Assembly (NCBI GenBank): GCA_963745035.1
Contig: CAVUVW010000006.1
Coordinates: 24,006-88,005 of the forward strand
Reading direction: 5' to 3'
DNA: 64,000 bases
Origin: an uncultured delta proteobacterium
Lineage (GTDB): Bacteria > Desulfobacterota > Binatia > UBA9968
Shown: in pieces, positions 1 to 64,000 of the stretch
How positions within the stretch are numbered: the first letter of the stretch is position 1
How the letters are laid out: every line of letters starts with the position of its first letter
Made by a program: the position numbers and the translations under genes
Notes under the pieces: model-generated
Databases searched by the model: none
Told to the model about the DNA's origin: nothing
The model's input: only the letters and a program-made list of their open reading frames with translations

Positions 1-972
1 TTCGTCCGTCGTGTTGTCGAGATAGTAGGTCTCAACGCCGCGCGCCTCGACGTTGGGGCTCGCGTTCATATGCAAGGATATGAACAGGTCGGCGTCCTCG
101 CCGTTGGCGAGCGCGGTGCGGTCTTCGAGCGGCACGTAGCGATCGTCGCTGCGCGTCAACACCACCTTAACGCCGAGCTCGGCGCGGAGCTTGCGCGCGA
201 GCTTTTTCGCCACCCCGAGCACCAGGTCTTTTTCCGCCGCTCCGCCGACGCCGATGGCGCCGGGATCCTTGCCGCCGTGGCCGGGGTCGAGGACGATCTT
301 GCGCAGGCCGCTTGCCGGCGCTGGCGCTTCGGCTTTTCTCGCTTGGGCTGTCGGACGCGGCGCGACCGACTCCGTCTTCGCCGAAACCTCTTTCGCGGGA
401 AGTTTCCCGCTCGCTGCCCGCCCGGCGATGTCGATCACGAGCCGCGTGGGATCTGCGGTCAGGAAAATATTGTGCGCCCGCAGCTCGTTCATATCGAGCA
501 CGACGCGCACGCTGTCGCCGCCGTGCTGGCCGATACGAACCTGGCGCAGGGCTTCGTCATCCACGGCCAGTGGCTCGTTGGACGCCAACGCCAACCTGGC
601 GCCGATGATGTCGATGTAGATACGCGCCGGCAAACGCTGCACCGGATCTTCTTTTAGGCGGCGCACGTCGAATTTGGCTTCCCGGGAGAGATCGAGCATG
701 ACGCGCGTGAGCTCTTTTGTCGAAATGAATCGCCAAGCGGTTACCTGAACGCCTTCGCCGGTGGCTTCCCTGGCCGAATCGGTCGTTGTCTCGCTACCGG
801 CCGCAGCCTCGGCCCTCCGCCGGCTCTCGCCTGCCCGCGCCGAAGCTGCCGGACGCAGTTCGTTCCTGCCGGCCTGCGCGCGCGCGAGGCGCGCCGAGTC
901 CGTTACCAGATCAGCAGCCGGTACACCAAACATGCCGGCAAGAATGAACAGCGCGACGAGCGGCAGCTTCAT
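1..972 (-). CDS. N-acetylmuramoyl-L-alanine amidase (AmiC-like; runs off window start)
   Basis: Minus strand reads KIVLDPGHGGKDPGAIG (Amidase_3 motif). ATG at 972 has a GGAGG RBS and starts a signal-peptide-like N-terminus MKLPLVALFILAG. Confidence 0.85.
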   Translation of the reverse strand, partial: MKLPLVALFILAGMFGVPAADLVTDSARLARAQAGRNELRPAASARAGESRRRAEAAAGSETTTDSAREATGEGVQVTAWRFISTKELTRVMLDLSREAKFDVRRLKEDPVQRLPARIYIDIIGARLALASNEPLAVDDEALRQVRIGQHGGDSVRVVLDMNELRAHNIFLTADPTRLVIDIAGRAASGKLPAKEVSAKTESVAPRPTAQARKAEAPAPASGLRKIVLDPGHGGKDPGAIGVGGAAEKDLVLGVAKKLARKLRAELGVKVVLTRSDDRYVPLEDRTALANGEDADLFISLHMNASPNVEARGVETYYLDNTTDE

Positions 973-991
973 AGGCTTTGCCTCCAATCGA

Positions 992-3565
992 TCATTTCTT
1001 GGCCTCTTCGGTCAGCCGATAAAGCGCGTTCATGGCGTCGAGCGGCGTCATGGTCGAAACATCGAGCCGATTCAGTTGATCGCGCAAACGACTCTCCGCC
1101 TCGCTAAACAGGCCCATCTGCGCCGGCGCCGCGGCATCGGACCTGGCATCGTGAAACACCCGGGAGCCGTCCCGGCTCGCTTCCAAATGCGCGAGGATCT
1201 CTTTGGCGCGCTCCAGGATCGCGCCCGGCATGCCCGCCAGCCGCGCAACGTGAATGCCGTGGCTGTGGCTCGCCGCGCCTTCGAGCAAGCTGCGCAGAAA
1301 AATGATATCGCCGCGCCATTCCTTGACCGCGAAGTGATAGTTGCGAATCCGCTCCTTGCTCTGCGCCAGGTCGGTCAACTCGTGATAGTGCGTCGCGAAC
1401 AGCGTGCGCGGCCGCTCTGCGGCGTCGTGCAGAGCCTCGGCAACGGCCCAGGCGATCGAGATGCCGTCGAAGGTGCTCGTGCCGCGCCCGACTTCGTCGA
1501 GCAGGATCAGGCTGCGGCGCGTCGCATGGCCCAGAATATTGGCGGTCTCCTTCATTTCGACCATGAACGTCGATTCGCCGCGCGCCAGCGAGTCCGCTGC
1601 GCCGATGCGGGTAAAGATGCGATCGACGATGCCGATGCGCGCTTCGGCGCACGGCACGAAGCTCCCCATCTGGGCGAGGATGACGATCAACGCCACCTGG
1701 CGCATGTAAGTTGATTTGCCGGCCATGTTGGGGCCGGTGAGAAGAATCATCTGCTGCCCATCGGGGTCGAGCGCGCAGTCGTTAGGCACGAAAGCGCCCC
1801 TGCCGAGCGCCGCCTCGACCACTGGATGGCGGCCGTCGCGCAGCGCCAGACCGGCGCCGGCGTCGATGTGCGGCCGGATAAAATGGCGCGATTCAGCGAT
1901 TTCCGCGAGCGACAGCAGCGCATCGAGCATCGCCAGCGCGTTGCTGGTGGTTTTCAATCCGGGATAGTAGGCGGCGACCTGCTCGCGGACTTTTCCGAGG
2001 AGCGTGGTTTCCAACTTTTCAATGAGGCTTTCCGAGTTGAGCACCTTGGCTTCGTATTCTTTCAGATCCGGCGTAATGTAGCGCTCGCCGTTGGCCAACG
2101 TCTGCTTGCGCAGATAGTCGCCCGGAACCGCTTTGAGGTGCGACTTGGTCACTTCGATGTAGTAGCCGAACACCCGGTTGTAGCGCACCTTGAGCGAGTG
2201 GATGCCGGTGCGGCGCCGCTCCTCCGCCTCGAAGCGACGGATCCAGTCCTTGGCGTGGGCTCGCAGGTCGACGATCTCGTCGAGCTCGGCGTCGAAGCCG
2301 GCGCGGATAAAACCGCCGTTCTTCAGCGCCAACGGCGGATCGTCGACGATCGCCCGCTCGATCAAGTTGATTACTGCCGCGAGATCGACCAAGCCGTCGC
2401 GCAGGCGCGCCAGAAGCGTTGCCGTGACCCCGTTGAGCCGGCGGCGAATCTCCTCGACGGCGCCCACCGTCTCTTTGATGGCGACCAGATCCTTCGGAAC
2501 TGCGGAGCCGGCCACGGCGCGCCCGGCGAGTCTTTCGAGATCCTGAATTTTTTCCAGGGCGAGCTTCAACTCCTGGCGCAGCGCATATCGATCGACGAGC
2601 TCCTGGACGCTTTCATGGCGCTCGCCGATCGCCCGCTCATCGGTCAGCGGATAGAGCAGCCATTGGCGCAAGCGCCGCGCGCCCATCGGCGTTACGGTTT
2701 GATCGATGATGAACAGCAGCGAGCCTTTGCGATCGCCGTGGTAGTTGGAGACGAGTTCCAGGCTTTTGCGGGTGCCCTCATCGAGAATCAGATAATGCGC
2801 CGCCTGGTACGGCTCGAGCTCGCGCAGAACCTTGAGCGACTCGGCGGCGTTCGCCTCCAAATAGCGGAGCACGGCGGACGCGGCGCGGACGCCGAGCGCC
2901 GGGGCGGGCTCGGCGATCGAATTCGCCGCCAGTCTGTCGGCTGCGGCATCGGAAAAGAAGTCGTCCGATACCGCGGTGAAATGAATCGCCGGGAATTCGC
3001 GGTAAAGGCGCTCGCGCAGCCGGGCATCGCGTCCGGACAACAGCACTTCGCTCGGCTGGATGCGCCCGAGCTCGTCCACCAGAGCAGCTTCCTCGCTGAG
3101 CTCGGCGCAGCGGAACTCCCCCGTCGTGACATCGGTCAGCGCTAAGCCGAAGGCGTCGCGCGCCGCGCACAGCGCAGTGAGAAAATTGTTGCCGCGGGCG
3201 TCGAGCGCCTCGGCGGCGGTGACCGTGCCCGGCGTGATCACCCGCACGACTTCGCGCTTGACCACGCCCTTGGCCGCCGCCGGGTCCTCCATCTGTTCGC
3301 ACACCGCGACCTTGTGGCCTGCGTCGAGCAATTTTTGGATGTACGGCTCGGCCGAATGATAGGGCACGCCGCACAGCGGCACCGAGCCGTCCGCGTTCTT
3401 GTTGCGCGAGGTGAGCGCGATGTCGAGGACCTTGGCCGCCGTGTGCGCGTCGTCGAAAAACATCTCGTAGAAATCGCCCAGGCGAAAAAACAGAATGGCG
3501 TCGCGGTAGCGCTCCTTGATCTGAAGATACTGTTGCATCATCGGCGTGACTTTGACTGGTTCCAT
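992..3565 (-). CDS. mutS: DNA mismatch repair protein MutS
   Basis: Motifs TPMMQQY, FFRLGDFYEMF, Walker A TGPNMAGKST, ESTFMVEM, DEVGRGTSTFDG, FATHYHELT. Confidence 0.98.
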   Translation of the reverse strand: MEPVKVTPMMQQYLQIKERYRDAILFFRLGDFYEMFFDDAHTAAKVLDIALTSRNKNADGSVPLCGVPYHSAEPYIQKLLDAGHKVAVCEQMEDPAAAKGVVKREVVRVITPGTVTAAEALDARGNNFLTALCAARDAFGLALTDVTTGEFRCAELSEEAALVDELGRIQPSEVLLSGRDARLRERLYREFPAIHFTAVSDDFFSDAAADRLAANSIAEPAPALGVRAASAVLRYLEANAAESLKVLRELEPYQAAHYLILDEGTRKSLELVSNYHGDRKGSLLFIIDQTVTPMGARRLRQWLLYPLTDERAIGERHESVQELVDRYALRQELKLALEKIQDLERLAGRAVAGSAVPKDLVAIKETVGAVEEIRRRLNGVTATLLARLRDGLVDLAAVINLIERAIVDDPPLALKNGGFIRAGFDAELDEIVDLRAHAKDWIRRFEAEERRRTGIHSLKVRYNRVFGYYIEVTKSHLKAVPGDYLRKQTLANGERYITPDLKEYEAKVLNSESLIEKLETTLLGKVREQVAAYYPGLKTTSNALAMLDALLSLAEIAESRHFIRPHIDAGAGLALRDGRHPVVEAALGRGAFVPNDCALDPDGQQMILLTGPNMAGKSTYMRQVALIVILAQMGSFVPCAEARIGIVDRIFTRIGAADSLARGESTFMVEMKETANILGHATRRSLILLDEVGRGTSTFDGISIAWAVAEALHDAAERPRTLFATHYHELTDLAQSKERIRNYHFAVKEWRGDIIFLRSLLEGAASHSHGIHVARLAGMPGAILERAKEILAHLEASRDGSRVFHDARSDAAAPAQMGLFSEAESRLRDQLNRLDVSTMTPLDAMNALYRLTEEAKK

Positions 3566-3569
3566 CGCG

Positions 3570-4046
3570 CTAGACCGCCCTGCCGTTCCTTTCGCCGAGC
3601 CCATGCGCCCTGCGATTCTGACGAGCCGCCACGACCGCGCGCTTGGTATCGCGGTCGAGCTTGCGCACCAGACTGCCGATGCCGAGGGAGAGCACGAACT
3701 GGCGCTTCATCGCCTCGAGGATTTTCTGCCGGTCGTCGGTGATCACGAACAATTCTTCGCCGTCGGTCAAGTATTTCAACGACTCGGCGGCGCGTATGGT
3801 GCGGGCGGCGTTTTCCTTGAGTGGGCGCAAACAGCGGCGGATCATCTGCAGGCTGAAGCCGTGCCGGGCAAGGTCCTGGACGACTTTCAGACAGACGAGA
3901 TCGTGGAAGGAATAGAGCCGCTTGGTGCCGCGCCCTTCGGCGAGCTTGACCGACGGGCGAAGGAAATCCTGCTCGTCCCAATACTGGAGCTGGCGCAAGC
4001 TCACGCCAACGATGCGGCTGACGGTTTTGCTGTCGTAAGTTTCCAT
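3570..4046 (-). CDS. MerR-type HTH transcriptional regulator
   Basis: Contains VSRIVGVSLRQLQYWDEQDFLRPS...RLYSFHDLV; stop lies 4 nt before the mutS start. Confidence 0.85.
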   Translation of the reverse strand: METYDSKTVSRIVGVSLRQLQYWDEQDFLRPSVKLAEGRGTKRLYSFHDLVCLKVVQDLARHGFSLQMIRRCLRPLKENAARTIRAAESLKYLTDGEELFVITDDRQKILEAMKRQFVLSLGIGSLVRKLDRDTKRAVVAARQNRRAHGLGERNGRAV

Positions 4047-4059
4047 CGAGACTCGAACA

Positions 4060-4111
4060 ATGAAAACACGGCTGTTTTCATGACGTTAAACGGCGGCCGG
4101 GCGATTGTCAA
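4060..4111 (-). promoter_or_regulatory. Sigma70-like promoter with palindromic operator for merR-mutS
   Basis: TTGACA (4111-4106), 17 nt spacer, TAACGT (4088-4083), then the inverted repeat ATGAAAACA-N4-TGTTTTCAT (4060-4081). Confidence 0.6.
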
Positions 4112-4255
4112 TGAATTGTATTACGACAGCGCAGCGACTGTGGAGTGACTTCATTTGTCCTGAAGCACAGCCGAAGGATTCAGAGGTGACGGTCAAAATC
4201 AAATGTCATTTTCAGAAACCGGCGCGCATTCATTATTATCTGCGCAGCGCGGCGA

Positions 4256-7200
4256 TCAATGAAAATCCCGGCTGCGCGTGCCGGCAGGCTTGAGATCCAG
4301 GCGCGGCTCCCAAAGCGTTTCGGCGACCAGGTGCACCACGCCGTCTTCGGCTTGCAGCTTGCCGCTGATGCCGAGAAAGCCCGTGGTTTTGGCCAGCACC
4401 GGGTAGCGCTGGAAAACGCTCTCCCACACGACGACGTTGACGAAACCGGTTTCGTCTTCGAGTGTCATGAATACGACTCCGCCCGCCGTGCCCGGCCGCT
4501 GCCGGCAGATCACCAACCCCGCATAACGAACTTTGGCGCCGTCTTGCATCGACGCCACCGTCCGCGCATCAGGCAAGTCCTGACGCACCAGGCCGGCGCG
4601 CAGCGGTGCCAGCGGATGGCGCCTCGTGCTGTGCGACGTCCGGCGATAGTCCCAACCGACTTCTTCGAAGTCGGTGAGCGCGGCGAATGCCGGCGGCGCC
4701 GCGCGCGCCGGCAGCGACAGGGGTTCTTTTTGCGCGCGCGCCAGGCGGCGCACATCCCAAAGCGCCGCGCGCCGGTCAACGCGCAGGCTCTCGAAGGCCC
4801 CCGCCTCCGCCAGCGCGCCGAGAGCCCCTTCATCCAAGCCCGTGCGGCGGGCGAAATCCTCGAGCGACGCGAACGGCGCCCATTCACGCGCACGCGCGAT
4901 CTTCTTCCAATCTTTTTCACCGAAGCCTTTGACGTAGCGCAATCCCATGCGCACGGCGAACCGCTCCGCGCTCTCCGCGCACGGCTCCAGCGTGCAATCC
5001 CAATCACTGGTCTGCATGTCGACGCTGCGCATGACTATGCGATGACGCTTGGCGTCTTCGACGATGGTCGCCGGCGAGTAAAAACCCATCGGCTGAGCGT
5101 TCAACAGCGCGCAGGTGAACTCCGCTGGATAGTGGCATTTGAGCCAAGCTGTCGCGTAAGCGATGAGCGCGAAGCTCGCCGCGTGGCTTTCCGGAAAGCC
5201 GTACTCGCCGAAGCCGCGGATTTGCTCGAAGACCCGCTCGGCGAATTCCACAGCGATGCCTTTGGTCCGCATGCGCGTGATCAGCCGTTCACGGTGGCGC
5301 TCCATCCTGCCGGTGCGGTGCCATGCCGCCATGTCGCGGCGAAGCTGGTCAGCCTCGCCGGGCGTGTAATCCGCCACTACCATCGCAAGGCGCATCACTT
5401 GCTCCTGGAACAGCGGCACGCCGAGGGTTCTTTCGAGCACGGGCTTCAACAAATCATGGGGATAATCCACTTTTTCTTTGCCCTGGCGACGGCGCAAATA
5501 CGGGTGCACCATGCCACCGGTGATCGGCCCGGGGCGGACGATGCTGATCTCGATCACCAGATCGTAGAAGTTTCGCGGCTTAAGCCGCGGCAGCATCGCC
5601 ATCTGGGCACGGCTCTCGATCTGAAACACGCCGATCGTGTCGCTTTTGCAGATCATATCGTAAGTGGCTTCATCGTCACCGGGAATCGTTGCCATGGAAA
5701 GATCGATGCCGCGCTGCTCGCGCAGGAGCTTGAAGCAAAGATCGAGCTGGGTAAGCCCGCCTAGGCCGAGCAAATCGACTTTGAACAGGCCGAGATCTTC
5801 GACGTCGTTTTTATCCCATTGGATGACCGTGCGCTCTTCCATGGTCGCGTTTTCGATGGGAACCAGCTCGGGAATCGGTTCATGGCCGAGCAAAAAGCCG
5901 CCCGGATGGATCGATAGATGACGCGGAAAATCGAGGATCTCATTGGTGAGCTGGAGTAAATGCTCATGCAGGCCGCGGGAAGCATTGAGACCGATTTGTT
6001 CGAGCATTTGCGGGCGGACGTTTTCGTAGGACGAAAGAAATTTGGCGGCACGATCGAGAGCAGTCTCCGACAAGCCTAAAGCTTTGCCGATATCGCGCAG
6101 CGCCGAACGCGCGCGGTAGCGCACCACATTGGCCACCAGCGCGGCGCGGTCGCGGCCGTATTTCTGATAAACGTGCTGGATGACTTCCTCGCGCCGGTCA
6201 TGCTCGATATCGAGATCGATATCCGGCGGCTCGGCGCGCTCTTTCGAGATAAAACGCTCGAACAAACCTCCGATGAGTTTTGGATTAACGGCCGTGATGC
6301 CCAAGCAGTAGCAAACAACGGAGTTCGCCGCGGAACCGCGTCCCTGGCAGAGAATCGCGTTGGCATGGCAAAACTCGACGATCTCTCGCATGGTGAGAAA
6401 ATATCCGGGGTAGTCGAGCGATTCGATGATCTCGAGCTCTTTTTCGATCTGCGCGGCGATGGAATCGGGAATCCCGTCAGGGTAGCGCCGCCGCGCGCCG
6501 TCGAAAGTCTGCTGGCGCAGCCATTCCATCGAGCTCATGCCGTTGGGCAACTGTTCCGACGGATAACGATAGCGGATCTCGCTCAATGAAAAATTGCAAC
6601 GCTCGGCGATTTCCAAAGTCCGCCCGACGGCGGCCGGGTCGTCGGCGAAAAGTTGGGCGAACGCATAGGGCGGCTTGAGCCCGTATTCGGCGTTTGGCTT
6701 CAGCTTTCGCCCGCAGGAGGCGACCGGAATACCGTAGCGTATCGCCGTCAAGACATCCTGCAGGCGCCGGCGCGCCGGGTGGTGATAAAGGATTTCATTG
6801 ACTGCCGCGATTGGGAAACCAAAGCGCTTAGCGCGCTCGCGCAGCCGCGCTTCGTCGATGATTTCATCTTCGCACCGGTGCCGGACGATCCTCCCGTAAA
6901 ACCGATCGCCAAACGCATCGCGAAGGTCGCCGACGATTTGATCCGGATGCATTGCATATCTGGCTGATCCGTTTTCGCCTTCCTGTCCGTCATTCCCGTG
7001 CAAACGGGAATCCGGGTTCGTTGTTCTTGATCCAAAAGCACCCGCCCCGACTTCCGTGTTCGCGGGAGTGACGAACCCTACTTCCCCACCCCACAGTGCA
7101 ATCAGCCCCGCCGCATGCGTGCAAACTTCCCCCCACGTGACGACGCTCTCGCCTTTCTCCGAGCGGAGCCGTCCTTTAGTCAATAGCCGGCAGAGATTAG

Positions 7201-7459
7201 CATAACCGCCGCGATCTTGGCTCAACAGCACAATCGTCGAACCATCGTCGATCGTGACCTGCGATCCAATGATAATTTTCATGCCGAGCTCACGTGCCTT
7301 AATATGCGCGCGCACGACGCCGTAAACTCCGTCGCGGTCCGTCAGCGCGATCGCCGGCAAGCCCAAGCGATGGGCTTCCTCGACTAACTCGTCGGGATGG
7401 CTGGCGCCTTCGAGAAAGGAGAAATTGCTCTTACACCAGAGCGGAACGTAAGAAAACAT
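4256..7459 (-). CDS. dnaE2: Error-prone DNA polymerase DnaE2 (ImuC)
   Basis: PHP N-terminus [50 protein letters not shown], and the C-terminal SRDFH typical of DnaE2. Confidence 0.97.
6988..7073. repeat. Palindromic REP/dRS3-like repeat inside dnaE2
   Basis: CGTCATTCCCGTGCAAACGGGAATCC...CGCGGGAGTGACG; same family as the intergenic copies at 30754 and 45477. Confidence 0.8.
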
Positions 7460-7527
7460 GAAAATAATAGAACCGACCACGAAAATAACAAGGAATTGGA
7501 TGCGTGACTGGCGAAGGGTAACCGAGA

Positions 7528-7647
7528 AGCTAACGTTAAGAGGGCATGATGCGGTTTATCTCGCTCGACAGTGTGGCGTGCGCGCGACTTAGACAAACAG
7601 CGCTGCAGGGGCAATGAGTTCCACTCCATTCCTTGGACGCGTTGGAC
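7528..7647 (-). other. Degenerate attC, last site of array 2
   Basis: AGCTAAC (7528) to GTTGGAC (7641-7647) with partial arm complementarity. Confidence 0.45.
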
Positions 7648-7894
7648 GATAGTTTACAGCCGTCAATGGCAAAGGTCTCTTTGCGATCAGCCCGAGGCAT
7701 CAGCATAGATCAATACATCACGAAACACTGCGGCGATTTTTCTGGTTACTTATGGGTACAAAGTCAGCGATCATGGTGAGTGTCGTACGACTTGTATCGC
7801 ACCATCGAGTAGAGATGATCTCCGTTTGAGGGATGTGCCTTGCGATTGCAACGTCGTTGCCGCAGCGAAATATAACCTAAAATGACTTTTCTAC

Positions 7895-7980
7895 ACCCTC
7901 AGCGTGCCGGTTAAGCGCCGCACGCTACCGCATTTGCCTTGGTACTCTATCCATCACGGTCCACCGCAACCGGATTAGGT
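7895..7980 (-). other. Degenerate attC of the DUF1772 cassette
   Basis: The gene's TAA lies in GGACCTAAT, complementary to ATTAGGTCC at the cassette start (8432-8440); CCGGTT/AACCGG arms. Confidence 0.5.
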
Positions 7981-8415
7981 CCAAACCAAAAGCCAGACAT
8001 ACAACCCTGTGGCACCCATGCTCAACAGCGTGCGCACCGCATGAAGACTACCCCATCGCTTCAGCAGCGCCCGCGTTTCCGCCGAGCCGAGTTCGAGATC
8101 CGTGGCGAGGAGCCGGTGATTCGTCGGCATGATTACGATAAAGGTAAAGGGCACGACCGCCCCGATCAGTACCGCCGCCACGAGCCACCCAGCGCTACCG
8201 CCCGTAAACCAGACAGCCATACCGGCGATAGAGCTTACTACTGCCAGAGGAGCTTGCATCCACGTGGCGCGCCGGTAACTCGGCGCCCACTGCAATGCGG
8301 CGACACGCGTTTCAAGGAGCATGCGCGCCGGATGCTCGGCAACGTTGATGTACAGGGCAGCACCCGCGAACAACGACGCACAAATGACTGCCAAGAACTC
8401 GAACGCTTCAGACAC
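7975..8415 (-). CDS. DUF1772 / anthrone oxygenase-like membrane protein (cassette)
   Basis: Hydrophobic protein with LFAGAALYINVAEHPAR, PFTFIVIMPTNHRL and W..LHAVRT motifs. Confidence 0.8.
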   Translation of the reverse strand: MSEAFEFLAVICASLFAGAALYINVAEHPARMLLETRVAALQWAPSYRRATWMQAPLAVVSSIAGMAVWFTGGSAGWLVAAVLIGAVVPFTFIVIMPTNHRLLATDLELGSAETRALLKRWGSLHAVRTLLSMGATGLYVWLLVWT

Positions 8416-8615
8416 CGCTGTGTCTCCGTCGGGACCTAATGTTTGAAAACGAGGCGACTGTAATGGATCACCGGGACTATGGAGCCTAAAAGGTCATTCT
8501 CGGGCCGAGCACACGAAAGAGCCGAAGATCGAAAAGGCGACCCCGGCTCGGCTCGCCGCCGTTGGCTAACTCCATGGCGCTAATCCTATGGTGACGAAGG
8601 TGATATGAAGATCTC

Positions 8616-9851
8616 TCAGCGGACCGGCTGCGTGCGATCCACGGCCGCGCCGCGCAAGATGACCATAGAGATGCGTCGCGTGTTGGTGATGTCGTCCAGC
8701 GGGTTTGCGTCGAGCACGATGAAGTCCGCGCTCTTGCCGGCTTGCAATGTGCCCGTGTCGGCGAGCTGCAGGAATTCGGCTGAATTACGCGTCGCCGCTA
8801 CGATCACCTGCATCGGCGTCATCCCAGCGCTCACCATGTCCAACATCTCTTCGTGCGGCCCCCACGGCCGGTTGCCGTCGGTGCCGAGCGTGATGCGCAC
8901 GCCCGCCGCGTTCAGTTTCGCCAGATTGCGCGCCTGAATCCCGAAGAGGGCCTGCGCCTTTGGCCGGTCCGTGTTGGCCGCTTCGAGCTTCTTCAACTCA
9001 TCGGCCGGAAGGCCCGCCCGCAGCCAGCTTAGATCCACCTTCACGCCGCGATCCGGCAGGTTCGGCGTGAGCACCAGATTCGGCCGCTGCTTGAACATGG
9101 CCACCAGTTCGTCGTCGATGTCCTTGTCGCGAATGCCGTGCGCGAACGCGTCGAGTCCGGCACGGATGAGGCCCTTCGCATCCTCGAGCTCGAAGATATG
9201 CGCCGACACCCGCAGTCCTCGCTTGTGCGCATCGGCGATAATGGCGCTATAGATTTCCGGGGTCATCTTCTGATACTTGCCGTCCCTTGCATCGACCCAG
9301 ATCTTGACGATGTCGACCTTGTTCGCCGCCAACTCCTCCACCGCCTTGCGCCCCTCCGCCGCGCTCTTGACCCAGTAGGGCACGGTGGTGCGCCCCGGCT
9401 CGGGCATCGTGATGCCGCGCCCTGCGCTACGAAACCGCGCGACGCCGGGAATCGTCTCGTTGCGCATATCGAGCAGTCCATAACCGTCGGTGCCCATGCT
9501 CAGCGCGGCACTCACGCCGTAGTAGGCGCGCATTTTTAAGTCCTGTATCAGCGCTTCGCGGGTCTCGCTGAGATGGACGTGAGTGTCGATGATCATCGGC
9601 ATCACGGTCTTGCCGGCGAGGTTCACGCGCGCGGCGCCGGCGGGCACGCGGACGTCGGCGGCCGCGCCGGCCTGGGCGATCTTGGCGCCGTCCACGATCA
9701 ATGTCGCCTTCTCAATCACCCGTCCGTCCCCCACGATCAATCGCGCGCCTTCGTACGCCGTGACGGACCGTTCGGAGGTCGGAACCGCGCATCCGCCAAG
9801 GAAACCAAGAGCAACGATTGCCGCGACTACAACTACATTCACTCGGTGCAT
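8616..9851 (-). CDS. Amidohydrolase family lipoprotein (cassette)
   Basis: IDTHVH, AH...H, LGTDGN and GKSADFIVLDANPLDDI motifs; LGGC lipobox. Confidence 0.85.
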   Translation of the reverse strand: MHRVNVVVVAAIVALGFLGGCAVPTSERSVTAYEGARLIVGDGRVIEKATLIVDGAKIAQAGAAADVRVPAGAARVNLAGKTVMPMIIDTHVHLSETREALIQDLKMRAYYGVSAALSMGTDGYGLLDMRNETIPGVARFRSAGRGITMPEPGRTTVPYWVKSAAEGRKAVEELAANKVDIVKIWVDARDGKYQKMTPEIYSAIIADAHKRGLRVSAHIFELEDAKGLIRAGLDAFAHGIRDKDIDDELVAMFKQRPNLVLTPNLPDRGVKVDLSWLRAGLPADELKKLEAANTDRPKAQALFGIQARNLAKLNAAGVRITLGTDGNRPWGPHEEMLDMVSAGMTPMQVIVAATRNSAEFLQLADTGTLQAGKSADFIVLDANPLDDITNTRRISMVILRGAAVDRTQPVR

Positions 9852-9874
9852 GGGAACCTCCTCCATAAATATGT

Positions 9875-9934
9875 TTCTAACGCCTGAACTAACCCGAGCC
9901 GCGGAGCGGTGTCGGCTTGAAAGAATTGTTAGAC
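9875..9934 (-). other. attC
   Basis: TTCTAAC...GTTAGAC, 60 bp, with imperfect AGCCG/CGGCT arms. Confidence 0.7.
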
Positions 9935-9964
9935 AACAACTGTTCACCTCCTGTATCGGACATT

Positions 9965-10050
9965 GCATAACGCTATGCCGCTGAGCCGCTGTTACATTCG
10001 AAATCACCCGTCATGGACTCTTGCCGTCGGCTCCAGCGGCGTTGTTAGAC
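9965..10050 (-). other. attC
   Basis: GCATAAC...GTTAGAC; arms GCCGCTGAGCCG and CGGCTCCAGCGGC with an extrahelical base. Confidence 0.85.
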
Positions 10051-10070
10051 GGTTTACCCAAACGCGTAAG

Positions 10071-10580
10071 CTATGAAGCCGCCATAACTTCCCCACAATT
10101 CTTGCAAGTCCGAAATTCCCTATTTTCGAAGAACCGCTGATAAGCCTTAGAAACAGGATCGTCTCGATAGTCTTTCACGATGAACGTTTCCTCATGGAGC
10201 AAAGCATCACACTTCTGGCAAAACCAATGGAAACGATCGATTTCGCCTTCATGCCGCTTGCGCTCCAGCACGAAAGTGAAGGTGTCGGGCGCACGACGGG
10301 GTGAGTGTGGTACGCCGGCTGGAATGCGAATGACCGATCCTTCGGGAATGGCAGCAATCTCTTCTCGACCTGACGCCGTCCGATAATGCAGGCGCATCTC
10401 TCCCCTAATCATGTATATGACTTCATCGCTTGGGTTCGTGTGAAACTCGGAGCGGTACTCCCGTCCTCGAGCGACAAAAGCGACGGACTCAGACTCCTGC
10501 CACTGGACGCCGACCGCCTTGCCGCTCTCGGTGAGCTGCCGATATTGATCCGCTAGGTTAACGATTGAGATCAGAGACAT
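10071..10580 (-). CDS. 3-hydroxyanthranilate 3,4-dioxygenase-like cupin (cassette)
   Basis: R.EFH.NPSDE and IPAGVPHSPRR motifs, with rubredoxin-like CQKC and CKNC. Confidence 0.85.
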   Translation of the reverse strand: MSLISIVNLADQYRQLTESGKAVGVQWQESESVAFVARGREYRSEFHTNPSDEVIYMIRGEMRLHYRTASGREEIAAIPEGSVIRIPAGVPHSPRRAPDTFTFVLERKRHEGEIDRFHWFCQKCDALLHEETFIVKDYRDDPVSKAYQRFFENREFRTCKNCGEVMAAS

Positions 10581-10630
10581 AAGATACCTCCATTCTAAGG
10601 TGAGACCGTAGGCGTCTACGACGAAATGCC

Positions 10631-10690
10631 GTCTAACGTTTTGGGTGAGAGGCGCGGTCCGCCGCGTCGGTCTCAACCCAATGGTTAGAC
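10631..10690 (-). other. attC
   Basis: GTCTAAC...GTTAGAC; arms TTGGGTGAGA..GCGG and CCGCGTCGGTCTCAACCCAA. Confidence 0.9.
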
Positions 10691-10758
10691 TCGCATTGCA
10701 TTACCCCGGAAGAGTGAGCAATGTGCATACGACCTCCTCGTGTCTTCACATCGAACAG

Positions 10759-11508
10759 TCACTTCCGCGGAGTGCGATTTTCTGGCGCTACGTGGACGCC
10801 TCGCCAGCCAGAGTCGTTGATTGCGCGCTGCACTAACCCCGAGGCCTTGGCCTCTTCGATGAACTCGCTGATGTAGGCAAGCCTCCCGGGCTGCCCCTTC
10901 GGGACGGCCATCGCTGTAAAGTTCGCTCCAAAACAGTCCTCCAGCACCCGCGAGCCGGACAATCTGGTGGAGAACTCTAGAAGCGCTGGACGGGTCGATG
11001 CCCACGCGTCCACATCTTCGGTACGCAGCAGGTCGAAAGCAATGTCGGGAGTCTCCGCGCTGATCAGTTCGGCATGTTTCCGTATGCGGTTCAGACACAA
11101 CGTCGAGGCGTGGTTGCGTACAACCGCGATACGGGCGTCGGGGCAGTCGGCATCGGCGACGTTTTGAATTGAGGAGTCGACCGCCACCAAATAGGTAAAA
11201 TCAAATTGAAGAACCGCGGGTGAGAAATCTATCTCGGAAGTCTGAGATTCATCCATCGCTCCAAACCCCACATCACACGCGCCGGCCTTGAGGCCTTCCA
11301 TCGCCCTAGGAGGAGTTGGATATTCGACCGGCAAGAACTCAACCCCGATCCGCGCTGCTAGCGCGCGAGCGAGTTCGATCGTCCACCCGCGCAACTCGCC
11401 GGTTGTCGGATCCTTCGCATATTGCGGTGGATACAACGCGACCCGGACTATGCCGGCCCGCACGAGATCCGCGATTCTCGGGTCGGGCACCTGTTGAACA
11501 TCGGTCAC
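10759..11508 (-). CDS. Amino-acid-type solute-binding protein, SBP_bac_3-like (cassette)
   Basis: GELRGWTIELARALAARIGV and IDFSPAVL motifs; no signal peptide. Confidence 0.8.
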   Translation of the reverse strand: MTDVQQVPDPRIADLVRAGIVRVALYPPQYAKDPTTGELRGWTIELARALAARIGVEFLPVEYPTPPRAMEGLKAGACDVGFGAMDESQTSEIDFSPAVLQFDFTYLVAVDSSIQNVADADCPDARIAVVRNHASTLCLNRIRKHAELISAETPDIAFDLLRTEDVDAWASTRPALLEFSTRLSGSRVLEDCFGANFTAMAVPKGQPGRLAYISEFIEEAKASGLVQRAINDSGWRGVHVAPENRTPRK

Positions 11509-11547
11509 AACACCCTCGTTTCCGCGTTCGTACTCACTCCTGCTAGC

Positions 11548-11670
11548 GTCTAACTATTAAGTGAGCTGCCATACGCACCGACAATTACTGGTCGGCTTAT
11601 CCCAGCGACTGCTCGGACAACAAAAGGTCAAATCGCTAACAATATCCATCCGCTAACATTACGTTGTCAA
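11548..11670 (-). other. Putative attI-2
   Basis: GTTAGAC core with no attC hairpin. Shares the 16-mer TCTAACTATTAAGTGA with attI-1. CGCTAACA direct repeats at 11634 and 11651; TTGACA at 11670-11665. Confidence 0.7.
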
Positions 11671-11763
11671 CAATAAGTCTTCCGCCAAAAGCCGACCGGG
11701 ACAGCGGCCCTATTTCCTCAACGATCGGCGGCTTATCTCCGCCATCGAGATTCTCTTCTATAG

Positions 11764-11790
11764 CCGGCAGGACTGTTGACGCCTCTACCG
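11764..11790 (-). pseudogene. Relic of an integron integrase 3' end
   Basis: Encodes GRGVNSPAG versus GRGVRSPAD in IntI; 12-bp identity with 18110-18121. Confidence 0.55.
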
Positions 11791-11805
11791 ACCTACCCTC
11801 CTCGG

Positions 11806-12085
11806 TTATCCGACAAACCGTAGCGATTGCTTATTAGGGAACGCTTTCGGCAATTTATCTTCTCGTTTCCGGTCGAACCGCGCCTGAAGATCGAGCCAGT
11901 ACCGCTCGGACATGCCGAAGTAGTGCGCGAGGCGATGCGCGATGTCGGCGGTGATCGGGCGTTGGCCCTCGACGATCTCGTAGATGCGGCGGACCGGCAC
12001 GCCGATGTCCCTTGCGAGATGCCAGACGCTGATGCCGCGCGGGAGCGAGAAACTCTTCCAACAAGATTCTGCCGGGATGTATCAT
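11806..12085 (-). CDS. higA: HigA-family antitoxin (XRE HTH), one frameshift
   Basis: Two frames give [12 protein letters not shown] and [40 protein letters not shown]. Confidence 0.8.
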
Positions 12086-12577
12086 TGGAAATCGTCCTTA
12101 ACTTTCTGGTTCAAGACGTTCAAATCGTTCAAGCAGTTCAAATCGTTTCGGAAGAAGCCGAAGAGATCGGAACTTTTGGGACGATTTGTTGCGGTATATT
12201 TTGATCCTTTCATGCCGCTGCTTTTCAAATATTCGATCAGATTACTGATCATGATCGATAAGCGCCGGAAGGACTTGCTTGCGGCGTCACAATCTTTCGG
12301 CGCCATATAAGATTGATCCAGAGCCACGTAAAGCTGCGAACGAACTTCCCCGCACGATGCTTTGGCGACATAGAGAAACTGAATAAATTCTTGATTACCA
12401 CCCCGCTCGAATCCTTCCGCTATGTTCGACATAATGGAGACTGCTGCCCGCCGTATTTGATCCCGCAGACCGAAATCTTTCGAGAATTTTGAGTCTCCTG
12501 TCAGTTGATAAATTCCTCGCGTCAAGGCGCGGGCATCTTTCCAAATTTCCAGATCTTCAAAATTTTTTCACTTGCAT
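12082..12577 (-). CDS. Four-helix-bundle protein (23S rRNA IVP family), homopolymer frameshift near start
   Basis: [36 protein letters not shown] and [12 protein letters not shown] motifs. Confidence 0.9.
12108..12147. repeat. 9-nt-period GTTCAA/TTGAAC repeat tract
   Basis: GTTCAAGAC-GTTCAAATC-GTTCAAGCA-GTTCAAATC; related tracts at 12592-12633, 12915-12941 and 19259-19343. Confidence 0.75.
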
Positions 12578-12639
12578 TGTTAGTTTCCTCCTTAAACGAT
12601 TTGAACTTTTTGAACGGCTTGAACGATTTGAACCCCTCG

Positions 12640-14249
12640 TTACTCAATCGCTCCCTGCCAAAACCACCTTCTTCTCACCCGGTCGTAATACAGCCAGAGG
12701 AGATCGCCGGCGCGGGTTTCGGCGTAATAGTATTCGCGCTGAATCTCGCGATTCCACCAGCCGCCGGAAAAAACATACGGGCCGGTGAGTTTGTCGATGC
12801 TGCCGTATTTGGGGCCGAGCATGAGCCAGCCGTCTTCGTGCGAGTGATAAGGCCCGCCGTGGAGGCGCCGCGGCTTGGCAAAGACCCGGCGCACTAACGT
12901 ATTCGGAGTGGACTCGTTCAAGCCGTTCAAATCGTTCAACCGCTTGCGGAGCCGGCCCTGAGCCCTTCGACTTCGCTCAAGATAAACTCCGTCGAAGGGT
13001 TCAACACGTTTTTGGGGAGTTTGACGCGGCTCACGGGCTCCCAAACAAAGCGCGCTTCGGGAAGATGGCCGTCGATGAGTTTGGCCCAGACGACGGAGTG
13101 TTCGCCGAACTCGGCGCGCAGGCGGGCGAGTGCGCGGTTGGCCGCGTCGAGATCGCGGCTCGGCCCTTCGACTTGGTCACTCTGTTCGGCGAACAGGCGC
13201 AGCTGCTCGCTGGTGGCGGCGCAGGTTTCCGCGCCAAGCTCGATTTCGCTCACGCCCGCGGCCACTTGCAGCGACTCCAAACGCAGACGGATCAAATCCA
13301 GGATCTGGCTGGCATCGAGAGTCGGAACCGCGGCGCGGAGCGACTCTCTGAGCCAGTCGCCATGGTCGATCAGCAAAGACAGCCGGATCGCCACCACGGC
13401 TTGATGGCGCGCCGCCAGAGTCGCAAGCAGCGGATGCAACAATTGCTTGATGAGAAACAGCAGCCGCGTGCTGTTGTTTTCGGCATCGTCGAGAATTTGT
13501 TTTTCCACGGCGGGCTCGTCGGGCGCCTGGGGTTCGAGCGGCGTCCAGAGATCGCCGGCGGCGAGGCGATGAAGCCGGTGCGCTTCCTTGCCGAAGCGCT
13601 CGCGCAATCCGCCCGGCGGAAGCGCGAGCAAGTCGCCGACGGTTTTGATGCCGAGCTGGAAAAGCGTGTCGCGAAATTTGGGGTCAATATGCAAACGGTT
13701 AAGCGGAATCTTCCTCGCGGCGGCGTGCTCATCGGCGGGATTGAGAAAAACCGTAACGTTCTTTTTCGCCTTGGCCACGGCGTAGCTGCCAAAGCGCGTG
13801 AAGCCGACCGCGAGGCTCGCGGCAAATCCCTGAGCTCTGAGATCTCTGTGAATGGCGTAGGCCCATTTTTCCGCCGAGGCATAGAGGCGCCGCAAGCCGG
13901 CGCCGTTGAGCCAAAAGACGCCGGGCTCGTCCGCCGCAGGCTCGACTTCGGGCGTAAAGCTCATGAAGCGCTGGGTCAGTTCGCCCACGGCTTTTTTTAT
14001 TTCCGCCGGCGGCACTGCGCCGGCGCGCAGCGCCGAAGCCAGAGAAAAGGCGGCGGCGTAGCGCAAGCCGGGCAACACGCCCTGCTGCCGGGCCTTTTCG
14101 TTGACCCAGAGAACCACTCCCTGCGGCTTGTCTTCAGCTACCACCGCCGCTGGATAAGCGCTCCACTCGGGATGGCGCCGCAGCAGGAGCTGAAGAGGAA
14201 AGGCCGGCAGATCAACACAGGCCAGCCGGCCCGGTGTAGAGCTTTTCAT
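12640..14249 (-). CDS. imuB: ImuB, inactive Y-family polymerase-like protein; frameshift near 12945 in a repeat-derived linker
   Basis: RLACVDLPAFPLQ, FTPEVEP, LARLRAEFG, and the C-terminal GPY..SGGWW...REYY...LWLYYD motif. Confidence 0.9.
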
Positions 14250-14808
14250 AATGCCATGTCGGGCCACGCCGTTTGTCCTTGAGCACGCGCAAAGCGCAGG
14301 CGAAGCGATTGTCTGCCGTCCGTTTCTTCTCGGCATGAACGCGCAGCGAAACCAACGAGCCCAAAGAAAATGCTGCGCTGCTTTTATCGGTGAGGCAAAC
14401 CAAAGCGGCGTGATGGCGCTGCGCCAAACCGGTCAAGCGGGTCTGCAGCGGCATGGGAATATCGGCGGCGCCGAGATCGAGCACGACCAGGCCGAAGCCG
14501 CCGGAGCGCAAAAGTTTTTCGCCGGCGCGCGGGATGCTCTGGCGTTCATTGAGACGCACGACCACGAGCGCCGCCAGATCAACGCCGCAGCGCTCCGCAT
14601 CGGGCGGATAGAAAGAAGTTTCCGAAGAAGTCACCCAGGCTACCGGCTCGCCACGCTTGTGGGCTTCGCGGACCAAGTCGAAAGCGATGGTCAGCGCCGC
14701 CGACCCGGTAGAGCTCGATATCTCCACCAGCCGCCCGGCGAGATTTCCGAGCACCCACGGCGTCGGTGAACCAGCGGGATGAAGTTTTTGCGCGGAAAAT
14801 AAGATCAT
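14212..14808 (-). CDS. imuA: ImuA / RecA-like protein
   Basis: GRLVEIS, FYPPD...GVDL and LLRSGGFGLVVLD motifs; overlaps the imuB start. Confidence 0.85.
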   Translation of the reverse strand: MILFSAQKLHPAGSPTPWVLGNLAGRLVEISSSTGSAALTIAFDLVREAHKRGEPVAWVTSSETSFYPPDAERCGVDLAALVVVRLNERQSIPRAGEKLLRSGGFGLVVLDLGAADIPMPLQTRLTGLAQRHHAALVCLTDKSSAAFSLGSLVSLRVHAEKKRTADNRFACALRVLKDKRRGPTWHYEKLYTGPAGLC

Positions 14809-14939
14809 GGACAGGATCTCCGTGAACTGGACATGCGCGGAGAGCGCGATCGACAGCTTCAGGAGGGATTCCTTCAGCTACTGCCCGGCAAGTATCGTCG
14901 TATTTGAAAGATGCAGAAACGAAGGTAAGAGGATCAATT

Positions 14940-15056
14940 ATCTAACGCCCGCGTGGACCGGCCCGCACGCGCTACCAAACGCCGCGCGCGCATAATCTCT
15001 CCCGCACGCTCAGCGCGCTAAATTGTTCACGGTCTGCTCCAACGCGCGTAGAGGCG
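14940..15056 (-). other. Degenerate attC, last site of array 1
   Basis: ATCTAACGCCCGCGTGGA...TCCAACGCGCGTAGAGGC; the R'' box is decayed. Confidence 0.6.
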
Positions 15057-15073
15057 CTCAATCGAGTGGCCAT

Positions 15074-15451
15074 TCAATCAAGGAACTTCCACGATGCCGC
15101 ACCGTCGAGGTGCCGGATCCGCACTCCGGCAAGAGCAGAAGGCTCGAAGTTGACCGCGTTCACTGCAATGGTCGTGTTGCGGCGTTTCTTCCGATACGCA
15201 TAGTGGGTGACGCAACCACATTTCTTGCATCGATAATAAACGCGAATCTTCCGGTTCCATGAATATTTCGATAGGCCGCCCTTGGGAGCTTCAATTTTAA
15301 CCGAACTCGCAGCGTAGTAAGCCCAGAGCGCGCCATAGCGGCGGCAGATCGAACAATTGCAGCTCGTTAAAGTGCGCGATAGCCGTCGAACGTAAATCCG
15401 AATCGCGCCACAGTGACACGTGGCCGCAAGCGCTGCGTTGCGGTGATCCAT
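15074..15451 (-). CDS. GFA/CENP-V family Zn protein (cassette)
   Basis: CHCGAI, CNCSICRRYG and CKKCG motifs. Confidence 0.9.
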   Translation of the reverse strand: MDHRNAALAATCHCGAIRIYVRRLSRTLTSCNCSICRRYGALWAYYAASSVKIEAPKGGLSKYSWNRKIRVYYRCKKCGCVTHYAYRKKRRNTTIAVNAVNFEPSALAGVRIRHLDGAASWKFLD

Positions 15452-15454
15452 AGC

Positions 15455-15517
15455 GCCTAACCGGATTGAGCTCAGCCGCCGCGCTTTTCAGCGGTCGGCT
15501 GCAGCGGCTTGTTCGGC
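15455..15517 (-). other. attC
   Basis: GCCTAAC...GTTCGGC; arms GCTCAGCCGCCGC and GCGGTCGGCTGCAGC with two extrahelical bases. Confidence 0.9.
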
Positions 15518-15589
15518 CTGCCTTACCCCGTGGCATAGGTTGGAGTTGACTCACCGGGACCTTTTCATCCTCCAACATGACGCCCTTGA

Positions 15590-16468
15590 TCATGCGCGGG
15601 TCAATACGAAGTCGTAGTCCATGGTGTGGAACGGGCGATCCATCTGGCGGCCGTCAGGCGCCTTACCGGGCTGATGCCGCGGGAAGTCTGCGATCAGCCC
15701 GTCCCGTACCGAAAAGGCAGCGTCCCGGTCGAGGTACTCACTGCCGCGCACGCAGATTTGCGTCACCAGGGTGTCGTGGCCATCGGCCTCGATCATGAAG
15801 TGAACGTGCGCCGGCCGCCAGCCCCCGTTCGAGGTATACTTGACCAGGTCGCCCATCCCCCCGTCATTCGGGACTGGATAGCCGATGGGGACGACCGTCC
15901 AGAACGAATAGCGACCGTCCGGCTCGCTCTTCAATTGCCCCCGCGTCCGCATTCCGTCCTTGGCCAGGTCACCCTGCACGTCGTACAGTCCCCGCCCGTC
16001 CGATTGCCAGACGTTGATGGTCGCGTTTGGAACAGGCCGACGATCGATCGCGAGAATACGCCCCGAGACGTAGAGAGGCTCGCCCGCGACGTCTTCGGCG
16101 ATGTCGGCGCCGTTCGCGAAAGAGGGTGCGTTCGGAAGGAAGAACGGTCCGAGCACGCCCGGCAGCGTCGCGCCTTCCGGCTTCGGTTGCGATATCTGGA
16201 TCACCAGGGTTTCGAGCCCGAGCATCTCGGCGAGCGCGAGGAATTCCTGCCTGCCGCCCTTGCAGTAACCGCCCAGCTGGACCAGATAGTTCATCGCGAA
16301 GAGGTACTCGTCGCCGGTCAGCCGCACGTCGCGCGCAAAGCCATGCAGATGCTTGATCAGGCTCAAGATGATCTCGCGCAGGCGGGGGCCCGTCGTAGCT
16401 TGGTAGCGGGTTAGCGCTTCCTTCGTGATCGCCTCTTCGGCAGCGGCATTTTTCCCTTCCGTAGTCAT
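15590..16468 (-). CDS. Intradiol ring-cleavage dioxygenase, hydroxyquinol/catechol 1,2-type (cassette)
   Basis: PRLREII..LIKHLHGFARDV, LGPFF, VWQSD..G.YD and WRPAHVHF motifs. Confidence 0.9.
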   Translation of the reverse strand: MTTEGKNAAAEEAITKEALTRYQATTGPRLREIILSLIKHLHGFARDVRLTGDEYLFAMNYLVQLGGYCKGGRQEFLALAEMLGLETLVIQISQPKPEGATLPGVLGPFFLPNAPSFANGADIAEDVAGEPLYVSGRILAIDRRPVPNATINVWQSDGRGLYDVQGDLAKDGMRTRGQLKSEPDGRYSFWTVVPIGYPVPNDGGMGDLVKYTSNGGWRPAHVHFMIEADGHDTLVTQICVRGSEYLDRDAAFSVRDGLIADFPRHQPGKAPDGRQMDRPFHTMDYDFVLTRA

Positions 16469-16608
16469 GAACGTGTCCTCCGATTGTTGGTGACGGTTTT
16501 CAGGGCCGCTTCCACCTCACTCAACTCCTCGCCGTAAAAGTGGTTCTCAACGGCCGCCTAGTTCGGCATCTGGTTGTCTCCATACTTGCTTTCCGTGGCA
16601 GGTTTTCG

Positions 16609-16678
16609 GGCGAACGCTAGCGGTCACCGGACGGAGCGAGCAACGCGAGTCCCGATCCGGTGCACTGCATTGTTAGCC
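16609..16678 (-). other. attC
   Basis: GGCGAAC...GTTAGCC; TCACCGGA/TCCGGTGCA arms; the gene's TAA lies in the R'' box. Confidence 0.85.
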
Positions 16679-17245
16679 AGAGACGCCAAGCACCCCCAGG
16701 ACCTCGTCCCAGTGGCTGCAGAACGCCACACCCACCGGGCAATCATCGATCTGTGTTCGCCCGTGTTGCAGCCAGACACGCCGCAATCCTTCCAGCCGTA
16801 CGTCGCGGAGGTGTCGAACATCATCGTCGATAAGGACATGAGCGCCGATCTGGTGACACACCTGCTCCTTGCTGGAGTCGTGCGACGTTATGACCTCCCT
16901 GATGGAAAGCGCAAGACCCATTCGCTCGAGCCACTCTCGAGCGTAGGCAATGCGATGCAGCCGTCTGTTAGTAACGACGAACACATCTCCAATGACTGTG
17001 AGGGCACGAAGCGCGTTTGCAGCGCCGGGGACTTCCGCTGCTGCCAGGGTGCTCTCACGTTCGTACACGTAGTCGTTCATTTCCTCATATGGACTTTTCC
17101 CAATGAGAGGCACGCAATCAGTGCGATTGCATTGCCACGGCTCTACGTCCCGGCCCACATGTGTCTTGATCCACTTCATCGCCTCGGCATTGGTATTCGC
17201 AATCGTGCCGTCGTAATCTACCGCGATGATCAGTCTTGTACTCAT
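16673..17245 (-). CDS. HAD-superfamily hydrolase, 5'(3')-nucleotidase-like (cassette)
   Basis: IAVDYDGTIA, VVTNR and LIDD motifs. Confidence 0.8.
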   Translation of the reverse strand: MSTRLIIAVDYDGTIANTNAEAMKWIKTHVGRDVEPWQCNRTDCVPLIGKSPYEEMNDYVYERESTLAAAEVPGAANALRALTVIGDVFVVTNRRLHRIAYAREWLERMGLALSIREVITSHDSSKEQVCHQIGAHVLIDDDVRHLRDVRLEGLRRVWLQHGRTQIDDCPVGVAFCSHWDEVLGVLGVSG

Positions 17246-17258
17246 CCAGGCCCTTTCT

Positions 17259-17348
17259 GGCTAACGTCGTGGTGAACGGCGGGCCGCAGCGACGGTCTTT
17301 GCGTTGGCACGGTGGTTCGCGGCCCGTCCGTTCCACCTAGAGTTAGAG
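17259..17348 (-). other. attC
   Basis: GGCTAAC...GTTAGAG; arms GGTGAACGGCGGGCCGC and GCGGCCCGTCCGTTCCACC with two extrahelical bases. Confidence 0.92.
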
Positions 17349-17358
17349 CGCAAAAGGC

Positions 17359-17847
17359 TCAATGCGCCTCCTTGGCGAGGCGGTCATCACGCTCGCGCAG
17401 CAGCCAGTAGACCACGCCGAGCACAAGGGTTGCTCCAGCCAGCGCCGCAATGGTGCTTGCGGCGGTGGCGCTGGAATCGAGAATGACGAACTTGCGACTC
17501 AACGCAATGAGCGCGATGAGCACCACGGTCTTGACCTGGATGATGCTCGAGCGCCGAAGAGCAACGCTAACAATCGAATGCTTGAATTCCATGGCGATGA
17601 GCAGCGTCATGATCATGCCAAAGAGCGCCTGAAAGACGTCATGTTCCAGTGGATCTATCGCGCCGCTAAGCAACAGCGGCACGATGCGGATGACCAGCTG
17701 CACGAGCGCTAGGGCGATGACCACTGAGATCACGAGACTCAGAACGATCGCAACAATCTGCTCGAAGCGCTCGTAAACGGACATGATCGGCCAATGCTCA
17801 CGTGTTTCCGCAAAGAACTTCCGCGGCGCGTGGCGTTTGTTGTCCAT
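17359..17847 (-). CDS. PsiE-family membrane protein (first cassette of array 1)
   Basis: About four TM segments; FGMIMTLLIAMEF and LIALSRKFVILD motifs. Confidence 0.8.
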   Translation of the reverse strand: MDNKRHAPRKFFAETREHWPIMSVYERFEQIVAIVLSLVISVVIALALVQLVIRIVPLLLSGAIDPLEHDVFQALFGMIMTLLIAMEFKHSIVSVALRRSSIIQVKTVVLIALIALSRKFVILDSSATAASTIAALAGATLVLGVVYWLLRERDDRLAKEAH

Positions 17848-17871
17848 TTGTCGCTCCGTTCTTGCCTTGCG

Positions 17872-17992
17872 CTCTAACTATTAAGTGAACGAATTAGACT
17901 AACCTTGTGTTGGCCGCTTATTCCCAAAGCATGTTTCACTGAAAAATATCAAAATTACCAGCTTTATCGTCCACTTTTCTGTTGCAAGTCAA
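17872..17992 (-). other. Putative attI-1, downstream of intI
   Basis: GTTAGAGC core complementary to the R'' GCTCTAAC of the first attC; no hairpin; AT-rich; TTGACT at 17992-17987. Confidence 0.75.
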
Positions 17993-18084
17993 GGTTCTTA
18001 TGATCAGCAATTGCGGCCAGTTTGACCGCCTATCACTCTATTGGCCCGCAGCCTATTCCGGAGACCACAGGGTAGTTCAAGTCT

Positions 18085-19142
18085 TTAGAGACGGTCTGCC
18101 GGGCTTCGAACGCCTCTACCGCCGCGATCAATACATGCGTATAAATCATGGTCGTGCTGACATCGCGGTGACCGAGCAACTCCTGCACCGTCCGGATATC
18201 GTACCCATCCTCCAATAAATGCGTCGCGAAAGAGTGTCGTAAAGAATGACATGTGGCTGGTTTTGGTATCCCGGCATTGCGAACAGCCTCGCGCACTGCT
18301 TTTTGTAGCACCGATTCATGGAGATGATGCCGGTACTGCAATCCGGTGTGGCGGTCAATGTAGTATCTTGTCGCAGGAAACACCCATTGCCATACCCATT
18401 CTCGGTTAGCGTTTGGATATTTCCTATCCAGCGCGTTCGGCAACACAACTCGCCCTAAATTATTCTCAACATCATACTGGTGTTGTCGTTTGCCATTGTT
18501 GAGATGCTTAGTGAGTGGTTCTTTCACAGCTGTAGGAAGCATCGTGTAACGGTCCTTGTCTCCCTTTCCAGCGCGTATAACGATTTGGTTTTGCGAAAAA
18601 TCAATGTCTTTTACCCTGAGCCGGCAACATTCCATGAGCCGAAGGCCGGCGCCGTAAAGCAATGTCGCCATGATTTTTTCGGTTCCTGTAAGCTGATTCA
18701 GTAGGCTTTGGATCTCCGCACGGGTCAATACGACCGGCAACCGTAGAGCTTTTTTCGCGCGTACTACGCCGTTCACATAACCGATCTCTTTTTCTAATAC
18801 CTGGTGATAAAGAAACAGCAATGCGTTCAGGGCTTGGTTCTGCGTGGAACCGCTCACCTTTGATTCGGCTGCCAAATTAGAAAGGAAACGCGCTATTTCC
18901 GGTTCCGCCATTTCTGCAGGGTGCCGTTTATTGTGGAAAAAGATGAACCGTCTGATCCAATGGACATAGCTGCCTTCAGTCTTGGGACTGTAGTGTCGGG
19001 TGCGGATTGCCCGGCGCACTTGATCGAGCAATTTCGGCTTCATCGCCGTGGCTATCGACCGAACGCCGGCTGCGGCGTTCAATCCACCGTCAATCACCGC
19101 GAGCGTACGGGTTGGCTGCCTGGGTGCGTCAATGTTCATCAT
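18085..19142 (-). CDS. intI: Integron integrase; 1-nt frameshift near the C-terminus
   Basis: [38 protein letters not shown], the IntI-specific [30 protein letters not shown] and TTMIYTHV. Restoring one A gives the ending [15 protein letters not shown]. Confidence 0.96.
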
Positions 19143-19359
19143 CCTAACCGCTCTCCTTGTCATCCGCGTCTCGCAGCACCCCCTCTAGGGTTGACGAGGA
19201 ATGACGGAACGAAGCTTGGCACAACGCTGGATAAGCTTCCGCCCGTACTGCAGCGCAGTGTTCAAACCGTTCAAGAGTTCAAGGTTCAACGCTGGAGAAA
19301 CAAAAACAGTCTAGAGAACTTTGAACTTTCAACCTTGAACTTTTTAGTCCCCCGCCCAC

Positions 19360-19969
19360 TTAGAATTTTCTCAGCAATCCCACCACCCGCCCCACGATGC
19401 GGAACTCCCCTTCGGAGACAGTGATCGGCGGGTACTTTTCGTTCTCCGCCTTGAGCGTGACGACGCCGTCTTTCTCGAAGAACCGCTTGAGCGTCGCCTC
19501 GCCCTCGATCACCGCGCACACGATCTCGCCGTTCTCCGCACTGCCCTGCTGCTTCACGATTACCCGGTCGCCGTCGAGGATACCGGCGCCGATCATGCTG
19601 TCGCCTTTGACCTGCAGCGCGAACCTTTTTCCGCTGCCGATGTCGTCGGGAATGGTGATGGTGCCTTCGAAATTTTCTTCGTTTAGGAGCGGCTTGCCGG
19701 CGGCGATCCTGCCCAGAACCGGCAGCCTGGCGGGTCGGGCTAATGGCCGCTTGGCCCAAAGCGTTGACGATCTCGATGGCGCGCTTGCCGACGCGGCGGA
19801 TATAGCCCTTTTTCTCCAAGGCCTTCAGATGATCGGAGACGCCGTTAGTCGAAGTGATCTTGAACTGCCTGCCGATCTCGTGCATCGACGGTGCGAAGCC
19901 CTTCTCGCGAATGGTTTTGAGCAGAAAATCGTAGATCGCTTTTTGCCGGGAGGTCAGCTCGGGAAGCAT
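19360..19969 (-). CDS. lexA: SOS repressor LexA (frameshift near 19730)
   Basis: [12 protein letters not shown]...[18 protein letters not shown], then LGRIAAG cleavage site, GDSM catalytic Ser and TLKR catalytic Lys. Confidence 0.93.
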
Positions 19970-19974
19970 GGTTC

Positions 19975-20005
19975 ACCATATACTGAAAATATTTTCAGTA
20001 GTCAA
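19975..20005 (-). promoter_or_regulatory. lexA promoter with putative SOS box
   Basis: Perfect palindrome TACTGAAAATATTTTCAGTA (19981-20000) immediately downstream of TTGACT (20005-20000). Confidence 0.8.
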
Positions 20006-20158
20006 GACGCGCCCTCATTCAGTGGCATCGACGAGCTGAAAAAATCATGGGCGCGGCATTTCAAACCAGTTTTTTCATTTTTCCCCGCACGTCAGGAGCG
20101 TCCCGACTTGACGCGGATTCGGCGACCGGCGTATTTTCGGAGCAATGGGAGGTGATCC

Positions 20159-21130
20159 ATGGCGGTTCAAGACAAGTCTATTTTGCATCTCGCGACTCAC
20201 TCCGGTTGGTACCGATTCGAAAGACAGGGCGAGGACTGGGTACAAGCGGACCGCGCGCTGACCTTTTGGCAGATGAGCTGCATCCAGGTCGACCCGGACA
20301 ATCCCCGGCGTGTGTATATCGGCACCGAGCACTCCGGCATGTTTGTTAGCGATAACGGCGGAAAAGAATGGCTGCGCGCCAATCCCAACGTCCCTTGTTT
20401 GACCATGTCGTCGATGCTGGCGTTGCCTGGGAAACTCTTGGTCGGCACCATGCCCGCCGCCTTGTATTTCAAACCCAGCGATGCCCCCTGGCAGGAACTC
20501 AAAGGCGTGCGTCAGGGAGCCGCGGGTGGAGTGTTCCCGCCCAATCCCGACTTTCCCGCCCGCACGCGGGTGCTTGCCCAAGAGAAAAACGGTGGTCGCC
20601 GGCTATTTGCCGGCATCGAGGTGGCGGGTATCCTCGTGAGCGATGATGACGGTCAGAGCTGGAACAGCGCCAACGATGGGCTCACCGATCCGGACATCCA
20701 TCAAATCTTGCCGTCGAAGAAAGTTTCAGGTTTGGTAGTGACCGCCTGCGGCGAAGGCGTCTCGCGCAGCACCGATCACGGCGATCACTGGGAAAAAGTC
20801 ACGCCGGCAGGCAATCGCAGCTACGGCAATGCGCTCGCCGAGGACGAGAAAGGCAATATTTATCTCGGCATCACTCAGGACCGGCCGCGCACGTGGACTC
20901 GGGCGGGACGGGCGAATACGGCGATCTTCAAATCCACCGACGGAGCCGACTGGCAACTGCTTACGGAGAAAATGTCCGGCGGCGTTATGGATGTTTGTTC
21001 CGCGCCGGACGGCGACGGCGTGTTCGCCGCGACGGCGGATGGCGAAGTCGTCGCCGTGACCTCAACGGGCAAAGCGCGCACGCTTATCGATGGCTTGCCA
21101 TGCATTACGGCGATGGCGCTCGGGGTGTGA
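20159..21130 (+). CDS. BNR/Asp-box beta-propeller protein
   Basis: Repeated S.D.G..W motifs. Confidence 0.8.
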   Translation: MAVQDKSILHLATHSGWYRFERQGEDWVQADRALTFWQMSCIQVDPDNPRRVYIGTEHSGMFVSDNGGKEWLRANPNVPCLTMSSMLALPGKLLVGTMPAALYFKPSDAPWQELKGVRQGAAGGVFPPNPDFPARTRVLAQEKNGGRRLFAGIEVAGILVSDDDGQSWNSANDGLTDPDIHQILPSKKVSGLVVTACGEGVSRSTDHGDHWEKVTPAGNRSYGNALAEDEKGNIYLGITQDRPRTWTRAGRANTAIFKSTDGADWQLLTEKMSGGVMDVCSAPDGDGVFAATADGEVVAVTSTGKARTLIDGLPCITAMALGV

Positions 21131-21136
21131 AACGTC

Positions 21137-21253
21137 TCGAGTTCCGGGTTTCGTGTTTCGGGTTCGGAATTGAACGATGAAGGTGGCAGTACACTAAATC
21201 CGTATCCGAATTCGGCCTCAGCAGCTCGAAACTGTAACTCGGAACCCGAAACT
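21137..21253. repeat. 7-nt-period inverted repeat tract
   Basis: TTCGTGT/TTCGGGT arms paired with CGAAAC/GGAACC arms; related copy at 63499-63564. Confidence 0.65.
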
Positions 21254-21262
21254 GCCGATCCG

Positions 21263-21742
21263 CTAGTCACCCGGCAAGCGCTGGTACTTTCCCTTGAAGA
21301 AGAGCAGCGGCCGCTCGCCGGTCGCAGCGACATTGATGATCTCGCCGACGACGATCGAATGATCGCCGCCGTCGTGACATTGGGTGATCTTGCACTCGAC
21401 GTAGCCGAGCGCGCCGTCGATGATCGCGGCGCCGTTGCTGCCTGGATGCCACCGCAGGTCGGCGAATTTGTCGGCGCCTTTGGTCGCAAACCGGCGCGAG
21501 ATCTCTTCTTGGTTCTCGCTCAAGAAATTGACCGTAAAACCGTTCTTCGCCTCGAAGCACGAATAGCACGTCGCGCCTTTGTCGACACTGATGACCACCA
21601 GCGGCGGGTTCAGTGACAGAGACATGAAAGCATTGGCCGTGAGTCCGTTGGGCGCACCGTCTTTGTCTTGCGTCGTGATCACGGTAACGCCCGTGGCAAA
21701 ATGTCCCATCACGCGGCGCAGTTCCTGTGGCTCGATCGGCAT
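21263..21742 (-). CDS. Flavin reductase family protein
   Basis: LRRVMGHFATGVTVIT, SLSLNPPLV and GGDHSIVVG motifs. Confidence 0.93.
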   Translation of the reverse strand: MPIEPQELRRVMGHFATGVTVITTQDKDGAPNGLTANAFMSLSLNPPLVVISVDKGATCYSCFEAKNGFTVNFLSENQEEISRRFATKGADKFADLRWHPGSNGAAIIDGALGYVECKITQCHDGGDHSIVVGEIINVAATGERPLLFFKGKYQRLPGD

Positions 21743-21862
21743 GTTCTCTCTCGCGTACGAAATTTTCTTAAACAGGTAGCAGACGCGCGCCGACGCTGTC
21801 AATCCAGGTGGACTAACGCGGCGGGAAAATGGTAAAAACGAGGCTGCCGAACGGAGGTTCTC

Positions 21863-22418
21863 ATGGCTGTACAAGAACGCAAAGCGGAGAATACGCTTGA
21901 CCGCTACATCGCGGAAGTGCGGGCGGCCTGGGGGGACGGTAAAGATCCGCAATTGCCGTTCAAAGTCGCGGCGCTCATGGAAAAGCTTTTCGCGTCGACG
22001 AGTCCGGACGATCCCTGGATGGCCGAGTTGATTCGCGACGGCAAGTCCGTCCCGCGAGCTGTATCGCGATCCGGATCTCGGCTTCATCCAGATGGGCCAT
22101 ATCCACAAACAGGGCCACGGCAACAAACCCCACGATCATGGTCCCTGCTGGGTGGTCTACGGTTCCTTCAAGGGCATCACGGAAATCACCAAATACAAAC
22201 GGACGGACGATCACTCTCAGGAAGGCGTAGCCAAACTCGAACCCGAGCGCCTCGACAAACTGACCCCGGGCGTAGTTGTGCCCTACCTGCCGGGCGACAT
22301 TCATTCTACCAACGCGGTCGAAGGGCCGGGTGTCGTTTTTCGCTTCTTGAGCTACGATCTCGATAAGATCGATCGCTATCGCTATAATCTGGAAAAACAA
22401 ACGATCACAAAAGTCTAA
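21863..22418 (+). CDS. Cysteine-dioxygenase-like cupin (frameshift near 22050)
   Basis: PHDHGPCWVVYG and PGDIHS motifs. Confidence 0.65.
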
Positions 22419-22456
22419 ATCATCGCCTGTACTTTGTCTTTCCGCATCATGGGGTT

Positions 22457-23173
22457 TTGATGGGCAGTGACGAAATCTTTTTCGAGCAGATTCGCTCCGC
22501 CGGTTGTTTATCTTACATTCTCGGCTGCGCGGCAGAAAAAGTTTGCATCGTCATCGATCCCGAGCTCGACAAAGCCGACGATTACATCGGCCTCGCCGAA
22601 TTCTTGAAGGCAAAAATCCTTTACGCGGTCGATACCCATACCCACGCGGATCACAATTCAGCCTGCAAAGTCATGCGCGAGCGCTTCGGCATCAAAGTGA
22701 TCATGCATCGCGCCACCGATGCGCCCTACGTCGATATTCACATCGAAGAAGGACAGGAAATCCGCTTCGGCCGGCAGGCTCTGCAAGTCATCCACACACC
22801 CGGTCACACGCAAGATGCCATGTGCCTACTGTTCAAGGATCGCATTTTCACCGGCGATACGCTTTTGATCGGCGGCTGCGGCCGCACCGACTTGCCGGGC
22901 GGCAACGCCGAAGCGCAATACCAAAGCTTGTCGAAGCTCAAAGCGCTTCCCGACGACATCCGCGTGTATCCGGGACATGATTATCGTGAAGCCGTCTCCT
23001 CTCTCGGCGACGAGAAGCAGAAGAACGCCCGCATGTTGATTCCGACTCAGGATGAGTTTGTGCACTTCATGACCTCGCGCCACCCTCCCCTGCCGCGGAA
23101 AATTCAGGAAGCCCTCGAATGGAACCGTACGCCGATCCAGGGGACGCAGAGAGGGATGGGCGAAGGGATCTGA
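22457..23173 (+). CDS. MBL-fold hydrolase (ETHE1/glyoxalase II-like)
   Basis: DTHTHADH, HTPGHT, FTGDTLLIGGCGRTD and YPGHDY motifs. Confidence 0.9.
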   Translation: MMGSDEIFFEQIRSAGCLSYILGCAAEKVCIVIDPELDKADDYIGLAEFLKAKILYAVDTHTHADHNSACKVMRERFGIKVIMHRATDAPYVDIHIEEGQEIRFGRQALQVIHTPGHTQDAMCLLFKDRIFTGDTLLIGGCGRTDLPGGNAEAQYQSLSKLKALPDDIRVYPGHDYREAVSSLGDEKQKNARMLIPTQDEFVHFMTSRHPPLPRKIQEALEWNRTPIQGTQRGMGEGI

Positions 23174-23216
23174 ACTTGCCTTGCCCGATATCGGAATTCA
23201 AGCTAACTTCCTAGTT

Positions 23217-23442
23217 ATGTTGGATTGGTCTTTCCTGCAGCGCTGTTGAGCGGAACCCGAACAAGGTCGGCGGCGAATGGACGTTTTGGGGCACACGGGT
23301 GCCGGTGAAGGCGCTCTTCGAAAATCTGGAAAGCGGCGCGCGTATCGATGACTTTATCGTTTGGTTCCCCGGGGTTTCACGCGCTCAAGTGGAAGCTGTA
23401 CTAGAGCACGCCCAACAAAGTCTGCAGATTGACGCGCGCTGA
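23217..23442 (+). CDS. DUF433 antitoxin (frameshift near start)
   Basis: GTRVPVKALFENLESGA.IDDF..WFPGV motif. Confidence 0.8.
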
Positions 23443-23447
23443 GAGCC

Positions 23448-23743
23448 ATGCGCGTCCTCTTCGACCAAGGCACTCCCGTTACCTTGCGTCGATACCTGCC
23501 TATGAAAAAGGTTGGAGTACGCTTGCGAACGGCGAACTGTTGCTCGCCGCTGAACAAGAAGAATTCGAGATTCTGGTGACGACCGACCAGAATCTCAAAC
23601 ATCAGCAAAACCTGGCGAACCATCGGCTCGCTATCGTGGTTCTAACCACGACCAGTTGGCCGATCATCCAACTGCATCTCAGCGATGTTTCCGCCGCTAT
23701 CGATAAGGCAATGCCGGGATGCGTGGTGGAAGTAGATTTCTGA
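23448..23743 (+). pseudogene. PIN-like (DUF5615) toxin with frameshift or internal deletion
   Basis: Two frames give MRVLFDQGTP and GWSTLANGELL..AE..FEILVTTDQNL.HQQNL. Confidence 0.7.
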
Positions 23744-23770
23744 AAACCCTTTTGTTTGCTTCATACATCG

Positions 23771-25624
23771 ATGAACTCATCCGCTGACTCGATCACCGCT
23801 GGAATACTCAGCACCGTGCGGCGCTATTGGGGCTATAACGAACTGCGTCCCTTGCAGGAAGAAGCGATCAAAGCGGGGCTGCAGCATCGGGACTCGCTGG
23901 TGGTCATGCCGACCGGCGGCGGCAAGTCGCTTTGCTATCAGGTCCCGGCGGTATTAGCGCAACGCACCGACATCGTCGTATCGCCGCTGATCGCGCTGAT
24001 GAAAGACCAGGTCGACGGCCTACGCGAATGCGGTTATCCGGCGGCCGCGATTTATGGCGGCATGCCGCCGCATTTGCTGCACGAGACCGAAGAACAGTTC
24101 GCCGCGGGCCGCTATCGTCTGCTCTTCGTCGCTCCGGAGCGCTTGCTTACGCCGCGTTTTTTGCAACTCGCCGACCGCGCGAGCATACGAGCGTTTGCGA
24201 TCGACGAAGCTCACTGCATCAGCCACTGGGGGCACGACTTTCGCCCGGAGTACCGCCAGCTCGCCCAACTCAAGCAACGCTTCCCCAACGCCAGTCTGCA
24301 CGCCTACACGGCAACGGCCACCGAGCGCGTGCGCGCAGATATTGCGGCGCAGCTTCGGCTCAAGAGTCCGATCATTCTCGTCGGCACCTTCGACCGCCCG
24401 AACCTCATCTATCGGATCGTTCCCCGCGCCGACGCACGAGCACAGACTCTGGAAATCCTACGCCGCCACAAAAACCAAGCCGCGATCGTTTATTGCATTA
24501 GCCGCAAGGACACCGAATCGATGGCGAGTTTTCTGCAGGCGAGCGGTTTGCGCGCAGCCTTCTATCACGCCGGCATGGAGGCCGATGAGCGCCGCCGGAT
24601 GCAAGACGATTTTGCCGCGGAGGCCATCGACGTGGTCGCGGCCACCGTCGCCTTCGGGATGGGCATCGATCGCAGCGATGTGCGCTGCGTCATCCATGCC
24701 GCCATGCCGAAGTCCATCGAGCATTACCAACAGGAGACCGGCCGCGCCGGTCGCGACGGCCTGGAAGCGGAGTGCGCGCTGCTGTATTCCGCGGCCGACG
24801 TGATGCGCTGGGAATCGCTCATCGAGAAAAGCGCGGCCGATGCCCAGGAGCCCACGGACGTGATCGCCGCGTCGCGCGCACTGTTGGAGCAAATACGCCG
24901 CTTCTGCGGAAGCATCAACTGCCGGCACAAACAATTATCCGAATACTTCGGCCAAACCTACGCGAAACCGAATTGCGAAGCTTGCGATGCTTGTCTGAAC
25001 GAAGTCGAAGGGCTGGAGGACAGCACGGTCACCGCGCAGAAAATTCTCTCCTGCGTCGCCCGCGCGGGCGAGCGCTTCGGGGCCGAGCACATCGTCGACG
25101 TTCTGCTCGGCGCCAATACCGAACGAATACGACGTTGGGGCCACGAGCAGCTCAGCACGTATGCTTTGATGAAGGGCACGCCCCGCCCGGCGCTCACCAA
25201 CATGCTCTATCAGCTCATCGACAACGGCCTGTTGGAGCGCACCGCGGACGAACGGCCGGTGCTGCGGCTGAACGACTCCTCGCGTGACGTGCTGCGCGGC
25301 AATCGCGCCGTGCAACTGCTTCAGCCAAAAACGAAAATCAAGAAAACCCGAGTCGCGGAAGAATCGTGGAAAGAGGTCGACTCGGGCCTTTTCGAGCGCC
25401 TGCGGAATCTTCGCCGCAAGCTCGCCACGGAACGCGGCGTGCCCGCCTACGTGTTGTTCAACGATGCCACCCTGCGCGACATGGCTCGCGTCAGACCCGG
25501 CTCGCCCGATTCTCTCCTCGGCATCCACGGCGTCGGCGAGCGCAAGCTGGCTGATCTCGGCGAACGCTTTCTGGAAGCGATATCGGCTTACTGTCGCGAA
25601 AATCGGCTGCCACTGGATGTGTAG
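23771..25624 (+). CDS. recQ: ATP-dependent DNA helicase RecQ
   Basis: MPTGGGKSLCYQ, DEAHCISHWGHDFRPEY, QETGRAGRDG, Zn-binding cysteines and a C-terminal HRDC domain. Confidence 0.97.
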   Translation: MNSSADSITAGILSTVRRYWGYNELRPLQEEAIKAGLQHRDSLVVMPTGGGKSLCYQVPAVLAQRTDIVVSPLIALMKDQVDGLRECGYPAAAIYGGMPPHLLHETEEQFAAGRYRLLFVAPERLLTPRFLQLADRASIRAFAIDEAHCISHWGHDFRPEYRQLAQLKQRFPNASLHAYTATATERVRADIAAQLRLKSPIILVGTFDRPNLIYRIVPRADARAQTLEILRRHKNQAAIVYCISRKDTESMASFLQASGLRAAFYHAGMEADERRRMQDDFAAEAIDVVAATVAFGMGIDRSDVRCVIHAAMPKSIEHYQQETGRAGRDGLEAECALLYSAADVMRWESLIEKSAADAQEPTDVIAASRALLEQIRRFCGSINCRHKQLSEYFGQTYAKPNCEACDACLNEVEGLEDSTVTAQKILSCVARAGERFGAEHIVDVLLGANTERIRRWGHEQLSTYALMKGTPRPALTNMLYQLIDNGLLERTADERPVLRLNDSSRDVLRGNRAVQLLQPKTKIKKTRVAEESWKEVDSGLFERLRNLRRKLATERGVPAYVLFNDATLRDMARVRPGSPDSLLGIHGVGERKLADLGERFLEAISAYCRENRLPLDV

Positions 25625-26073
25625 GCCGGGGAGAACCGGTTGAAATTTACCGCCTGATCGAACTCGCTCGCGCGCGCCTGCCGCCGATCACCTGGATCTT
25701 GTTGCCCGCGACGGCAACGGCCACCTCGCTGATCTCCATGGGCATGGAGCCTTTCGAACCAACTCCCGCGCATGGATAGAGTCTCGACACGATTGCCAAC
25801 GCGTGCCCGTCGAGCAAGGACGAGCAGCACGATCGCAAGAGAATATACGCGATCCCCCGCCGGCAAGTTGCCATGATCGCCTCCGCAACTTACTCCTGTC
25901 CGCTCTACGTGAAGCATCGTCGGACTATCTCGCAAGCGACGAATTACTATCAAGGAATGGCGAGCAGATGCACTTCGCTATGCGAGCTGCGTTACATGCG
26001 GGTGACGATCGGTGCGCAAGCGCACCTTACGAGAAACGTCGCGCGCGTCGCTATATGGAAGTCTAGAGAACCA

Positions 26074-28907
26074 TCAGCTTTTGTCAGTCTTGAGATAGTA
26101 CGCTTCCGGCGCTGGCTTGTACGATCGCGGCAGCCACAAGGGGCGGCGCAGGTTGTCCGGGCCGGGCGCCGGGCGGGTTTTGAGCAGCCAGCGTTTGTAT
26201 ACTTCGTGCGCTTTGCCGGTGTCGACGAACACGTCGCCGTATTTATCCTCCGGCCCGGGCTTGGTGATGCGAACTTTTTGATGCCAGCAATGCTGGCCGC
26301 TGATGTAGTCCGGTTGCACGGGAAACGTAAGATTCTGATGAACGCCGCCGTCCTCCCAGAAAATTCTTTTGGAGTCGGGATCGTCGCTCTTGAACGGCTT
26401 GATGCCGTGGATGGTACGCATCAGCCACTTACCTTGGCTAATCTGTTTCAGATCGACGAGCGCGGTCGACCAGCGCTCGCCGCCTTGATCTTCGGCCAAA
26501 CGCCAGCGGCCGAGGTGATGCGAGCAGGCGATCACGCCGGGCTTGATTCCTTCGGTGACCCACACCTTGTCGATGAAGTAGCCGATCTCGGTGTTGACCT
26601 TCAGCAGATCGCCGGTCTTCACGTCGAAATTCTGCGCGTCCTTGGAATTCAGCCACAGCGGGTTGCGATGAGAAATCTCGTACAGCCACTTGGCATTGCC
26701 GGACCGAGTGTGGATCAACGTCGGTAGACGAAAGGTCGGCAGCAAGAGCATCTCCCCCGCCGCGAGATCGATCTCGTCAGGGTGGACGTGGCTCTTGATG
26801 TAGCCGGGGATCGCATGCTCCGGCCACTTCCAGTCCTTCAACGTGCGGGAGAAAAATTCGAGCTTGCGCGACGGCGTGGGAAAACCGACGCACGCCCGGC
26901 CGTCGATCTCGACGCCCAACGCAGCGCCGTTTTTTGAAATGATGTTGTTTGCAGGGTCCGTGTCGGCGCCGGCGAGATCCGCCGACTTGACCGCGGTTTC
27001 GTGAACTTTGTAGACACCGTCCTCGATCAGAAACGCGCCGTACTTGCGCATATACTCGAGCGGCTTGAGACCTTCCTTGGCCGCGGCTTCCGGCAATCCC
27101 GGCACGCTGTTTTCGAAGATCCAGCGATAGTAGTCGTCCACGGTCATCTTCTTGCCGGGCTCGTAGGGCGATTCGAAATGTTTGCGAATCCCCAGCGAGC
27201 CGTCGGGATCGACGCGCCAGGATAGCTCGATCCAGAACTCGTCCTCTTCCCAGACCTGGCCGATGCCCGCGGCTTCGTGCGCTTCGTAGGTCGTGTTGAA
27301 TTTCTTTCCCTGCTTTTCCAGAGCGACGCGCAAGATCGGCTGGCGAAAGCCGATCCAACGCGCCGCTTGGGTTTCCTGGCTCATCAGATCGTGGCGCTCC
27401 GAGCCGTGGCCCATGGGCAAGACGTAGTCGGCAAACCAAGCGGTTTCGCTCCAGGTCGGCGTGAGGCACGCGTGGCGCTCGACTTTGCTCTCGTCGGAAA
27501 GCATTTCGATCCAGCTCATGCCGTCGGGATTGGTCCACACCGGGTTGTAGACGCGGGTAAAATACATCGCCAGCTTGCCGCGTCCCTCCTTCAAGAAATG
27601 CGGCAGCAAGAAAACTCATTTCGAAAAACGCCAGCGGATACTCCGGCGGTATGAGCAGTTCGTTCCAGACTTTGGCCGGCGGCGGCATCAGCGGCGGCGC
27701 GGGAATGTACTTGTTCGCAGCGTTGGGCGCGGTGCCGCCGACAGTTCCTACGGCGCCGACCAGCACAACGAGAAACTGCAGCGCCCGCGCCACTTGCCAG
27801 CCGCCCAAATTTCCCGCCGCCGTATTGCGCCACACATGCGAGGAAAACGCCGAGCCCGCCTTGGCGATCTCACGCGCCACCTCGACGATCACTTTCGGGT
27901 CGATGCCGGCCTCTTTGGCGGCAAACTCCGGCGTGTATCGTGCATAGGTGTTTTTCAGCACACGCGACAAACGACTGAAACGTCTGCGGTTCATCGGGAT
28001 GCTGCTCGCGCAGAAACTCTTCCCAGTTGACCCACTGGCGCACGAACTGCCGGTCGAAAAGATCCTCCTGCAGAAGAACGTTGCACATGGCCAAGAGAAT
28101 CGCCGCTTCACTGCCCGGCCACGAGGAGATCCAGTAGTCGGCTTTCGACGCGGTGTTAGAAAGGCGGGTGTCGATCACGCAGATTTTCGCGCCGCGCTCT
28201 TTGCCCTCGATGATTCTTTGCGCGTGCGGGTTGAAGTAGTGGCCGCTTTCCAGGTGCGAGCTCAGCAGCAGAATAAACCGCGCGTTCGCATGATCCGGCG
28301 ACGGCCGGTCGATGCCGGACCAAAAAGCGTAGCCGGCGCGCGCCCCGGCAGAGCAGACATTAGTGTGGCTGTTATGGCCGTCGATGCCCCACGAATGAAG
28401 AATTCTCTGATGATAGAGCAGCTCATGTCCGGGGCGGCCGACGTGGTACATGATCTCATTGCGGCGGTCTTCCTGAAGCGCCTTGCGCACGCGTCCGGCG
28501 ATATCGTCGAGCACTTCGTCCCAGGAAACTCTTTCCCACTTTCCCTCGCCGCGCTTGCCGGCGCGCTTGAGCGGATAGCGAATACGCTCGGGATCGGTCA
28601 CCTGATTCAACGTCGCCGGTCCCTTGGCGCAGTTGCGGCCCCGGCTGCCGGGATGCTCGGGATTGCCTTCGAAGCGGCGGATGCGGTTGGTGTCTTTCTC
28701 GACGACTGCCACCAGGCCGCAGGCCGCCTCGCAGTTGAAGCAGATGGTCGGAATGATCCGGCAGTGCTTTTCGACTTTGCGCGGCCACTGCGCGGTATCG
28801 TACTCGACCCAGTCGTCCCACTTTTCCACGGGCGGATAGCTGGCGAGACCGCTGGGAGCGTCCAGTTTCATCGCGTCGGGATTTAACGGAACACGATTGT
28901 CGCTCAC
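26074..28907 (-). CDS. Molybdopterin oxidoreductase catalytic subunit (DMSO reductase superfamily), two frameshifts
   Basis: CFNCEAAC...NCAKG Fe-S motif, HTNVCS, ADYVLP and a C-terminal molydop-binding domain. Confidence 0.88.
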
Positions 28908-29007
28908 TGTTTTTGATCCTTCTTCATTACGTTTCAGCCTTCAATAGTCAGTTGCCAGATCGCGAAATCCTGGTTACTGATAACCGGCAACTGACCCCTG
29001 ACAACTG

Positions 29008-30549
29008 CTAGCTTAACGGAATCGCCTGGCCCGCCTTGATCCACAAATGCTCGTACATCCACAGGCCAAATAAGGAGAGCAGCGCAGCCGCCATGCCGGG
29101 AATCAGCGCGCTTGCTTGCCAGAAAATCAGACCCGCCGGGACCGCAACGCCCAAGCCGACGACGAGCAGCCAGAACGATTTGGCGAGCGGCCCGGTGAGA
29201 AGAAGCGCGCCAGCGCGAATCGATTCTTCCGAGCCATGCTTCATGAACAGCTCGCCGCAGACCATCGCCAAACCCGCGAGCAAGGATACAACGAGAATGT
29301 GAATGAGCCAGAAGAACATCTGCGGGCTCATGAACTGGTACGGCGTCACCAGCTCGAGCGAACCGATGAGAATCAGCACTGCCGCGCCGGCGCTGATCGC
29401 TTTCACCACCAGGTGCCAGAACAGCAGCGGGCTCTGCCAAAAATCGCGTCCCCGCGCTTGCGCGAAGAGAAACGCGGAATAGCCGGCCGAGGCGATGGCG
29501 AAAAACGCCGCCGGCCACATCACCCACGGCGAGACCATCCCCTCGCGATAGATCTGCGCGAGCCAGATCGCCAGCAGCAGGCCGAAGATCATCAGCACGT
29601 AGCCGCCTAACGTCAGCCAGGAATTCAAATTTGGTTTGGTTAGCAAGTAGAAAAAGCGCGTCGGCTTTTTGAGATCGAAGACGAGCAAGCCCATGGTCGC
29701 GCCAAGAAACAGGATCGAAACCAGCGGGCCGATGAAGCCGAGCAGGATCACGTCCTGCTCGAAGCCCATGTGGAGAAACAGCGCGGACAGGAGCAGCACT
29801 CCGGCCGAAATCGCCTTGGTCCATAGATAGAACGCGATCTTCTTGCCCCAGGGAATCATGTGCGGCACGTCGTAGACTTCCCGCGCCGCGCCGGGAATCG
29901 GGCGCGCCGGATCGATGCTCTTCAATGCGTAAAGATCCTCGCCGGGATCTTTCTCCGCCCAGAAATGACTCGATTGCGGCTCCATCATCGACGGGCTCAA
30001 CAGATCGCCTTCGACGCCGACGTAAAACAACTTCGGCTTGGTCCCCTTTTCGGCTTTGCGCACGCTGACTTTTTCCAGCGCGATGCGTTTGCTGACCGCG
30101 CTCTGCGGATCGTCGAGGTCGCCGGAAAGAATCGCCTGTGTCGGACAAACGACTTCGCAGGCGGGCTTGTAGCCCATATCGACGCGCGAGGCGTCGAAGT
30201 TGCACTTCGCCGCCGTGTTGCGGTCCGGATCGATATACAGCGCGTCGTACGGGCAAGCTTGCATGCACGACTTGCAGCCGATGCAGCGCTCGTTGTCGAA
30301 ATCAACGATGCCGTCATGGCGGCGGAACAAGGCGACTGTCGGACAAATCTCGATGCACGGCGCATCATCGCAGTGATTGCAGCGCAGCACCGCGAAATGG
30401 CGCCGCGTGTCGGGATAGGTTCCTTTCTCGACATACTTCACCCAGGTGCGATTCACGCCTAAAGCGATGTTGTGCTCTTCCTTGCAGGCCACCGTGCAGG
30501 CATGGCAACCGATGCAGCGGTTCTGATCGATCACGAAACCGTAGCGCAT
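29008..30549 (-). CDS. Fused 4Fe-4S (NrfC/PsrB-like) and NrfD/PsrC-like membrane subunit
   Basis: CIGCHACTVAC, CNHCDDAPC and CIGCKSCMQACPY motifs followed by a multi-TM domain with DLKKP.RF. Confidence 0.9.
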   Translation of the reverse strand: MRYGFVIDQNRCIGCHACTVACKEEHNIALGVNRTWVKYVEKGTYPDTRRHFAVLRCNHCDDAPCIEICPTVALFRRHDGIVDFDNERCIGCKSCMQACPYDALYIDPDRNTAAKCNFDASRVDMGYKPACEVVCPTQAILSGDLDDPQSAVSKRIALEKVSVRKAEKGTKPKLFYVGVEGDLLSPSMMEPQSSHFWAEKDPGEDLYALKSIDPARPIPGAAREVYDVPHMIPWGKKIAFYLWTKAISAGVLLLSALFLHMGFEQDVILLGFIGPLVSILFLGATMGLLVFDLKKPTRFFYLLTKPNLNSWLTLGGYVLMIFGLLLAIWLAQIYREGMVSPWVMWPAAFFAIASAGYSAFLFAQARGRDFWQSPLLFWHLVVKAISAGAAVLILIGSLELVTPYQFMSPQMFFWLIHILVVSLLAGLAMVCGELFMKHGSEESIRAGALLLTGPLAKSFWLLVVGLGVAVPAGLIFWQASALIPGMAAALLSLFGLWMYEHLWIKAGQAIPLS

Positions 30550-30753
30550 TCCAGACCTTTCTAATCAAGAAAGTTAACTATTAAGATTTAAAGTTTCGCT
30601 TGTGATAGCAGGAAAAATTACGCGGGGTCAATTCGATTGGAGAATTTTTACGCGATTAGCGGAAAGACATTTGACTACCGGGGAGTGATCCATGAGGTTG
30701 GCTCGCTTCAGAAATGATGAAAGGAAGTCCTACGGCAGGATTCTCTCCTCGCT

Positions 30754-30831
30754 CGTCATTCCCGCGTCCGCGGGAATCCAGGTTTGTTCTTTCCGAAATT
30801 AGCCTGGATACCCGCCTTCGCGGGTATGACG
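30754..30831. repeat. Palindromic REP/dRS3-like repeat
   Basis: ATTCCC-N8-GGGAAT with an inverted partner. Confidence 0.85.
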
Positions 30832-30970
30832 GAAAACCACGGTCACCCTGCGAGCTGCTACCATTCCGTATCCGTATTTTCGACAAAAGAGCACGAAGTA
30901 GCGGTCGAATGAACATCCCGACCCCAAATCTTTCATCTTCGCGCCTCGCGGTGAAAATAGGCGGATTGCC

Positions 30971-32418
30971 TTAGGCTGTTCGCGTCGGAAACGCCGGGGG
31001 AATGATCTGCTCGACGTTGCGGCCGTTCCAGTCGCGCGCGGACCAGTTGTCCCAGGCGCGCTTGGCTCCCGCTTCGGCTTGGGCGAACAATTCATTGTCA
31101 TCGATGCGGGTCGAGTGGCCGTTTTCGATCACGACTTCGCCGTCGACGAGAACTGTTTCGATATCCGCGCCACTGCCGTACTCAACGAGCGCATTGATTG
31201 GATCGCGCGCGGGACCGTAGCGGGTCGTACGCAGATTGATGATAACGACATCGGCTTTGGCCCCCGGAGCGAGCCGGCCCAAATCCGAGCGGCCGAGAGC
31301 GGTAGCTCCGCCGATAGTAGCGGCGTCGAAAACATCCGCGGCGCGCGCTCCGGCGGCGTTTCTGTCCACCAATCGCGAAATCAGGGATGCGTAGCGCATC
31401 TCTGACACAATATCGAGCGGGTAGGTATCCGTCCCAAGCCGATGCGCACTCCCGCGGCGAGATACTGATCGAAAGATTCCATGGCGAAGGCCATCTTGGC
31501 GCACTTGTGCGGGCAGTGGCCGATGGTCGCGCCGGTCTCGGCGAGGATCTTGAGCTCGTCGCCGCGCGGATAATCGACGCGCGAATGGCCACCCGTTATC
31601 GCCATGTGGCCAAGCGTGGTACGCGGCCCGAGAATGCCGGTATCGGCCAAATACTCCGCTACCGGCTTGCGATATTTGTTCAGGATCTCGAGAAACTCGC
31701 GAAAGTTGCCGCCGGCATGAATGTGAATCGGCACGTCCAGTTCTTTGGCCGCGGCAACACTCTCCTTAAGCAGAGACGGCTCGCAAGTTTCTGCTTGCGC
31801 AGGATTCAAAATCCCTTGCATGCGGCCGTTGTGAGCGCCGTGGAATTTCTTGATGAACTCCACGGCGTTCTTTAGTCCCGGTCGTCCTTTGTCCGCCCGC
31901 TCCTCGTAATAGTGGCGCCCCTCGGCATCGGTGAAAATATCATGGCTGCGAAACGGCGGGCTGAAAAATACCCGTCCGCCTGTCTGCCCGACGATGGCGA
32001 CGTAATCATCCAGCGCGCCAGGTCCTCCGCCCGGATCCAAGACGGTGGTCGCCCCGTTGCGCAGTGCGCTGTAGAGCGCATATTTGCGCCCAAGCGCGAC
32101 CGCCGGCGGCGCCGGCGCTTCGACCTTTTCTTTCAGCGGCGCGCCAAAAACAAACCAGTTCGCCGCCAAATAATCCTTCTTGGTGACATCGGTGAGCAGA
32201 TAATCGCCGACGTTGAGCTGCGAATGCACATGGAGGTTGACGAAGCCGGGGCAAACAATTTTGCCGGAAGCGTCGATGATTCGATCGGCAGTCTGAGACT
32301 TGTCCGTACCGACTGACTGTATCTTGTCGTTCTCGATCAGGACGGAACCGTTGGGAACAATTTCATGGCCGGCCCCCGACCAACCCACTACGACACCGCC
32401 GTCAATGCGTGTTTTCAT
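30971..32418 (-). CDS. Amidohydrolase (chlorohydrolase/SsnA-like), frameshift near 31430
   Basis: PGFVNLHVH, IHIHAG, LGTD and GRLAPGAKAD motifs. Confidence 0.85.
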
Positions 32419-32615
32419 AATAATGTCCTTCTTTGAATCACACTACGGTCTCAGCTTCACACGCGCTATGGGCGAATGCTCCTTGCCATGATCGTATGTC
32501 GCCAAGTTCCCGGTTTCCTCCTCCCTCCGAGAGAGCGAGAATGAAGCATTTCTTGCTTCGAAGTTGCCGCTGCGATTAGGTTCGAAAGTACTAAACAGGC
32601 AAAACGTGCCATTAA

Positions 32616-32990
32616 TTATTTGAACTCGATGCCTTTCGCCTTGAGAATCTCTTGGAGCGTCTCGACGCCGGCCCAGAGACCGGGCATGCCGCCCGGAATC
32701 GCCGCAACCTCCATCGCTTCCATTATTTCCTTGGGCGTGGCGCCCATGGTCAGCGCGCGCTCACTGTGCAGTCGGATGCCGCGCGGGCGGAGCAGCGCGC
32801 AGCAGATGCCGACCATGATCAGTTCCTTGGTTTTGCGCGGTAGCGCGCCTTCCCGACCGAAAGTGCCATCGACGTAGAGGCCTTTGAGCTTTTCGAAATA
32901 CTCGGGATCGAGCTTGGCGATGATGTCGTACGCGTTGTTCTCGGAGCCGAGACCGACTTTCTTAAAGGCTTCCTTCGCTTCGTCCGCCAT
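32616..32990 (-). CDS. Carboxymuconolactone decarboxylase/AhpD-like protein
   Basis: LPRKTKELI...H..RA...GAT..EI.E motif. Confidence 0.85.
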   Translation of the reverse strand: MADEAKEAFKKVGLGSENNAYDIIAKLDPEYFEKLKGLYVDGTFGREGALPRKTKELIMVGICCALLRPRGIRLHSERALTMGATPKEIMEAMEVAAIPGGMPGLWAGVETLQEILKAKGIEFK

Positions 32991-33175
32991 GTTTCATTTT
33001 CCTCCAGGTTTCTCAAAGGCCGTGCTCTTACAAGCCTCACGTTGGTATGAATCCAAGCCTTCATCGCCCCCACGTAGGCACGTATGAGCGGAGTAGGATT
33101 TCTCCCTTACGGTCGAAATGACAACGCGTGTACTCCGTCTTCTCTTTGCGTACTCTGCGTTCTCTGCGGTTAATT

Positions 33176-34864
33176 TCAATCTTTCCTGGTGTTTTGACCG
33201 ATGACGACGTCGACCAACGCCGGGCCGTTTTGTTCCAGCGCGCGCTTGATCGCCGGCTCGATGGCGTCCGGCTCTTCGACCCGTTGGCCATAGATGCCGA
33301 ACGTGTCCGCCAGTCGCGCAAAATTGATTTCCGGACCGACCAGTTCGGCGCCCATGTCCGCGGCGATGCGAATTCTTTCCTCCGAGCCGCGAAACTGATT
33401 TTTCACCGCCATGTAGGCGCGATTGTTGAACACGAACACAACCAGCGGCACGCGATACTTCGCCAAGGTCCAGAGCCCTTGCAAGCCGAACATGCTGCTG
33501 CCGTCGCCGAGGCAGGCCACCACACGCCTTTTCGGCGCGGCGAGCTTGGCGCCGATGGCAGCGCCCAATCCCCAACCGAGATAGCCTCCCGAAGAGTTGG
33601 AAAAATAAGACCGGCCAGATGAGAAGTTGAAGTTAGCCATTAGAATGTCTTTGCTCGTCGGGCTCTCGTTGACGACTAGCGTGTCTTTCTCGAGCAGCCG
33701 GTCCATCGTGCGTGCCAGGCGGGCCGCGCTGATCGGCTTGCTATCCCAGCCTTGTTTTACTCTCCCCTCCAGCTCCGCTTTCACCTGCTCTTGGGCTTTC
33801 TTGATTGTCGCGAGCCGCTCCTCTCGTCCGTCCGCTGCGCCGGCAACTTTTGGATAGATCTCGAGCAACGCGCGCAGCGCGCTCTTGCCGTCGGCGATGA
33901 TACCGAGATCGACCGGGAAGACTTTGCCGATTTCCCAGGGATCTTCTTCGATGTGAATGCAACGCGTTTCGGGTTTGATCACCGGCTCGGGCAGATAGCG
34001 ATACTCGCGGATCAAACGGCAGCCGATGGCGAGAATCACATCCGGCTCGCCCCAAACCGGCAAATCGAAGGCGGGATTGCGCTCAGCGATCTGAAAGCTC
34101 TGCGGATGGTCGGTGGGAAAGCTCAGAAAAGAGTACCGCGGCTCCATCACCACAGGGGCGCCGAGCAGTTCGGCGAACTTGATCAGCTCCTCCGTGCCGC
34201 CCGCCTTGGCGACGCCGCTGCCGGCAACGATCAGCGGGCGCTTGGCTGCGGCAATCATCTTTGCCGCTTCCTCGATCGATTCCGGATCGGCGGCTATGCG
34301 CGGGCGCACCCGCGAACGCTCGGCGGACGGATTCTTCACCTCGATGGTGTCGCCGAGCAAATTGCTCGGGAGCGATAAATAGACCGGGCCGGTGGGCGGC
34401 GTCGCCGCGACTTTGAAGGCGCGATTCAAAAATTCCGGGATGCGATCGGCGCGATGCACTTCCGCGCTCCACTTGGTGAACTGCTTGGTCATTTCGACCA
34501 AGTCCTTACCTTCCGTATGCGAGTCGCGGCCGGTGATCCGGGTATCCACGTGGGTCGAGGTGACGATCACCGGCGAACGGTCACGGTAAGCATCGTAGAG
34601 CGCGCCGACGGCGTTGCAGGAACCCGGCAAAGTGCTCACCTGCGCGATCGACGGCTGCCCGGTGACCCGCGCGTAGCCGTCCGCCATCGACACCACACAT
34701 GTCTCATGCAGGGCGAGCACGAAGCGGACTTTCTCCTGGTCGGCGATCGTGCCGATAAATTCCTGGCCGCTCGTTCCCGGCAAGCCGAATACGTAATCGA
34801 CACCGTGGTCGACCGCGACCTCGAGATAGGCCTGCGCCGCCGTTTTTTGACCATTGTCAGCCAT
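33176..34864 (-). CDS. ThDP-dependent enzyme (benzoylformate decarboxylase-like)
   Basis: FGLPGT, LHE..VVSMADGYAR and GDGS...NN motifs. Confidence 0.9.
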   Translation of the reverse strand: MADNGQKTAAQAYLEVAVDHGVDYVFGLPGTSGQEFIGTIADQEKVRFVLALHETCVVSMADGYARVTGQPSIAQVSTLPGSCNAVGALYDAYRDRSPVIVTSTHVDTRITGRDSHTEGKDLVEMTKQFTKWSAEVHRADRIPEFLNRAFKVAATPPTGPVYLSLPSNLLGDTIEVKNPSAERSRVRPRIAADPESIEEAAKMIAAAKRPLIVAGSGVAKAGGTEELIKFAELLGAPVVMEPRYSFLSFPTDHPQSFQIAERNPAFDLPVWGEPDVILAIGCRLIREYRYLPEPVIKPETRCIHIEEDPWEIGKVFPVDLGIIADGKSALRALLEIYPKVAGAADGREERLATIKKAQEQVKAELEGRVKQGWDSKPISAARLARTMDRLLEKDTLVVNESPTSKDILMANFNFSSGRSYFSNSSGGYLGWGLGAAIGAKLAAPKRRVVACLGDGSSMFGLQGLWTLAKYRVPLVVFVFNNRAYMAVKNQFRGSEERIRIAADMGAELVGPEINFARLADTFGIYGQRVEEPDAIEPAIKRALEQNGPALVDVVIGQNTRKD

Positions 34865-34961
34865 TAAAAATCACTCCTTCTATCAATCTCGCAAAACACC
34901 CCTCTTCGTTCAAAGTTGCAGGTTAAAGTTTTAAATTATGATTTCGCAGGTTATCCGCATT

Positions 34962-35795
34962 TTACAAGCCAAAAAGATTCCGCGCGTTTCCCAGAAGCAG
35001 TTTCTCCTTTACGGAGTCTTTGAACCCCATCTTATCGAAGCTCGCCAGCGCTTTCGCCAAATCGACATAAGGAAAGTCCGTCCCGAACAGCGCCTTGTCC
35101 TGAAGCCGGCCGCCGATCGCCTTTTGAAAAATCTCCGGTAGCTGCTCTGCTAAATAACCGGACGTATCGACGTAAAGGTTTTTCTTGTGCGTCACCACGC
35201 CGATGGTTTCCTCGACCCAGGGCCAACCGGGATGGGCGGCGAGGATTTTCATGCGCGGGAAATCCTTCGCCAAAGTATCGAGATGGATGGGACGACCGTA
35301 ATCCAGTCCGATGCCGCTGCCGCCCTCGGTGTTGGCGCCAAGCACGGTGAAACCGATATGAAACATTGCCGGTTTCCGGCCGGCCTGAATAACTTCCCAG
35401 ATGTTGTAATATCTTTTATCGCTCGGATAAAAACCTTGATCGGGGGGATGAAACTTAAAACCGACCACTTTAGGATTCCGCACCATCTCTTCGGCATAGC
35501 GGGCGACTGCAAGTAAATCGTGGGCGTGGGTGTCGAGCGACGCGAGCACCCCGGCAAAAGACTTCGGATAGTGGGTTGCAAGATCCATCGCGTGCTCGTT
35601 GGAATTGCGCGCTCCTTCCTTCACCGTCGACGGATGCCAGCCGATCAGCAATGCTTTCACGTCATGCTGCAAATACAGATCGGCAAATCCATCCGCCGTC
35701 TGCGGGACTTCACTCAAATCGCGGCGAAAATAGTTGCACGCGTGCGTATCGAGGCCGCGGGTGCTCGGGTGCACGTGAACGTCAATGGCGCGCAT
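34962..35795 (-). CDS. Amidohydrolase_2 family protein
   Basis: IDVHVH, KFHP, AHPGWPW and FGTDFP motifs. Confidence 0.9.
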   Translation of the reverse strand: MRAIDVHVHPSTRGLDTHACNYFRRDLSEVPQTADGFADLYLQHDVKALLIGWHPSTVKEGARNSNEHAMDLATHYPKSFAGVLASLDTHAHDLLAVARYAEEMVRNPKVVGFKFHPPDQGFYPSDKRYYNIWEVIQAGRKPAMFHIGFTVLGANTEGGSGIGLDYGRPIHLDTLAKDFPRMKILAAHPGWPWVEETIGVVTHKKNLYVDTSGYLAEQLPEIFQKAIGGRLQDKALFGTDFPYVDLAKALASFDKMGFKDSVKEKLLLGNARNLFGL

Positions 35796-36985
35796 CGGCT
35801 CTCCTTGCGAGGAACCCGGCCACCCAGGGATTCGCTTGCCCATCTTTGAAAAAGGTCTGCGTTGTCTTCGGCCATCGCGCGCAATAGCTCGGGCGCCGTC
35901 ATGCCGTTGGCGATCGCGCTGTTAACGGTCTGAAGATCGTTCAACACCGCCGCCGCGCCCAGCTCGTCGATTTCCGCCAGCGGCCCGCGGGGAAATTTGA
36001 GTCCTTCGGTGGAAATGAAATCCACCGTCGCCGGGGCCTCGCCCAATTCCACCGTTCGCGCCGCGGCCAAGCGAACCGACGTGATCAACGCGAGCTTCGC
36101 GATCGAAGGCGATAATTCGGCGCCACGCTTTTCGACCAACTCATAGATCGCTGGGTTGGGCTTTTGATCGACATAAAATAGTGGATTGCCTTTCGCCAAC
36201 GCCGCAAGCAGCTTCGACGATCGCAGAAACTCATCTCCGCGAAATTCGTACATCACGCGAGTCACATCCTCCACGATCGAAGGTTTCCAACTGTCGAAAC
36301 TGAACAAAGGCGGCAGTGCGCGCAGCTCTTTGGCTGCCCCGTCAACTGTCTCGATCGTCGCACCCGATTCGACGAGCCTCAGCGCCATCACCGCGTAAAC
36401 CATCAAGACACTGTTCGACACAAAGCCCGAAATGTCCTTAGTCTCGATCGGCTTTCGACCGAGGTCGGCGAGAAAGGACATCAAGACCCCGTGGTTCGCA
36501 TCGTTCATGTCGCCCCTGACGACCTCGACCATCTGTGTGTAAAGCACGGGATTGAAGAAGTGCGTGGTCGCGAATCGATCTCTAGGATAGTCGCCATCGC
36601 CAACGAGACTGGCGCGCGTGAGCGACGATGTATTCGTCGTGAGAATTCCGCCGAAACGGTTGTCGTGGAGCGCCCTATAAACAATCTTCTTCGTTTTTCC
36701 GGATTCCGAAACTGCTTCCGTGATGAGATCCGCAGCCGCCATGTCGGCCAAATTGGTAGCCGGCACGAGACCATTGGTCACGTTGGCAATCTCGGCATCG
36801 GAGATCCGGTTTCTTCTTTTTAAGCGCTCGATGGTTTGATCGCGCCGCACGGGAATTCTATTCATCGCCGCTTCGGCCGCATCGTAGATCAAAGTTTGAT
36901 AGCCTTTTTGAGCGTAGAGAAAGGCAATGTCGAAGCCCATGACGCCGAGGCCGAGCACGCCGACGGTTTTGACCGCATCAATCAT
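35782..36985 (-). CDS. 3-hydroxyacyl-CoA dehydrogenase family protein (C-terminal frameshift)
   Basis: GLGVMG, EAVSE, TNTSSL, HFFNP and GFVSN motifs. Confidence 0.88.
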
Positions 36986-37009
36986 CGAATTGGCTTCGTC
37001 TCAAAAGGT

Positions 37010-37879
37010 TCACAGTAAATTTTCCACCAGATCCGTCGGTCTGAGATCCTTAGCCCGCGGATCCTGCAACGCGACCTCTTTCAGTATCGACTCTATGGAG
37101 CTTATCGATGGCGCCAAGGTCGGCTCGAACTCTGCGGCAAACAGGCGGTAACACTTCTCGACGACCGCCGGATGGTCGGCGAGAGCCGGAAGGTGACGGC
37201 TTATTTCCTTGATGGTTTCCTGCGGCTGGCTTTTGAACAAGCGGGCGCTCTCGGCATATACCGAAGCAATTTTTCTGGCTGTGTCCCGGTTCTCGCGCAG
37301 GAAGCGGCGCGTCGTGGCAAGCGGCACCCAGTGACAGTCGAGATCCAGGCTGTCGGCAATAATGCGCAGGCCCAAGGCCTCTGCCAGAAACGCTTTCTCC
37401 GGCGGTAAGAGCGCGGCATCGATCTTCTTTTCCAGCAACACCTCGTAGCTCCGGTCGTTGACGCCGGAATCGACCACTTTCAAATCGCGCTCGATGACAA
37501 AGCCCCATTTGCGCAAGAGCGCCAGCATCACCATCCCGGCCATGCGCTTCGGCTCATTGATGCCGACGCGCTTGCCTTTGAGGTCCGCGACCGTCTCCAC
37601 ATTCGGACCGGCGGCGAGATAGAACGCAGGCCGGTTGAGCACCCCGCCGATGATGACGATGTCGCTGCCATCGAGGACGGAAAAGATTAATGACGGAGCA
37701 TTGGGAGTGCCGATCGGAGTCGCACCGGACACGATGTCCGGCACCGCCCGCTCTTCATCACGTTGATTGACGATCTCGACCGGAATGCTCTCCCGTTCGA
37801 AAAGCCCGGCCGCCTTGCCGATCAGCGGCAGAAATCGCCCGATGCTGGAAACCCCGATGCCGATTTTGATTGGCTCCAC
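37010..37879 (-). CDS. NMT1/SsuA-type solute-binding protein
   Basis: GLFERE and DLKGKRVGI motifs. Confidence 0.8.
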   Translation of the reverse strand: MEPIKIGIGVSSIGRFLPLIGKAAGLFERESIPVEIVNQRDEERAVPDIVSGATPIGTPNAPSLIFSVLDGSDIVIIGGVLNRPAFYLAAGPNVETVADLKGKRVGINEPKRMAGMVMLALLRKWGFVIERDLKVVDSGVNDRSYEVLLEKKIDAALLPPEKAFLAEALGLRIIADSLDLDCHWVPLATTRRFLRENRDTARKIASVYAESARLFKSQPQETIKEISRHLPALADHPAVVEKCYRLFAAEFEPTLAPSISSIESILKEVALQDPRAKDLRPTDLVENLL

Positions 37880-37885
37880 CGATAG

Positions 37886-39027
37886 CTACTCTTTCTTCCC
37901 CTCCCGCCCTTTCATGATCTCTTTGATGAGATTGAACATCGGCGTCATGTCGGCGTACTTCGGATCGGAAACGTCGAAGTATTTCTTGCCGGGCTGCAAA
38001 CGCATGACGGGCACGAGCGTATCCTTTGGAATATCTATTCTTCGCGAATTCGGCGCATCTTCGCCATAAAGATCCTGATATTTTTGCAGGGCGATCTGGC
38101 CCCGGCGGGAAAGAAACCAGTTGATGAACACTTTCGCCGCGTTTGGATTAGGCCCGCCCTTGATGAGGCTCATCGAGCCGCCGCCGGAAGTGAGTTGAAT
38201 GCCCTCTTTCCACTCGACGTTGTCGAGCTCGTCGACAGGCAATCCCTGGCTCTTCGCGCGCGCCGTGTCCCGGCAACCGACGCAGAGCGCGTATCTTCCT
38301 TGCGCCAGCCAATCGGTAATCTGACGGCGGTCCCTGCCAAACGTCGGCTGCATATCGCCGAATACTTTCCTGATATAGTCCGCGCCCAGATCGGGATGAT
38401 AATAAAAGAATTGCATCGACGCTCCGAGACCCGTGCCCGACGGTTCCTGAGAAACGTACTTTCCTTTCCACCGCGGCGTGACCAAATCCCAGTAGGATTT
38501 GAACTCCTTCGGATTCACCAGATTGGTATTGTAATAAAAGCCCGACGATGAAGGCATGGCAATATAGATCAAGACGTGGCGTTGCTCGGGGTCCGTATAT
38601 CGGTGCCGCCCTTCGTACCATTTACTCTCGTCGAGCACCTCGGGCAGGATCAGCGTCGACTTTGATCGAATCGAGCGCTTTGCCTTCATAGAGTATTTCG
38701 TAGTTGGTATTGGCGCCGCCGCTGAACAGATCGGCGAGCACATTGCCGGCGCGCATTTCGGAAATGATCCGGGTTCCTAAAGTGTTGCCGGCGCCGTTTA
38801 CCGTAACGAATTTGATCTCGGGAAACTCCTTGCGGAACTCATTGAGAAGCGGCTCGCTGCCATAGCGGCCGACATAGAAATTCAACTTCCCTTCCTTCTT
38901 TGCCGCGGCGACGAGTCTTTTCCCAGGTCGTTTGCCAAGCCGGCTTTCCCTCTGCGGAGAATACCGAGCCCGGCGGATGTCAGATGAAGCCGCAAAGCAA
39001 TAGGACAAGGCTAACCATCGCTTTCAT
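37886..39027 (-). CDS. Extracellular solute-binding protein, paralog 1 (frameshifted)
   Basis: AAKKEG, YNTNLV, PNAAKVFINWFLS..GQ motifs. Confidence 0.8.
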
Positions 39028-39029
39028 GA

Positions 39030-40184
39030 TCATTTTCCCTCGCGCCCTTTCATGAATTCCTTGGCCAGCTGAAAGATCGGCGTCATGTCGGAATACTTCG
39101 GGTCGGAGAAGTCGAAATAACGTCTGCCTTCCACCAGCCGGCTGCTGGCCGGCAGCATATCTTTGGGAATATCGATGCGCCGCGAATTCGGCGGATCCTC
39201 GTTATAGAGATCTTCATATTTTTGCAGGGCAATCTGGCCGCGGCGCGACAAGAACCAGTTGATAAAGACCTTGGCGGCGTTGGGGTGCGGTCCACCCTTG
39301 ATGAGACCGAGAGAACCGCCGCCGGAAGAAATATGAGCGCCTTCCTTCCAATCGACCATGTCCATCTCGTTCACCGGCAATCCCTGCTTGCTGGCCTTTT
39401 CGGTATCGCGGCAACCCATGCAGAGCGCATATTTGCCCTGGGCCAGCCAGTCGGTCATCTGGCGCCGGTCTCTTGAATAGACCGGCTGCTGATCGACGAA
39501 TAGCTTGCGCAAAAATTCCGGCCCGAGCTCCGGGTGATAATAGAAAAATTGCAGTGACGGACCGATGCCGGTGCCGGAGGGCTCTTGGGAGACGAATTTC
39601 CCTTTCCATTTAGGCTCGACCAGATCCCAAAAAGATTTGAAATCTTTCGGATTGACCAGGTTGGTGTTGTAATAAATGCTCGCGGAAGTCGGATTGGCGA
39701 TGTAGATGAACACGTGCTGCTGTTCCGGATCGTTGTAGCGATGCTTGCCCCCGAACCACTTGGACTCGTCGAGCACTTCCGGCAAAATCAACGCCGAGCG
39801 AATCGAGTCGAGCACCTTTCCTTTGTAGAGTATCTCGAAATTCGTCACCGCGCCGCCACTGTAGAGATCCGCGACGACGTTGCCGGCGCGAGCTTCGGAT
39901 ACGATGCGCGTGCCCAATGAGTTGCCGGCGCCGTTGGTGCTGACAATTTTGATTTCCGGGAATTCCTTGCGAAAATCGTTGAGGAGTTTTTCGCTGCCGT
40001 AGCGTCCCACATAGAAATTCAGTCGCCCTTCTTTCTTCGCTGCGGCAACCGTATTGTCCCAAGTTCACTTGCCAAGAGGATGGCTTTGCGTCCGCTGCGA
40101 TCAGCGACTTCAAGGACGAATCACAAATCCCAAGCAGGACGAACACCGAAACTGCAAGTATGAAGACTTTCCGATCCGGTTCAT
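39030..40184 (-). CDS. Extracellular solute-binding protein, paralog 2 (frameshifted 5' part)
   Basis: Highly similar to paralog 1. Confidence 0.8.
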
Positions 40185-40390
40185 GACTGATCCCAAAAAC
40201 GCTGCTCGCCTGAATATTCGCGATTCCGGGCATCATCGCCAATCCGGTGAAAACCGGGTCCATCCCCAATCCGTTTACTTAAACTGGATACCGTTTTTCA
40301 ACGTTGACGTACACTGTCCATCACCTGGATGCCGGCGTCCGCCGCATGACGAAGTTCACTTGCGTCAAGGGCCGGGTTTCAAATCCGCCC

Positions 40391-41525
40391 CTACTTCTTT
40401 CCCGCCAAGATTTCGTCCAGCAGTTTCATCGCCGGTGTGAGATCCTTCGTGTCGGGATCGTCGGTATCGAAATAGGTCATTTTATCGCGTCGCTGCTCCT
40501 CCGCCGGTACATGATCTTTAGGAACATCGACACGCCGCGAATTTCGCGGGTCGCCGGGCTGCGATATGACTTTCTGAAATAGCGTCTGCCCCTCGCGCGA
40601 CAACAGCCAATTGATGAACACCTTGGCAGCATTCGGATGAGGCGCGCGATTCAACAACGCGAGCGAGCCGAAGGCGGAAGACAAATTCACCCCTTCCTTG
40701 AAGTGAAAGGCGCTGAACTCGTTTACCGCCAATCCTTGATTTTTTGCCTTGTAAACGGTTCCCCCTTGAATCGGCATGCCCACGGAAAATTTTCCTGTGG
40801 CCAGCCAGTCGATGGCCTGACGGAGGTCGGCGACCATCATGACGTCCATCTCGCCGAACAAGCGGCGCAGATATTTCGGTCCGAGATCGGGGTGGTAGTA
40901 AAGAAACTGCCACGGGATGCCCGCGCCGCGTACTCTGCGAATATCGGTGGAAAGAATTTTTCCCTTGAGTTTGGGATTGAGGAGATCCCAATACGTTTTG
41001 TACTCGTTCGGATCGATCAATTGCGTGTTATAAGCCGCGCCCGCGCCGGCCGCTACGTTGCCCTCGTAAACAAAAATATGTTGGCCCTCTTTGTCGGCGT
41101 ACTTCTGCTTGCCCTCCCACCATTTCGTCGCATCCGTGACCTCGGGCAGAATCAAGGCCGGCTTGATCGGATCGAGCACCTTGCCGAGATGGAGAACCTG
41201 GAACAGTGAATTTCCCCCGCCGTTGTAAACGTCGACGAGATACTTGCCGGCCCGCCGCTCCGCAATAATGCGCTGAGTGAGGTCGGTGCCGGCACCGGTA
41301 ATGTGAGTTACCTTGATCTTGGGATAAGTTTTTTGAAACACGCCGGCATCGACAATCGCCCCGTACCCGCCGATCGAGACCGTGACCTGTCCTTCCTGCT
41401 CAGCGGCGCGAACCGTTTTATCCCATTCGGCTTGCCAGGATGCTTTCGACTCGGCGGCGAGAATGAGTCGGGTAGAGCCAATGATGAAAAAATGCCAGCA
41501 AGAGAACGCAGATGAGAGCTTTCAT
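40391..41525 (-). CDS. Extracellular solute-binding protein, paralog 3 (frameshifted 5' part)
   Basis: APHPNAAKVFINWLLSREGQ motif. Confidence 0.8.
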
Positions 41526-41650
41526 CGAAAATAATTCTCCTCGGAGAAACGATTACCATAAAGTGACTCGTAAGCGTAGATCGCGCGCCGTGACGAAATG
41601 GATCTCCGAAAATTTTCCACGATGGTCATTCCCGATGCATCGTTTGTTTG

Positions 41651-41757
41651 AATCGCCTGTTACCCTCGATGGGGAAAGGACGGGATAGGCGGTGCTCGAG
41701 AAACTGATTAAAAGATCACCCCTACCTTTATCCTTCCTCCAGTCAAGGGGAAGGATT
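41651..41757. repeat. Palindromic CCCT..GGGGAAGG repeat
   Basis: Inverted pair; a related copy lies at 52064-52155. Confidence 0.6.
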
Positions 41758-41826
41758 TTCCGGAATTTCTCGCTCTGGGTCCGTCGCCGCGTAACCATCA
41801 TGTGCTCTACAAAGCTTCTTTTATGT

Positions 41827-44070
41827 CTAAGCCTTCCCATTGAGCGCCCGGTAAATTTTCTCAGCCGTGAGCGGCAATTCGTACAGCCTGACGCCGCATG
41901 CGTCCGCAATGGCATTGGCAATGGCTGCCGCCGTCGGCACATTTGGATTCTCCGCAATTGCCTTGCCTCCGAAGGGCGTCGGTCCGGTCGGGCTTTCCAC
42001 CAGCACGGTCTTTAACGGCGGCACGTCGGTGATACACGGCAATTTGGATTCCCCTAAAGTTAAGGTTGTAATCTTGCCGTCAATCATCGGATTTTCTTCC
42101 ATTAGCGCGAAGCCCACCCCGGTAACGATACCGCCCTCGATTTGACCCGTCAGGGTCAGATGGTTCAGCACGGTACCAGTGTCATGCGCCGAGGTTAGAC
42201 TCAAGACTTTGACGCCGCCGGTCGTGGGATCGACCTCGACTTCAGCCACCTGCGCGGCAAAGCCGGTTACTTTGGGCATATCTTTCGGCACGAAGTTGGT
42301 GAGATGAAACACCGGACCGCCGTTTTCTTTGACCGTCAGCGCGATCATTTTTTCCGTGGTTGTTGATTGTTTGTTCGGCGCGACGAGCTTGCCACCCTGC
42401 TGCTGAATTTCCGCGGGTTGGCAACCCAGCTCGCGCGCCGCCAAAGCGATTAGCTTGTCGCGCACTTCCTGCGCTGACTTGTATACAGCATGGCCCGAAG
42501 TATTGGTCTGCTTGCTCCCGCCCGTACCGGGATCGAAAGGCAGGCTATCGGTATCTTTGTAGACGACTCCGACCTTCTCCGGCGGCAGGCCGAGCGTCTC
42601 GCAGACCATCTGCTGGCTGACCGTGTAGTAACCCGGCCCGACGTCGGGAACACCGGTTAGGATGTTCACCTTGCCGTCCACTCCCAAGATGAGCGCCGAG
42701 CTGGCTTTGCCTTCCGGCGTACCGCGATCGTAGAGCGCCATGCCCCAGCCACGGTTCTTCTTCGCCCCGTTCTTTTTCCATCCGGAGGTTTTAACCGCCC
42801 GCTCCAGCACATCGCCCATCAGGATGTCGCTCCACTTTTCACCCATGGGATTGGCGTCGCCGTCGTGTAGGATGTTTCTCCGGCGCAGCTCGAGGGCATC
42901 GATTCCCATCTCCTTGGCGATGATGTCCATCTGCGACTCGAACGCGAATACTACCTGCGGACTTCCCGGCGTCCGGGTCTGGGTGCAAGGCACTTGATTG
43001 GTGTATGCGCAAAAGGTCCGCACGTCGATCGCTGGACAGCGATACATGCTCGCCAGGCGCCTGCCGCCCAAAACCGTCACCTGGGGATTGGCCTTTTGCG
43101 AGCCGTAAGCGCCGCCGCTGAAATAGATATCGCCTTTGACCGCCAGCAAAGTGCCGTCTGCGGCCACACCCGTCTTCAAAGTGATCACAGAGGGATGTCG
43201 GTGGCCGCCGGCGAGAAGTTCGTCGGTGTAGTCGAAAACCAACTTTACCGGCCGCTTCGTCGCCTTCGATAGATAATAGGCTACCGGCACGTCGATCAAC
43301 GAGGCCTTGGCGCCGAAGTCCCCGCCGACGTGGACAATATGGATTTTGATTTTTTCCTGCGGAATGCCGAAATCTTCCGCCATCTGCTCGCGCAAACCCC
43401 ACGGACCTTTGTTCGACGCCCACACTTCGACCCGCCCGTCGTCGTGCGTCTGCACCGTGCAAGCGCAGGGCTCGATATATCCGTGATGCGACAGCGGCGT
43501 GCGGAACGTGTGCTCGAACACGCGCGCCGCTTTGGCAAAACCGGCTTCGACGTCGCCGTTTTTCCATTGCACGTAGGATTGAAGGTTGTGCGGCGATAGC
43601 CCTTCCGGCAGTTTCGGTGAATTCTTGTATTTATTTCGGTCCTCGTGAATGAGAGGCGCGCTCGGCTTTAGCGCCTCGACGGGGTCCTCGACGTAGGGCA
43701 GCTCTTCATACTGCACATCGATTAATCCGATCGCTTCCTCCGCGATCTCCTCGTTGTCCGCCGCCAGAGCGGCTATCGCGTCGCCACCCGTCCGGACCTT
43801 GTCATAGGCCAGCACCGGCTGATCTTTCACTCGCGTGCCGACATAAACATCCTTGACGTCCGCGCCCGTCAGCACCGCGTGCACGCCTTTCAGCGCCTTC
43901 GCTTTTGATGTATCGATATTGGCGATGCGCGCATGCGGTACGGAGCTGCGCAAAACTTTCGCCCACAGAAGCCCGGGAAACTCCAAGTCCGCAGCATATT
44001 TCGTTTGTCCGGTTACTTTGCCGTAACCTTCGATGCGGGGTAGAGATTTACCTACGGTGCGATAAGCCAA
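41827..44070 (-). CDS. Xanthine dehydrogenase family Mo-binding subunit
   Basis: KVTG..KYAADL, VGGDFGAK, GQIEGG and PFGGKAIAE motifs. Confidence 0.92.
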   Translation of the reverse strand: MAYRTVGKSLPRIEGYGKVTGQTKYAADLEFPGLLWAKVLRSSVPHARIANIDTSKAKALKGVHAVLTGADVKDVYVGTRVKDQPVLAYDKVRTGGDAIAALAADNEEIAEEAIGLIDVQYEELPYVEDPVEALKPSAPLIHEDRNKYKNSPKLPEGLSPHNLQSYVQWKNGDVEAGFAKAARVFEHTFRTPLSHHGYIEPCACTVQTHDDGRVEVWASNKGPWGLREQMAEDFGIPQEKIKIHIVHVGGDFGAKASLIDVPVAYYLSKATKRPVKLVFDYTDELLAGGHRHPSVITLKTGVAADGTLLAVKGDIYFSGGAYGSQKANPQVTVLGGRRLASMYRCPAIDVRTFCAYTNQVPCTQTRTPGSPQVVFAFESQMDIIAKEMGIDALELRRRNILHDGDANPMGEKWSDILMGDVLERAVKTSGWKKNGAKKNRGWGMALYDRGTPEGKASSALILGVDGKVNILTGVPDVGPGYYTVSQQMVCETLGLPPEKVGVVYKDTDSLPFDPGTGGSKQTNTSGHAVYKSAQEVRDKLIALAARELGCQPAEIQQQGGKLVAPNKQSTTTEKMIALTVKENGGPVFHLTNFVPKDMPKVTGFAAQVAEVEVDPTTGGVKVLSLTSAHDTGTVLNHLTLTGQIEGGIVTGVGFALMEENPMIDGKITTLTLGESKLPCITDVPPLKTVLVESPTGPTPFGGKAIAENPNVPTAAAIANAIADACGVRLYELPLTAEKIYRALNGKA

Positions 44071-44095
44071 GATTCACCTCCAAACGTTGGGATAC

Positions 44096-44176
44096 GGAGT
44101 GATGGAGTATTGGAGTACTGGAGTATTGCGTTCTCCGGACCCATTACTCCATCACTCCAACACTCCACTACTCCAA
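44096..44176. repeat. 8-nt-period TGGAGTRN inverted repeat tract
   Basis: GGAGTGAT-GGAGTATT-GGAGTACT paired with ACTCCATC-ACTCCAAC-ACTCCACT; half copy at 51990-52024. Confidence 0.8.
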
Positions 44177-45289
44177 TTAATCATCTAAGTTGTAGAGCTG
44201 CGCGCAGTTGTCCCAAAGGATCTTTTTCCGGCTCTCGTTCGTGACCCCGTCCATCTCTAGGAACTCTTCCACTCCTTCTGGAAAATCCGAGTCGCCGTGC
44301 GGATAGTCGGTCGAGAAAACGATATTGTCGTCGCCGATCAGCTCGATGATCATCGGCAGCTCTTTTTCGTGCTCGGTGGAGATCCAGCACTGGCGTTTGA
44401 AATATTCGCTCGGTTTTAACTTCCCGGCTGTTGGAAAGCGCCCTTTCGCCATAGCGTTGTCCATGCGATGCAAAAGAAACGATGCCCAGCCGCAGTAGCA
44501 TTCCAAGAACGCCAGCTTCAATTTCGGATGCCGCTCGCAGACGCCGCCGCCGATGGTGTCGGCCATGGCCATCATGTTTTCCATCGGATGGGAGACCACG
44601 TGGCGCAGCAGCAAATTATCGCCGAAGCGATCGCCGATCTGCGGCACTTCGCCGGCGGCCGTCGCTGAATGAAATCCGAGCGGCACGCCAAGCTCTTCCA
44701 GCGCCGACCACAGGCTATCGAAGTAACGCGAGTGCCAGGGCAGATTGCGCAGCGGCTCGGGCCGGGCGAACGTCCCGATAAATCCGAGCTTTCCGACCGC
44801 CCGCTGCGCTTCCTTGACCGCTTCATTGGGATCATGGAGCGGCAGCATGGCCACGCCTTTCAATCTTTTCGGATCGGTCTGGCAGAAGTCATAGAGCCAA
44901 TTGTTATAAGCGCGCGCGATCGCGGCGGCGAGCTTCGGATCCATATCGTCGCGCATCATGATGCCCAGACCAATGGATGGATAGAGCGCCGCGACATCCA
45001 AACCTTCGCGGTCCATCGCCTGCAATTGCGTCTTGGCGTCAAAGCCGCGCGCGCGGTAGTCGGCGATTTCTTCATCGATCCGAGTGGCGTCGAATATCCC
45101 GCCGCGGTAACTTGGTTTGTAGCCCTGGAGAATCTTGCCTTCGATCAGCACCATCGCCGAGCTGCGCGCGGTGGAGCTAAGAATCTTCGGCGCCCTGTCG
45201 CGCCATTCGGCGTCCATATATTTGTCCCAGAGATCCGCCGGCTCGCGCAGATGCATATCGGAATCCAAGACTCTAAAGCCGGATTTCAT
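44177..45289 (-). CDS. Amidohydrolase_2 family protein
   Basis: LDSDMH..EP, AYNNWL and FSTDYPH motifs. Confidence 0.9.
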   Translation of the reverse strand: MKSGFRVLDSDMHLREPADLWDKYMDAEWRDRAPKILSSTARSSAMVLIEGKILQGYKPSYRGGIFDATRIDEEIADYRARGFDAKTQLQAMDREGLDVAALYPSIGLGIMMRDDMDPKLAAAIARAYNNWLYDFCQTDPKRLKGVAMLPLHDPNEAVKEAQRAVGKLGFIGTFARPEPLRNLPWHSRYFDSLWSALEELGVPLGFHSATAAGEVPQIGDRFGDNLLLRHVVSHPMENMMAMADTIGGGVCERHPKLKLAFLECYCGWASFLLHRMDNAMAKGRFPTAGKLKPSEYFKRQCWISTEHEKELPMIIELIGDDNIVFSTDYPHGDSDFPEGVEEFLEMDGVTNESRKKILWDNCAQLYNLDD

Positions 45290-45476
45290 GCTTAACTTAC
45301 TCCTTCTTTGTCGGACACGAGTATCACGATCCCGTATCGGGATGTCAACAATGCGAGGGACAAGACTATGTCGAAGCAGGCTACGGAGGATCGGGCTAAC
45401 TGAGGCAGAAACTTAATGGCTCTCGGCTCAAAGCCGAGGGATTCTGAATTTGTCGACGGGCGATCGATTCCTATTT

Positions 45477-45556
45477 CGTCATTCCCGCGCAGGCGGGAAT
45501 CTAGGCTATTTTTAGCCCCAAACCCAACCTGGATTCCCGTTTTCACGGGAATGACG
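45477..45556. repeat. Palindromic REP/dRS3-like repeat
   Basis: ATTCCCGCGCAGGCGGGAAT...ATTCCCGTTTTCACGGGAAT. Confidence 0.88.
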
Positions 45557-45618
45557 AAACAGAATACTAAATCCTTACTCGAATGGCTGCTCGTCTGACT
45601 TGGTCGACGTGCGCATCG

Positions 45619-46548
45619 TCACATCAGCTCGCGGACAAGCGATTGCGCGGCCTCCGGAGAAATTCCCAGCGGGCGGCGCGCCAGCGGTCCGCCTTCATCG
45701 AGCACCGGCTCCAACTGGTGCAGCGCCGGCAGATCATCTCGTTTCCAGAATAATCCAATGGCTATTTCGTCGCCCCATTCGTAGCCATACTTCATGGCGG
45801 CGGCGAAGTCGGTCGGATCATGCTTCTTATCTTCCAACTTGAACGTCCGTTGTTTGAAGAAGTCGTGATCGTTTTCGAGATTGAAGGTCACACACGGACT
45901 GAAAGCGTCGATGAGCGAAAACCCTCGATGCTGAATCCCGCCCTTGATCAGCTCGACCATGTGCTTCACCTGGCCCGTGTAAGCTCTCGCCACATACGTC
46001 GCTCCGGCGGCAATCGCCAGCGGAATCGGATTGATCGGATTCTCCACGCTTCCCGCCGGCGTGCTTTTGGTTTTCATGCCCTTGGTGCTGGTCGGCGACA
46101 GTTGTCCGGTGGTGAGACCGTAGATCTGATTGTTCATCACGATGTAAGTGACATCGACGTTGCGGCGCATCGAGTGAACGAAATGGTTGCCGCCGATACC
46201 GTAACCGTCGCCGTCGCCGCCGGTTACGATAATCTTGAGATTATGATTGGCCATCTGCGCGCCGGTTGCCACCGACAAGGCGCGGCCGTGCAGCGTGTGC
46301 ATGCCATAGGTGCTGATGTACCCTGGCAGGTTCGAGGAGCAGCCGATGCCGCTGATCACCATCGCATCGTGCGGGCGAACTCCCAGCTCCGCGAGCGCCT
46401 GCTTGAGCGCTACCAGGACGCCGAAGTCGCCGCAGCCGGGACACCAATCCGGTTCGGCCTTGCCTTTGAAATCCTTGACCGTTAGCGGCGCTGAACGCGG
46501 CGGCACGGAAGATTTCGCTTCAATTTCCACTGTAGACAATGTCATCAA
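45619..46548 (-). CDS. 2-oxoacid:ferredoxin oxidoreductase beta subunit
   Basis: WCPGCGDF, SGIGCS, GGDGD and NNQIYGLTTGQ motifs. Confidence 0.95.
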   Translation of the reverse strand: MMTLSTVEIEAKSSVPPRSAPLTVKDFKGKAEPDWCPGCGDFGVLVALKQALAELGVRPHDAMVISGIGCSSNLPGYISTYGMHTLHGRALSVATGAQMANHNLKIIVTGGDGDGYGIGGNHFVHSMRRNVDVTYIVMNNQIYGLTTGQLSPTSTKGMKTKSTPAGSVENPINPIPLAIAAGATYVARAYTGQVKHMVELIKGGIQHRGFSLIDAFSPCVTFNLENDHDFFKQRTFKLEDKKHDPTDFAAAMKYGYEWGDEIAIGLFWKRDDLPALHQLEPVLDEGGPLARRPLGISPEAAQSLVRELM

Positions 46549-46604
46549 TCACTCCTTTGACTCGTTGCGCCTTGATTTTATTCACCACGAAGCTCACGAA
46601 GGAC

Positions 46605-48278
46605 CCAGCGCGGCCGAGCCGCAACCAAAATGACAGATTGGTTTCATTGGTGTAAACGGTGCTCATGTCTACGATATACAATGCACCGACGAAAGAGGCT
46701 GCGCATGCCTTTGTACAGCGTCACAAAAGCGATGTCATCGGAGTTTTGCACGGTTGGGATCGATTGCGACTGCAAGGCACGCTTCGAAGTCTCTATTACC
46801 AGCCGGTGATGGAAGAGTACCTGAGGCAAGCAGGAGTTTTGTGGAAAGATTTCAAAATCTTCGCCACCACACTGACGGCTCGTGTGCGCCAAGCGGCAGT
46901 GGATCTGGCAGCGAAGCATCAGCGGCCGATGCTTTATCTTAACTCCAGCCGCACACGCAAGGAGGACGAGGCTCGCAAGATCCAGCAGCGTGACCAGATT
47001 GAGTTGGGGCTGATTGCTGTGTTTAGTTGCGTGGAGCCGTGCCGTACGTGGTTTTTGCGCGGCAATCGTATTACCCGAAAGCTTGAGCTTAGGCTTGAAT
47101 GGGGCAAGTGCATCCACCTGTACTTTTACTGGATGCATGAACAATTGGGATTTTTGCATCTTCGGTTGCAGACTTGGTTTCCTTTTCTGATTCAAATTTG
47201 TCTCAACGGACGAGGATGGCTGGCCCGGCAGATGGATCAGACCCAGCTGCGCTATCGGCGAGAGGATAACTGTTTTCCGTGGATTGACGATGTCTCGCGC
47301 GCCCAAGCACTGATGGATCAGCAACACCGCACCAATTGGCCCGTGCTTTTGCACCCACTGCTCAAAAAGTGCCACCCTTTGCACGCCGAGATTAGCCGTC
47401 CCATTGAGCGTGACTACTACTGGACGGCGGCCGAGACCGAGTACGCCACCGATGTTATGTTTCGTGACCGGGCCGCGCTCGGACGCATTTATCCCGCCTT
47501 GGTGCATCACGCGGTGATGACGTTTGGCAGTGAACAAGTGCTGCGGTTTATGCACCGCTCGGGACAGGTGGGTCTCCAAGACGTGCAAAGCGATCGGCGT
47601 CGCTGGCCTGACGGCGTCCGAGTCAAGCACTGGGTCAATAAGAACTCGCTTAAATGCTATGATAAGGGCAGTGTCTTGCGCGTTGAGGCAACGATCAATG
47701 AACCGAGAGATTTTCGCAGCTTTCGCGCCGCGGAGAAAAGTCCTGGCGGCCCTAAGCGCTGGCGCGAACTGCGCCGCAGCGTATCTGACTTTCACCGACG
47801 CTCTGAAGTGAGTCGGAAAGCCACCGAGCGATACCTTACCGCTCTGGCTTGTGTCCATGTGCAAACCCGGCTCGCCGAGCAAACCGCGCAAGTCTGCCGG
47901 CCCGTACGGCGGTACGGACGCCGTTACCGAGCGCTTAATCCTCTGGGAGAAGGCGATGCTCAACTCATGACCATCGTCAACCGTGGAGAATTTTCGCTCA
48001 ACGGGTTTCGCAACCGTGACCTGCGTTCCCATCTCTACCCTGCGATCAAGGACAAACAAAAGCAACACACAGAAATGGCGGCAGTGGGACGTCGCTTGCG
48101 GCTGTTGCGGGCGCATGGCTTGATTGCAAAAGTGCCCAAAACGCACCGTTACATCGTTACTGAAAAAGGTCGCAACATCATCACGGCGTTGTTGGCCGCG
48201 CGTAACGCAAGCACTGAGAAACTCACAGCTTTGGCCGCGTGATTTGCGCAGATGGAGAAAATTTTCAAGCATAGTAGT
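46605..48278 (+). mobile_element. IS-like element without terminal inverted repeats or target duplication
   Basis: Removing it rejoins CACGAAGGAC|ACGAAG and restores the arm complementary to CTTCGTGTCCTTCGTG near 48318-48333. Confidence 0.75.
46665..48242 (+). CDS. Putative transposase/Rep-like protein with C-terminal winged HTH
   Basis: About 525 aa filling the element; LKCYDKGSVLRVEATIN motif and wHTH LRLLRAHGLIAKV...Y.VTEKG. Confidence 0.7.
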   Translation: MSTIYNAPTKEAAHAFVQRHKSDVIGVLHGWDRLRLQGTLRSLYYQPVMEEYLRQAGVLWKDFKIFATTLTARVRQAAVDLAAKHQRPMLYLNSSRTRKEDEARKIQQRDQIELGLIAVFSCVEPCRTWFLRGNRITRKLELRLEWGKCIHLYFYWMHEQLGFLHLRLQTWFPFLIQICLNGRGWLARQMDQTQLRYRREDNCFPWIDDVSRAQALMDQQHRTNWPVLLHPLLKKCHPLHAEISRPIERDYYWTAAETEYATDVMFRDRAALGRIYPALVHHAVMTFGSEQVLRFMHRSGQVGLQDVQSDRRRWPDGVRVKHWVNKNSLKCYDKGSVLRVEATINEPRDFRSFRAAEKSPGGPKRWRELRRSVSDFHRRSEVSRKATERYLTALACVHVQTRLAEQTAQVCRPVRRYGRRYRALNPLGEGDAQLMTIVNRGEFSLNGFRNRDLRSHLYPAIKDKQKQHTEMAAVGRRLRLLRAHGLIAKVPKTHRYIVTEKGRNIITALLAARNASTEKLTALAA

Positions 48279-48374
48279 ACGAAGGGCTCGGATAACCAAA
48301 ACTCCGAACTTCGTGATCTTCGTGTCCTTCGTGGTGGAGACTCTTCCACGCTAAACCTAGAGTAAACGTCTTTT

Positions 48375-50168
48375 CTAGACCATAATCTCATGAACCGGCA
48401 CATATTGTTGTGTTTTGCCGGCCAAGATTGCCTTGACGCCGTCGACGATATGATGCGGCATGAACGGCTCGCCGTCATACTTGCGAATGTGACCGTCGGC
48501 GACGATACCGGTCTCCGAGCGCAGGTAACGCGCAAATTGCCCGCTGTAATTGTTTTCAACGATGATAACCTTTTTGTTTTTCGATAGCGCTGACGTGATC
48601 GCGCCGGCGTGGAGCGGCACGATCCATTTGATCTGGAGAAGATTGGCGGCTATGCCCTCCTCGTCTGCCAGCTTCTGTATCGCCTCTTGGACGACCCCTT
48701 GAGTGGAGCCCCAACCCAGTAAAGTTACCTGAGCGTCTCCGGCGCCCCACAGTTCCGGCGGATCGAGCAGGGGCAGAATCGCTTCCATCTTGCGCATGCG
48801 CTTTTCGTGCATCGCCTGGCGCTTGTGCGGATTGGTGTACTCGTCGCTGATCAGCACGCCGTCTTCGTCGTGATCATCGGTTGCGACGACATGCTCGAAG
48901 CCCGGCGTGCCCGGCAATGCGCGCGCCGAGATGCCGCTGTCGTTGATCTCGTAGCGTTTGTAGCCGCCGTTCAGCGGCGGCGTCGCGCCGTTTAGGCCGA
49001 TGACATCGCCCCGCTCGATCGGGACGTTGAAGTCTAGCTCCGCGGGATCCACACTCGACCGCCCTTCGGAGAGCAACAAATCCGAGAGAATGATCCCCGG
49101 ACACTGAAACTTGTCGACCAAGTTGAAAAGTTTCGGCACGGTCTTGAAACAATCGGGGATGGTCGTCGGCGCGACGATGATGCGCGGGTAATCGCCTTGT
49201 CCTGCGCCCATCACCTGCCAGAGATCGCCCTGCTCGGTTTTGGTCGGCACGCCCGTGGCTGGTCCCGCGCGCTGCACGTTGATGCAAACCACGGGGATCT
49301 CCATCATCGCCGCCGCGCCGAGCCCTTCGGTCATCAAAGCAAAGCCGCCGCCCGAGGTCGCGCACATGGCGCGGCATCCGGCATGGGCGGCGCCGATGGC
49401 CATGTTGATCACACCGATCTCGTCTTCGACCTGCCGCACCATGATGCCCAACTGCCGCGCGTGCCGCGCCATCCAGTGGAGCACGCCGGAAGACGGGCTC
49501 ATCGGATAGGCGCAATAGAAGCGCACTCCCGCCGCCGCGCCGCCCATCGCCAGCGCCTGGTTGCCTTCGAAGAACGCGAGCTTCTTTCCCGTGTCCGGCA
49601 GAGAGAACGGCAGACGGCTTGAAATGCGCGCCGGCATAGTCGTAACCGGCGCGCGCCACGCCGACGTTTTCGGCGACCACCGCCTCGCCTTTTCGTTTGA
49701 ACTGTAACGTGAGGATATCCTCGAGGATCTTGAACTCCACGCCGATCAAGCCGCAGCACGGCCGCCAGCGCAATCGTGTTTTGCACCAGGTCGCCTCTAA
49801 CCTTCGGCGCCAGCTCCTTTACCGAGAAAGGACAGAGCTGAACGCCGGCAGCAGCTTCGCCCGGCTTGATCTTGTCGCCGTTGTAAAGCACGGTGGAGCC
49901 CGATTTCATCAATCCCAAGTGACGATTCATCGTGTCTTGATTGAGCGGGATCATGATGTCGAGCTTGTCGCCGAAACTGAGCACCGGGCTCGTCGCTGGT
50001 GCGGAGCGTAAGAAAAATATGGCCGCCCCGGACAATGGATTGATACGCGTTGTAGGCATTCAGGTGCAATCCGCGGCGAACGAAAATCCGCGCCAGGATA
50101 TCGCCGGGCGTGGCAATCCCTTGACCTGCCGCGCCGCCGATCGCAATCGAAAGATCAACTTTTGCCAT
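48375..50168 (-). CDS. 2-oxoacid:acceptor oxidoreductase alpha subunit (frameshifted)
   Basis: GGAAGQG, GNQALA.G, AYPMSP, EDEI, TSGGGF and RAGPATGVPTKTEQGD motifs. Confidence 0.92.
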
Positions 50169-50200
50169 CCCAGTCCCCCCTTTTGACTCTTGTCCCTGTT

Positions 50201-50520
50201 TCACTTCGTTCCGGAGAAATTGCCCGCGGGCACTTTTTCCAAGATCTTATTCATCTCATCCGCCGAGAACGCCCTCATGGTTTGCGTGCGAATATTGCCG
50301 AGCGAGCCTACGCTCAAGGTAAAGGCCGTGATGCGTCTCCTCGTCCGGCGCGTCGGCGGTAAAGACCGCATCGAAAGCGCCCAGGGTCCAGTAGATTTCT
50401 TTGATGCGCACGCCAAGATTGGCGGCCGCGTTCATGAGCGCCTTTCGCTCGTTCTGTGGTCTGACGGATTTGGCGAACGCCTTGATCGGTAAAGTTTACG
50501 AGCGCGATATAGGTTGCCAC
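50201..50520 (-). CDS. GYD domain protein (frameshifted)
   Basis: MATYIALVNFTDQG...YWTLGAFD...GNIRTQTMRAFS. Confidence 0.8.
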
Positions 50521-50544
50521 TTCGAGCCTCCTTTTTTATCCCAC

Positions 50545-50594
50545 AAAATAAAAAGCCGGTCGTTCCTTGCGTGAAGACGCAGAAACGACCGGCT
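50545..50594 (-). terminator. Intrinsic-terminator-like hairpin in the GYD gene leader
   Basis: GCCGGTCGTT...AACGACCGGC followed by TTTTTATTTT. Confidence 0.7.
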
Positions 50595-50695
50595 CGACGG
50601 GATAATTGACCTTGTGACGATCACGCAGTGCTCTTCGCTCGAAGCTTCAGATCACGATGCCGTCTCAAGATGAGGGACTCTTGTTGTGTTCGCAG

Positions 50696-50724
50696 ACGCT
50701 ACCAACCTCCCCATAGGCTGTCAA
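50696..50724 (-). promoter_or_regulatory. Sigma70-like promoter
   Basis: TTGACA, 17 nt spacer, TAGCGT. Confidence 0.55.
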
Positions 50725-50876
50725 GTTGCTTTCTAAAGCGCGCCGTTCGTCTTCCGTTGATGATCCAGCGGCGACGGCGCAGGTTGCTCTTTTTGTTTGG
50801 CATACGGGTCCGATTTTAGTAACCAATGTACTGTTGCCGATGTGTGATGCAACGGCGCGAATACCGAGGAGGCTCC

Positions 50877-51986
50877 ATGTTCGATTTTCTTTTTCCCAAT
50901 CATCCTTTCGGCGGACACACGCTCAGACTGGTCGCCCAAGCGCAGCAAGGCGGCGGCGACGTTTTCGACATCGCCCGGGCCATGAAAAACGTCGAGCCCG
51001 GCGACAGGGACGCTTGGGAACGCGCATGGTTGGAGCTAGCGCAAAGGACCGAGGCGAGAGCCAAGGAAGCGCTGGCCGCCGGGCACCTCGGAACGGCGAA
51101 GCAATATTTTTTTCACGCGAGCAATTATTACCGCATGTCGGACGTGCTGCTGACGATCGCCGAGGAACCGAAGCGGCGCGAGCGCTTTAGCAAGTCGAGA
51201 GACAATTTTCGCGCCGCGATCGAGCTCCACCAGCCGAAGATCGAAGTCATTACCGTCCGCTGCGGCAATGAGGAATACGACGGCTACTTCTGCCACCCGG
51301 TCAATCCCAAACCTGGAAAATGGCCGGCCGTGCTCTTTCTCGGCGGTGCCGACGCTTACGCCGAAGAGATTTATTTCGGCGGCAAGCAGATGCTCGACCG
51401 AGGCTGGGCGATGCTGCTCGTCGATGCCCCGGGTCGCGGTTCCTCGATTTATTTGAAAGGCATCAAGACGAGGCCCGACTATGAAGTTCCGGGAAAGGCG
51501 TGCGTCGACTATCTGGTGTCGCGCCCCGAAGTCGATCCCGATCGCGTCGCGCTGCTTGGCATCAGCATGGCAGGCTATTATGCGCCCCGCGTGGCGGCAT
51601 TCGAAAAACGCCTCAAAGCTCTGGTCGCGTGGAGCGGCTGTTACAGCATCTTGGACGATCTTTATGACTTGTGCGTGCACTTGCAGCCGGTCTGCCAAAG
51701 ACTCCTCGGCGGCGTCAGCCATGAGGAAGCGCGCCGCTTGCTCAAAGACTTCACCATGGCGGGAATCGCCAAGAACATCACCTGCCCCACACTCATCACC
51801 CACGGCGACAAAGACACGTTGATGTCCGTGGAAGGCGCCAAGCGGCTATTCAACGAAATCGGCGCAAAAGACAAAACACTAAGGATCTATGGCGAGGAAG
51901 ATGGCGGCGGCCGCATCCATTGCAGCCACGACTACTGGGCGCACAATCTGCCCTACATGCTCGATTGGTTGGAGGAGAGACTGTGA
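50877..51986 (+). CDS. Alpha/beta hydrolase (FrsA/DHPON-hydrolase-like)
   Basis: GGAD...EE, D.PGRG, GISMAGYYAPR and HC motifs. Confidence 0.85.
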   Translation: MFDFLFPNHPFGGHTLRLVAQAQQGGGDVFDIARAMKNVEPGDRDAWERAWLELAQRTEARAKEALAAGHLGTAKQYFFHASNYYRMSDVLLTIAEEPKRRERFSKSRDNFRAAIELHQPKIEVITVRCGNEEYDGYFCHPVNPKPGKWPAVLFLGGADAYAEEIYFGGKQMLDRGWAMLLVDAPGRGSSIYLKGIKTRPDYEVPGKACVDYLVSRPEVDPDRVALLGISMAGYYAPRVAAFEKRLKALVAWSGCYSILDDLYDLCVHLQPVCQRLLGGVSHEEARRLLKDFTMAGIAKNITCPTLITHGDKDTLMSVEGAKRLFNEIGAKDKTLRIYGEEDGGGRIHCSHDYWAHNLPYMLDWLEERL

Positions 51987-52181
51987 AGATTGGAGTGATG
52001 GAGTAGTGGAATGTTGGAGTAATGGTTCTCGGATTAACGCGAGTGATTCTCTTCCACAATCCGATTCCTTCCCCTCGACGGGGGAAGGTTAGGATCAGGG
52101 GTGCTCGAGCGAAGTCGAATCACCCCTTCCTTAATCCTTCCCCGTCAAGGGGAAGTAACAAAATTCAAGGAGGGTTATTAG

Positions 52182-53688
52182 ATGGCGAACAGGTAGACAA
52201 ACATCAGTGGGACAAAGAAGTCGATGTCATCGTCGTCGGATTCGGCGCGGCGGGAGGAATCTCCGCCATCACCGCGCATGATGCCGGCGCAAAAGTATTG
52301 CTGATTGAAAAAATGCCGCACCCCGGCGGCATCTCGATTCTCTCCGGCGGCGGAGTCGCCTTCGCGCACAACGCCGAAGGCGCGTTTCAGTATCTCAAGC
52401 GCACCTGCAACGGCACCACTCCCGACGACATCCTGCGCACGCATGGCCGAGGAGATGGTCGGCATGATCGACTGGGTCACGGAGCTGGCTAAAGTCAGCG
52501 GCACCGAGCCGACCAAGACCGAAACCCGCGGCCACGGCACTTACCCGTTCCCCGGCACCAACGACATCGATTCGATCAAGCTCAAAGACTTTCAAGCCTA
52601 CTCTGAATTTCCCTGGGCCAAGGGACTGCGCGGCGGCGCTCGTCTATTCAAAGTCGTCTACGACAACGTGAACGCGCGCAAGATCGAAGTCATGCTCGCG
52701 ACGCCGGCGAAAGAATTGATCACGAGTCCAGACGGTGAAGTAATCGGCTTGATTGCCGAGCATGACGGCAAGCCTATACGGATCAAGGCAAACAAAGGCG
52801 TAATCCTCGCCTGCGGCGGCTACGAGAACGACGACGCCATGAAGCTGCAATACTTCGAAGCCCAGCCGGTCTATCCGGTTTATCTCGGCAATACCGGCGA
52901 CGGCGTAAAGATGGCACAGAAAGCCGGCGCGGGACTTTGGCACATGTGGCATTTCCACGGCGGCTACGGTTTCAAGTTTCCCGAGCTGCCGTTTCGCGAT
53001 TCGCCACGTCTGGGCCGGTCCGCGCAATGAAAATAGAAAAATGATCTGGATCGCCGTGGACAAATTCGGCAAGCGCTTCATGGACGAATACCCACCGGCG
53101 CCGCAAGACACCGGGACGCGGGCACTGGAATACTACGACGCCGATATCCAGGACTATCCGCGCATTCCCTGTTATCTGATCTTCGACGAAGAAGGAAGAA
53201 AGCTCGGCCCGATTGGCATACCGATCGTAAACGACGAGCGCTACGACGCGTCAGTTGGAGCGAAGACAATCTTGCCGAGATCGAAAAAGGCTGGATCAAA
53301 AAGGGCAACTCGCTCGAAGACATCGGCGCGCAGATCGACGTCAATCCCAAAGTCCTACGCGAGACCATCGACCGCTGGAATTCCCTCTGCACCGAAGGCC
53401 AAGACACTGATCAGAAGCGTCCGCCAAAAACCATGATGCCGATCAAGACTGGCCCTTTTTACGTCGTCGAAGCTTGGCCGATCGTGAACAACACCCAAGG
53501 CGGCCCCGAGCACGATGTCGAACAGCGCGTGCTCGATCCGATGAAACAAGCCGATTCCGCGCCTCTACGTCGCCGGAGAGATCAGCTCGATCTACGGTCA
53601 CTTATATTTAGAGGCGGGAAACATCACCGAATGCTTCGTCGCCGGCAAGATCGCCGGTCAGAACGCTGCGGGGGAACAGACTCGGTAA
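52182..53688 (+). CDS. FAD_binding_2 oxidoreductase (fumarate reductase/KstD-like), several frameshifts
   Basis: DVIVVGFGAAG, SGGG, GVILACGG, NTGDG and IPRLYVAGE motifs. Confidence 0.85.
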
Positions 53689-53778
53689 TAGACGCCTAGG
53701 CTCGCCTGCGGCAGCGCTGGTGAGACGTAACACTCACAGAAGCCGCCGAATGCCGCCACCGTCAGGTGCAGCGTTTGG

Positions 53779-54186
53779 TTAGGTGTTCTTGGCCGTGAAG
53801 TCCAGCCGGCCGGCTTGTTGATCGATAGACGGATGATTCACTTTGGACAGGCGGCCAGATTCGGCCATTCGCCTCTCCGCTGTTTCCCAGTCCGGTAGCT
53901 CGGCGGAGTCTTGGTTCCAATGCACCACAGCGGCCTCGTCACACCACTCGAGAAGCTTGGGCATCGCGTGCAGATGAGGCGGCGCGATGCGGTAGGCGCT
54001 CATCGCCGCTTCGTCCCGCCACGCGGTCAGTGTCCAGAACGCGAAGCCTTCTACTCTCCGCAACTTGACCCCGAGGCTGCCGGGCGCGCGTTGGGCCTGT
54101 CTGAATGATCGCCAGGTATACCAGCCAAATGGCAACCCAAAGCGAACCGACCTGACGCGCAAGCGGGTGACAGCAACCAGCGGCAT
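53779..54186 (-). CDS. DUF3291-like protein (probable stray cassette)
   Basis: VTRLRVRS, FWTLTAW and H..AMPKLLEWCDEA motifs; stop codon lies in ACCTAAC. Confidence 0.75.
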   Translation of the reverse strand: MPLVAVTRLRVRSVRFGLPFGWYTWRSFRQAQRAPGSLGVKLRRVEGFAFWTLTAWRDEAAMSAYRIAPPHLHAMPKLLEWCDEAAVVHWNQDSAELPDWETAERRMAESGRLSKVNHPSIDQQAGRLDFTAKNT

Positions 54187-54280
54187 CGTCAAATCCTCAG
54201 TATCGAGCGTGCCATAAGCACGAGCGCCTGTTGTCTGAATCAACAAGCCTAACGAATCGCGTATCAACCGCTGGGGTTGG

Positions 54281-54496
54281 TTAGGCTACCCCTAGGCCGC
54301 GGTCGAATAGCCGAGTAGCCGGAAGTCGAGCCGCCTTCCATCGTGCCCCACTGATAGATCTTGTGATACCGATGCGCGGACGGCACACCGCCTCTTGGCG
54401 CGCCAGCTCTCGGTAGGCTGTATCCAGCGTCGCCATGGTGATTTCCATGTCGAGGACTTGCTTCACGTCGTCATTGTTGAGAATCAGCGTCACATG
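54281..54496 (-). pseudogene. Truncated ornithine cyclodeaminase/mu-crystallin family gene
   Basis: N-terminus TLILNNDDVKQVL...AVCRPRI only. Confidence 0.65.
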
Positions 54497-54517
54497 CTAC
54501 TGCCCCTTTTTTGGGGG

Positions 54518-55510
54518 CTAAGGATTCTTTCCCCACAGTTTGGCAAAGAATCCCTCGTCGACCAATTCCTGGACGATGCTGTTATCGAAGAATTGTTCCG
54601 GCCGCGCCTGCTTCGCCTTGGAATTTGTCCGGCCGATTTCATCAAGAGTGACCTGAAACCCCGCCCGCTTCACGAACGGCACTTTTTCCATGAATTCGTA
54701 GCCATACTTGAGACTGCCCTCCAACATTTTTTGATCTTTAATTTTGGTGTATTTGGCAAATATTGCCAACGATTCGGCCTGGCGATTGTAGAGGAAGTGC
54801 ATCGCCTTGCCATAGGCTCGTAAGAAAGCTTTCGCCTGCGGCCGCTTGTCTTTGAGAAAGCGCTTCGTGGTCGTCAGCGTCAAGTGAACAAATGGAATTT
54901 CGTCTTTGGCAAGATTGGCCAACACCTTTGCCCCGCCCTGTTCGGCTACATAGACCATCGGGTAAGACATCGGCGCGGCCGCGATAATCTTCTTAGAGAG
55001 CGCCGCGGCGATCTCCGGCATACCGCCTATCTGAATGAAGGCCACGTCCCGGTGAGCTGCGAGCCCGTGCTTGGCAAGAAACATGCGCATGCCGAAATCG
55101 GTCGCCGCACCAAAACGAGAAACGCCGATGGTTTTGCCTTTGAGGTCACTTACACTGTTTATCTCCGGCGCAGCCATTACATAAAAAGGAACGATATTGA
55201 CCGCAGCGCCGATGGCAACCAAATCCGCGCCCTGCAGGCCGGAATCCGCGATCACTTGACTGTTCTGCGCGCTGATGACGATCTCGCCTGCCAACGTCGC
55301 CTTGGCGGCAATGGGCGAGCTGGCGATATACATCGTATCGACGTCCAAGCCTTCTTCTTTATAGAATCCCGCATCGCTCATGATCCAAAACGGCGAGTTG
55401 AACGCGCTCACCGCGGTCCACGCTATGACAAGCTTCTGCGCTAGCGCCGGCCGCGCGAAAATAACAATTGCGACAAGGAGGCAATGAAACACAAGCAACG
55501 TTCTCTTCAT
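54518..55510 (-). CDS. NMT1/SsuA-type solute-binding protein
   Basis: Signal peptide; DLKGKTIGVSRFGAATD motif. Confidence 0.85.
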   Translation of the reverse strand: MKRTLLVFHCLLVAIVIFARPALAQKLVIAWTAVSAFNSPFWIMSDAGFYKEEGLDVDTMYIASSPIAAKATLAGEIVISAQNSQVIADSGLQGADLVAIGAAVNIVPFYVMAAPEINSVSDLKGKTIGVSRFGAATDFGMRMFLAKHGLAAHRDVAFIQIGGMPEIAAALSKKIIAAAPMSYPMVYVAEQGGAKVLANLAKDEIPFVHLTLTTTKRFLKDKRPQAKAFLRAYGKAMHFLYNRQAESLAIFAKYTKIKDQKMLEGSLKYGYEFMEKVPFVKRAGFQVTLDEIGRTNSKAKQARPEQFFDNSIVQELVDEGFFAKLWGKNP

Positions 55511-55534
55511 TTGCCCATCACTCCAATCTTCTCG

Positions 55535-56581
55535 CTAAGGATTCTTGCCCCAAAGTTTAGCAAAAAACCCTTCATTGATCAGCTCCTGTACCAGGCTATT
55601 GTCGAAGAACTGCTCGGGCTTTGCCTGTTTGGCCTTGGGATTGGACTTTGCGATCTGGTCCAACGTAACCTGGAACGCCTCCGCTTTTACGAGTGGAATC
55701 TTCTCCATGAAGTCGTAGCCGTACTGAATGCTGCCGTCGAGCATGCCCTGATCGTTGATCCGAGTATATTTCGCAAAAATCGCCCGCGTCTCCTCCTTGC
55801 GCGTGTGCATGAAATGCATCGCCCGGCCATATGCCCGAACGAAAGCTTTGGCTTGCGGGCGATTTTCTTTGATCCACTTCCGCGACGTGGTGAGGCCGAT
55901 GTGCATAAAGGGGATCTCTTCTTTGGCGAGATTGGCGATCATGCGCATGCCCGCCTGCTGCGCAAGATAGACCATGGGCTGCGACATCGGCGCGGCAAAG
56001 ACGGTTTTCTTGGACAGCGCCGCGGCCAGCTCAGGCATGCCGCCGATTTGAATGAACGGGACGTCCTTCGCCGGTTCGAGACCGTACTTCGACAAGAGCA
56101 TGCGCATGCCGAAATCCGTCGACGCACCGAAGCGCGTGACACCGACCACCTTCCCTCTGAGATCGTTTACGCTTTTGATTTCCGGCGCGGCCATCACATA
56201 GAAAGCCACGACGTTGGTGATCGCGCCCATGGCGACCAGATCGCCGCCGCCGAGCCCAACATCGACGATCACCTGGCTGTTGGCGCCGGAAAGCACGATC
56301 TCGCCCGCCAACGTCGCCCGCGCCACGGTCGGCGAGCTAGCGATGTAGACGAGCTGGATGTCCAAGCCCTCCTGCTTCCAAAAACCTGCGTCGTTCATCA
56401 CCCAGAACGGGGAATTCAGCGCGCTCACCGCCGACCAGGCGACGATGGACTTCTGCGCGTGGGCGAACGCAGGTATCAAAAGCAAACCGCTCGCTGCGAT
56501 AAATATATTGATCGCAAACTTCACTTCAGAGATTCGCGATAAAAAGGATAGCGCTCTATGAAACCGGCCGCGTTCGCTCAT
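55535..56581 (-). CDS. NMT1/SsuA-type solute-binding protein (tandem paralog)
   Basis: Highly similar to its neighbour; both end FFAKLWGKNP. Confidence 0.85.
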   Translation of the reverse strand: MSERGRFHRALSFLSRISEVKFAINIFIAASGLLLIPAFAHAQKSIVAWSAVSALNSPFWVMNDAGFWKQEGLDIQLVYIASSPTVARATLAGEIVLSGANSQVIVDVGLGGGDLVAMGAITNVVAFYVMAAPEIKSVNDLRGKVVGVTRFGASTDFGMRMLLSKYGLEPAKDVPFIQIGGMPELAAALSKKTVFAAPMSQPMVYLAQQAGMRMIANLAKEEIPFMHIGLTTSRKWIKENRPQAKAFVRAYGRAMHFMHTRKEETRAIFAKYTRINDQGMLDGSIQYGYDFMEKIPLVKAEAFQVTLDQIAKSNPKAKQAKPEQFFDNSLVQELINEGFFAKLWGKNP

Positions 56582-56842
56582 TCTGCCTCCATTTGGACAA
56601 ACCTTCGGCTATCGCCCGAAGTACGGCGATCCTCTATCGGCAGGGCAGTTTGTGTCAAGCGAACTCCGCGGCAACTACTGTTGCCCTCAAGATCTCGGAC
56701 GAAGTCTATCCTGTCATTTCGAGTTTAAAGCGAGAAATCTTTCTTGATTGGACGCTCATGAGCGCTCTAACGGGACCAACCCGACGCGCGTCATTTCTCC
56801 TTGAAATAATTGCCGCGCCGTTTTATGGTCGCCGATATCACT

Positions 56843-58036
56843 ATGAGCATTCGCAACAAAACAGCGATCGTCGGCATCGGCGAAACTCCCACGGATCGTT
56901 TGGGATCGAAGCCCGGCGAGCCGCGTAAGTCGAGCGCGGAATATATTTCCTGGGCCATGCGGCTTGCGTTGGAAGATGCGGGATTGAGCCTGAAAGATTT
57001 TCAGGGCCAAGGCTTGGGCGTGACGATACCGACCGCTTACCCGCAGCCTTTCTGGCCCGAAGAAGTCGCGGAGATCTTGGGCATCACGCCGGGACTGCTG
57101 CAAGGCGGCTCCACCGGCGGCGCCGGAGCGGTCTCGCTGCTCGGCGGCATGGCGGCAGCGATCAGTTCGGGATTGATCGATCTCGCCCTCGTGTGCGGTT
57201 CGGCGGCGCCGTTTTCCGAGCACTGGGGCGGCGGCATCCAACCCGGCGACATGCGCGACTGGGAGATTCCTTACGGCACCATGGGGCCCAACAGTAAGAT
57301 CGCCATGGTCATGCGCCGCTACATGCACGAGTACGGCGCGACCCTGGATCATTTCGGCAAGATTGCCGTCGCCGGACGCTATCACGCGAGCCTCAATCCG
57401 CTCGCGTATCTGCGCAAGCCGATCACCGTCGACGACTACAAAACTTCTCGGCTAGTGGCGGATCCGGTGCGTCTGCTCGACTGCGTCATGCCGGCCAACG
57501 GCGGCAGGGCTTATATTTTGGCTTCACCCGAGCGCGGGAAAACACTGCGCAAGAAGCCGGTCTATCTCAAAGGATTCGGCGAGCGAAGCAATCCGTCCTA
57601 CGGCCCGCGCGCCGGCTCTGATGCGCTCGTGATGGGCGTCAAAGACGCCGGCAAAATCGCCATGGAAATGGCCGGCGTCCGACACAGCGCCATCAATTTT
57701 CTGCAACTCTACGACGATTACATCATTGTCGTTTACCTGCAGATCGAAGATCTCGGTTTTTGCGCCAAGGGCGACGTGAGCTTCTACGAGCGCACCGATT
57801 TCACCTTCAAAGGCCAACTGCCGATCCAGACCGGCGGCGGCATGATCAACGTCGGCCAGCCGTCGACCGCGGGCGGGACCTTGCACGTCATCGAAGCGGT
57901 GCGCCAACTGCGCGGCGAAGGCGTCGAGCGTCAGGTAGCGAATGCGAAAACCGGTCTCGTCACCGGCTTGGGCGTACTCCCCTATGGAAAAAACTTGGGC
58001 TGCTGCGCCGTGGCGGTGCTCGGAAGCGAACTGTAA
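56843..58036 (+). CDS. SCP-x-type thiolase family protein
   Basis: AIVGIGET, HASLNP.A, LYDDY and EAVRQLRG motifs. Confidence 0.9.
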   Translation: MSIRNKTAIVGIGETPTDRLGSKPGEPRKSSAEYISWAMRLALEDAGLSLKDFQGQGLGVTIPTAYPQPFWPEEVAEILGITPGLLQGGSTGGAGAVSLLGGMAAAISSGLIDLALVCGSAAPFSEHWGGGIQPGDMRDWEIPYGTMGPNSKIAMVMRRYMHEYGATLDHFGKIAVAGRYHASLNPLAYLRKPITVDDYKTSRLVADPVRLLDCVMPANGGRAYILASPERGKTLRKKPVYLKGFGERSNPSYGPRAGSDALVMGVKDAGKIAMEMAGVRHSAINFLQLYDDYIIVVYLQIEDLGFCAKGDVSFYERTDFTFKGQLPIQTGGGMINVGQPSTAGGTLHVIEAVRQLRGEGVERQVANAKTGLVTGLGVLPYGKNLGCCAVAVLGSEL

Positions 58037-58038
58037 AT

Positions 58039-58464
58039 ATGGCTGAAGCAGACATCAGAAAACCGTTGCCGGCGATCACCACCGAAGCCAAGGCCTTTTG
58101 GGATGCGGCGGCACAGAACAAGCTCGTCATGCAGCGCTGCCAGGATTGCCGCGCCTGGGTGTGGACGCCGCGCCCGTTGTGCAACGAATGCGGCAGCGAG
58201 CGCATAGAATGGACGCCCATGAGCGGCAATGGCGAGATTTATTCCTTCACGGTGATTCGCCAGGTGGTCGGCCGCGCCGCCTCGAAAGCTTTTGAGCCGG
58301 ATATTCCCTACGTGGTTGCCTGGGTCGATCTCGAAGAAGGACCGCGCATGATCACCAACGTGGTGAACTGCCCGGTCGAAGACGTCAAGCTCGGCATGAA
58401 AGTCGCGGTGACGTTCGAGCAGGCGTCGAAAGACGTCTGGCTGCCGAAGTTCAAACCTGCCTGA
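58039..58464 (+). CDS. DUF35 Zn-ribbon/OB-fold protein
   Basis: FWDAA, QRCQDC..PRPLCNEC and VDLEEGPRM motifs. Confidence 0.92.
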   Translation: MAEADIRKPLPAITTEAKAFWDAAAQNKLVMQRCQDCRAWVWTPRPLCNECGSERIEWTPMSGNGEIYSFTVIRQVVGRAASKAFEPDIPYVVAWVDLEEGPRMITNVVNCPVEDVKLGMKVAVTFEQASKDVWLPKFKPA

Positions 58465-59111
58465 TCGCGCGATAGCGAACAGTAACCAATATTATTTAGC
58501 GATTCCATGTTTGAAGGCATGGGCGCCGGTGCAGCCGCGCGCGAATCCGCTATGTCTCCGATTTTGCTTGCAGACTCGATAGCTGGCAATCGCGGGCGAG
58601 TTGGCTCAGCAGGGTTTCGATCCCTGCGGTGTCGTGCGACCACAGCAGGGAGAGCGGCACTACTTCGCCGCTGTGAAGCTGAAATGCAGGTCGCACCACT
58701 GTTCCACCCTCGCTATCTGTTCCGACGACGAGCATCATTCCCGCGAGCTCATGCCATTCCAGCTGACGCAGCGAACGTCCGCTGATTCCCCAAACGTGCT
58801 ACCTGCACGCGGCGCCGGAGCAGATCGATTGTCGTGCGAGATGCCGGCGCCCGAGCCAACCACCACAGAGCGCCGGCAGAACCTCCGGCGCCGATCGCAA
58901 AACAACCCAATCGAGCCCATACGCTCAAGGTGGCGGCATTTGTAGCCAGTCCGAGCGTCGCCGCCATGGTGACGCAACCGCCGGCAAGAAGAAAAAGCCC
59001 GAGCGCCCAATGAGCTCCGGGCCGGTCACGGACCACAATGCTACCGCCTTCGCGTCGAGCGCGCACAGCCCCCCAGCTCCTGATTCACTCCTTTTAAAAA
59101 ATGACAGAGAG

Positions 59112-59210
59112 AAAGACTTCTCACGGAGTTTATCCTGAGCACCGTCGAAGGGTTCGAAATGACAAACGTCTACTATTGTTCGTCATTGCGAACGGATGTG
59201 AGGAATCTTT
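59112..59210. repeat. GTCATT(T/G)CGA-type palindromic repeat with nested TTTATCCTGAGC..GTCGAAGGG unit
   Basis: The nested unit matches the insert in imuB (12960-12999); half copies at 33096-33123 and 56713-56741. Confidence 0.65.
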
Positions 59211-59280
59211 GCCAGGCATTTTTTAGCATCTATGGGCGAGTGTAAGCTCATGACTCACCTCGTGGTGATATGTTCGGGCA

Positions 59281-60258
59281 CTAACGTTTCTGCGCGAGTA
59301 CTTCGTCGAGCAGCGAGAAATCAAACACCTGTTCCGGCCTCGGCAGCTCTTTCAGCCCCATGTCGCGCTGATCCAGCTCGAATTCGAGCTTCATGGCGCT
59401 CGCCGTCGGCTTGCCGTCCGACGCCCACCCCTTCAATAGTCCGTCATAGACATAGCCCGCCTCTTCCTGATTGAGCGCAAGCTGCTTCATCAGCACGGGG
59501 ACGGTCCGCTCCTTTTGCGTGACGATAATGCGGATCGCCTCGACCACGGCTTGCACGGCCGGCCGGAAGAAATCGCGCCTAGATTGCATGGACGCGACCG
59601 ACATGCCTAGCCCGCTCTGCGGCAACTCCAGTTCATCGCCCGCTCGCGCGAGCGCATGAAATCCCTGCTTCACCATACGCACGGTCTCGACGCTATTGAG
59701 CATAGCAACTTGCACGGTGCCGCTGCTAAGCGCCGCGGCGCGCGCGGTCCCCGCGTTCACGACTTTGTACTCGTCCGGCTTCAATCCCTTGCGGCGCAGT
59801 AATTCCCCCAGAACGACATTCACCGTTCCCTGCGGCGTGTAGCCGCCGATTACTTTTCCCCTGAGTTGATCGATCGTCGTAATGTCTTTTGTCGCAACGA
59901 GCACAAAATCGGGACGATTGAGAGACACCAGGCCGACGCGCACCGGCACACCTCGCAGCGCCGCGCGCGCCGTTGAGCCGATCGCGGAGTAGAAATCGAG
60001 CTCGCCGGCGAGCATCGCGGCGAGGCCGGCGCGCGGCTCGAGCACCAAAACCCGCGCATCATAGCCGTAGCTTTCGAAAATGCCGAGGTGCTTCGCGATG
60101 TAAATATGGGTCATGGTCGCCGAATGATTGGCGAGCGCGATATGGAGCGGGCGGAGCTTGGGTTTTTGCTGGGCGCTCGCCGCGCCCAGGAAGAGATGCA
60201 ACACCGCAACGAAAACCATATAACCCGCGCCGAGAGCCGCGCTTCGCGCCTGTTTCAT
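59281..60258 (-). CDS. NMT1/SsuA-type solute-binding protein
   Basis: QLRGKVIG and PEQVFDFSLL motifs. Confidence 0.8.
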   Translation of the reverse strand: MKQARSAALGAGYMVFVAVLHLFLGAASAQQKPKLRPLHIALANHSATMTHIYIAKHLGIFESYGYDARVLVLEPRAGLAAMLAGELDFYSAIGSTARAALRGVPVRVGLVSLNRPDFVLVATKDITTIDQLRGKVIGGYTPQGTVNVVLGELLRRKGLKPDEYKVVNAGTARAAALSSGTVQVAMLNSVETVRMVKQGFHALARAGDELELPQSGLGMSVASMQSRRDFFRPAVQAVVEAIRIIVTQKERTVPVLMKQLALNQEEAGYVYDGLLKGWASDGKPTASAMKLEFELDQRDMGLKELPRPEQVFDFSLLDEVLAQKR

Positions 60259-60424
60259 AGGTCGATCTCCTTCGCCGGTTCTGCCGCTCTCATAGTCGTC
60301 GTTGCGGTCGCCTGTCAAGATGATTCATGGCGTGCGGCACGCGAAGCCAATCCCTCTTGTATCGAGCCCGGAACGTAGGTTAACAAAGCTTGAAAGGACA
60401 ACGCTCTTTTTCCGGAGGATTACG

Positions 60425-61882
60425 ATGGAGGAAATCCGCATCATCGATACGACTCTGCGCGACGGCAATACGAGCCTGTGGGCGCACAATATGACCACCG
60501 GCATGATGCATCCCGCGCTCCGCCACATGGACCAGGCCGGCTTCGATGGCATGGAGTTTTTCGTCAGCGGCCGTTTCAAAAAAGTCGTGCGCGAGCAGCG
60601 CGACGATCCCTGGGATTGGGTGCGCTACGGCCAAAAGGAAATAAAAAACACGCGCCTGCGCTATCATGGCGGCCTGAGCAGCGGCTTTACTTTCACACCT
60701 GCCTGCATCCCGCGGCTCATTATCGAACGCGTGGTGCATTACGGTATTACTCTCACCCGGCTATCCGATCCATGGAATGATTATGGGGCGTTAAAGAACG
60801 AGGTCGAGGAACTCAAAAATCTCGGCATGGACTCCGTGGTAAATATCATCTACTCCATCTCGCCGCGCCATACCGATGAGTACTACGCGCGCAAAACGCG
60901 CGAGGCCGCGGCGATGAAACCCTATCGCCTTTGCTTTAAAGACGTAGGCGGCATGCTCACCCCGGATCGGGCACAGGTCCTTTCTCGGATCGTTCTGGAG
61001 AACGCCGGCGACGTTCCGGTCGAATTTCACGCGCACTGCAACAACGGTTTGGCTCCATTTAACGTCCTCGCGGTCGTCCAGCAAGGCATTCGCATCGTTC
61101 ATACTTCGGTGCCGCCACTCGCCAATGGCTCGGCCCAGCCGTCGATCTTCAACGTCGCCCGCAACCTGCGCGCCCTCGGCTACAAGCCTTTGGTCAATGA
61201 AAGTGTGCTGGAACCCGTCGAGCGACACTTCCGCCGCGTCGCCGAAGAAGAAGGACTGCCGATCGGTATGCCGCGGGAATACGACGAGACCTGGTATCGC
61301 CACCAGGTTCCCGGCGGCATGATTTCCAACTTGCGGCATCAACTCAAGATGCTTGGCAAAGAAGACAAGATGCAAACGGTTCTGGAGGAAATCGTCCAGG
61401 TCCGCGCCGAGCTCGGCTACCCGATCATGGTGACTCCCTTCGCGCAATTCGTCGGCAGCCAGGCGGCGATCAACGTCATAACGGGCGAGCGCTACAAGGA
61501 GGTTACGGATCAAGTCATCCAGTATGCAATTGGACTATGGGGCAAAGAAGGCGCCGAATACATGGACGCCGAGGTGAAGGCGAAAGTTTTGAATCGCTCC
61601 CGCGCTCGGGAAATGGAAAATTTTAAAGTGCCGGACATATCGCTCGAAGACGTAAGAAAGAAATACGGCGGGCCGAACCTGTCCGACGAAGAACTACTCT
61701 TGCGCTACTACGCCGGCCCGGAGTTCGTCGACGCTCTCAAAGGCGCGCCGCCGCGCAAAGAATATCTGGATGCACGAAAACCGTTGGTGAAGTTGGTCGA
61801 AGAGCTGGTCAGTAAGCGCGGCGCGGGCCATGTCTATATTCGCCGCGAGAACTTTACGTTGACCGCAGGACGAAGAGCGTAG
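60425..61882 (+). CDS. Pyruvate/oxaloacetate carboxyltransferase (PycB/OadA-like; no biotinyl domain)
   Basis: DTTLRDG, KDVGG, HAHC, HQVPGGMISNL and GYPIMVTPFAQ motifs. Confidence 0.88.
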   Translation: MEEIRIIDTTLRDGNTSLWAHNMTTGMMHPALRHMDQAGFDGMEFFVSGRFKKVVREQRDDPWDWVRYGQKEIKNTRLRYHGGLSSGFTFTPACIPRLIIERVVHYGITLTRLSDPWNDYGALKNEVEELKNLGMDSVVNIIYSISPRHTDEYYARKTREAAAMKPYRLCFKDVGGMLTPDRAQVLSRIVLENAGDVPVEFHAHCNNGLAPFNVLAVVQQGIRIVHTSVPPLANGSAQPSIFNVARNLRALGYKPLVNESVLEPVERHFRRVAEEEGLPIGMPREYDETWYRHQVPGGMISNLRHQLKMLGKEDKMQTVLEEIVQVRAELGYPIMVTPFAQFVGSQAAINVITGERYKEVTDQVIQYAIGLWGKEGAEYMDAEVKAKVLNRSRAREMENFKVPDISLEDVRKKYGGPNLSDEELLLRYYAGPEFVDALKGAPPRKEYLDARKPLVKLVEELVSKRGAGHVYIRRENFTLTAGRRA

Positions 61883-62112
61883 AATACATTTAGTTCTTTG
61901 CGGTGAGGAGCATAGCTGGCTCCTTGACTGTCACTGAATCAACACTTCGAGATCCACATTCGACGTAACTCGCTTACTATCTGCGCAGTAACGCCGCGAT
62001 AGTCCAACGGATACGATTGAACCCGCTGGTTGGCGCTAACGTTAACGGACGACGCTGCGATATCAGCCCGCGCAGTTGAACTGAAGCGTCTGAGCAGATA
62101 CAGGAGTTGTCG

Positions 62113-63024
62113 ATGGACAAGCTCCGCTCGCTGCACGACGCGATCGCCCGCGACGTAGACGACGGCATGTCGATCGCGATGGGCTGCGCCCTCGAATCGC
62201 TCATTCCTTTCGCTGCCAGTCACGAAATCATTCGGCAGAATAAAAGCAATTTAACCTTGATCGGGCCGATCTCCGACATGCAATTCGATCAACTGATCGG
62301 CGCCGGCTGTGTGCGTAAAATTATCGCGTCATGGGTCGGCAACGTCGCCGCCGGCCTCGGGCACAATTACCGCCGCGCCGCCGAAGCCGGCATTCCTCGG
62401 CCGATCGAAATCGAAGAGCACTCCAACTTCACCATCGGGCTCGGACTCCAAGCCGCGGCGATGGGCGTGCCCTTTCTCCCCACGCGTACGATCATCGGCA
62501 GCGACATCGCTAACGGGGAACAGTTTCAACGGGTGCGTTGCCCGTTTACGCGTGAGAAGTTGATCGCCGTGCGCGCCATCCGCCCAGACGTTGCGATCCT
62601 TCACGCGCAACGCGCCGACCGGGAAGGCAACGCCCACGTCTGGGGCAACTTCGGGCTCATGCGCGAAGCGGCGCTGGCGTCCGGAAAAGTGATTTTGACC
62701 TGCGAAGAGATCGTCGATCACGACGTGATTCTCGGCGATCCCAATCGCACCGTGATTCTCGGCTTCGTGGTTTCCAGCGTGGTGCACCTGCCTTTCGGGT
62801 CGTTTCCATCGCCGACCCAAGGCTACGCGCGCCGCGACGACGATTTCTATTTCGACTATCACCGCGCGACGCGCCTCCGCGAGGGCTTCGAGAGCTGGGT
62901 GCGGCAATGGGTGCTCGAGGTCGCCGATCACCACCAGTTCTTGGGCCGTTTGCCACCGGAGAGAGTCGAAAGATTAAAGCCGGGCGCAGAGCTGCTCGCG
63001 CCGGCCGTGAATTTCAGCTACTGA
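62113..63024 (+). CDS. CoA-transferase subunit A (glutaconate CoA-transferase-like)
   Basis: AAAMGVPFLP and PDVAILHAQRADREGN motifs. Confidence 0.9.
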   Translation: MDKLRSLHDAIARDVDDGMSIAMGCALESLIPFAASHEIIRQNKSNLTLIGPISDMQFDQLIGAGCVRKIIASWVGNVAAGLGHNYRRAAEAGIPRPIEIEEHSNFTIGLGLQAAAMGVPFLPTRTIIGSDIANGEQFQRVRCPFTREKLIAVRAIRPDVAILHAQRADREGNAHVWGNFGLMREAALASGKVILTCEEIVDHDVILGDPNRTVILGFVVSSVVHLPFGSFPSPTQGYARRDDDFYFDYHRATRLREGFESWVRQWVLEVADHHQFLGRLPPERVERLKPGAELLAPAVNFSY

Positions 63025-63061
63025 GACCGATTTCAGCCAGCCAGAAAGCGAGGAGAAAAAT

Positions 63062-63496
63062 ATGAAAACCGTGCCGTCGATGAAACTCACTCAAGACGGT
63101 TGCGATATCATCGTCAACGCCGCCGTCGAGAAGGCCAAAGAATTAAAACAGGTCGTGAGCATCTGCGTCGTCGATGCCGGCGGGCATTTGATGGCCTTCA
63201 AGCGCATGACCAACGGTCGAACACACAATACGCTGATCTCTCAGGCCAAGGCGCGGAGCGCGGCGCTGACTACCGCTGCTACCGGTAAAACAGGCCGCGA
63301 CGGCAGCGAGATTCCCGATCATCAAGTGCTGGCGCAAACTCTCGCGGTCGGTCCCGGCTGGTTCATCAGCATCGAAGGCGGACTCCCGGTGACTGTGGAC
63401 GGCCAGTGCATCGGCGCGGTCGGCGTGAGCGGCGCCCCCTCCGCCGTTGATCGCCAGATCGGCCAAGCGGGCATCGACGCATTCGCGAAGGCGTAG
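63062..63496 (+). CDS. GlcG/HbpS heme-binding family protein
   Basis: VVDAGG, KARSA and GGLP...IGAVGVSGA motifs. Confidence 0.88.
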   Translation: MKTVPSMKLTQDGCDIIVNAAVEKAKELKQVVSICVVDAGGHLMAFKRMTNGRTHNTLISQAKARSAALTTAATGKTGRDGSEIPDHQVLAQTLAVGPGWFISIEGGLPVTVDGQCIGAVGVSGAPSAVDRQIGQAGIDAFAKA

Positions 63497-63572
63497 CCTT
63501 CGCTTTCGTGTTTCGAGTTTCGGTTTTGGAGTTAACCGAGACCCGGAACCCAAAACTCGAAACGTTTTTAGG

Positions 63573-64000
63573 ATGGACTATACGCTTCGCGAGCTGATGG
63601 TCGCGTCTGCCGCGCGCGAGATCCGCGACGGCGACAAAGTGTTCGTCGGCATGCGCCTGCCGCTCCTCGGCTTTGCCGTCGCCAAGGAAACCCACGCGCC
63701 GAGCGCCATCGGCATCTTCGAGAACGGCGTGGTGCGCGATTGGCCGGCGCTGGAGTCGATCCTGACCATGAGCGATCCGGCCAACGTCGCCCGCGCGCTT
63801 TACTGCGGCGGTCTCAACGACGCGATGAATCTGTTGCAGACCGGCAGAGTGGACTTGGGTTTCATCGGCGGCGCCGAGATCGACCGTTTTGGCAACCTAA
63901 ACACACATTGGGTCGAGGAGAACGGCAAGCGCGTTCGTCTGCCCGGCAGCGGCGGCGCCGCCGATATCGCGACCATGGCCAAGCGCTGCATCATCATCAT
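63573..64000 (+). CDS. CoA-transferase subunit B (runs off window end)
   Basis: ELMVASAAREIRDG, GGAEIDRFGNLN and RLPGSGGAADIA motifs. Confidence 0.9.
   Translation, partial: MDYTLRELMVASAAREIRDGDKVFVGMRLPLLGFAVAKETHAPSAIGIFENGVVRDWPALESILTMSDPANVARALYCGGLNDAMNLLQTGRVDLGFIGGAEIDRFGNLNTHWVEENGKRVRLPGSGGAADIATMAKRCIII

What the first reader, a model, noticed from the sequence alone, without database searches (positions are those of the whole stretch)
4256..20005. Integron interleaved with the lexA-imuA-imuB-dnaE2 SOS mutagenesis cassette
Seen: everything lies on one strand in the order SOS box, lexA, intI, attI-1 with 4 cassettes, imuA, imuB, attI-2 with about 6 cassettes, dnaE2. The last attC of array 1 is about 130 bp from imuA and the last attC of array 2 is about 70 bp from dnaE2. 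Established: lexA-imuA-imuB-dnaE2 is a self-regulated mutasome cassette, and many intI genes are LexA-controlled through their own SOS box. Inference: the two diversity generators, point mutagenesis and cassette shuffling, form one locus under one SOS promoter. I see no separate SOS box before intI. Gain or loss of cassettes would change the distance to imuA and dnaE2 and could tune the mutation rate. I know of no description of this arrangement.
Basis: partly seen in the sequence, partly recalled or inferred. Interest (0 to 1): 0.92.

Follow-up and report, generated by a model that had tools for sequence, protein, structure and literature searches.

The report
Integrons nested in SOS mutagenesis operon
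A soil bacterium carries gene-capturing integrons inside the DNA-damage-induced operon that encodes its error-prone DNA polymerase, an arrangement kept across its relatives that probably puts gene shuffling under the same damage alarm as mutagenesis.

Summary
On the minus strand lie a LexA-box promoter, lexA, an integron integrase (intI), attI-1 and four cassettes. Then come imuA, imuB, a four-helix-bundle (4HB) element, an orphan attI-2 with three or more cassettes, and dnaE2. A covariance model built here finds 6 attC sites in the 64-kb window, all in the two arrays and all on the operon strand. The claimed attC about 70 bp before dnaE2 is not supported.

It is not an assembly chimera. At least 12 related genomes show the same interleaving, and several keep a second intI after imuB. 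Independent metagenome contigs bridge key junctions and break exactly at predicted cassette boundaries.

The assembly's frameshifts in lexA, imuB and intI are absent from independent contigs, so they are probably consensus errors.

In relatives the same LexA-box promoter sits directly before intI, in one case with only a lexA stump left between. My best reading is that intI gets SOS control by sitting in, or copying the head of, the lexA operon.

One promoter driving all 16 kb, and array length tuning mutation rate, are untested and unlikely. Relatives separate imuB and dnaE2 by 25-36 kb, and attI regions carry their own conserved promoter-like element. I found no published description.

The parts
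19975..20006 (-). lexA promoter: -35 TTGACT, 20-nt palindromic LexA box (19981-20000), and a -10-like TATA overlapping the end of the box
   Evidence: Only perfect TACTG-N10-CAGTA in the window. Box and -35 are conserved upstream of lexA in 7 of 7 genomes aligned.
19360..19969 (-). lexA. The assembly has one extra base at 19725 that splits the gene into two frames.
   Evidence: LexA_DNA_bind in frame 1 and Peptidase_S24 in the other frame. Relatives are one base shorter here. Contigs of runs X5 (DNA) and X15 (RNA library) lack that base.
19255..19345 (-). Two inverted sets of 9-bp TTGAACNNN repeats between lexA and intI. Relatives have a 4HB gene at this spot.
   Evidence: Sequence read. lexA-4HB-intI is seen in G014, G005:C267 and G010. 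The weak fold is no better than shuffles.
18033..19163 (-). intI, integron integrase (clade A). The last ~12 residues are out of frame in the assembly; the canonical end lies in the other frame and stops at 18085.
   Evidence: TIGR02249 445 bits over cut-off 265. It is the only over-cut-off match in the 7.4-Mb genome. Alternative frame reads [13 protein letters not shown]. An X10 contig has one extra base behind 18127.
17872..18032 (-). attI-1 region with crossover core GTTAGAG (17878..17872) and a conserved TTGACT element
   Evidence: The core CACTTAATAGTTAG recurs behind clade-A intI genes of 5 relatives. Region aligned. Contigs of X1 and X15 end at 17872-17876.
17257..17871 (-). Cassette 1: PsiE-family gene (17847..17359) plus attC1 (17351..17257)
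   Evidence: PF06146 E 5.8e-30. R2 E 0.015 for a non-training site. Hairpin z -2.6. An X15 contig matches 17261-17872 and then diverges.
16607..17256 (-). Cassette 2: NT5C-type 5'-nucleotidase (17245..16673) plus attC2 (16680..16607)
   Evidence: PF06941. R2 E 2.9e-10. X1 and X10 contigs end at 17266 and an X5 contig ends at 16616.
15453..16606 (-). Cassette 3: catechol-dioxygenase-like gene (16468..15590) plus attC3 (15519..15453)
   Evidence: Dioxygenase_C and Dioxygenase_N. R2 E 1.8e-8.
14940..15452 (-). Cassette 4: GFA-family gene (15451..15074) plus a decayed attC (about 15058..14940, R' GTTAGAT 14946..14940)
   Evidence: PF04828. Not detected by R2. It aligns with the terminal attC of relatives and shares the cassette with G044. 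An X10 contig, 14644-15095, bridges into imuA.
14809..14939 (-). Conserved imuA leader that begins at the terminal attC crossover
   Evidence: Alignment of 12 genomes. The leader is conserved in the 8 array-bearing ones from GTTAGAT/GTTAAAT onward.
14212..14808 (-). imuA (RecA-like)
   Evidence: PF00154 E 1.2e-7. NF033429 at 38 bits, below its cut-off of 150. 72-79% identical in genus relatives, always next to imuB.
12640..14336 (-). imuB (Y-family, IMS domain). The assembly lacks one base at 12945/12946, so the last ~95 codons are out of frame. A TTGAACNNN repeat stretch (12939..12904) is part of the coding linker.
   Evidence: PF00817. Relatives have open frames of 534-630 aa. Alignment. An X5 contig has the extra base.
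12108..12634 (-). Four-helix-bundle (23S rRNA IVS protein family) gene 12525..12082, flanked by inverted TTGAACNNN repeat arms
   Evidence: TIGR02436 E 1.3e-29. Inverted repeats I1-I3. Many loose ends with differing flanks at 12109 and 12633 in X1, X5 and X10.
11806..12085 (-). higA-like HTH gene remnant, frameshifted in the assembly. It occupies the place where relatives have the second intI.
   Evidence: My reading; no Pfam hit. An X5 contig is one base shorter at 12044. Relatives have intI after imuB-4HB.
11548..11790 (-). Orphan attI-2 region: promoter-like TTGACA-18-GATATT (11670..11641) and core GTTAGAC (11554..11548)
   Evidence: About 200 nt homologous to the attI regions behind the intI genes of G021:C75 and G007:C165. 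It is the best promoter-like match of the region, 10 of 12.
9873..11547 (-). Array 2, supported part. SBP_bac_3 gene (11508..10759) plus attC5 (10692..10629). 3-HAO/cupin gene (to 10071) plus attC6 (10052..9963). A short ORF-less cassette plus attC7 (9936..9873).
   Evidence: Pfam. R2 E 1.8e-7, 1.3e-3 and 2.1e-9. An X5 contig, 9393-10663, is identical across all three attC sites.
7481..9872 (-). Distal stretch before dnaE2: amidohydrolase (9851..8616), anthrone-oxygenase-family gene (8415..7975) and about 500 nt non-coding. No recognisable attC.
   Evidence: Pfam. No R2 match. No attC-like folds. An X5 contig, 6209-7679, bridges into dnaE2.
4256..7480 (-). dnaE2 (imuC), error-prone DNA polymerase. 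The likely start is the ATG at 7459.
   Evidence: NF004225 1357.6 bits over cut-off 939. The start aligns with relatives.

Best explanation
This is a sedentary chromosomal integron system nested inside the LexA-controlled lexA-imuA-imuB-dnaE2 (mutasome) locus of an uncultured soil bacterium.

Structure, SHOWN. A complete integron of the 'inverted integrase' type, with intI pointing the same way as its cassettes, sits between lexA and imuA. A second array sits between imuB and dnaE2. It is headed by an orphan attI whose integrase has been lost here but is kept in relatives.

How it works, INFERRED. intI has no promoter or box of its own and is transcribed from the LexA-box promoter of lexA. DNA damage that cleaves LexA would therefore switch on the integrase together with the operon. 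The single clade-A IntI can then act in trans on both attI sites and on other attC clusters in the genome.

Why the linkage exists, INFERRED. I found only two strong boxes of this type in the genome. An integron that is to be SOS-induced by position therefore ends up in the mutasome operon, or carries off a copy of its promoter.

Each array probably also has its own promoter in the attI region. imuA and dnaE2 are therefore unlikely to depend only on read-through.

Cassette exchange is ongoing in natural populations.
For: 1. The parts are real: IntI, attC sites, attI, ImuA, ImuB, DnaE2, LexA and the box.

2. The attC model carries over to relatives. Over 27 loci from relatives (446 kb) R2 gave 87 matches at E<=0.1. 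Of these, 84 are on the operon strand and 3 are mirror hits of the same sites. Twelve loci had none, among them the array-free junctions of G043 and G018.

3. The architecture recurs.
- lexA-(4HB)-intI: G000, G005, G010, G014, G016, and an intI remnant in G003.
- imuB-(4HB)-intI: G005, G006, G012, G014, G015, G017 (same genus), G142, G157, G264 (two other genera of the family).
- imuA-imuB-dnaE2-intI-attC array on one strand: G027 and G029 (another family), G189 (a third family) and an Acidobacteriota MAG, L080.

4. The promoter link. The same -35/box/-10 promoter lies directly before intI in G008:C69 and G012:C48. In L060 only the last ~15 codons of lexA remain between promoter and intI. In L096 the order is box-intI-lexA. 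In 1.85 Mb of fetched loci, AT-rich boxes occur only at the heads of lexA or intI, at dnaE2 in G013, and at one other G000 locus. G000 has two such boxes in 7.4 Mb.

5. Independent contigs. X10 bridges array 1 into imuA. X5 bridges the upstream region into dnaE2. X5 spans three attC sites with 0 differences. Matches stop exactly at 17266, 16616 and 17872-17876, which are the predicted crossover points.

6. IntI tree. The family's IntIs form one clade with two subclades. The intI genes linked to dnaE2 in other lineages fall outside it, so the linkage arose more than once or is old.
Against: - No transcript data link lexA to intI. The one RNA library laid (X15) only gives separate contigs on lexA, two cassettes, imuA, imuB and dnaE2. 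Contigs cannot show strand or a single transcript, and DNA carry-over is possible.
- LexA binding to the box is not tested.
- Promoter and terminator scans are no richer than shuffles (7 against 5.9, and 19 against 18.3), so they neither support nor exclude internal promoters.
- Not all family IntIs are linked. G023:C489 has no lexA or box in the 1.3 kb available upstream. G048 and G082 show no SOS genes within 5.6-6.3 kb upstream.
- Of 80 IntI loci from other taxa, only 4 had lexA, imuA, imuB or dnaE2 within the flanks fetched.
- In this assembly lexA, imuB and intI are frameshifted. If that is real for this strain, the system would be deregulated or dead here.
- In G006, G014, G157 and G264 the dnaE2-proximal 8-20 kb has no detectable attC. 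'Array' does not describe the whole gap.
Confidence: 0.62

Rival explanations
1. Neutral hot spot. The intergenic gaps of a non-essential, normally repressed operon simply tolerate insertions of integrons and of 4HB elements alike. The linkage has no regulatory meaning and persists by descent within one family.
For: - 4HB elements occupy the same two junctions with or without integrons (G018, G008, G043).
- Most examples come from one family, where kin are not independent.
- Only 4 of 80 unrelated IntI loci are near SOS genes.
- attI regions have their own promoter-like element.
Against: - The box-promoter is found fused directly to intI away from the mutasome genes (G008:C69, G012:C48, L060).
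- Phylogenetically separate IntIs (G189, L080, L112, L096) also sit in or beside lexA or dnaE2 units.
- intI is always co-oriented with the operon in the family.
Confidence: 0.22
2. One SOS promoter transcribes the whole 16 kb, and gain or loss of cassettes tunes imuAB and dnaE2 expression and so the mutation rate.
For: - Everything is on one strand, with one box in the locus.
- There is no terminator excess.
- An RNA library holds contigs on lexA, cassettes, imuA, imuB and dnaE2.
Against: - imuB and dnaE2 are 25-36 kb apart in 6 of the 8 genomes where both are on one contig.
- There are conserved promoter-like elements at both attI regions and a conserved imuA leader.
- G013 carries an SOS box immediately before dnaE2, so dnaE2 can have its own control.
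- Nothing here measures expression or mutation rate.
Confidence: 0.1
3. The mutasome genes are themselves cargo. imuA-imuB and dnaE2 would be large cassettes captured by one long integron.
For: They lie between attC-bearing stretches on the cassette strand. 5' fragments of dnaE2 are duplicated upstream in G015, G003 and G005:C347.
Against: - There is no attC after imuB or after dnaE2, and none within 2.5 kb before dnaE2 in 10 relatives' loci.
- imuB is followed by 4HB plus attI, not by an attC.
- The contiguous lexA-imuA-imuB-dnaE2 of G008 and the lexA-imuA-imuB of G043 and G012 show the operon as the older frame.
Confidence: 0.04
4. Assembly artefact. A chimeric contig in a metagenome-assembled genome joined an integron to the mutasome genes.
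For: The genome is a MAG with 28 contigs, 92.6% complete and 5.8% contaminated. It has several single-base errors in this region.
Against: The same junctions are seen in more than 12 other assemblies. Independent contigs from other studies bridge array 1 to imuA and the upstream region to dnaE2.
Confidence: 0.02

Closest known systems
SOS-regulated integrons (class 1, Vibrio cholerae chromosomal integron): LexA box in the intI promoter. Cambray et al. 2011, PMC3108266 (passages read); Guerin et al. 2009 as cited in PMC9578287 (passages).
   Same: Integrase expression is tied to LexA and DNA damage. The box is of the CTG-N10-CAG palindrome type.
   Different: Here intI has no box of its own. 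It lies behind lexA (or behind imuB) in the LexA-controlled operon, or has taken over that operon's promoter. Cambray et al. never mention imuA or dnaE2 (0 occurrences each) and state that loss of LexA regulation is the norm in soil and freshwater chromosomal integrons.
[quoted passage not shown] Treponema). Cury et al. 2016, PMC4889954 (passages); PMC3607928 (search listing only).
   Same: intI, attI and cassettes all read in one direction.
   Different: No link to lexA or to translesion polymerase genes is reported. 'lexA' and 'polymerase' each occur 0 times in the main text of Cury et al. Its supplements could not be seen.
lexA-imuA-imuB-dnaE2 (imuABC) mutagenesis cassette; lexA2 operon of Pseudomonas putida. 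Review PMC3901139 (passages).
   Same: Same genes, same order, same strand, and a LexA box at the head with lexA as first gene.
   Different: The known forms are either one compact transcription unit or split loci that each have their own SOS box. Here the unit is split in place by integron arrays of 4-36 kb, and I found no box at imuA or dnaE2.
CALIN (cluster of attC sites lacking an integron integrase). Cury et al. 2016, PMC4889954 (passages).
   Same: Array 2 has 3 attC sites and no intI within 4 kb. It could be serviced in trans by the IntI 7 kb away.
   Different: It still has a recognisable attI with a promoter-like element. Relatives show the integrase that was lost.
Integron-like elements that insert site-specifically into rulB, a Y-family polymerase gene, on plasmid pWW0. 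PMC4542609 (search listing and start of abstract only).
   Same: An integrase-bearing gene-capture element is physically tied to an SOS mutagenesis operon.
   Different: Those elements interrupt the polymerase gene and are not classical integrons with attC arrays. Here the mutasome genes stay whole and the integrons sit between them.

Membership tests
Integron (complete) | Integron-type tyrosine recombinase (IntI with its specific extra domain) | tested here: met
   TIGR02249 445 bits against a cut-off of 265, aligned over model positions 1-301 of 315. The last residues are out of frame in the assembly; the canonical end is seen in the other frame.
Integron (complete) | At least one attC site with paired R''/R' and L''/L' boxes next to intI | tested here: met
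   My own covariance model, not IntegronFinder's. Three sites in array 1 at E 2.9e-10, 1.8e-8 and 0.015, all on the strand of intI. The model also finds 84 same-strand sites in relatives.
Integron (complete) | attI site adjacent to intI where cassettes are inserted | tested here: inconclusive
   A conserved core CACTTAATAG|TTAG lies behind clade-A intI genes in 5 relatives. Contigs from other samples break at this point. Recombination activity is not testable here.
Integron (complete) | Pc promoter reading into the array | tested here: inconclusive
   A conserved TTGAC(A/T) plus -10-like element lies about 95 nt before both attI cores. 11670..11641 is the best consensus match in the region, but the total count equals that of shuffles.
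Inverted-integrase integrons | intI on the same strand as the attC sites and cassette ORFs | tested here: met
   intI, 6 of 6 attC sites and 8 of 8 cassette ORFs are on the minus strand.
CALIN (array 2) | Two or more attC sites with no intI nearby (4 kb) | tested here: met
   Three attC sites at 10692..9873. The nearest intI ends at 18033.
imuA-imuB-dnaE2 mutasome cassette | DnaE2/ImuC-type C-family polymerase | tested here: met
   NF004225 1357.6 bits over cut-off 939. A separate DnaE1-like gene lies elsewhere, at C5.
imuA-imuB-dnaE2 mutasome cassette | ImuB: Y-family fold lacking the catalytic acidic residues | tested here: inconclusive
   IMS domain E 7.5e-10. Alignment to solved Pol IV chains keeps the first Asp and places a D-E pair one position off the catalytic D-E. 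I cannot decide from this.
imuA-imuB-dnaE2 mutasome cassette | ImuA: RecA-like protein encoded next to imuB | tested here: inconclusive
   NF033429 reaches only 38 bits against a cut-off of 150. There is a RecA Pfam hit at E 1.2e-7. The position next to imuB is conserved in all relatives examined.
imuA-imuB-dnaE2 mutasome cassette | LexA control (SOS box at the head of the unit) | tested here: met
   The box lies between the -35 and -10 of lexA and is conserved in 7 of 7 genomes. Binding and induction are not testable here.
LexA | N-terminal winged-helix DNA-binding domain plus C-terminal S24 self-cleaving domain in one protein | tested here: inconclusive
   Both domains are present but in two frames in this assembly. 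They are in one frame in 6 relatives and in contigs of X5 and X15.

The most novel reading that the evidence does not exclude
Integrons in this bacterial family, and independently in at least three other lineages, have become downstream genes of the LexA-controlled mutasome operon. The integrase gets its SOS control not from a box of its own but from its place behind lexA, imuB or dnaE2, or from a captured copy of the lexA promoter. Selection would then keep point mutagenesis and cassette shuffling as one co-induced 'evolvability' unit. The cassettes nearest attI would themselves be damage-inducible genes.
Probability: 0.35. Interest if true: 0.9.

Novelty: new variant of a known kind. Interest (0 to 1): 0.77.

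Why it matters
Integrons and the ImuABC mutasome are the two best-known SOS-induced generators of bacterial genetic novelty. They have been treated as separate systems that merely share a regulator. Here they are physically interleaved, and the interleaving is kept, with turnover of cassettes and of integrase copies, across several genera. It reappears in other forms in other lineages.

This offers a second, box-less route to SOS control of an integrase. It also bears on an observation in Cambray et al. 2011 (PMC3108266, passages read), that soil and freshwater chromosomal integrons mostly lack a recognisable LexA site at intI. Some of them may be controlled from an upstream operon instead.

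The hypothesis is directly testable. It needs a lexA-promoter to intI read-through reporter, LexA binding, and induction by mitomycin C. The system also provides natural variants for comparison: lexA-intI, promoter-intI, imuB-intI and dnaE2-intI.

It also shows how arrays of 5-36 kb can pull apart an operon whose products must assemble into one complex. That raises the question of how imuAB and dnaE2 stay co-expressed.

Tried and rejected
- A crude regex-plus-folding scan for attC-like hairpins did not discriminate in this GC-rich DNA. It gave 36 and 22+16 candidates spread over the window. I dropped it in favour of covariance models.
- Rfam holds nothing for this region apart from one chance hit (E 0.62). 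It reported no attC match.
- Direct and inverted repeat search found the TTGAACNNN repeats but not the attC sites.
- MAFFT alone misaligns attC sites of different length.
- The promoter and terminator consensus scan is uninformative, with counts equal to shuffles.
- Upstream regions of dnaE2 from 15 genomes share no conserved promoter or box. No attC was found within 2.5 kb upstream of dnaE2 in L140-L150.
- Joints in read laying with short sides (21-27 letters) were not used as evidence. These include one that skips 17269-17873 (cassette 1) and many that skip the 4HB gene. The tool warns that such joints often come from repeats or other organisms.
- Parts of the stretch without contig cover in single runs were not interpreted.
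- Taxonomy could not be settled. The only name comes from L060, a MAG labelled Candidatus Binatia, with 82% IntI identity and 70-77% nucleotide identity of flanking genes to G000 contig C13. That label is the depositor's.
- Class-level cross-matching of IntI and DnaE2 places is incomplete. Only the best 150 rows of each were listed, with 9 and 338 more not shown.
- ImuB catalytic residues stayed undecided.
- Complex prediction, structure prediction, protein database searches and the metagenome-contig scan were not used. None of them would have changed the verdict.
- Supplementary files of papers are closed. The supplements of Cambray 2011 and Cury 2016 list genomic contexts and might mention neighbours that I could not see.

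Full report
WHAT IS IN THE WINDOW

All features lie on the minus strand between 20006 and 4256.

The head is a sigma-70-like promoter. Its -35 (TTGACT) and -10 enclose a perfect 20-nt palindrome, TACTGAAAATATTTTCAGTA (19981-20000). This is the only perfect TACTG-N10-CAGTA in the 64 kb. The one-mismatch hit inside intI is within chance, with 0.29 expected.

The features that follow, in order:
- lexA, 19969..19360.
- A pair of inverted TTGAACNNN repeat blocks.
- intI, 19163..18033. It scores 445 bits on TIGR02249 against a cut-off of 265. It is the only over-cut-off integron integrase in the 7.4-Mb genome.
- An attI region with core GTTAGAG (17878..17872).
- Four cassettes: PsiE family, NT5C nucleotidase, catechol-dioxygenase-like, GFA family.
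- imuA, 14808..14212.
- imuB, 14336..12640.
- A four-helix-bundle (4HB, 23S rRNA IVS protein family) gene flanked by inverted TTGAACNNN repeats.
- A higA-like remnant.
- A second attI region with core GTTAGAC (11554..11548).
- Cassettes encoding an SBP_bac_3 protein and a 3-HAO/cupin protein, then an ORF-less cassette.
- An amidohydrolase gene, an anthrone-oxygenase-family gene and about 500 nt without ORF.
- dnaE2, 7480..4256 (NF004225, 1357.6 bits against a cut-off of 939).

ARE THE attC SITES REAL?

Rfam reported no attC match, and my regex scans were useless. I therefore built a covariance model from four window sites (R1). I used it to collect 17 further sites from relatives and rebuilt the model as R2.

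On the whole window, both strands, filters off, R2 gave 54 matches at E<=5. Six had E<=0.015, and all six lie on the minus strand within the two arrays. Two of them had not been used for training: 9963-10052 and 17257-17351. The next best matches are a mirror hit and scattered sites at E>=0.049.

On 27 loci from relatives (446 kb) R2 gave 87 matches at E<=0.1. Of these, 84 are on the strand of the operon and 3 are mirror images of the same sites. Twelve loci had none. Those include the junctions of genomes that have lexA-imuA or lexA-4HB-imuA with nothing between (G043, G018).

So the attC calls are specific.

- The fourth site of array 1 (about 15058..14940) is not detected, and its fold is no better than shuffles. 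It does lie exactly where relatives have their terminal attC. The same GFA cassette, with an even more decayed site, is shared with G044. I read it as an old, eroding attC.
- The 'attC 70 bp before dnaE2' (7594..7528) neither scores nor folds.

No attC is detected in the 2.4 kb before dnaE2. The same holds within 2.5 kb upstream of dnaE2 in 10 loci of relatives.

IS THE ASSEMBLY SOUND?

The genome is a MAG: 28 contigs, 92.6% complete, 5.8% contaminated. In the assembly four genes are out of frame: lexA, imuB, the last dozen codons of intI, and the higA-like gene.

Alignment with relatives placed a one-base surplus in lexA and a one-base deficit in imuB. Contigs from other public runs show exactly these differences:
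- one base fewer at 19725 (X5 DNA, X15 RNA library);
- one more behind 12945 (X5);
- one more behind 18127 (X10), which gives the canonical IntI end seen in the other frame;
- one fewer at 12044 (X5).

These are most simply consensus errors of the assembly. At the least, intact versions exist in nature.

The same call shows contigs that bridge array 1 into imuA (X10, 14644-15095), the upstream stretch into dnaE2 (X5, 6209-7679), and three attC sites without a single difference (X5, 9393-10663).

Matches of contigs from other samples end at 17266 (X1, X10), 16616 (X5) and 17872-17876 (X15, X1). These are the predicted G|TT crossover points of attC1, attC2 and attI-1. In two of them the contig runs on into unrelated sequence. 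The same cassettes therefore sit in different company in other populations, which is the signature of cassette exchange. Joints with short sides were not used.

RELATIVES

In the genus (31 genomes including this one), ImuB is found in 23, IntI in 15 (both at E<=1e-30) and a polymerase match at E<=1e-100 in 29.

Locus by locus:
- lexA-(4HB)-intI occurs in G000, G005:C267, G010, G014 and G016. G003 has an intI remnant followed by 12 attC sites.
- imuB-(4HB)-intI occurs in G005:C138, G006, G012:C72, G014, G015 and G017.
- G014 has both integrases. Its order is lexA-4HB-intI, then 12 attC sites, then imuA-imuB-4HB-intI, then 6 or more attC sites, then dnaE2.
- Arrays without an integrase stand before imuA in G019 (12 sites), G044 (5) and G015 (2). 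They stand after imuB-4HB in G018 (8) and G044 (5).

imuB and dnaE2 share a contig in 8 genomes. They are about 0.4 kb apart in G008 (the compact operon), about 5 kb in this window, and 25-36 kb in G003, G006, G014, G015, G019 and G044. They are always co-oriented.

In those long gaps, detected attC sites cluster at the intI end. The dnaE2-proximal 8-20 kb has none in G006, G014, G157 and G264. G019 and G003 have few or none throughout. The gaps are therefore not arrays from end to end.

Beyond the genus:
- G264 and G157 (another genus of the family) have (lexA-imuA-)imuB-4HB-intI-attC sites-dnaE2.
- G142 (a third genus) has lexA-4HB-imuA-imuB-intI, with 66 nt between imuB and intI.
- In another family of the order, G027 and G029 have imuA-imuB-dnaE2-intI, with a fragmentary intI. 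In G029 six attC sites follow on the same strand.
- G189, from a third family, has imuB-dnaE2-intI plus five attC sites.

Among 80 IntI loci of other taxa, 4 have such neighbours:
- L080, an Acidobacteriota MAG: imuA-imuB-4HB-dnaE2, 3 kb, then intI and attC sites, all on one strand.
- L112, a Rhodocyclaceae MAG: intI directly before dnaE2, with a divergent array.
- L096, a Methylomirabilis MAG: box-intI-lexA, with a divergent array.
- L111: lexA convergent to intI.

Not linked, as far as the contigs reach: G023:C489, G048, G082, and 13 further class-level loci fetched.

THE PROMOTER LINK

The lexA promoter and box are conserved in 7 of 7 genomes aligned.

The same promoter, with -35, box and -10, lies immediately before intI in G008:C69 and G012:C48, about 35 nt ahead of the ribosome-binding site. 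In L060 it is followed by the last ~15 codons of lexA, TTGAAC repeats and then intI. G005:C347 has box, lexA fragments, intI, one attC and dnaE2. G013 has the box right before dnaE2.

In all 1.85 Mb of loci held, AT-rich boxes of this type occur only at such heads and at one further G000 locus. G000 as a whole has two.

This series (lexA-intI, then a lexA stump-intI, then promoter-intI) is the strongest argument that transcription from this promoter matters for the integrase.

THE INTEGRASES

On a maximum-likelihood tree of 34 IntIs, the family's sequences form one clade (95/86) with two subclades.
- Clade A (100/100) holds this window's IntI, G005:C267, G023, L060, G012:C48 and G008:C69.
- Clade B (99/97) holds all imuB-proximal IntIs and the lexA-proximal one of G014.
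- G189, L080, L112 and L096 lie outside.

The linkage is therefore either old or arose several times. Within the family, integrase copies have been swapped between the two junctions.

The window's attI-2 region is homologous over about 200 nt to the attI regions behind the intI genes of G021:C75 and G007:C165. It shares the crossover core with attI-1. It is thus a true attI that has lost its integrase.

Both attI types keep a TTGAC(A/T) element and a -10-like hexamer at the same place. In attI-2 this is the best promoter-like match in the 16 kb, although the scan as a whole is no better than shuffles.

The imuA leader is conserved in the eight array-bearing genomes aligned. It starts exactly at the terminal GTTAGAT/GTTAAAT, as expected if it is the right half of the attI into which the first cassette went.

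HOW IT MOST LIKELY WORKS

Shown:
- a complete inverted-type integron plus an orphan-attI array, nested at two junctions of the lexA-imuA-imuB-dnaE2 locus;
- conservation with cassette turnover;
- one LexA-box promoter at the head.

Inferred:
- LexA represses that promoter.
- Damage induces lexA and, by read-through, intI.
- IntI acts on attI-1, attI-2 and other attC clusters. R2 finds 10 more sites elsewhere in G000.
- The arrays, and perhaps imuA, have promoters of their own.
- The link to the mutasome may be a by-product of there being so few LexA promoters to sit behind.

Not supported: a single transcript for everything, and tuning of mutation rate by array length.

LITERATURE

I ran these full-text searches:
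- integron with imuA or dnaE2;
- integron integrase / imuB / error-prone / chromosomal integron / lexA;
- SOS control of integrons;
- integron / mutasome / imuABC;
- integron AND dnaE2, which gave 18 papers, all reviews or unrelated genome papers judging by title and start of abstract;
- 'downstream of lexA' and related phrases with integron;
- the mutagenesis cassette.

None turned up this arrangement.

Passages read:
- Cambray 2011: no imuA or dnaE2.
- The SOS review PMC9578287: integrons are mentioned only as having SOS boxes.
- Cury 2016: the inverted group and CALIN, with no lexA or polymerase.
- The TLS review PMC3901139: the operon and its split forms, each with its own box.

Supplements were closed, and subscription journals are not covered.

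VERDICT

This is a real, conserved and apparently undescribed architecture. It is a new variant built of known parts. The regulatory reading is well motivated by comparative data but unproven.

Noticed in passing
window 12108-12634; also 19255-19345 and 12904-12939: A four-helix-bundle gene (TIGR02436 / 23S rRNA IVS protein family) is flanked by inverted arrays of 9-bp TTGAACNNN repeats. In relatives such genes sit after lexA and after imuB, with or without integrons. Contigs of three runs show many loose ends with differing flanks at 12109 and 12633, as for a multi-copy mobile unit. The same repeats form an in-frame, length-variable Leu-Asn linker inside imuB. Arrays of three or more phased repeats occur 133 times in the genome.
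   Followed up: partly
G000:C14:938490 (L178 2491-2510): This is the only other copy of the lexA-type box in the genome, with an identical 18-nt core. It lies 27 nt before a 142-aa ORF with no Pfam family. Tad pilus genes are nearby on the other strand. It may be a second member of a very small SOS regulon.
   Followed up: partly
window 19725, 18127, 12945, 12044 (also 7497, 11137/11140, 12094, 12169, 20012): Single-base differences between this assembly and independent contigs. Four of them remove frameshifts in lexA, intI, imuB and the higA-like gene. This suggests long-read consensus errors, so other genes of this genome may be falsely broken.
   Followed up: yes
L056 4817-4999 (G015), L141 473-664 (G003), L040 19572-19637 (G005:C347): 5' fragments of dnaE2 (about 22-64 codons) are duplicated 1-3.4 kb upstream of the full gene in three relatives. 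In G005:C347 the fragment lies just before a box-lexA stump-intI module, as if that module had been inserted into the start of dnaE2.
   Followed up: no
L150 622-641 (G013:C94): A LexA box with the same promoter context lies directly before dnaE2. No ImuB was found in that genome (93% complete) with this query.
   Followed up: no
L096 (Methylomirabilis MAG), L112 (Rhodocyclaceae MAG): These are classical divergent integrons whose intI is followed on the same strand by lexA (L096, with a CTGT-N8-ACAG box at the intI start) or by dnaE2 (L112, 170 nt downstream). They are further, phylogenetically distant cases of intI sharing a unit with SOS genes.
   Followed up: partly
G189:C112:41183-45456: dnaE2 and intI are 183 nt apart. 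The search reported an open frame of 1480 aa across the intI match, so the two may be read without a stop between them, or be fused.
   Followed up: no
G000 contigs C10:16663-17251, C21:134038-135806, C23:85885-88681 and single sites on C3, C13, C14, C26: Further attC-like sites (R2, E<=0.01) lie outside the window, in small clusters without an integrase. Only 150 of 8883 first-look candidates were scored, so the list is rough.
   Followed up: no
(runs X1-X14): Half or more of the sampled words of window 11500-20100 are held by 12 DNA runs of several studies, labelled rhizosphere, winery and soil metagenomes. Near-identical strains therefore seem widespread in soils. One of these runs may be the source sample.
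   Followed up: partly

Follow-up and report, generated by a model that had tools for sequence, protein, structure and literature searches.

Introduction

In the 'inverted' group of integrons, for example that of Treponema denticola, the integrase gene intI is read in the same direction as the gene cassettes. Integrase loss, intI pseudogenes, multiple integrons per genome and arrays that have no integrase gene are all well described (PMC2426708, PMC3108266, PMC4889954). Several integrons may be present in one genome, and integrase decay by frameshift or deletion was reported to be frequent and to differ between close relatives (Nemergut et al. 2008, PMC2426708; Cambray et al. 2011, PMC3108266). 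Pseudogenes were given as about one third of all intI genes (PMC2426708), and 43-46% of intI were predicted to be inactive (PMC3108266). Arrays of attC-bounded cassettes with no intI within 4 kb, called CALIN, were proposed to arise by integrase loss, and intI pseudogenes were reported near 15 of 279 CALIN (PMC4889954). For most integrons the attI site is unknown, which precluded a search for it in that survey (Cury et al. 2016, PMC4889954). Arrays lacking an integrase are common, but since attI sites are unknown outside a few integron classes, their origin has mostly been guessed.

With regard to recombination, attI sites are generally recognised by the cognate integrase only (PMC2095811), and a gene placed between two identical attI1 sites was reported to be excised very efficiently (PMC12901181). 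Integron integrases are subject to SOS control, with LexA acting at a box in the promoter of intI (Cambray et al. 2011, PMC3108266).

Here we analysed a 64,000-nt stretch of DNA (hereafter the window) from the genome assembly of a soil bacterium (7.43 Mb, 28 contigs, 92.6% complete). A first-pass annotation of the window had proposed that a second intI-attI module lost nearly all of its integrase gene and kept its attI site, designated site A below. A match to an intI end at this site, and intact intI genes at the syntenic place in relatives, support that proposal, and we conclude from the sequence that site A very probably represents the attI site and Pc promoter that a chromosomal integron retained when it lost its integrase gene by deletion.

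Results

Gene order and cassette arrays

All genes of the region are on the minus strand. From high to low coordinates, the order is lexA, intI, site B, PsiE, NT5C, catechol dioxygenase, GFA, imuA, imuB, IVP, higA, and the intI relic with site A; past site A follow SBP_bac_3, cupin, an ORF-less cassette, amidohydrolase, DUF1772, dnaE2, merR and mutS. The genes lexA, imuA, imuB and dnaE2, as identified with Pfam and NCBIfam, are co-oriented, and both intI and site A lie inside the string that they form. The intI gene points the same way as the cassettes, and attI is located behind its 3' end. The features are as follows.

19286-19969, minus strand: lexA; only LexA_DNA_bind (Pfam) in this frame, S24 peptidase domain in another frame; intact in the same-genus genome G015
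14940-17872, minus strand: array B, with PsiE, NT5C, catechol dioxygenase and GFA (Pfam)
17259-17348, 16609-16678 and 15455-15517, minus strand: attC sites of the PsiE, NT5C and catechol dioxygenase cassettes, folding with paired R''/R'
near 14940-14946, minus strand: end of the GFA cassette, R'-like GTTAGAT only
12640-14808, minus strand: imuA (14212-14808) and imuB (12640-14336) (Pfam, NCBIfam); imuB split in two frames near 12936-13044
12082-12525, minus strand: IVP, four-helix-bundle (23S rRNA IVP) gene (PF05635, TIGR02436), preceding the integrase position
11806-12085, minus strand: higA-type antitoxin gene, frameshifted (TIGR02607 on a 64-aa C-terminal ORF), between IVP and the relic
9875-11548, minus strand: array A, three cassettes (SBP_bac_3, cupin/3-HAO, ORF-less spacer; Pfam)
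10759-11508, minus strand: SBP_bac_3 cassette, gene starting 41 nt past the crossover; attC at 10631-10690
10071-10676, minus strand: cupin/3-HAO cassette; attC at 9965-10050, in which only the L boxes pair
9875-9934, minus strand: attC of the ORF-less spacer, R''/R' paired
7975-9850, minus strand: amidohydrolase and DUF1772 genes (Pfam), between the last clear attC and dnaE2; cassette status uncertain
4256-7456, minus strand: dnaE2, error-prone polymerase (NF004225, 1357 bits), at the far end of array A

Five sites of the window fold as attC with paired R''/R' boxes and bulged bases, and a sixth (9965-10050) pairs in its L boxes only. The paired boxes of array A read GTCTAAC...GTTAGAC and GTCTAAC...GTTAGAA. 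At 8475-8570 and 7527-7600, no canonical attC fold was found. Array A contains two or more attC sites, and its nearest intI is 6.5 kb away, outside the 4-kb limit that defines a CALIN; this assignment is by hairpin criteria of our own and not by the IntegronFinder model.

Structure of the attI sites

The two sites and the remaining integrase gene comprise the following elements, in which a slash marks the crossover point.

11549-11812, minus strand: attI-A module, same layout as the site beside the sole intI
11549-11564, minus strand: attI-A core TCACTTAATAG/TTAGA, exact at sites A and B; predicted crossover between 11554 and 11553
11590-11603, minus strand: proximal repeat GGGATAAGCCGACC, putative IntI-binding site, the most conserved block after the core
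11641-11670, minus strand: Pc-like promoter TTGACA-18 nt-GATATT directed toward the cassettes, 10 of 12 positions matching
11704-11739, minus strand: two distal repeats, AAATAGGGCCGC and GAGATAAGCCGCC, upstream of the -35 hexamer
17873-18084, minus strand: attI-B, with core 17873-17888, GGGAATAAGCGGCC at 17911-17924, TTGACT at 17988-17993 and two distal GATAGGC-type repeats
18033-19163, minus strand: intI, sole integron integrase gene in the assembly (TIGR02249)

The 16-mer TCTAACTATTAAGTGA, noticed in the first-pass annotation at both sites, indeed occurs in two exact copies on the plus strand (11549-11564 and 17873-17888). No third copy was found in the 64,000-nt window even at up to 2 mismatches, and 100 shuffles gave a mean of 0.00 matches. 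The cassettes are on the minus strand, where the word becomes TCACTTAATAG/TTAGA, GTTAGA(C/G) being its R-box-like end; the crossover G/TT would fall at 11554/11553 in site A and at 17878/17877 in site B. Sites A and B form direct repeats at a distance of 6,324 nt. The TTGAC that had been placed about 110 bp from each crossover is found as minus-strand TTGACA at 11670-11665 (site A) and TTGACT at 17993-17988 (site B), 110-116 nt from the crossovers. The 12-mer ACGCCTCTACCG is likewise identical at the two sites (11779-11790 and 18110-18121), but lies 230 and 237 nt from the 16-mer start, against the 225-230 originally given. Its reverse-complemented region reads GRGVNSPA at site A and GRGVRSPA at site B; the IntI C-terminus is thus readable at both, as had been claimed, although at site B it is out of frame with the open intI ORF at 18033-19163.

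The layout of site B is that of L017, a Candidatus Binatia contig with an intact intI. Sites A and B and L017 all have three repeats of the ATA(A/G)GC type, a -35 hexamer TTGAC at about 112 nt from the crossover, and the core TCACTTAATAGTT, which in L017 is kept behind the intact gene. The proximal repeat GGGATAAGCCGACC has the counterparts GGGAATAAGCGGCC in site B and GGGATAGGCGGCC in L017. The distal repeats of site A align with GATAACCCGCC and AAAAGCCGCC in the same-genus genomes G036 and G007 and with GATAGGCCGCC and GATAGACTGCGGGCC in L017, and the distal-repeat block CGTTAGGGAGATAA.CCGCC is conserved. The site A type has conserved ATAAGCCGNC-type repeats, three in number, which we regard as candidates for integrase binding. 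Over 25 copies from this and other genomes, the core, the -35 hexamer (as GTTGACAAG), the -10 hexamer (as GGATATTG) and GGGATAAGCCGACC are each at least 95% conserved, and past TTAG there is no conservation. Note that this conservation could partly reflect shared ancestry, since the copies are kin. At site A, the core ends in G/TT at the border between platform and variable cassettes, and the TTGACA-18 nt-GATATT match, the sole promoter-like site in 11400-12200, would read into the cassettes as a Pc promoter; at site B, no promoter passed the rule of the promoter tool.

When the regions of sites A and B were aligned, the motifs proved to be shared as expected, but the stretches between them hardly align. 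Global pairwise identity was 63% between A and B, 77% between A and the G036 attI, and 68% between B and L017; as unrelated attI regions already score 54-58%, these values are informative only for A-G036 and B-L017.

An intI remnant at site A

Site A adjoins a relic of intI only, and the same attI type stands directly behind intI in G036 and G007 (see below). The relic has the following extent.

11765-11812, minus strand: intI 3'-end relic, read as D N R G G (stop) V G R G V N S P A G; 11765-11790 is statistically supported, the rest is suggestive

The 26-nt relic (11765-11790) matches the G007 intI end at 23 of 26 bases, and none of 2000 shuffles reached its score; the same test gave 2 of 2000 shuffles against the G036 gene and 9 of 2000 against the window's own intI. 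By tblastn, the relic aligns as NRGG, a three-position gap and RGVQSPA against NRGG, a stop, and VGRGVNSPA, with a 9-nt insertion (E = 6, non-significant alone). The alignment runs unbroken into the attI module, and the relic has the N of the G036/G007 type (GRGVN), not the R of site B (GRGVR). The intI remnant is well supported over 26 nt and may extend to perhaps about 50 nt overall. A tblastn search for integrase remnants upstream of 15 copies of the module gave only a relic on contig C22 (E = 1e-4) and the weak site A match (E = 6).

The remaining integrase gene and site B

The IntI of the window scores 445 bits against TIGR02249 (cut-off 265), but the match covers profile positions 1-301 of 315 only, and positions 302-315 are missing. 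No second integron integrase was found in a search of the whole assembly. The closest IntI found in named genomes is that of L017 (82% identical), whose gene ends in YTHVLNRGGRGVQSPADRLLRI and a stop codon; behind it come two repeats of the GGGATAG type, then TTGACT, then a third repeat and finally TCACTTAATAG/TTGAAC. Given that the word stands there behind an intact integrase gene, it marks the border between platform and cassettes. Compared with L017, the window's intI lacks one base right after YTHVL, just past the catalytic tyrosine, so that the canonical IntI tail, with its stop at 18085-18087, is no longer in frame and the ORF instead continues over 32 different residues. The integrase that the first-pass annotation had called surviving is thus frameshifted in the present assembly, with its canonical last 14 residues out of frame.

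We compared contigs from four public runs of four studies (X1, X5, X6 and X8) over the region. The X5 contig, from another soil run, has one additional base behind 18127, which gives an in-frame intI, and two other differences in 374 nt. The X1 and X8 contigs share the frameshift of the window, and X6 has no coverage there. The source sample may be X1; X8, with 1-nt indels at 12044, 12094, 12169 and 12945, is more than a copy of the window. Both intI alleles, in-frame and frameshifted, therefore seem to exist, as read from these contigs.

Within 8 kb, 1-nt frame breaks are also present in lexA, imuB, higA and the IVP start. The imuB gene is continuous in G015, and the X8 contig has one additional base behind 12945; the higA ortholog of the same-genus genome G003 has one base fewer at the place of the frameshift, as does the X8 contig at 12044. 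These breaks mean either decay of the locus as a whole or indel errors in this part of the assembly.

The X1 contig follows the PsiE cassette to exactly 17878 and then continues into different sequence with a GCTGGTCAGC word like that of the G015 attI. On this single contig, the divergence fits cassette exchange at the predicted site B crossover. In X5, joints were also seen from 17268 to 17874 (the PsiE cassette being skipped), from 17900 to 18092 and from 12936 to 19260; their sides are 21-27 nt, below the caution line of the tool, and two of them are in repeats, so that we do not count these joints as evidence.

Platforms in same-genus relatives

Of 30 other same-genus genomes, 19 contained the module, at 1-5 matches per genome, and 20 of the relatives' loci were examined for its context. 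In two of the 20 (G036 = L120 and G007 = L126), the site A type stands directly behind the intI 3' end, which reads YTHVLNRGGRGVNSPADRL and a stop codon (...GRGVNSPADRL, stop). The G036 intI is frameshifted further upstream, and the G007 locus covers the C-terminal half of the gene only. In relatives, the site A type is accompanied by an integrase that shares about 79% identity with the window IntI over the second half of the protein.

We then compared imuA loci of four same-genus genomes (G015, G014, G003 and G006) and two same-order genomes. In three of the four same-genus genomes (G015, G014 and G006), the order is imuA-imuB-IVP-intact intI, followed by the gene's own attI and cassettes, and IVP is found directly upstream of intI (in G014 at both platforms). 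In G003, imuA-imuB-IVP-higA is followed by a longer relic (...TLI, stop, T, then NRGGRGVNSPADHL and a stop) and the module, with no intI. The window and G003 are thus both orphan, with the order IVP-higA-relic-attI, and the window lacks about 240 nt that are still present in G003. In all four same-genus genomes, dnaE2 is found on the contig and strand of imuA, 26-38 kb behind it, as against only 4 kb in the window. In the two same-order genomes, imuA-imuB-dnaE2 is followed by intI fragments.

An upstream platform was recognised in three of these relatives. It consists of lexA-IVP-intact intI-attI, about 14 kb ahead of imuA, in G014; of lexA, two genes, an intI relic, attI and toxin-antitoxin cassettes up to imuA in G015; and of lexA followed by C-terminal intI fragments in G003. 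The G006 contig has an intact downstream integrase gene but stops 3.4 kb ahead of imuA, too short to show an upstream platform. As read from these gene orders, the genus layout is lexA-(IVP)-intI-attI-array-imuA-imuB-IVP-intI-attI-array-dnaE2, with both platforms co-oriented with the operon; site A is the genus platform between imuB-IVP and dnaE2, and the interval from lexA to imuA holds the second one, site B. G014 has both integrases, G015 has kept the downstream and the window the upstream one, and G003 has lost the two of them. Since the genomes are kin, these losses are not independent events.

Copies across the genome

At up to 2 mismatches, the 16-mer has 13 matches in the whole genome (3 exact), compared with 4 for a backwards control pattern, and 10 of the 13 have an extended conserved stretch upstream. 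The word is thus repeated genome-wide, which the first-pass annotation had named as a concern in case cassettes were lacking, but 11 of the 13 matches are in an attI-like context, namely ten of the site A type and site B, all ending at G/TT. The matches also include a third-type site on contig C21 and a more diverged site on C22. A profile search recovered the site A type in 10 near-full and 3 partial copies. Note that the profile was built from 7 copies, which match by construction, so that 3 of the near-full copies are new. Site B was matched by this profile at E = 0.13 only.

Near-full copies of the site A type (contig:position): C10:18424, C14:612934, C11:148338, C17:1554, C26:81078, C6:35555 (site A), C27:53000, C13:1121816, C14:1057872, C22:2319

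By blastn, homology among the copies extends from about -230/-242 to +4/+9 relative to G/TT, at 70-88% identity. Of the 12 site-A-type copies that we examined, most have a cassette-strand ORF whose start is no more than about 130 nt from the crossover, and the products of these first ORFs are diverse (luciferase-like monooxygenase, methyltransferase, bicupin, lipocalin-like protein and others). A clear R-paired attC is found downstream at six of the 13 16-mer sites (A, B, C11, C26, C27 and C19), and attC-like hairpins with L boxes only at C10, C14:612934 and C17; at the remaining four, one of which is near a contig end, no attC hairpin was detected downstream. The genome has about 13 or more platforms, not two. 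The idea of one integrase with two platforms, put forward in the first-pass annotation, does not hold for a genome that carries 10 near-full and 3 partial site-A-type copies, site B and two third-type sites.

A genome-wide attC regular expression for the conserved right half gave more matches in the reversed control than in the genome, and a narrower attC hairpin scan gave 301 merged sites as compared with 1353 in the reversed control. Because both scans fell below their control, we claim no array count. In MAFFT alignments of 4-9 attC sites, the paired arms were out of register. The copies on C11 and C13 form part of runs of repeat-delimited units, and a 72-nt element directly precedes each of them. 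We considered this element as an upstream remnant of a deleted intI, an idea that found no support, as its 5' half was not detected near intI in seven loci of relatives. The genome is rich in other short repeats.

Discussion

Present state and origin of site A

As judged by sequence, only the integrase gene is lacking from the platform side of an integron at site A. If its motifs act as their sequence suggests, the orphan attI-A promoter would still drive the first cassette or cassettes, here the SBP_bac_3 gene, and IntI supplied in trans could insert or remove cassettes at TCACTTAATAG/TT. Such present-day use of site A in trans is quite possible, although we would not count on it. The first cassette differs between the window and G003 in spite of their common orphan layout, which hints that cassettes may have turned over at site A after the integrase was lost, provided that the loss was a single event shared by both. 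Against use in trans, sites A and B are different attI types, and the sole intI is frameshifted.

Alternatively, site A and its short array may be leftovers of a dead integron, whose motifs have merely not decayed yet and where no recombination takes place now. We consider this a tentative but serious alternative. The frameshift in the genome's only intI would fit it, as would the reported frequency of integrase loss and pseudogenes (PMC2426708, PMC3108266), the frame breaks in several genes near site A, and the shortness of array A, which has three clear attC sites and about 4 kb compared with 23-34 kb in relatives. However, conservation of its functional motifs reaches 95% or more over 25 copies that elsewhere are only 70-88% alike, an in-frame intI allele is present in X5, and the differing first cassettes of the window and G003 would mean turnover if the loss was shared.

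It is unlikely that the site reached its place as a mobile unit, that is, that a relic-Pc-attI segment of about 230-300 nt was itself mobilised, e.g., by IntI-mediated attC x attI excision and re-insertion at an attC. Several observations would suit such mobility: the genome of the window has 13 matches as compared with 0-5 in the 30 other same-genus genomes, the copies have a similar 5' limit, those on C11 and C13 stand in repeat-delimited runs behind the 72-nt element, and IntI1 was reported to excise and insert cassettes bounded by attI-type sites (PMC12901181). But site A occupies the syntenic place of an intact intI and has its flank in common with G003, so that at least this copy is in place; furthermore, the copies differ by 12-30%, which speaks against a recent burst, and their 5' limit is blurred by divergence, with no sharp junction.

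That the site B module was recently duplicated and the copy then lost its intI by deletion would explain why the 16-mer and the 12-mer are identical at A and B, but is very improbable, since the two regions barely align outside the motifs, A is nearer to the G036 attI than to B (77% against 63%), the relic has the GRGVN of G036 and G007 and not the GRGVR of site B, and the module profile finds site B at E = 0.13 only. For the same reason, and because its position is the conserved one in relatives, site A should not be regarded as a derivative of site B. Finally, a generic repeat or chance match with no link to integrons, for which one could cite the 13 genome-wide matches at up to 2 mismatches and the many short repeats of the genome, is practically negligible when shuffles give 0, 11 of 13 copies end at G/TT in an attI-like context and the same sequence stands behind intI genes in three other genomes.

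Possible excision of imuA-imuB

Returning to site A as the attI of an integron that lost its integrase gene in place, the direct orientation of sites A and B makes a deletion of the four cassettes, imuA, imuB, IVP and higA geometrically possible. The order of lexA, imuA-imuB and dnaE2, with an integrase gene or relic between them, is kept in the window and in all four same-genus relatives, with both platforms visible in three. This conserved order argues that deletion of imuAB would be rare or selected against; that sites A and B are of different attI types also speaks against frequent excision. A bolder proposal is that the double integron of the genus brackets imuA-imuB, genes of the SOS mutasome, like a giant cassette between two attI sites, that the attI-promoter unit can be mobilised, and that one integrase spreads it and serves a dozen sites in trans; this we hold to be improbable. 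If it were true, the shuffling and expression of cassettes would be coupled with error-prone replication, both physically and in regulation.

Comparison with known integrons

In a limited full-text literature search, judged by titles and abstracts, we found no integron in an imuA-imuB-dnaE2 locus, none in Binatia, and no genome with many orphan attI sites. As far as the literature was searched, two integron platforms fixed inside a lexA-imuA-imuB-dnaE2 string are apparently undescribed.

Like the CALIN of the published survey (PMC4889954), array A consists of attC-bounded cassettes with no intI within 4 kb. Unlike in that survey, attI, promoter and an intI remnant are recognisable at the head of the array, and the loss can be placed by synteny. 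Because attI is recognisable, the array is shown to be headed by an orphan attI with its promoter, integrase loss can be traced across the genus, where both, one or none are kept, and about a dozen such heads become visible in a single genome. The service of many platforms by one integrase in trans thereby becomes directly testable.

The locus resembles 'inverted' integrons in that intI and cassettes are on one strand with attI behind the intI 3' end, and differs from them in having two such platforms in tandem within one operon. As in the genomes with multiple integrons described so far (PMC2426708, PMC3108266), there is more than one platform and integrase decay varies among relatives. Here, however, the platforms bracket imuA-imuB at fixed places in four same-genus genomes and the window, and about a dozen further orphan attI sites are scattered over the genome. 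The DNA between two direct attI-type sites also recalls the delta-attI-type cassettes and attI1-gene-attI1 units of class 1 and class 2 mobile integrons (PMC12901181). Those units, as described in that source, involve short duplicated attI pieces beside resistance cassettes in mobile integrons, whereas the present case involves full attI regions with promoters, 6.3 kb apart on a chromosome, around imuAB and four cassettes. Lastly, as in SOS-controlled integrons (PMC3108266), the integrase is tied to the DNA-damage response, here by position, with intI directly behind lexA inside lexA-imuA-imuB-dnaE2; the platforms in this string join two systems that generate variation under DNA damage.

72-nt Element and attI Modules

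The window's own genome, G000, carries a 72-nt element, GGATTGAACTGAATTCTCCATCAA...GAAGCGTCGTTCAGTTCAATCC, whose inverted ends are 13 nt long and whose last 25 nt are identical to those with which the attI module (the relic-promoter-attI unit of site A type) starts on its 5′ side. A genome pattern search with the 5′ half of this element gave 31 copies. The element lies 3-4 nt past attC R′ boxes or right behind stop codons, with a spacing of about 1.2 kb. On contigs C11 and C13, where copies are distributed as follows, a module stands immediately behind a complete element; further contigs of G000 also carry copies.

C11:128559-149356, 72-nt element, 12 copies
C13:1120292-1125713, 72-nt element, 6 copies

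The 7.5-kb contig C22 contains a longer integrase remnant and a second attI module, around 3244-3410 and 2319-2506. The remnant, VSTT-IHTHVLNRGGKQFSVSADKL, matched the IntI of L017 (a Candidatus Binatia contig with the closest relative's intI) with E = 1e-4, and is followed about 150 nt downstream by a diverged core, TCACTTAGTAGTTAGG. Next come a GFA cassette and, at a distance of 0.9 kb, the second module.

Two attI-like sites of a type of their own were recognized on C21:

C21:136234, attI-like site
C21:139612, attI-like site

They read ...CAATATACG(T/A)GATCAGTTCA(C/A)TCAATAG|TTAG and are similar to attI sites of two same-genus relatives: in G006 the one behind the intact intI, and in G014 the one behind the upstream intI. 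An integrase of this type was absent from the G000 genome.

Array Ends in the Window

Two attC sites are separated by just the 30 nt at 9935-9964 and form a mini-cassette without an ORF. At 14809-14946, an R′-like GTTAGAT about 130 nt before imuA marks the end of array B, where an attC fold was sought and none was convincing. In the relative G003, a GFA gene likewise lies just ahead of imuA.

Tandem Repeats and the IVP Gene

Tandem 9-nt repeats based on GTTCAA/TTGAAC occur at four places in the window:

12106-12150, repeat array
12594-12634, repeat array
12904-12939, repeat array
19248-19290, repeat array

A pattern search of the genome detected 179 such arrays vs none with the reversed control pattern. 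They are also present upstream of the L017 intI and, in G003 and G015, at deletion junctions adjoining integrase relics; one lies in frame within the imuB reading frame. Between 12082 and 12634, arms of 41 nt built from the GTTCAA repeats, inverted and 85% complementary, lie on both sides of the IVP (four-helix-bundle) gene. An IVP gene directly precedes intI at both platforms in G014 and at the downstream platform, behind imuA-imuB-IVP, in G015 and G006, and the pairing looks non-random.

Frame Breaks in intI and Neighboring Genes

Compared with the intI of the closest relative, that of the window is shifted in frame by 1 nt at 18122-18135, right behind the YTHVL codons. At this place, contigs from the public soil sequencing runs X1 and X8 are the same as the window, and in an X5 contig one extra base behind 18127 puts intI in the canonical frame; both alleles seem to be present in soils. 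Four genes beyond intI, all inside 8 kb, also have split frames:

19286-19969, minus strand, lexA, two reading frames
12936-13044, minus strand, imuB, two reading frames
about 12560, minus strand, IVP start, two reading frames
about 12040, minus strand, higA, two reading frames

Single-base differences were found at or near these four breaks in relatives or X8 contigs. The frame breaks of the locus reflect either its decay or assembly indel errors.

Recombinase Genes behind attI in Other Loci

In three loci, the distance from the attI crossover to the start of a tyrosine-recombinase gene is about 145-175 nt:

L017:7164-9354, attI and tyrosine-recombinase gene
G018:C41:60314-61193, attI and tyrosine-recombinase gene
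G018:C9:5785-6676, attI and tyrosine-recombinase gene

In L017, an IS91-type Y2 transposase gene comes next. The attI sites of the kind seen in L017 and the further genome G018 may be places that an IS91-like element targets or at which it is captured.
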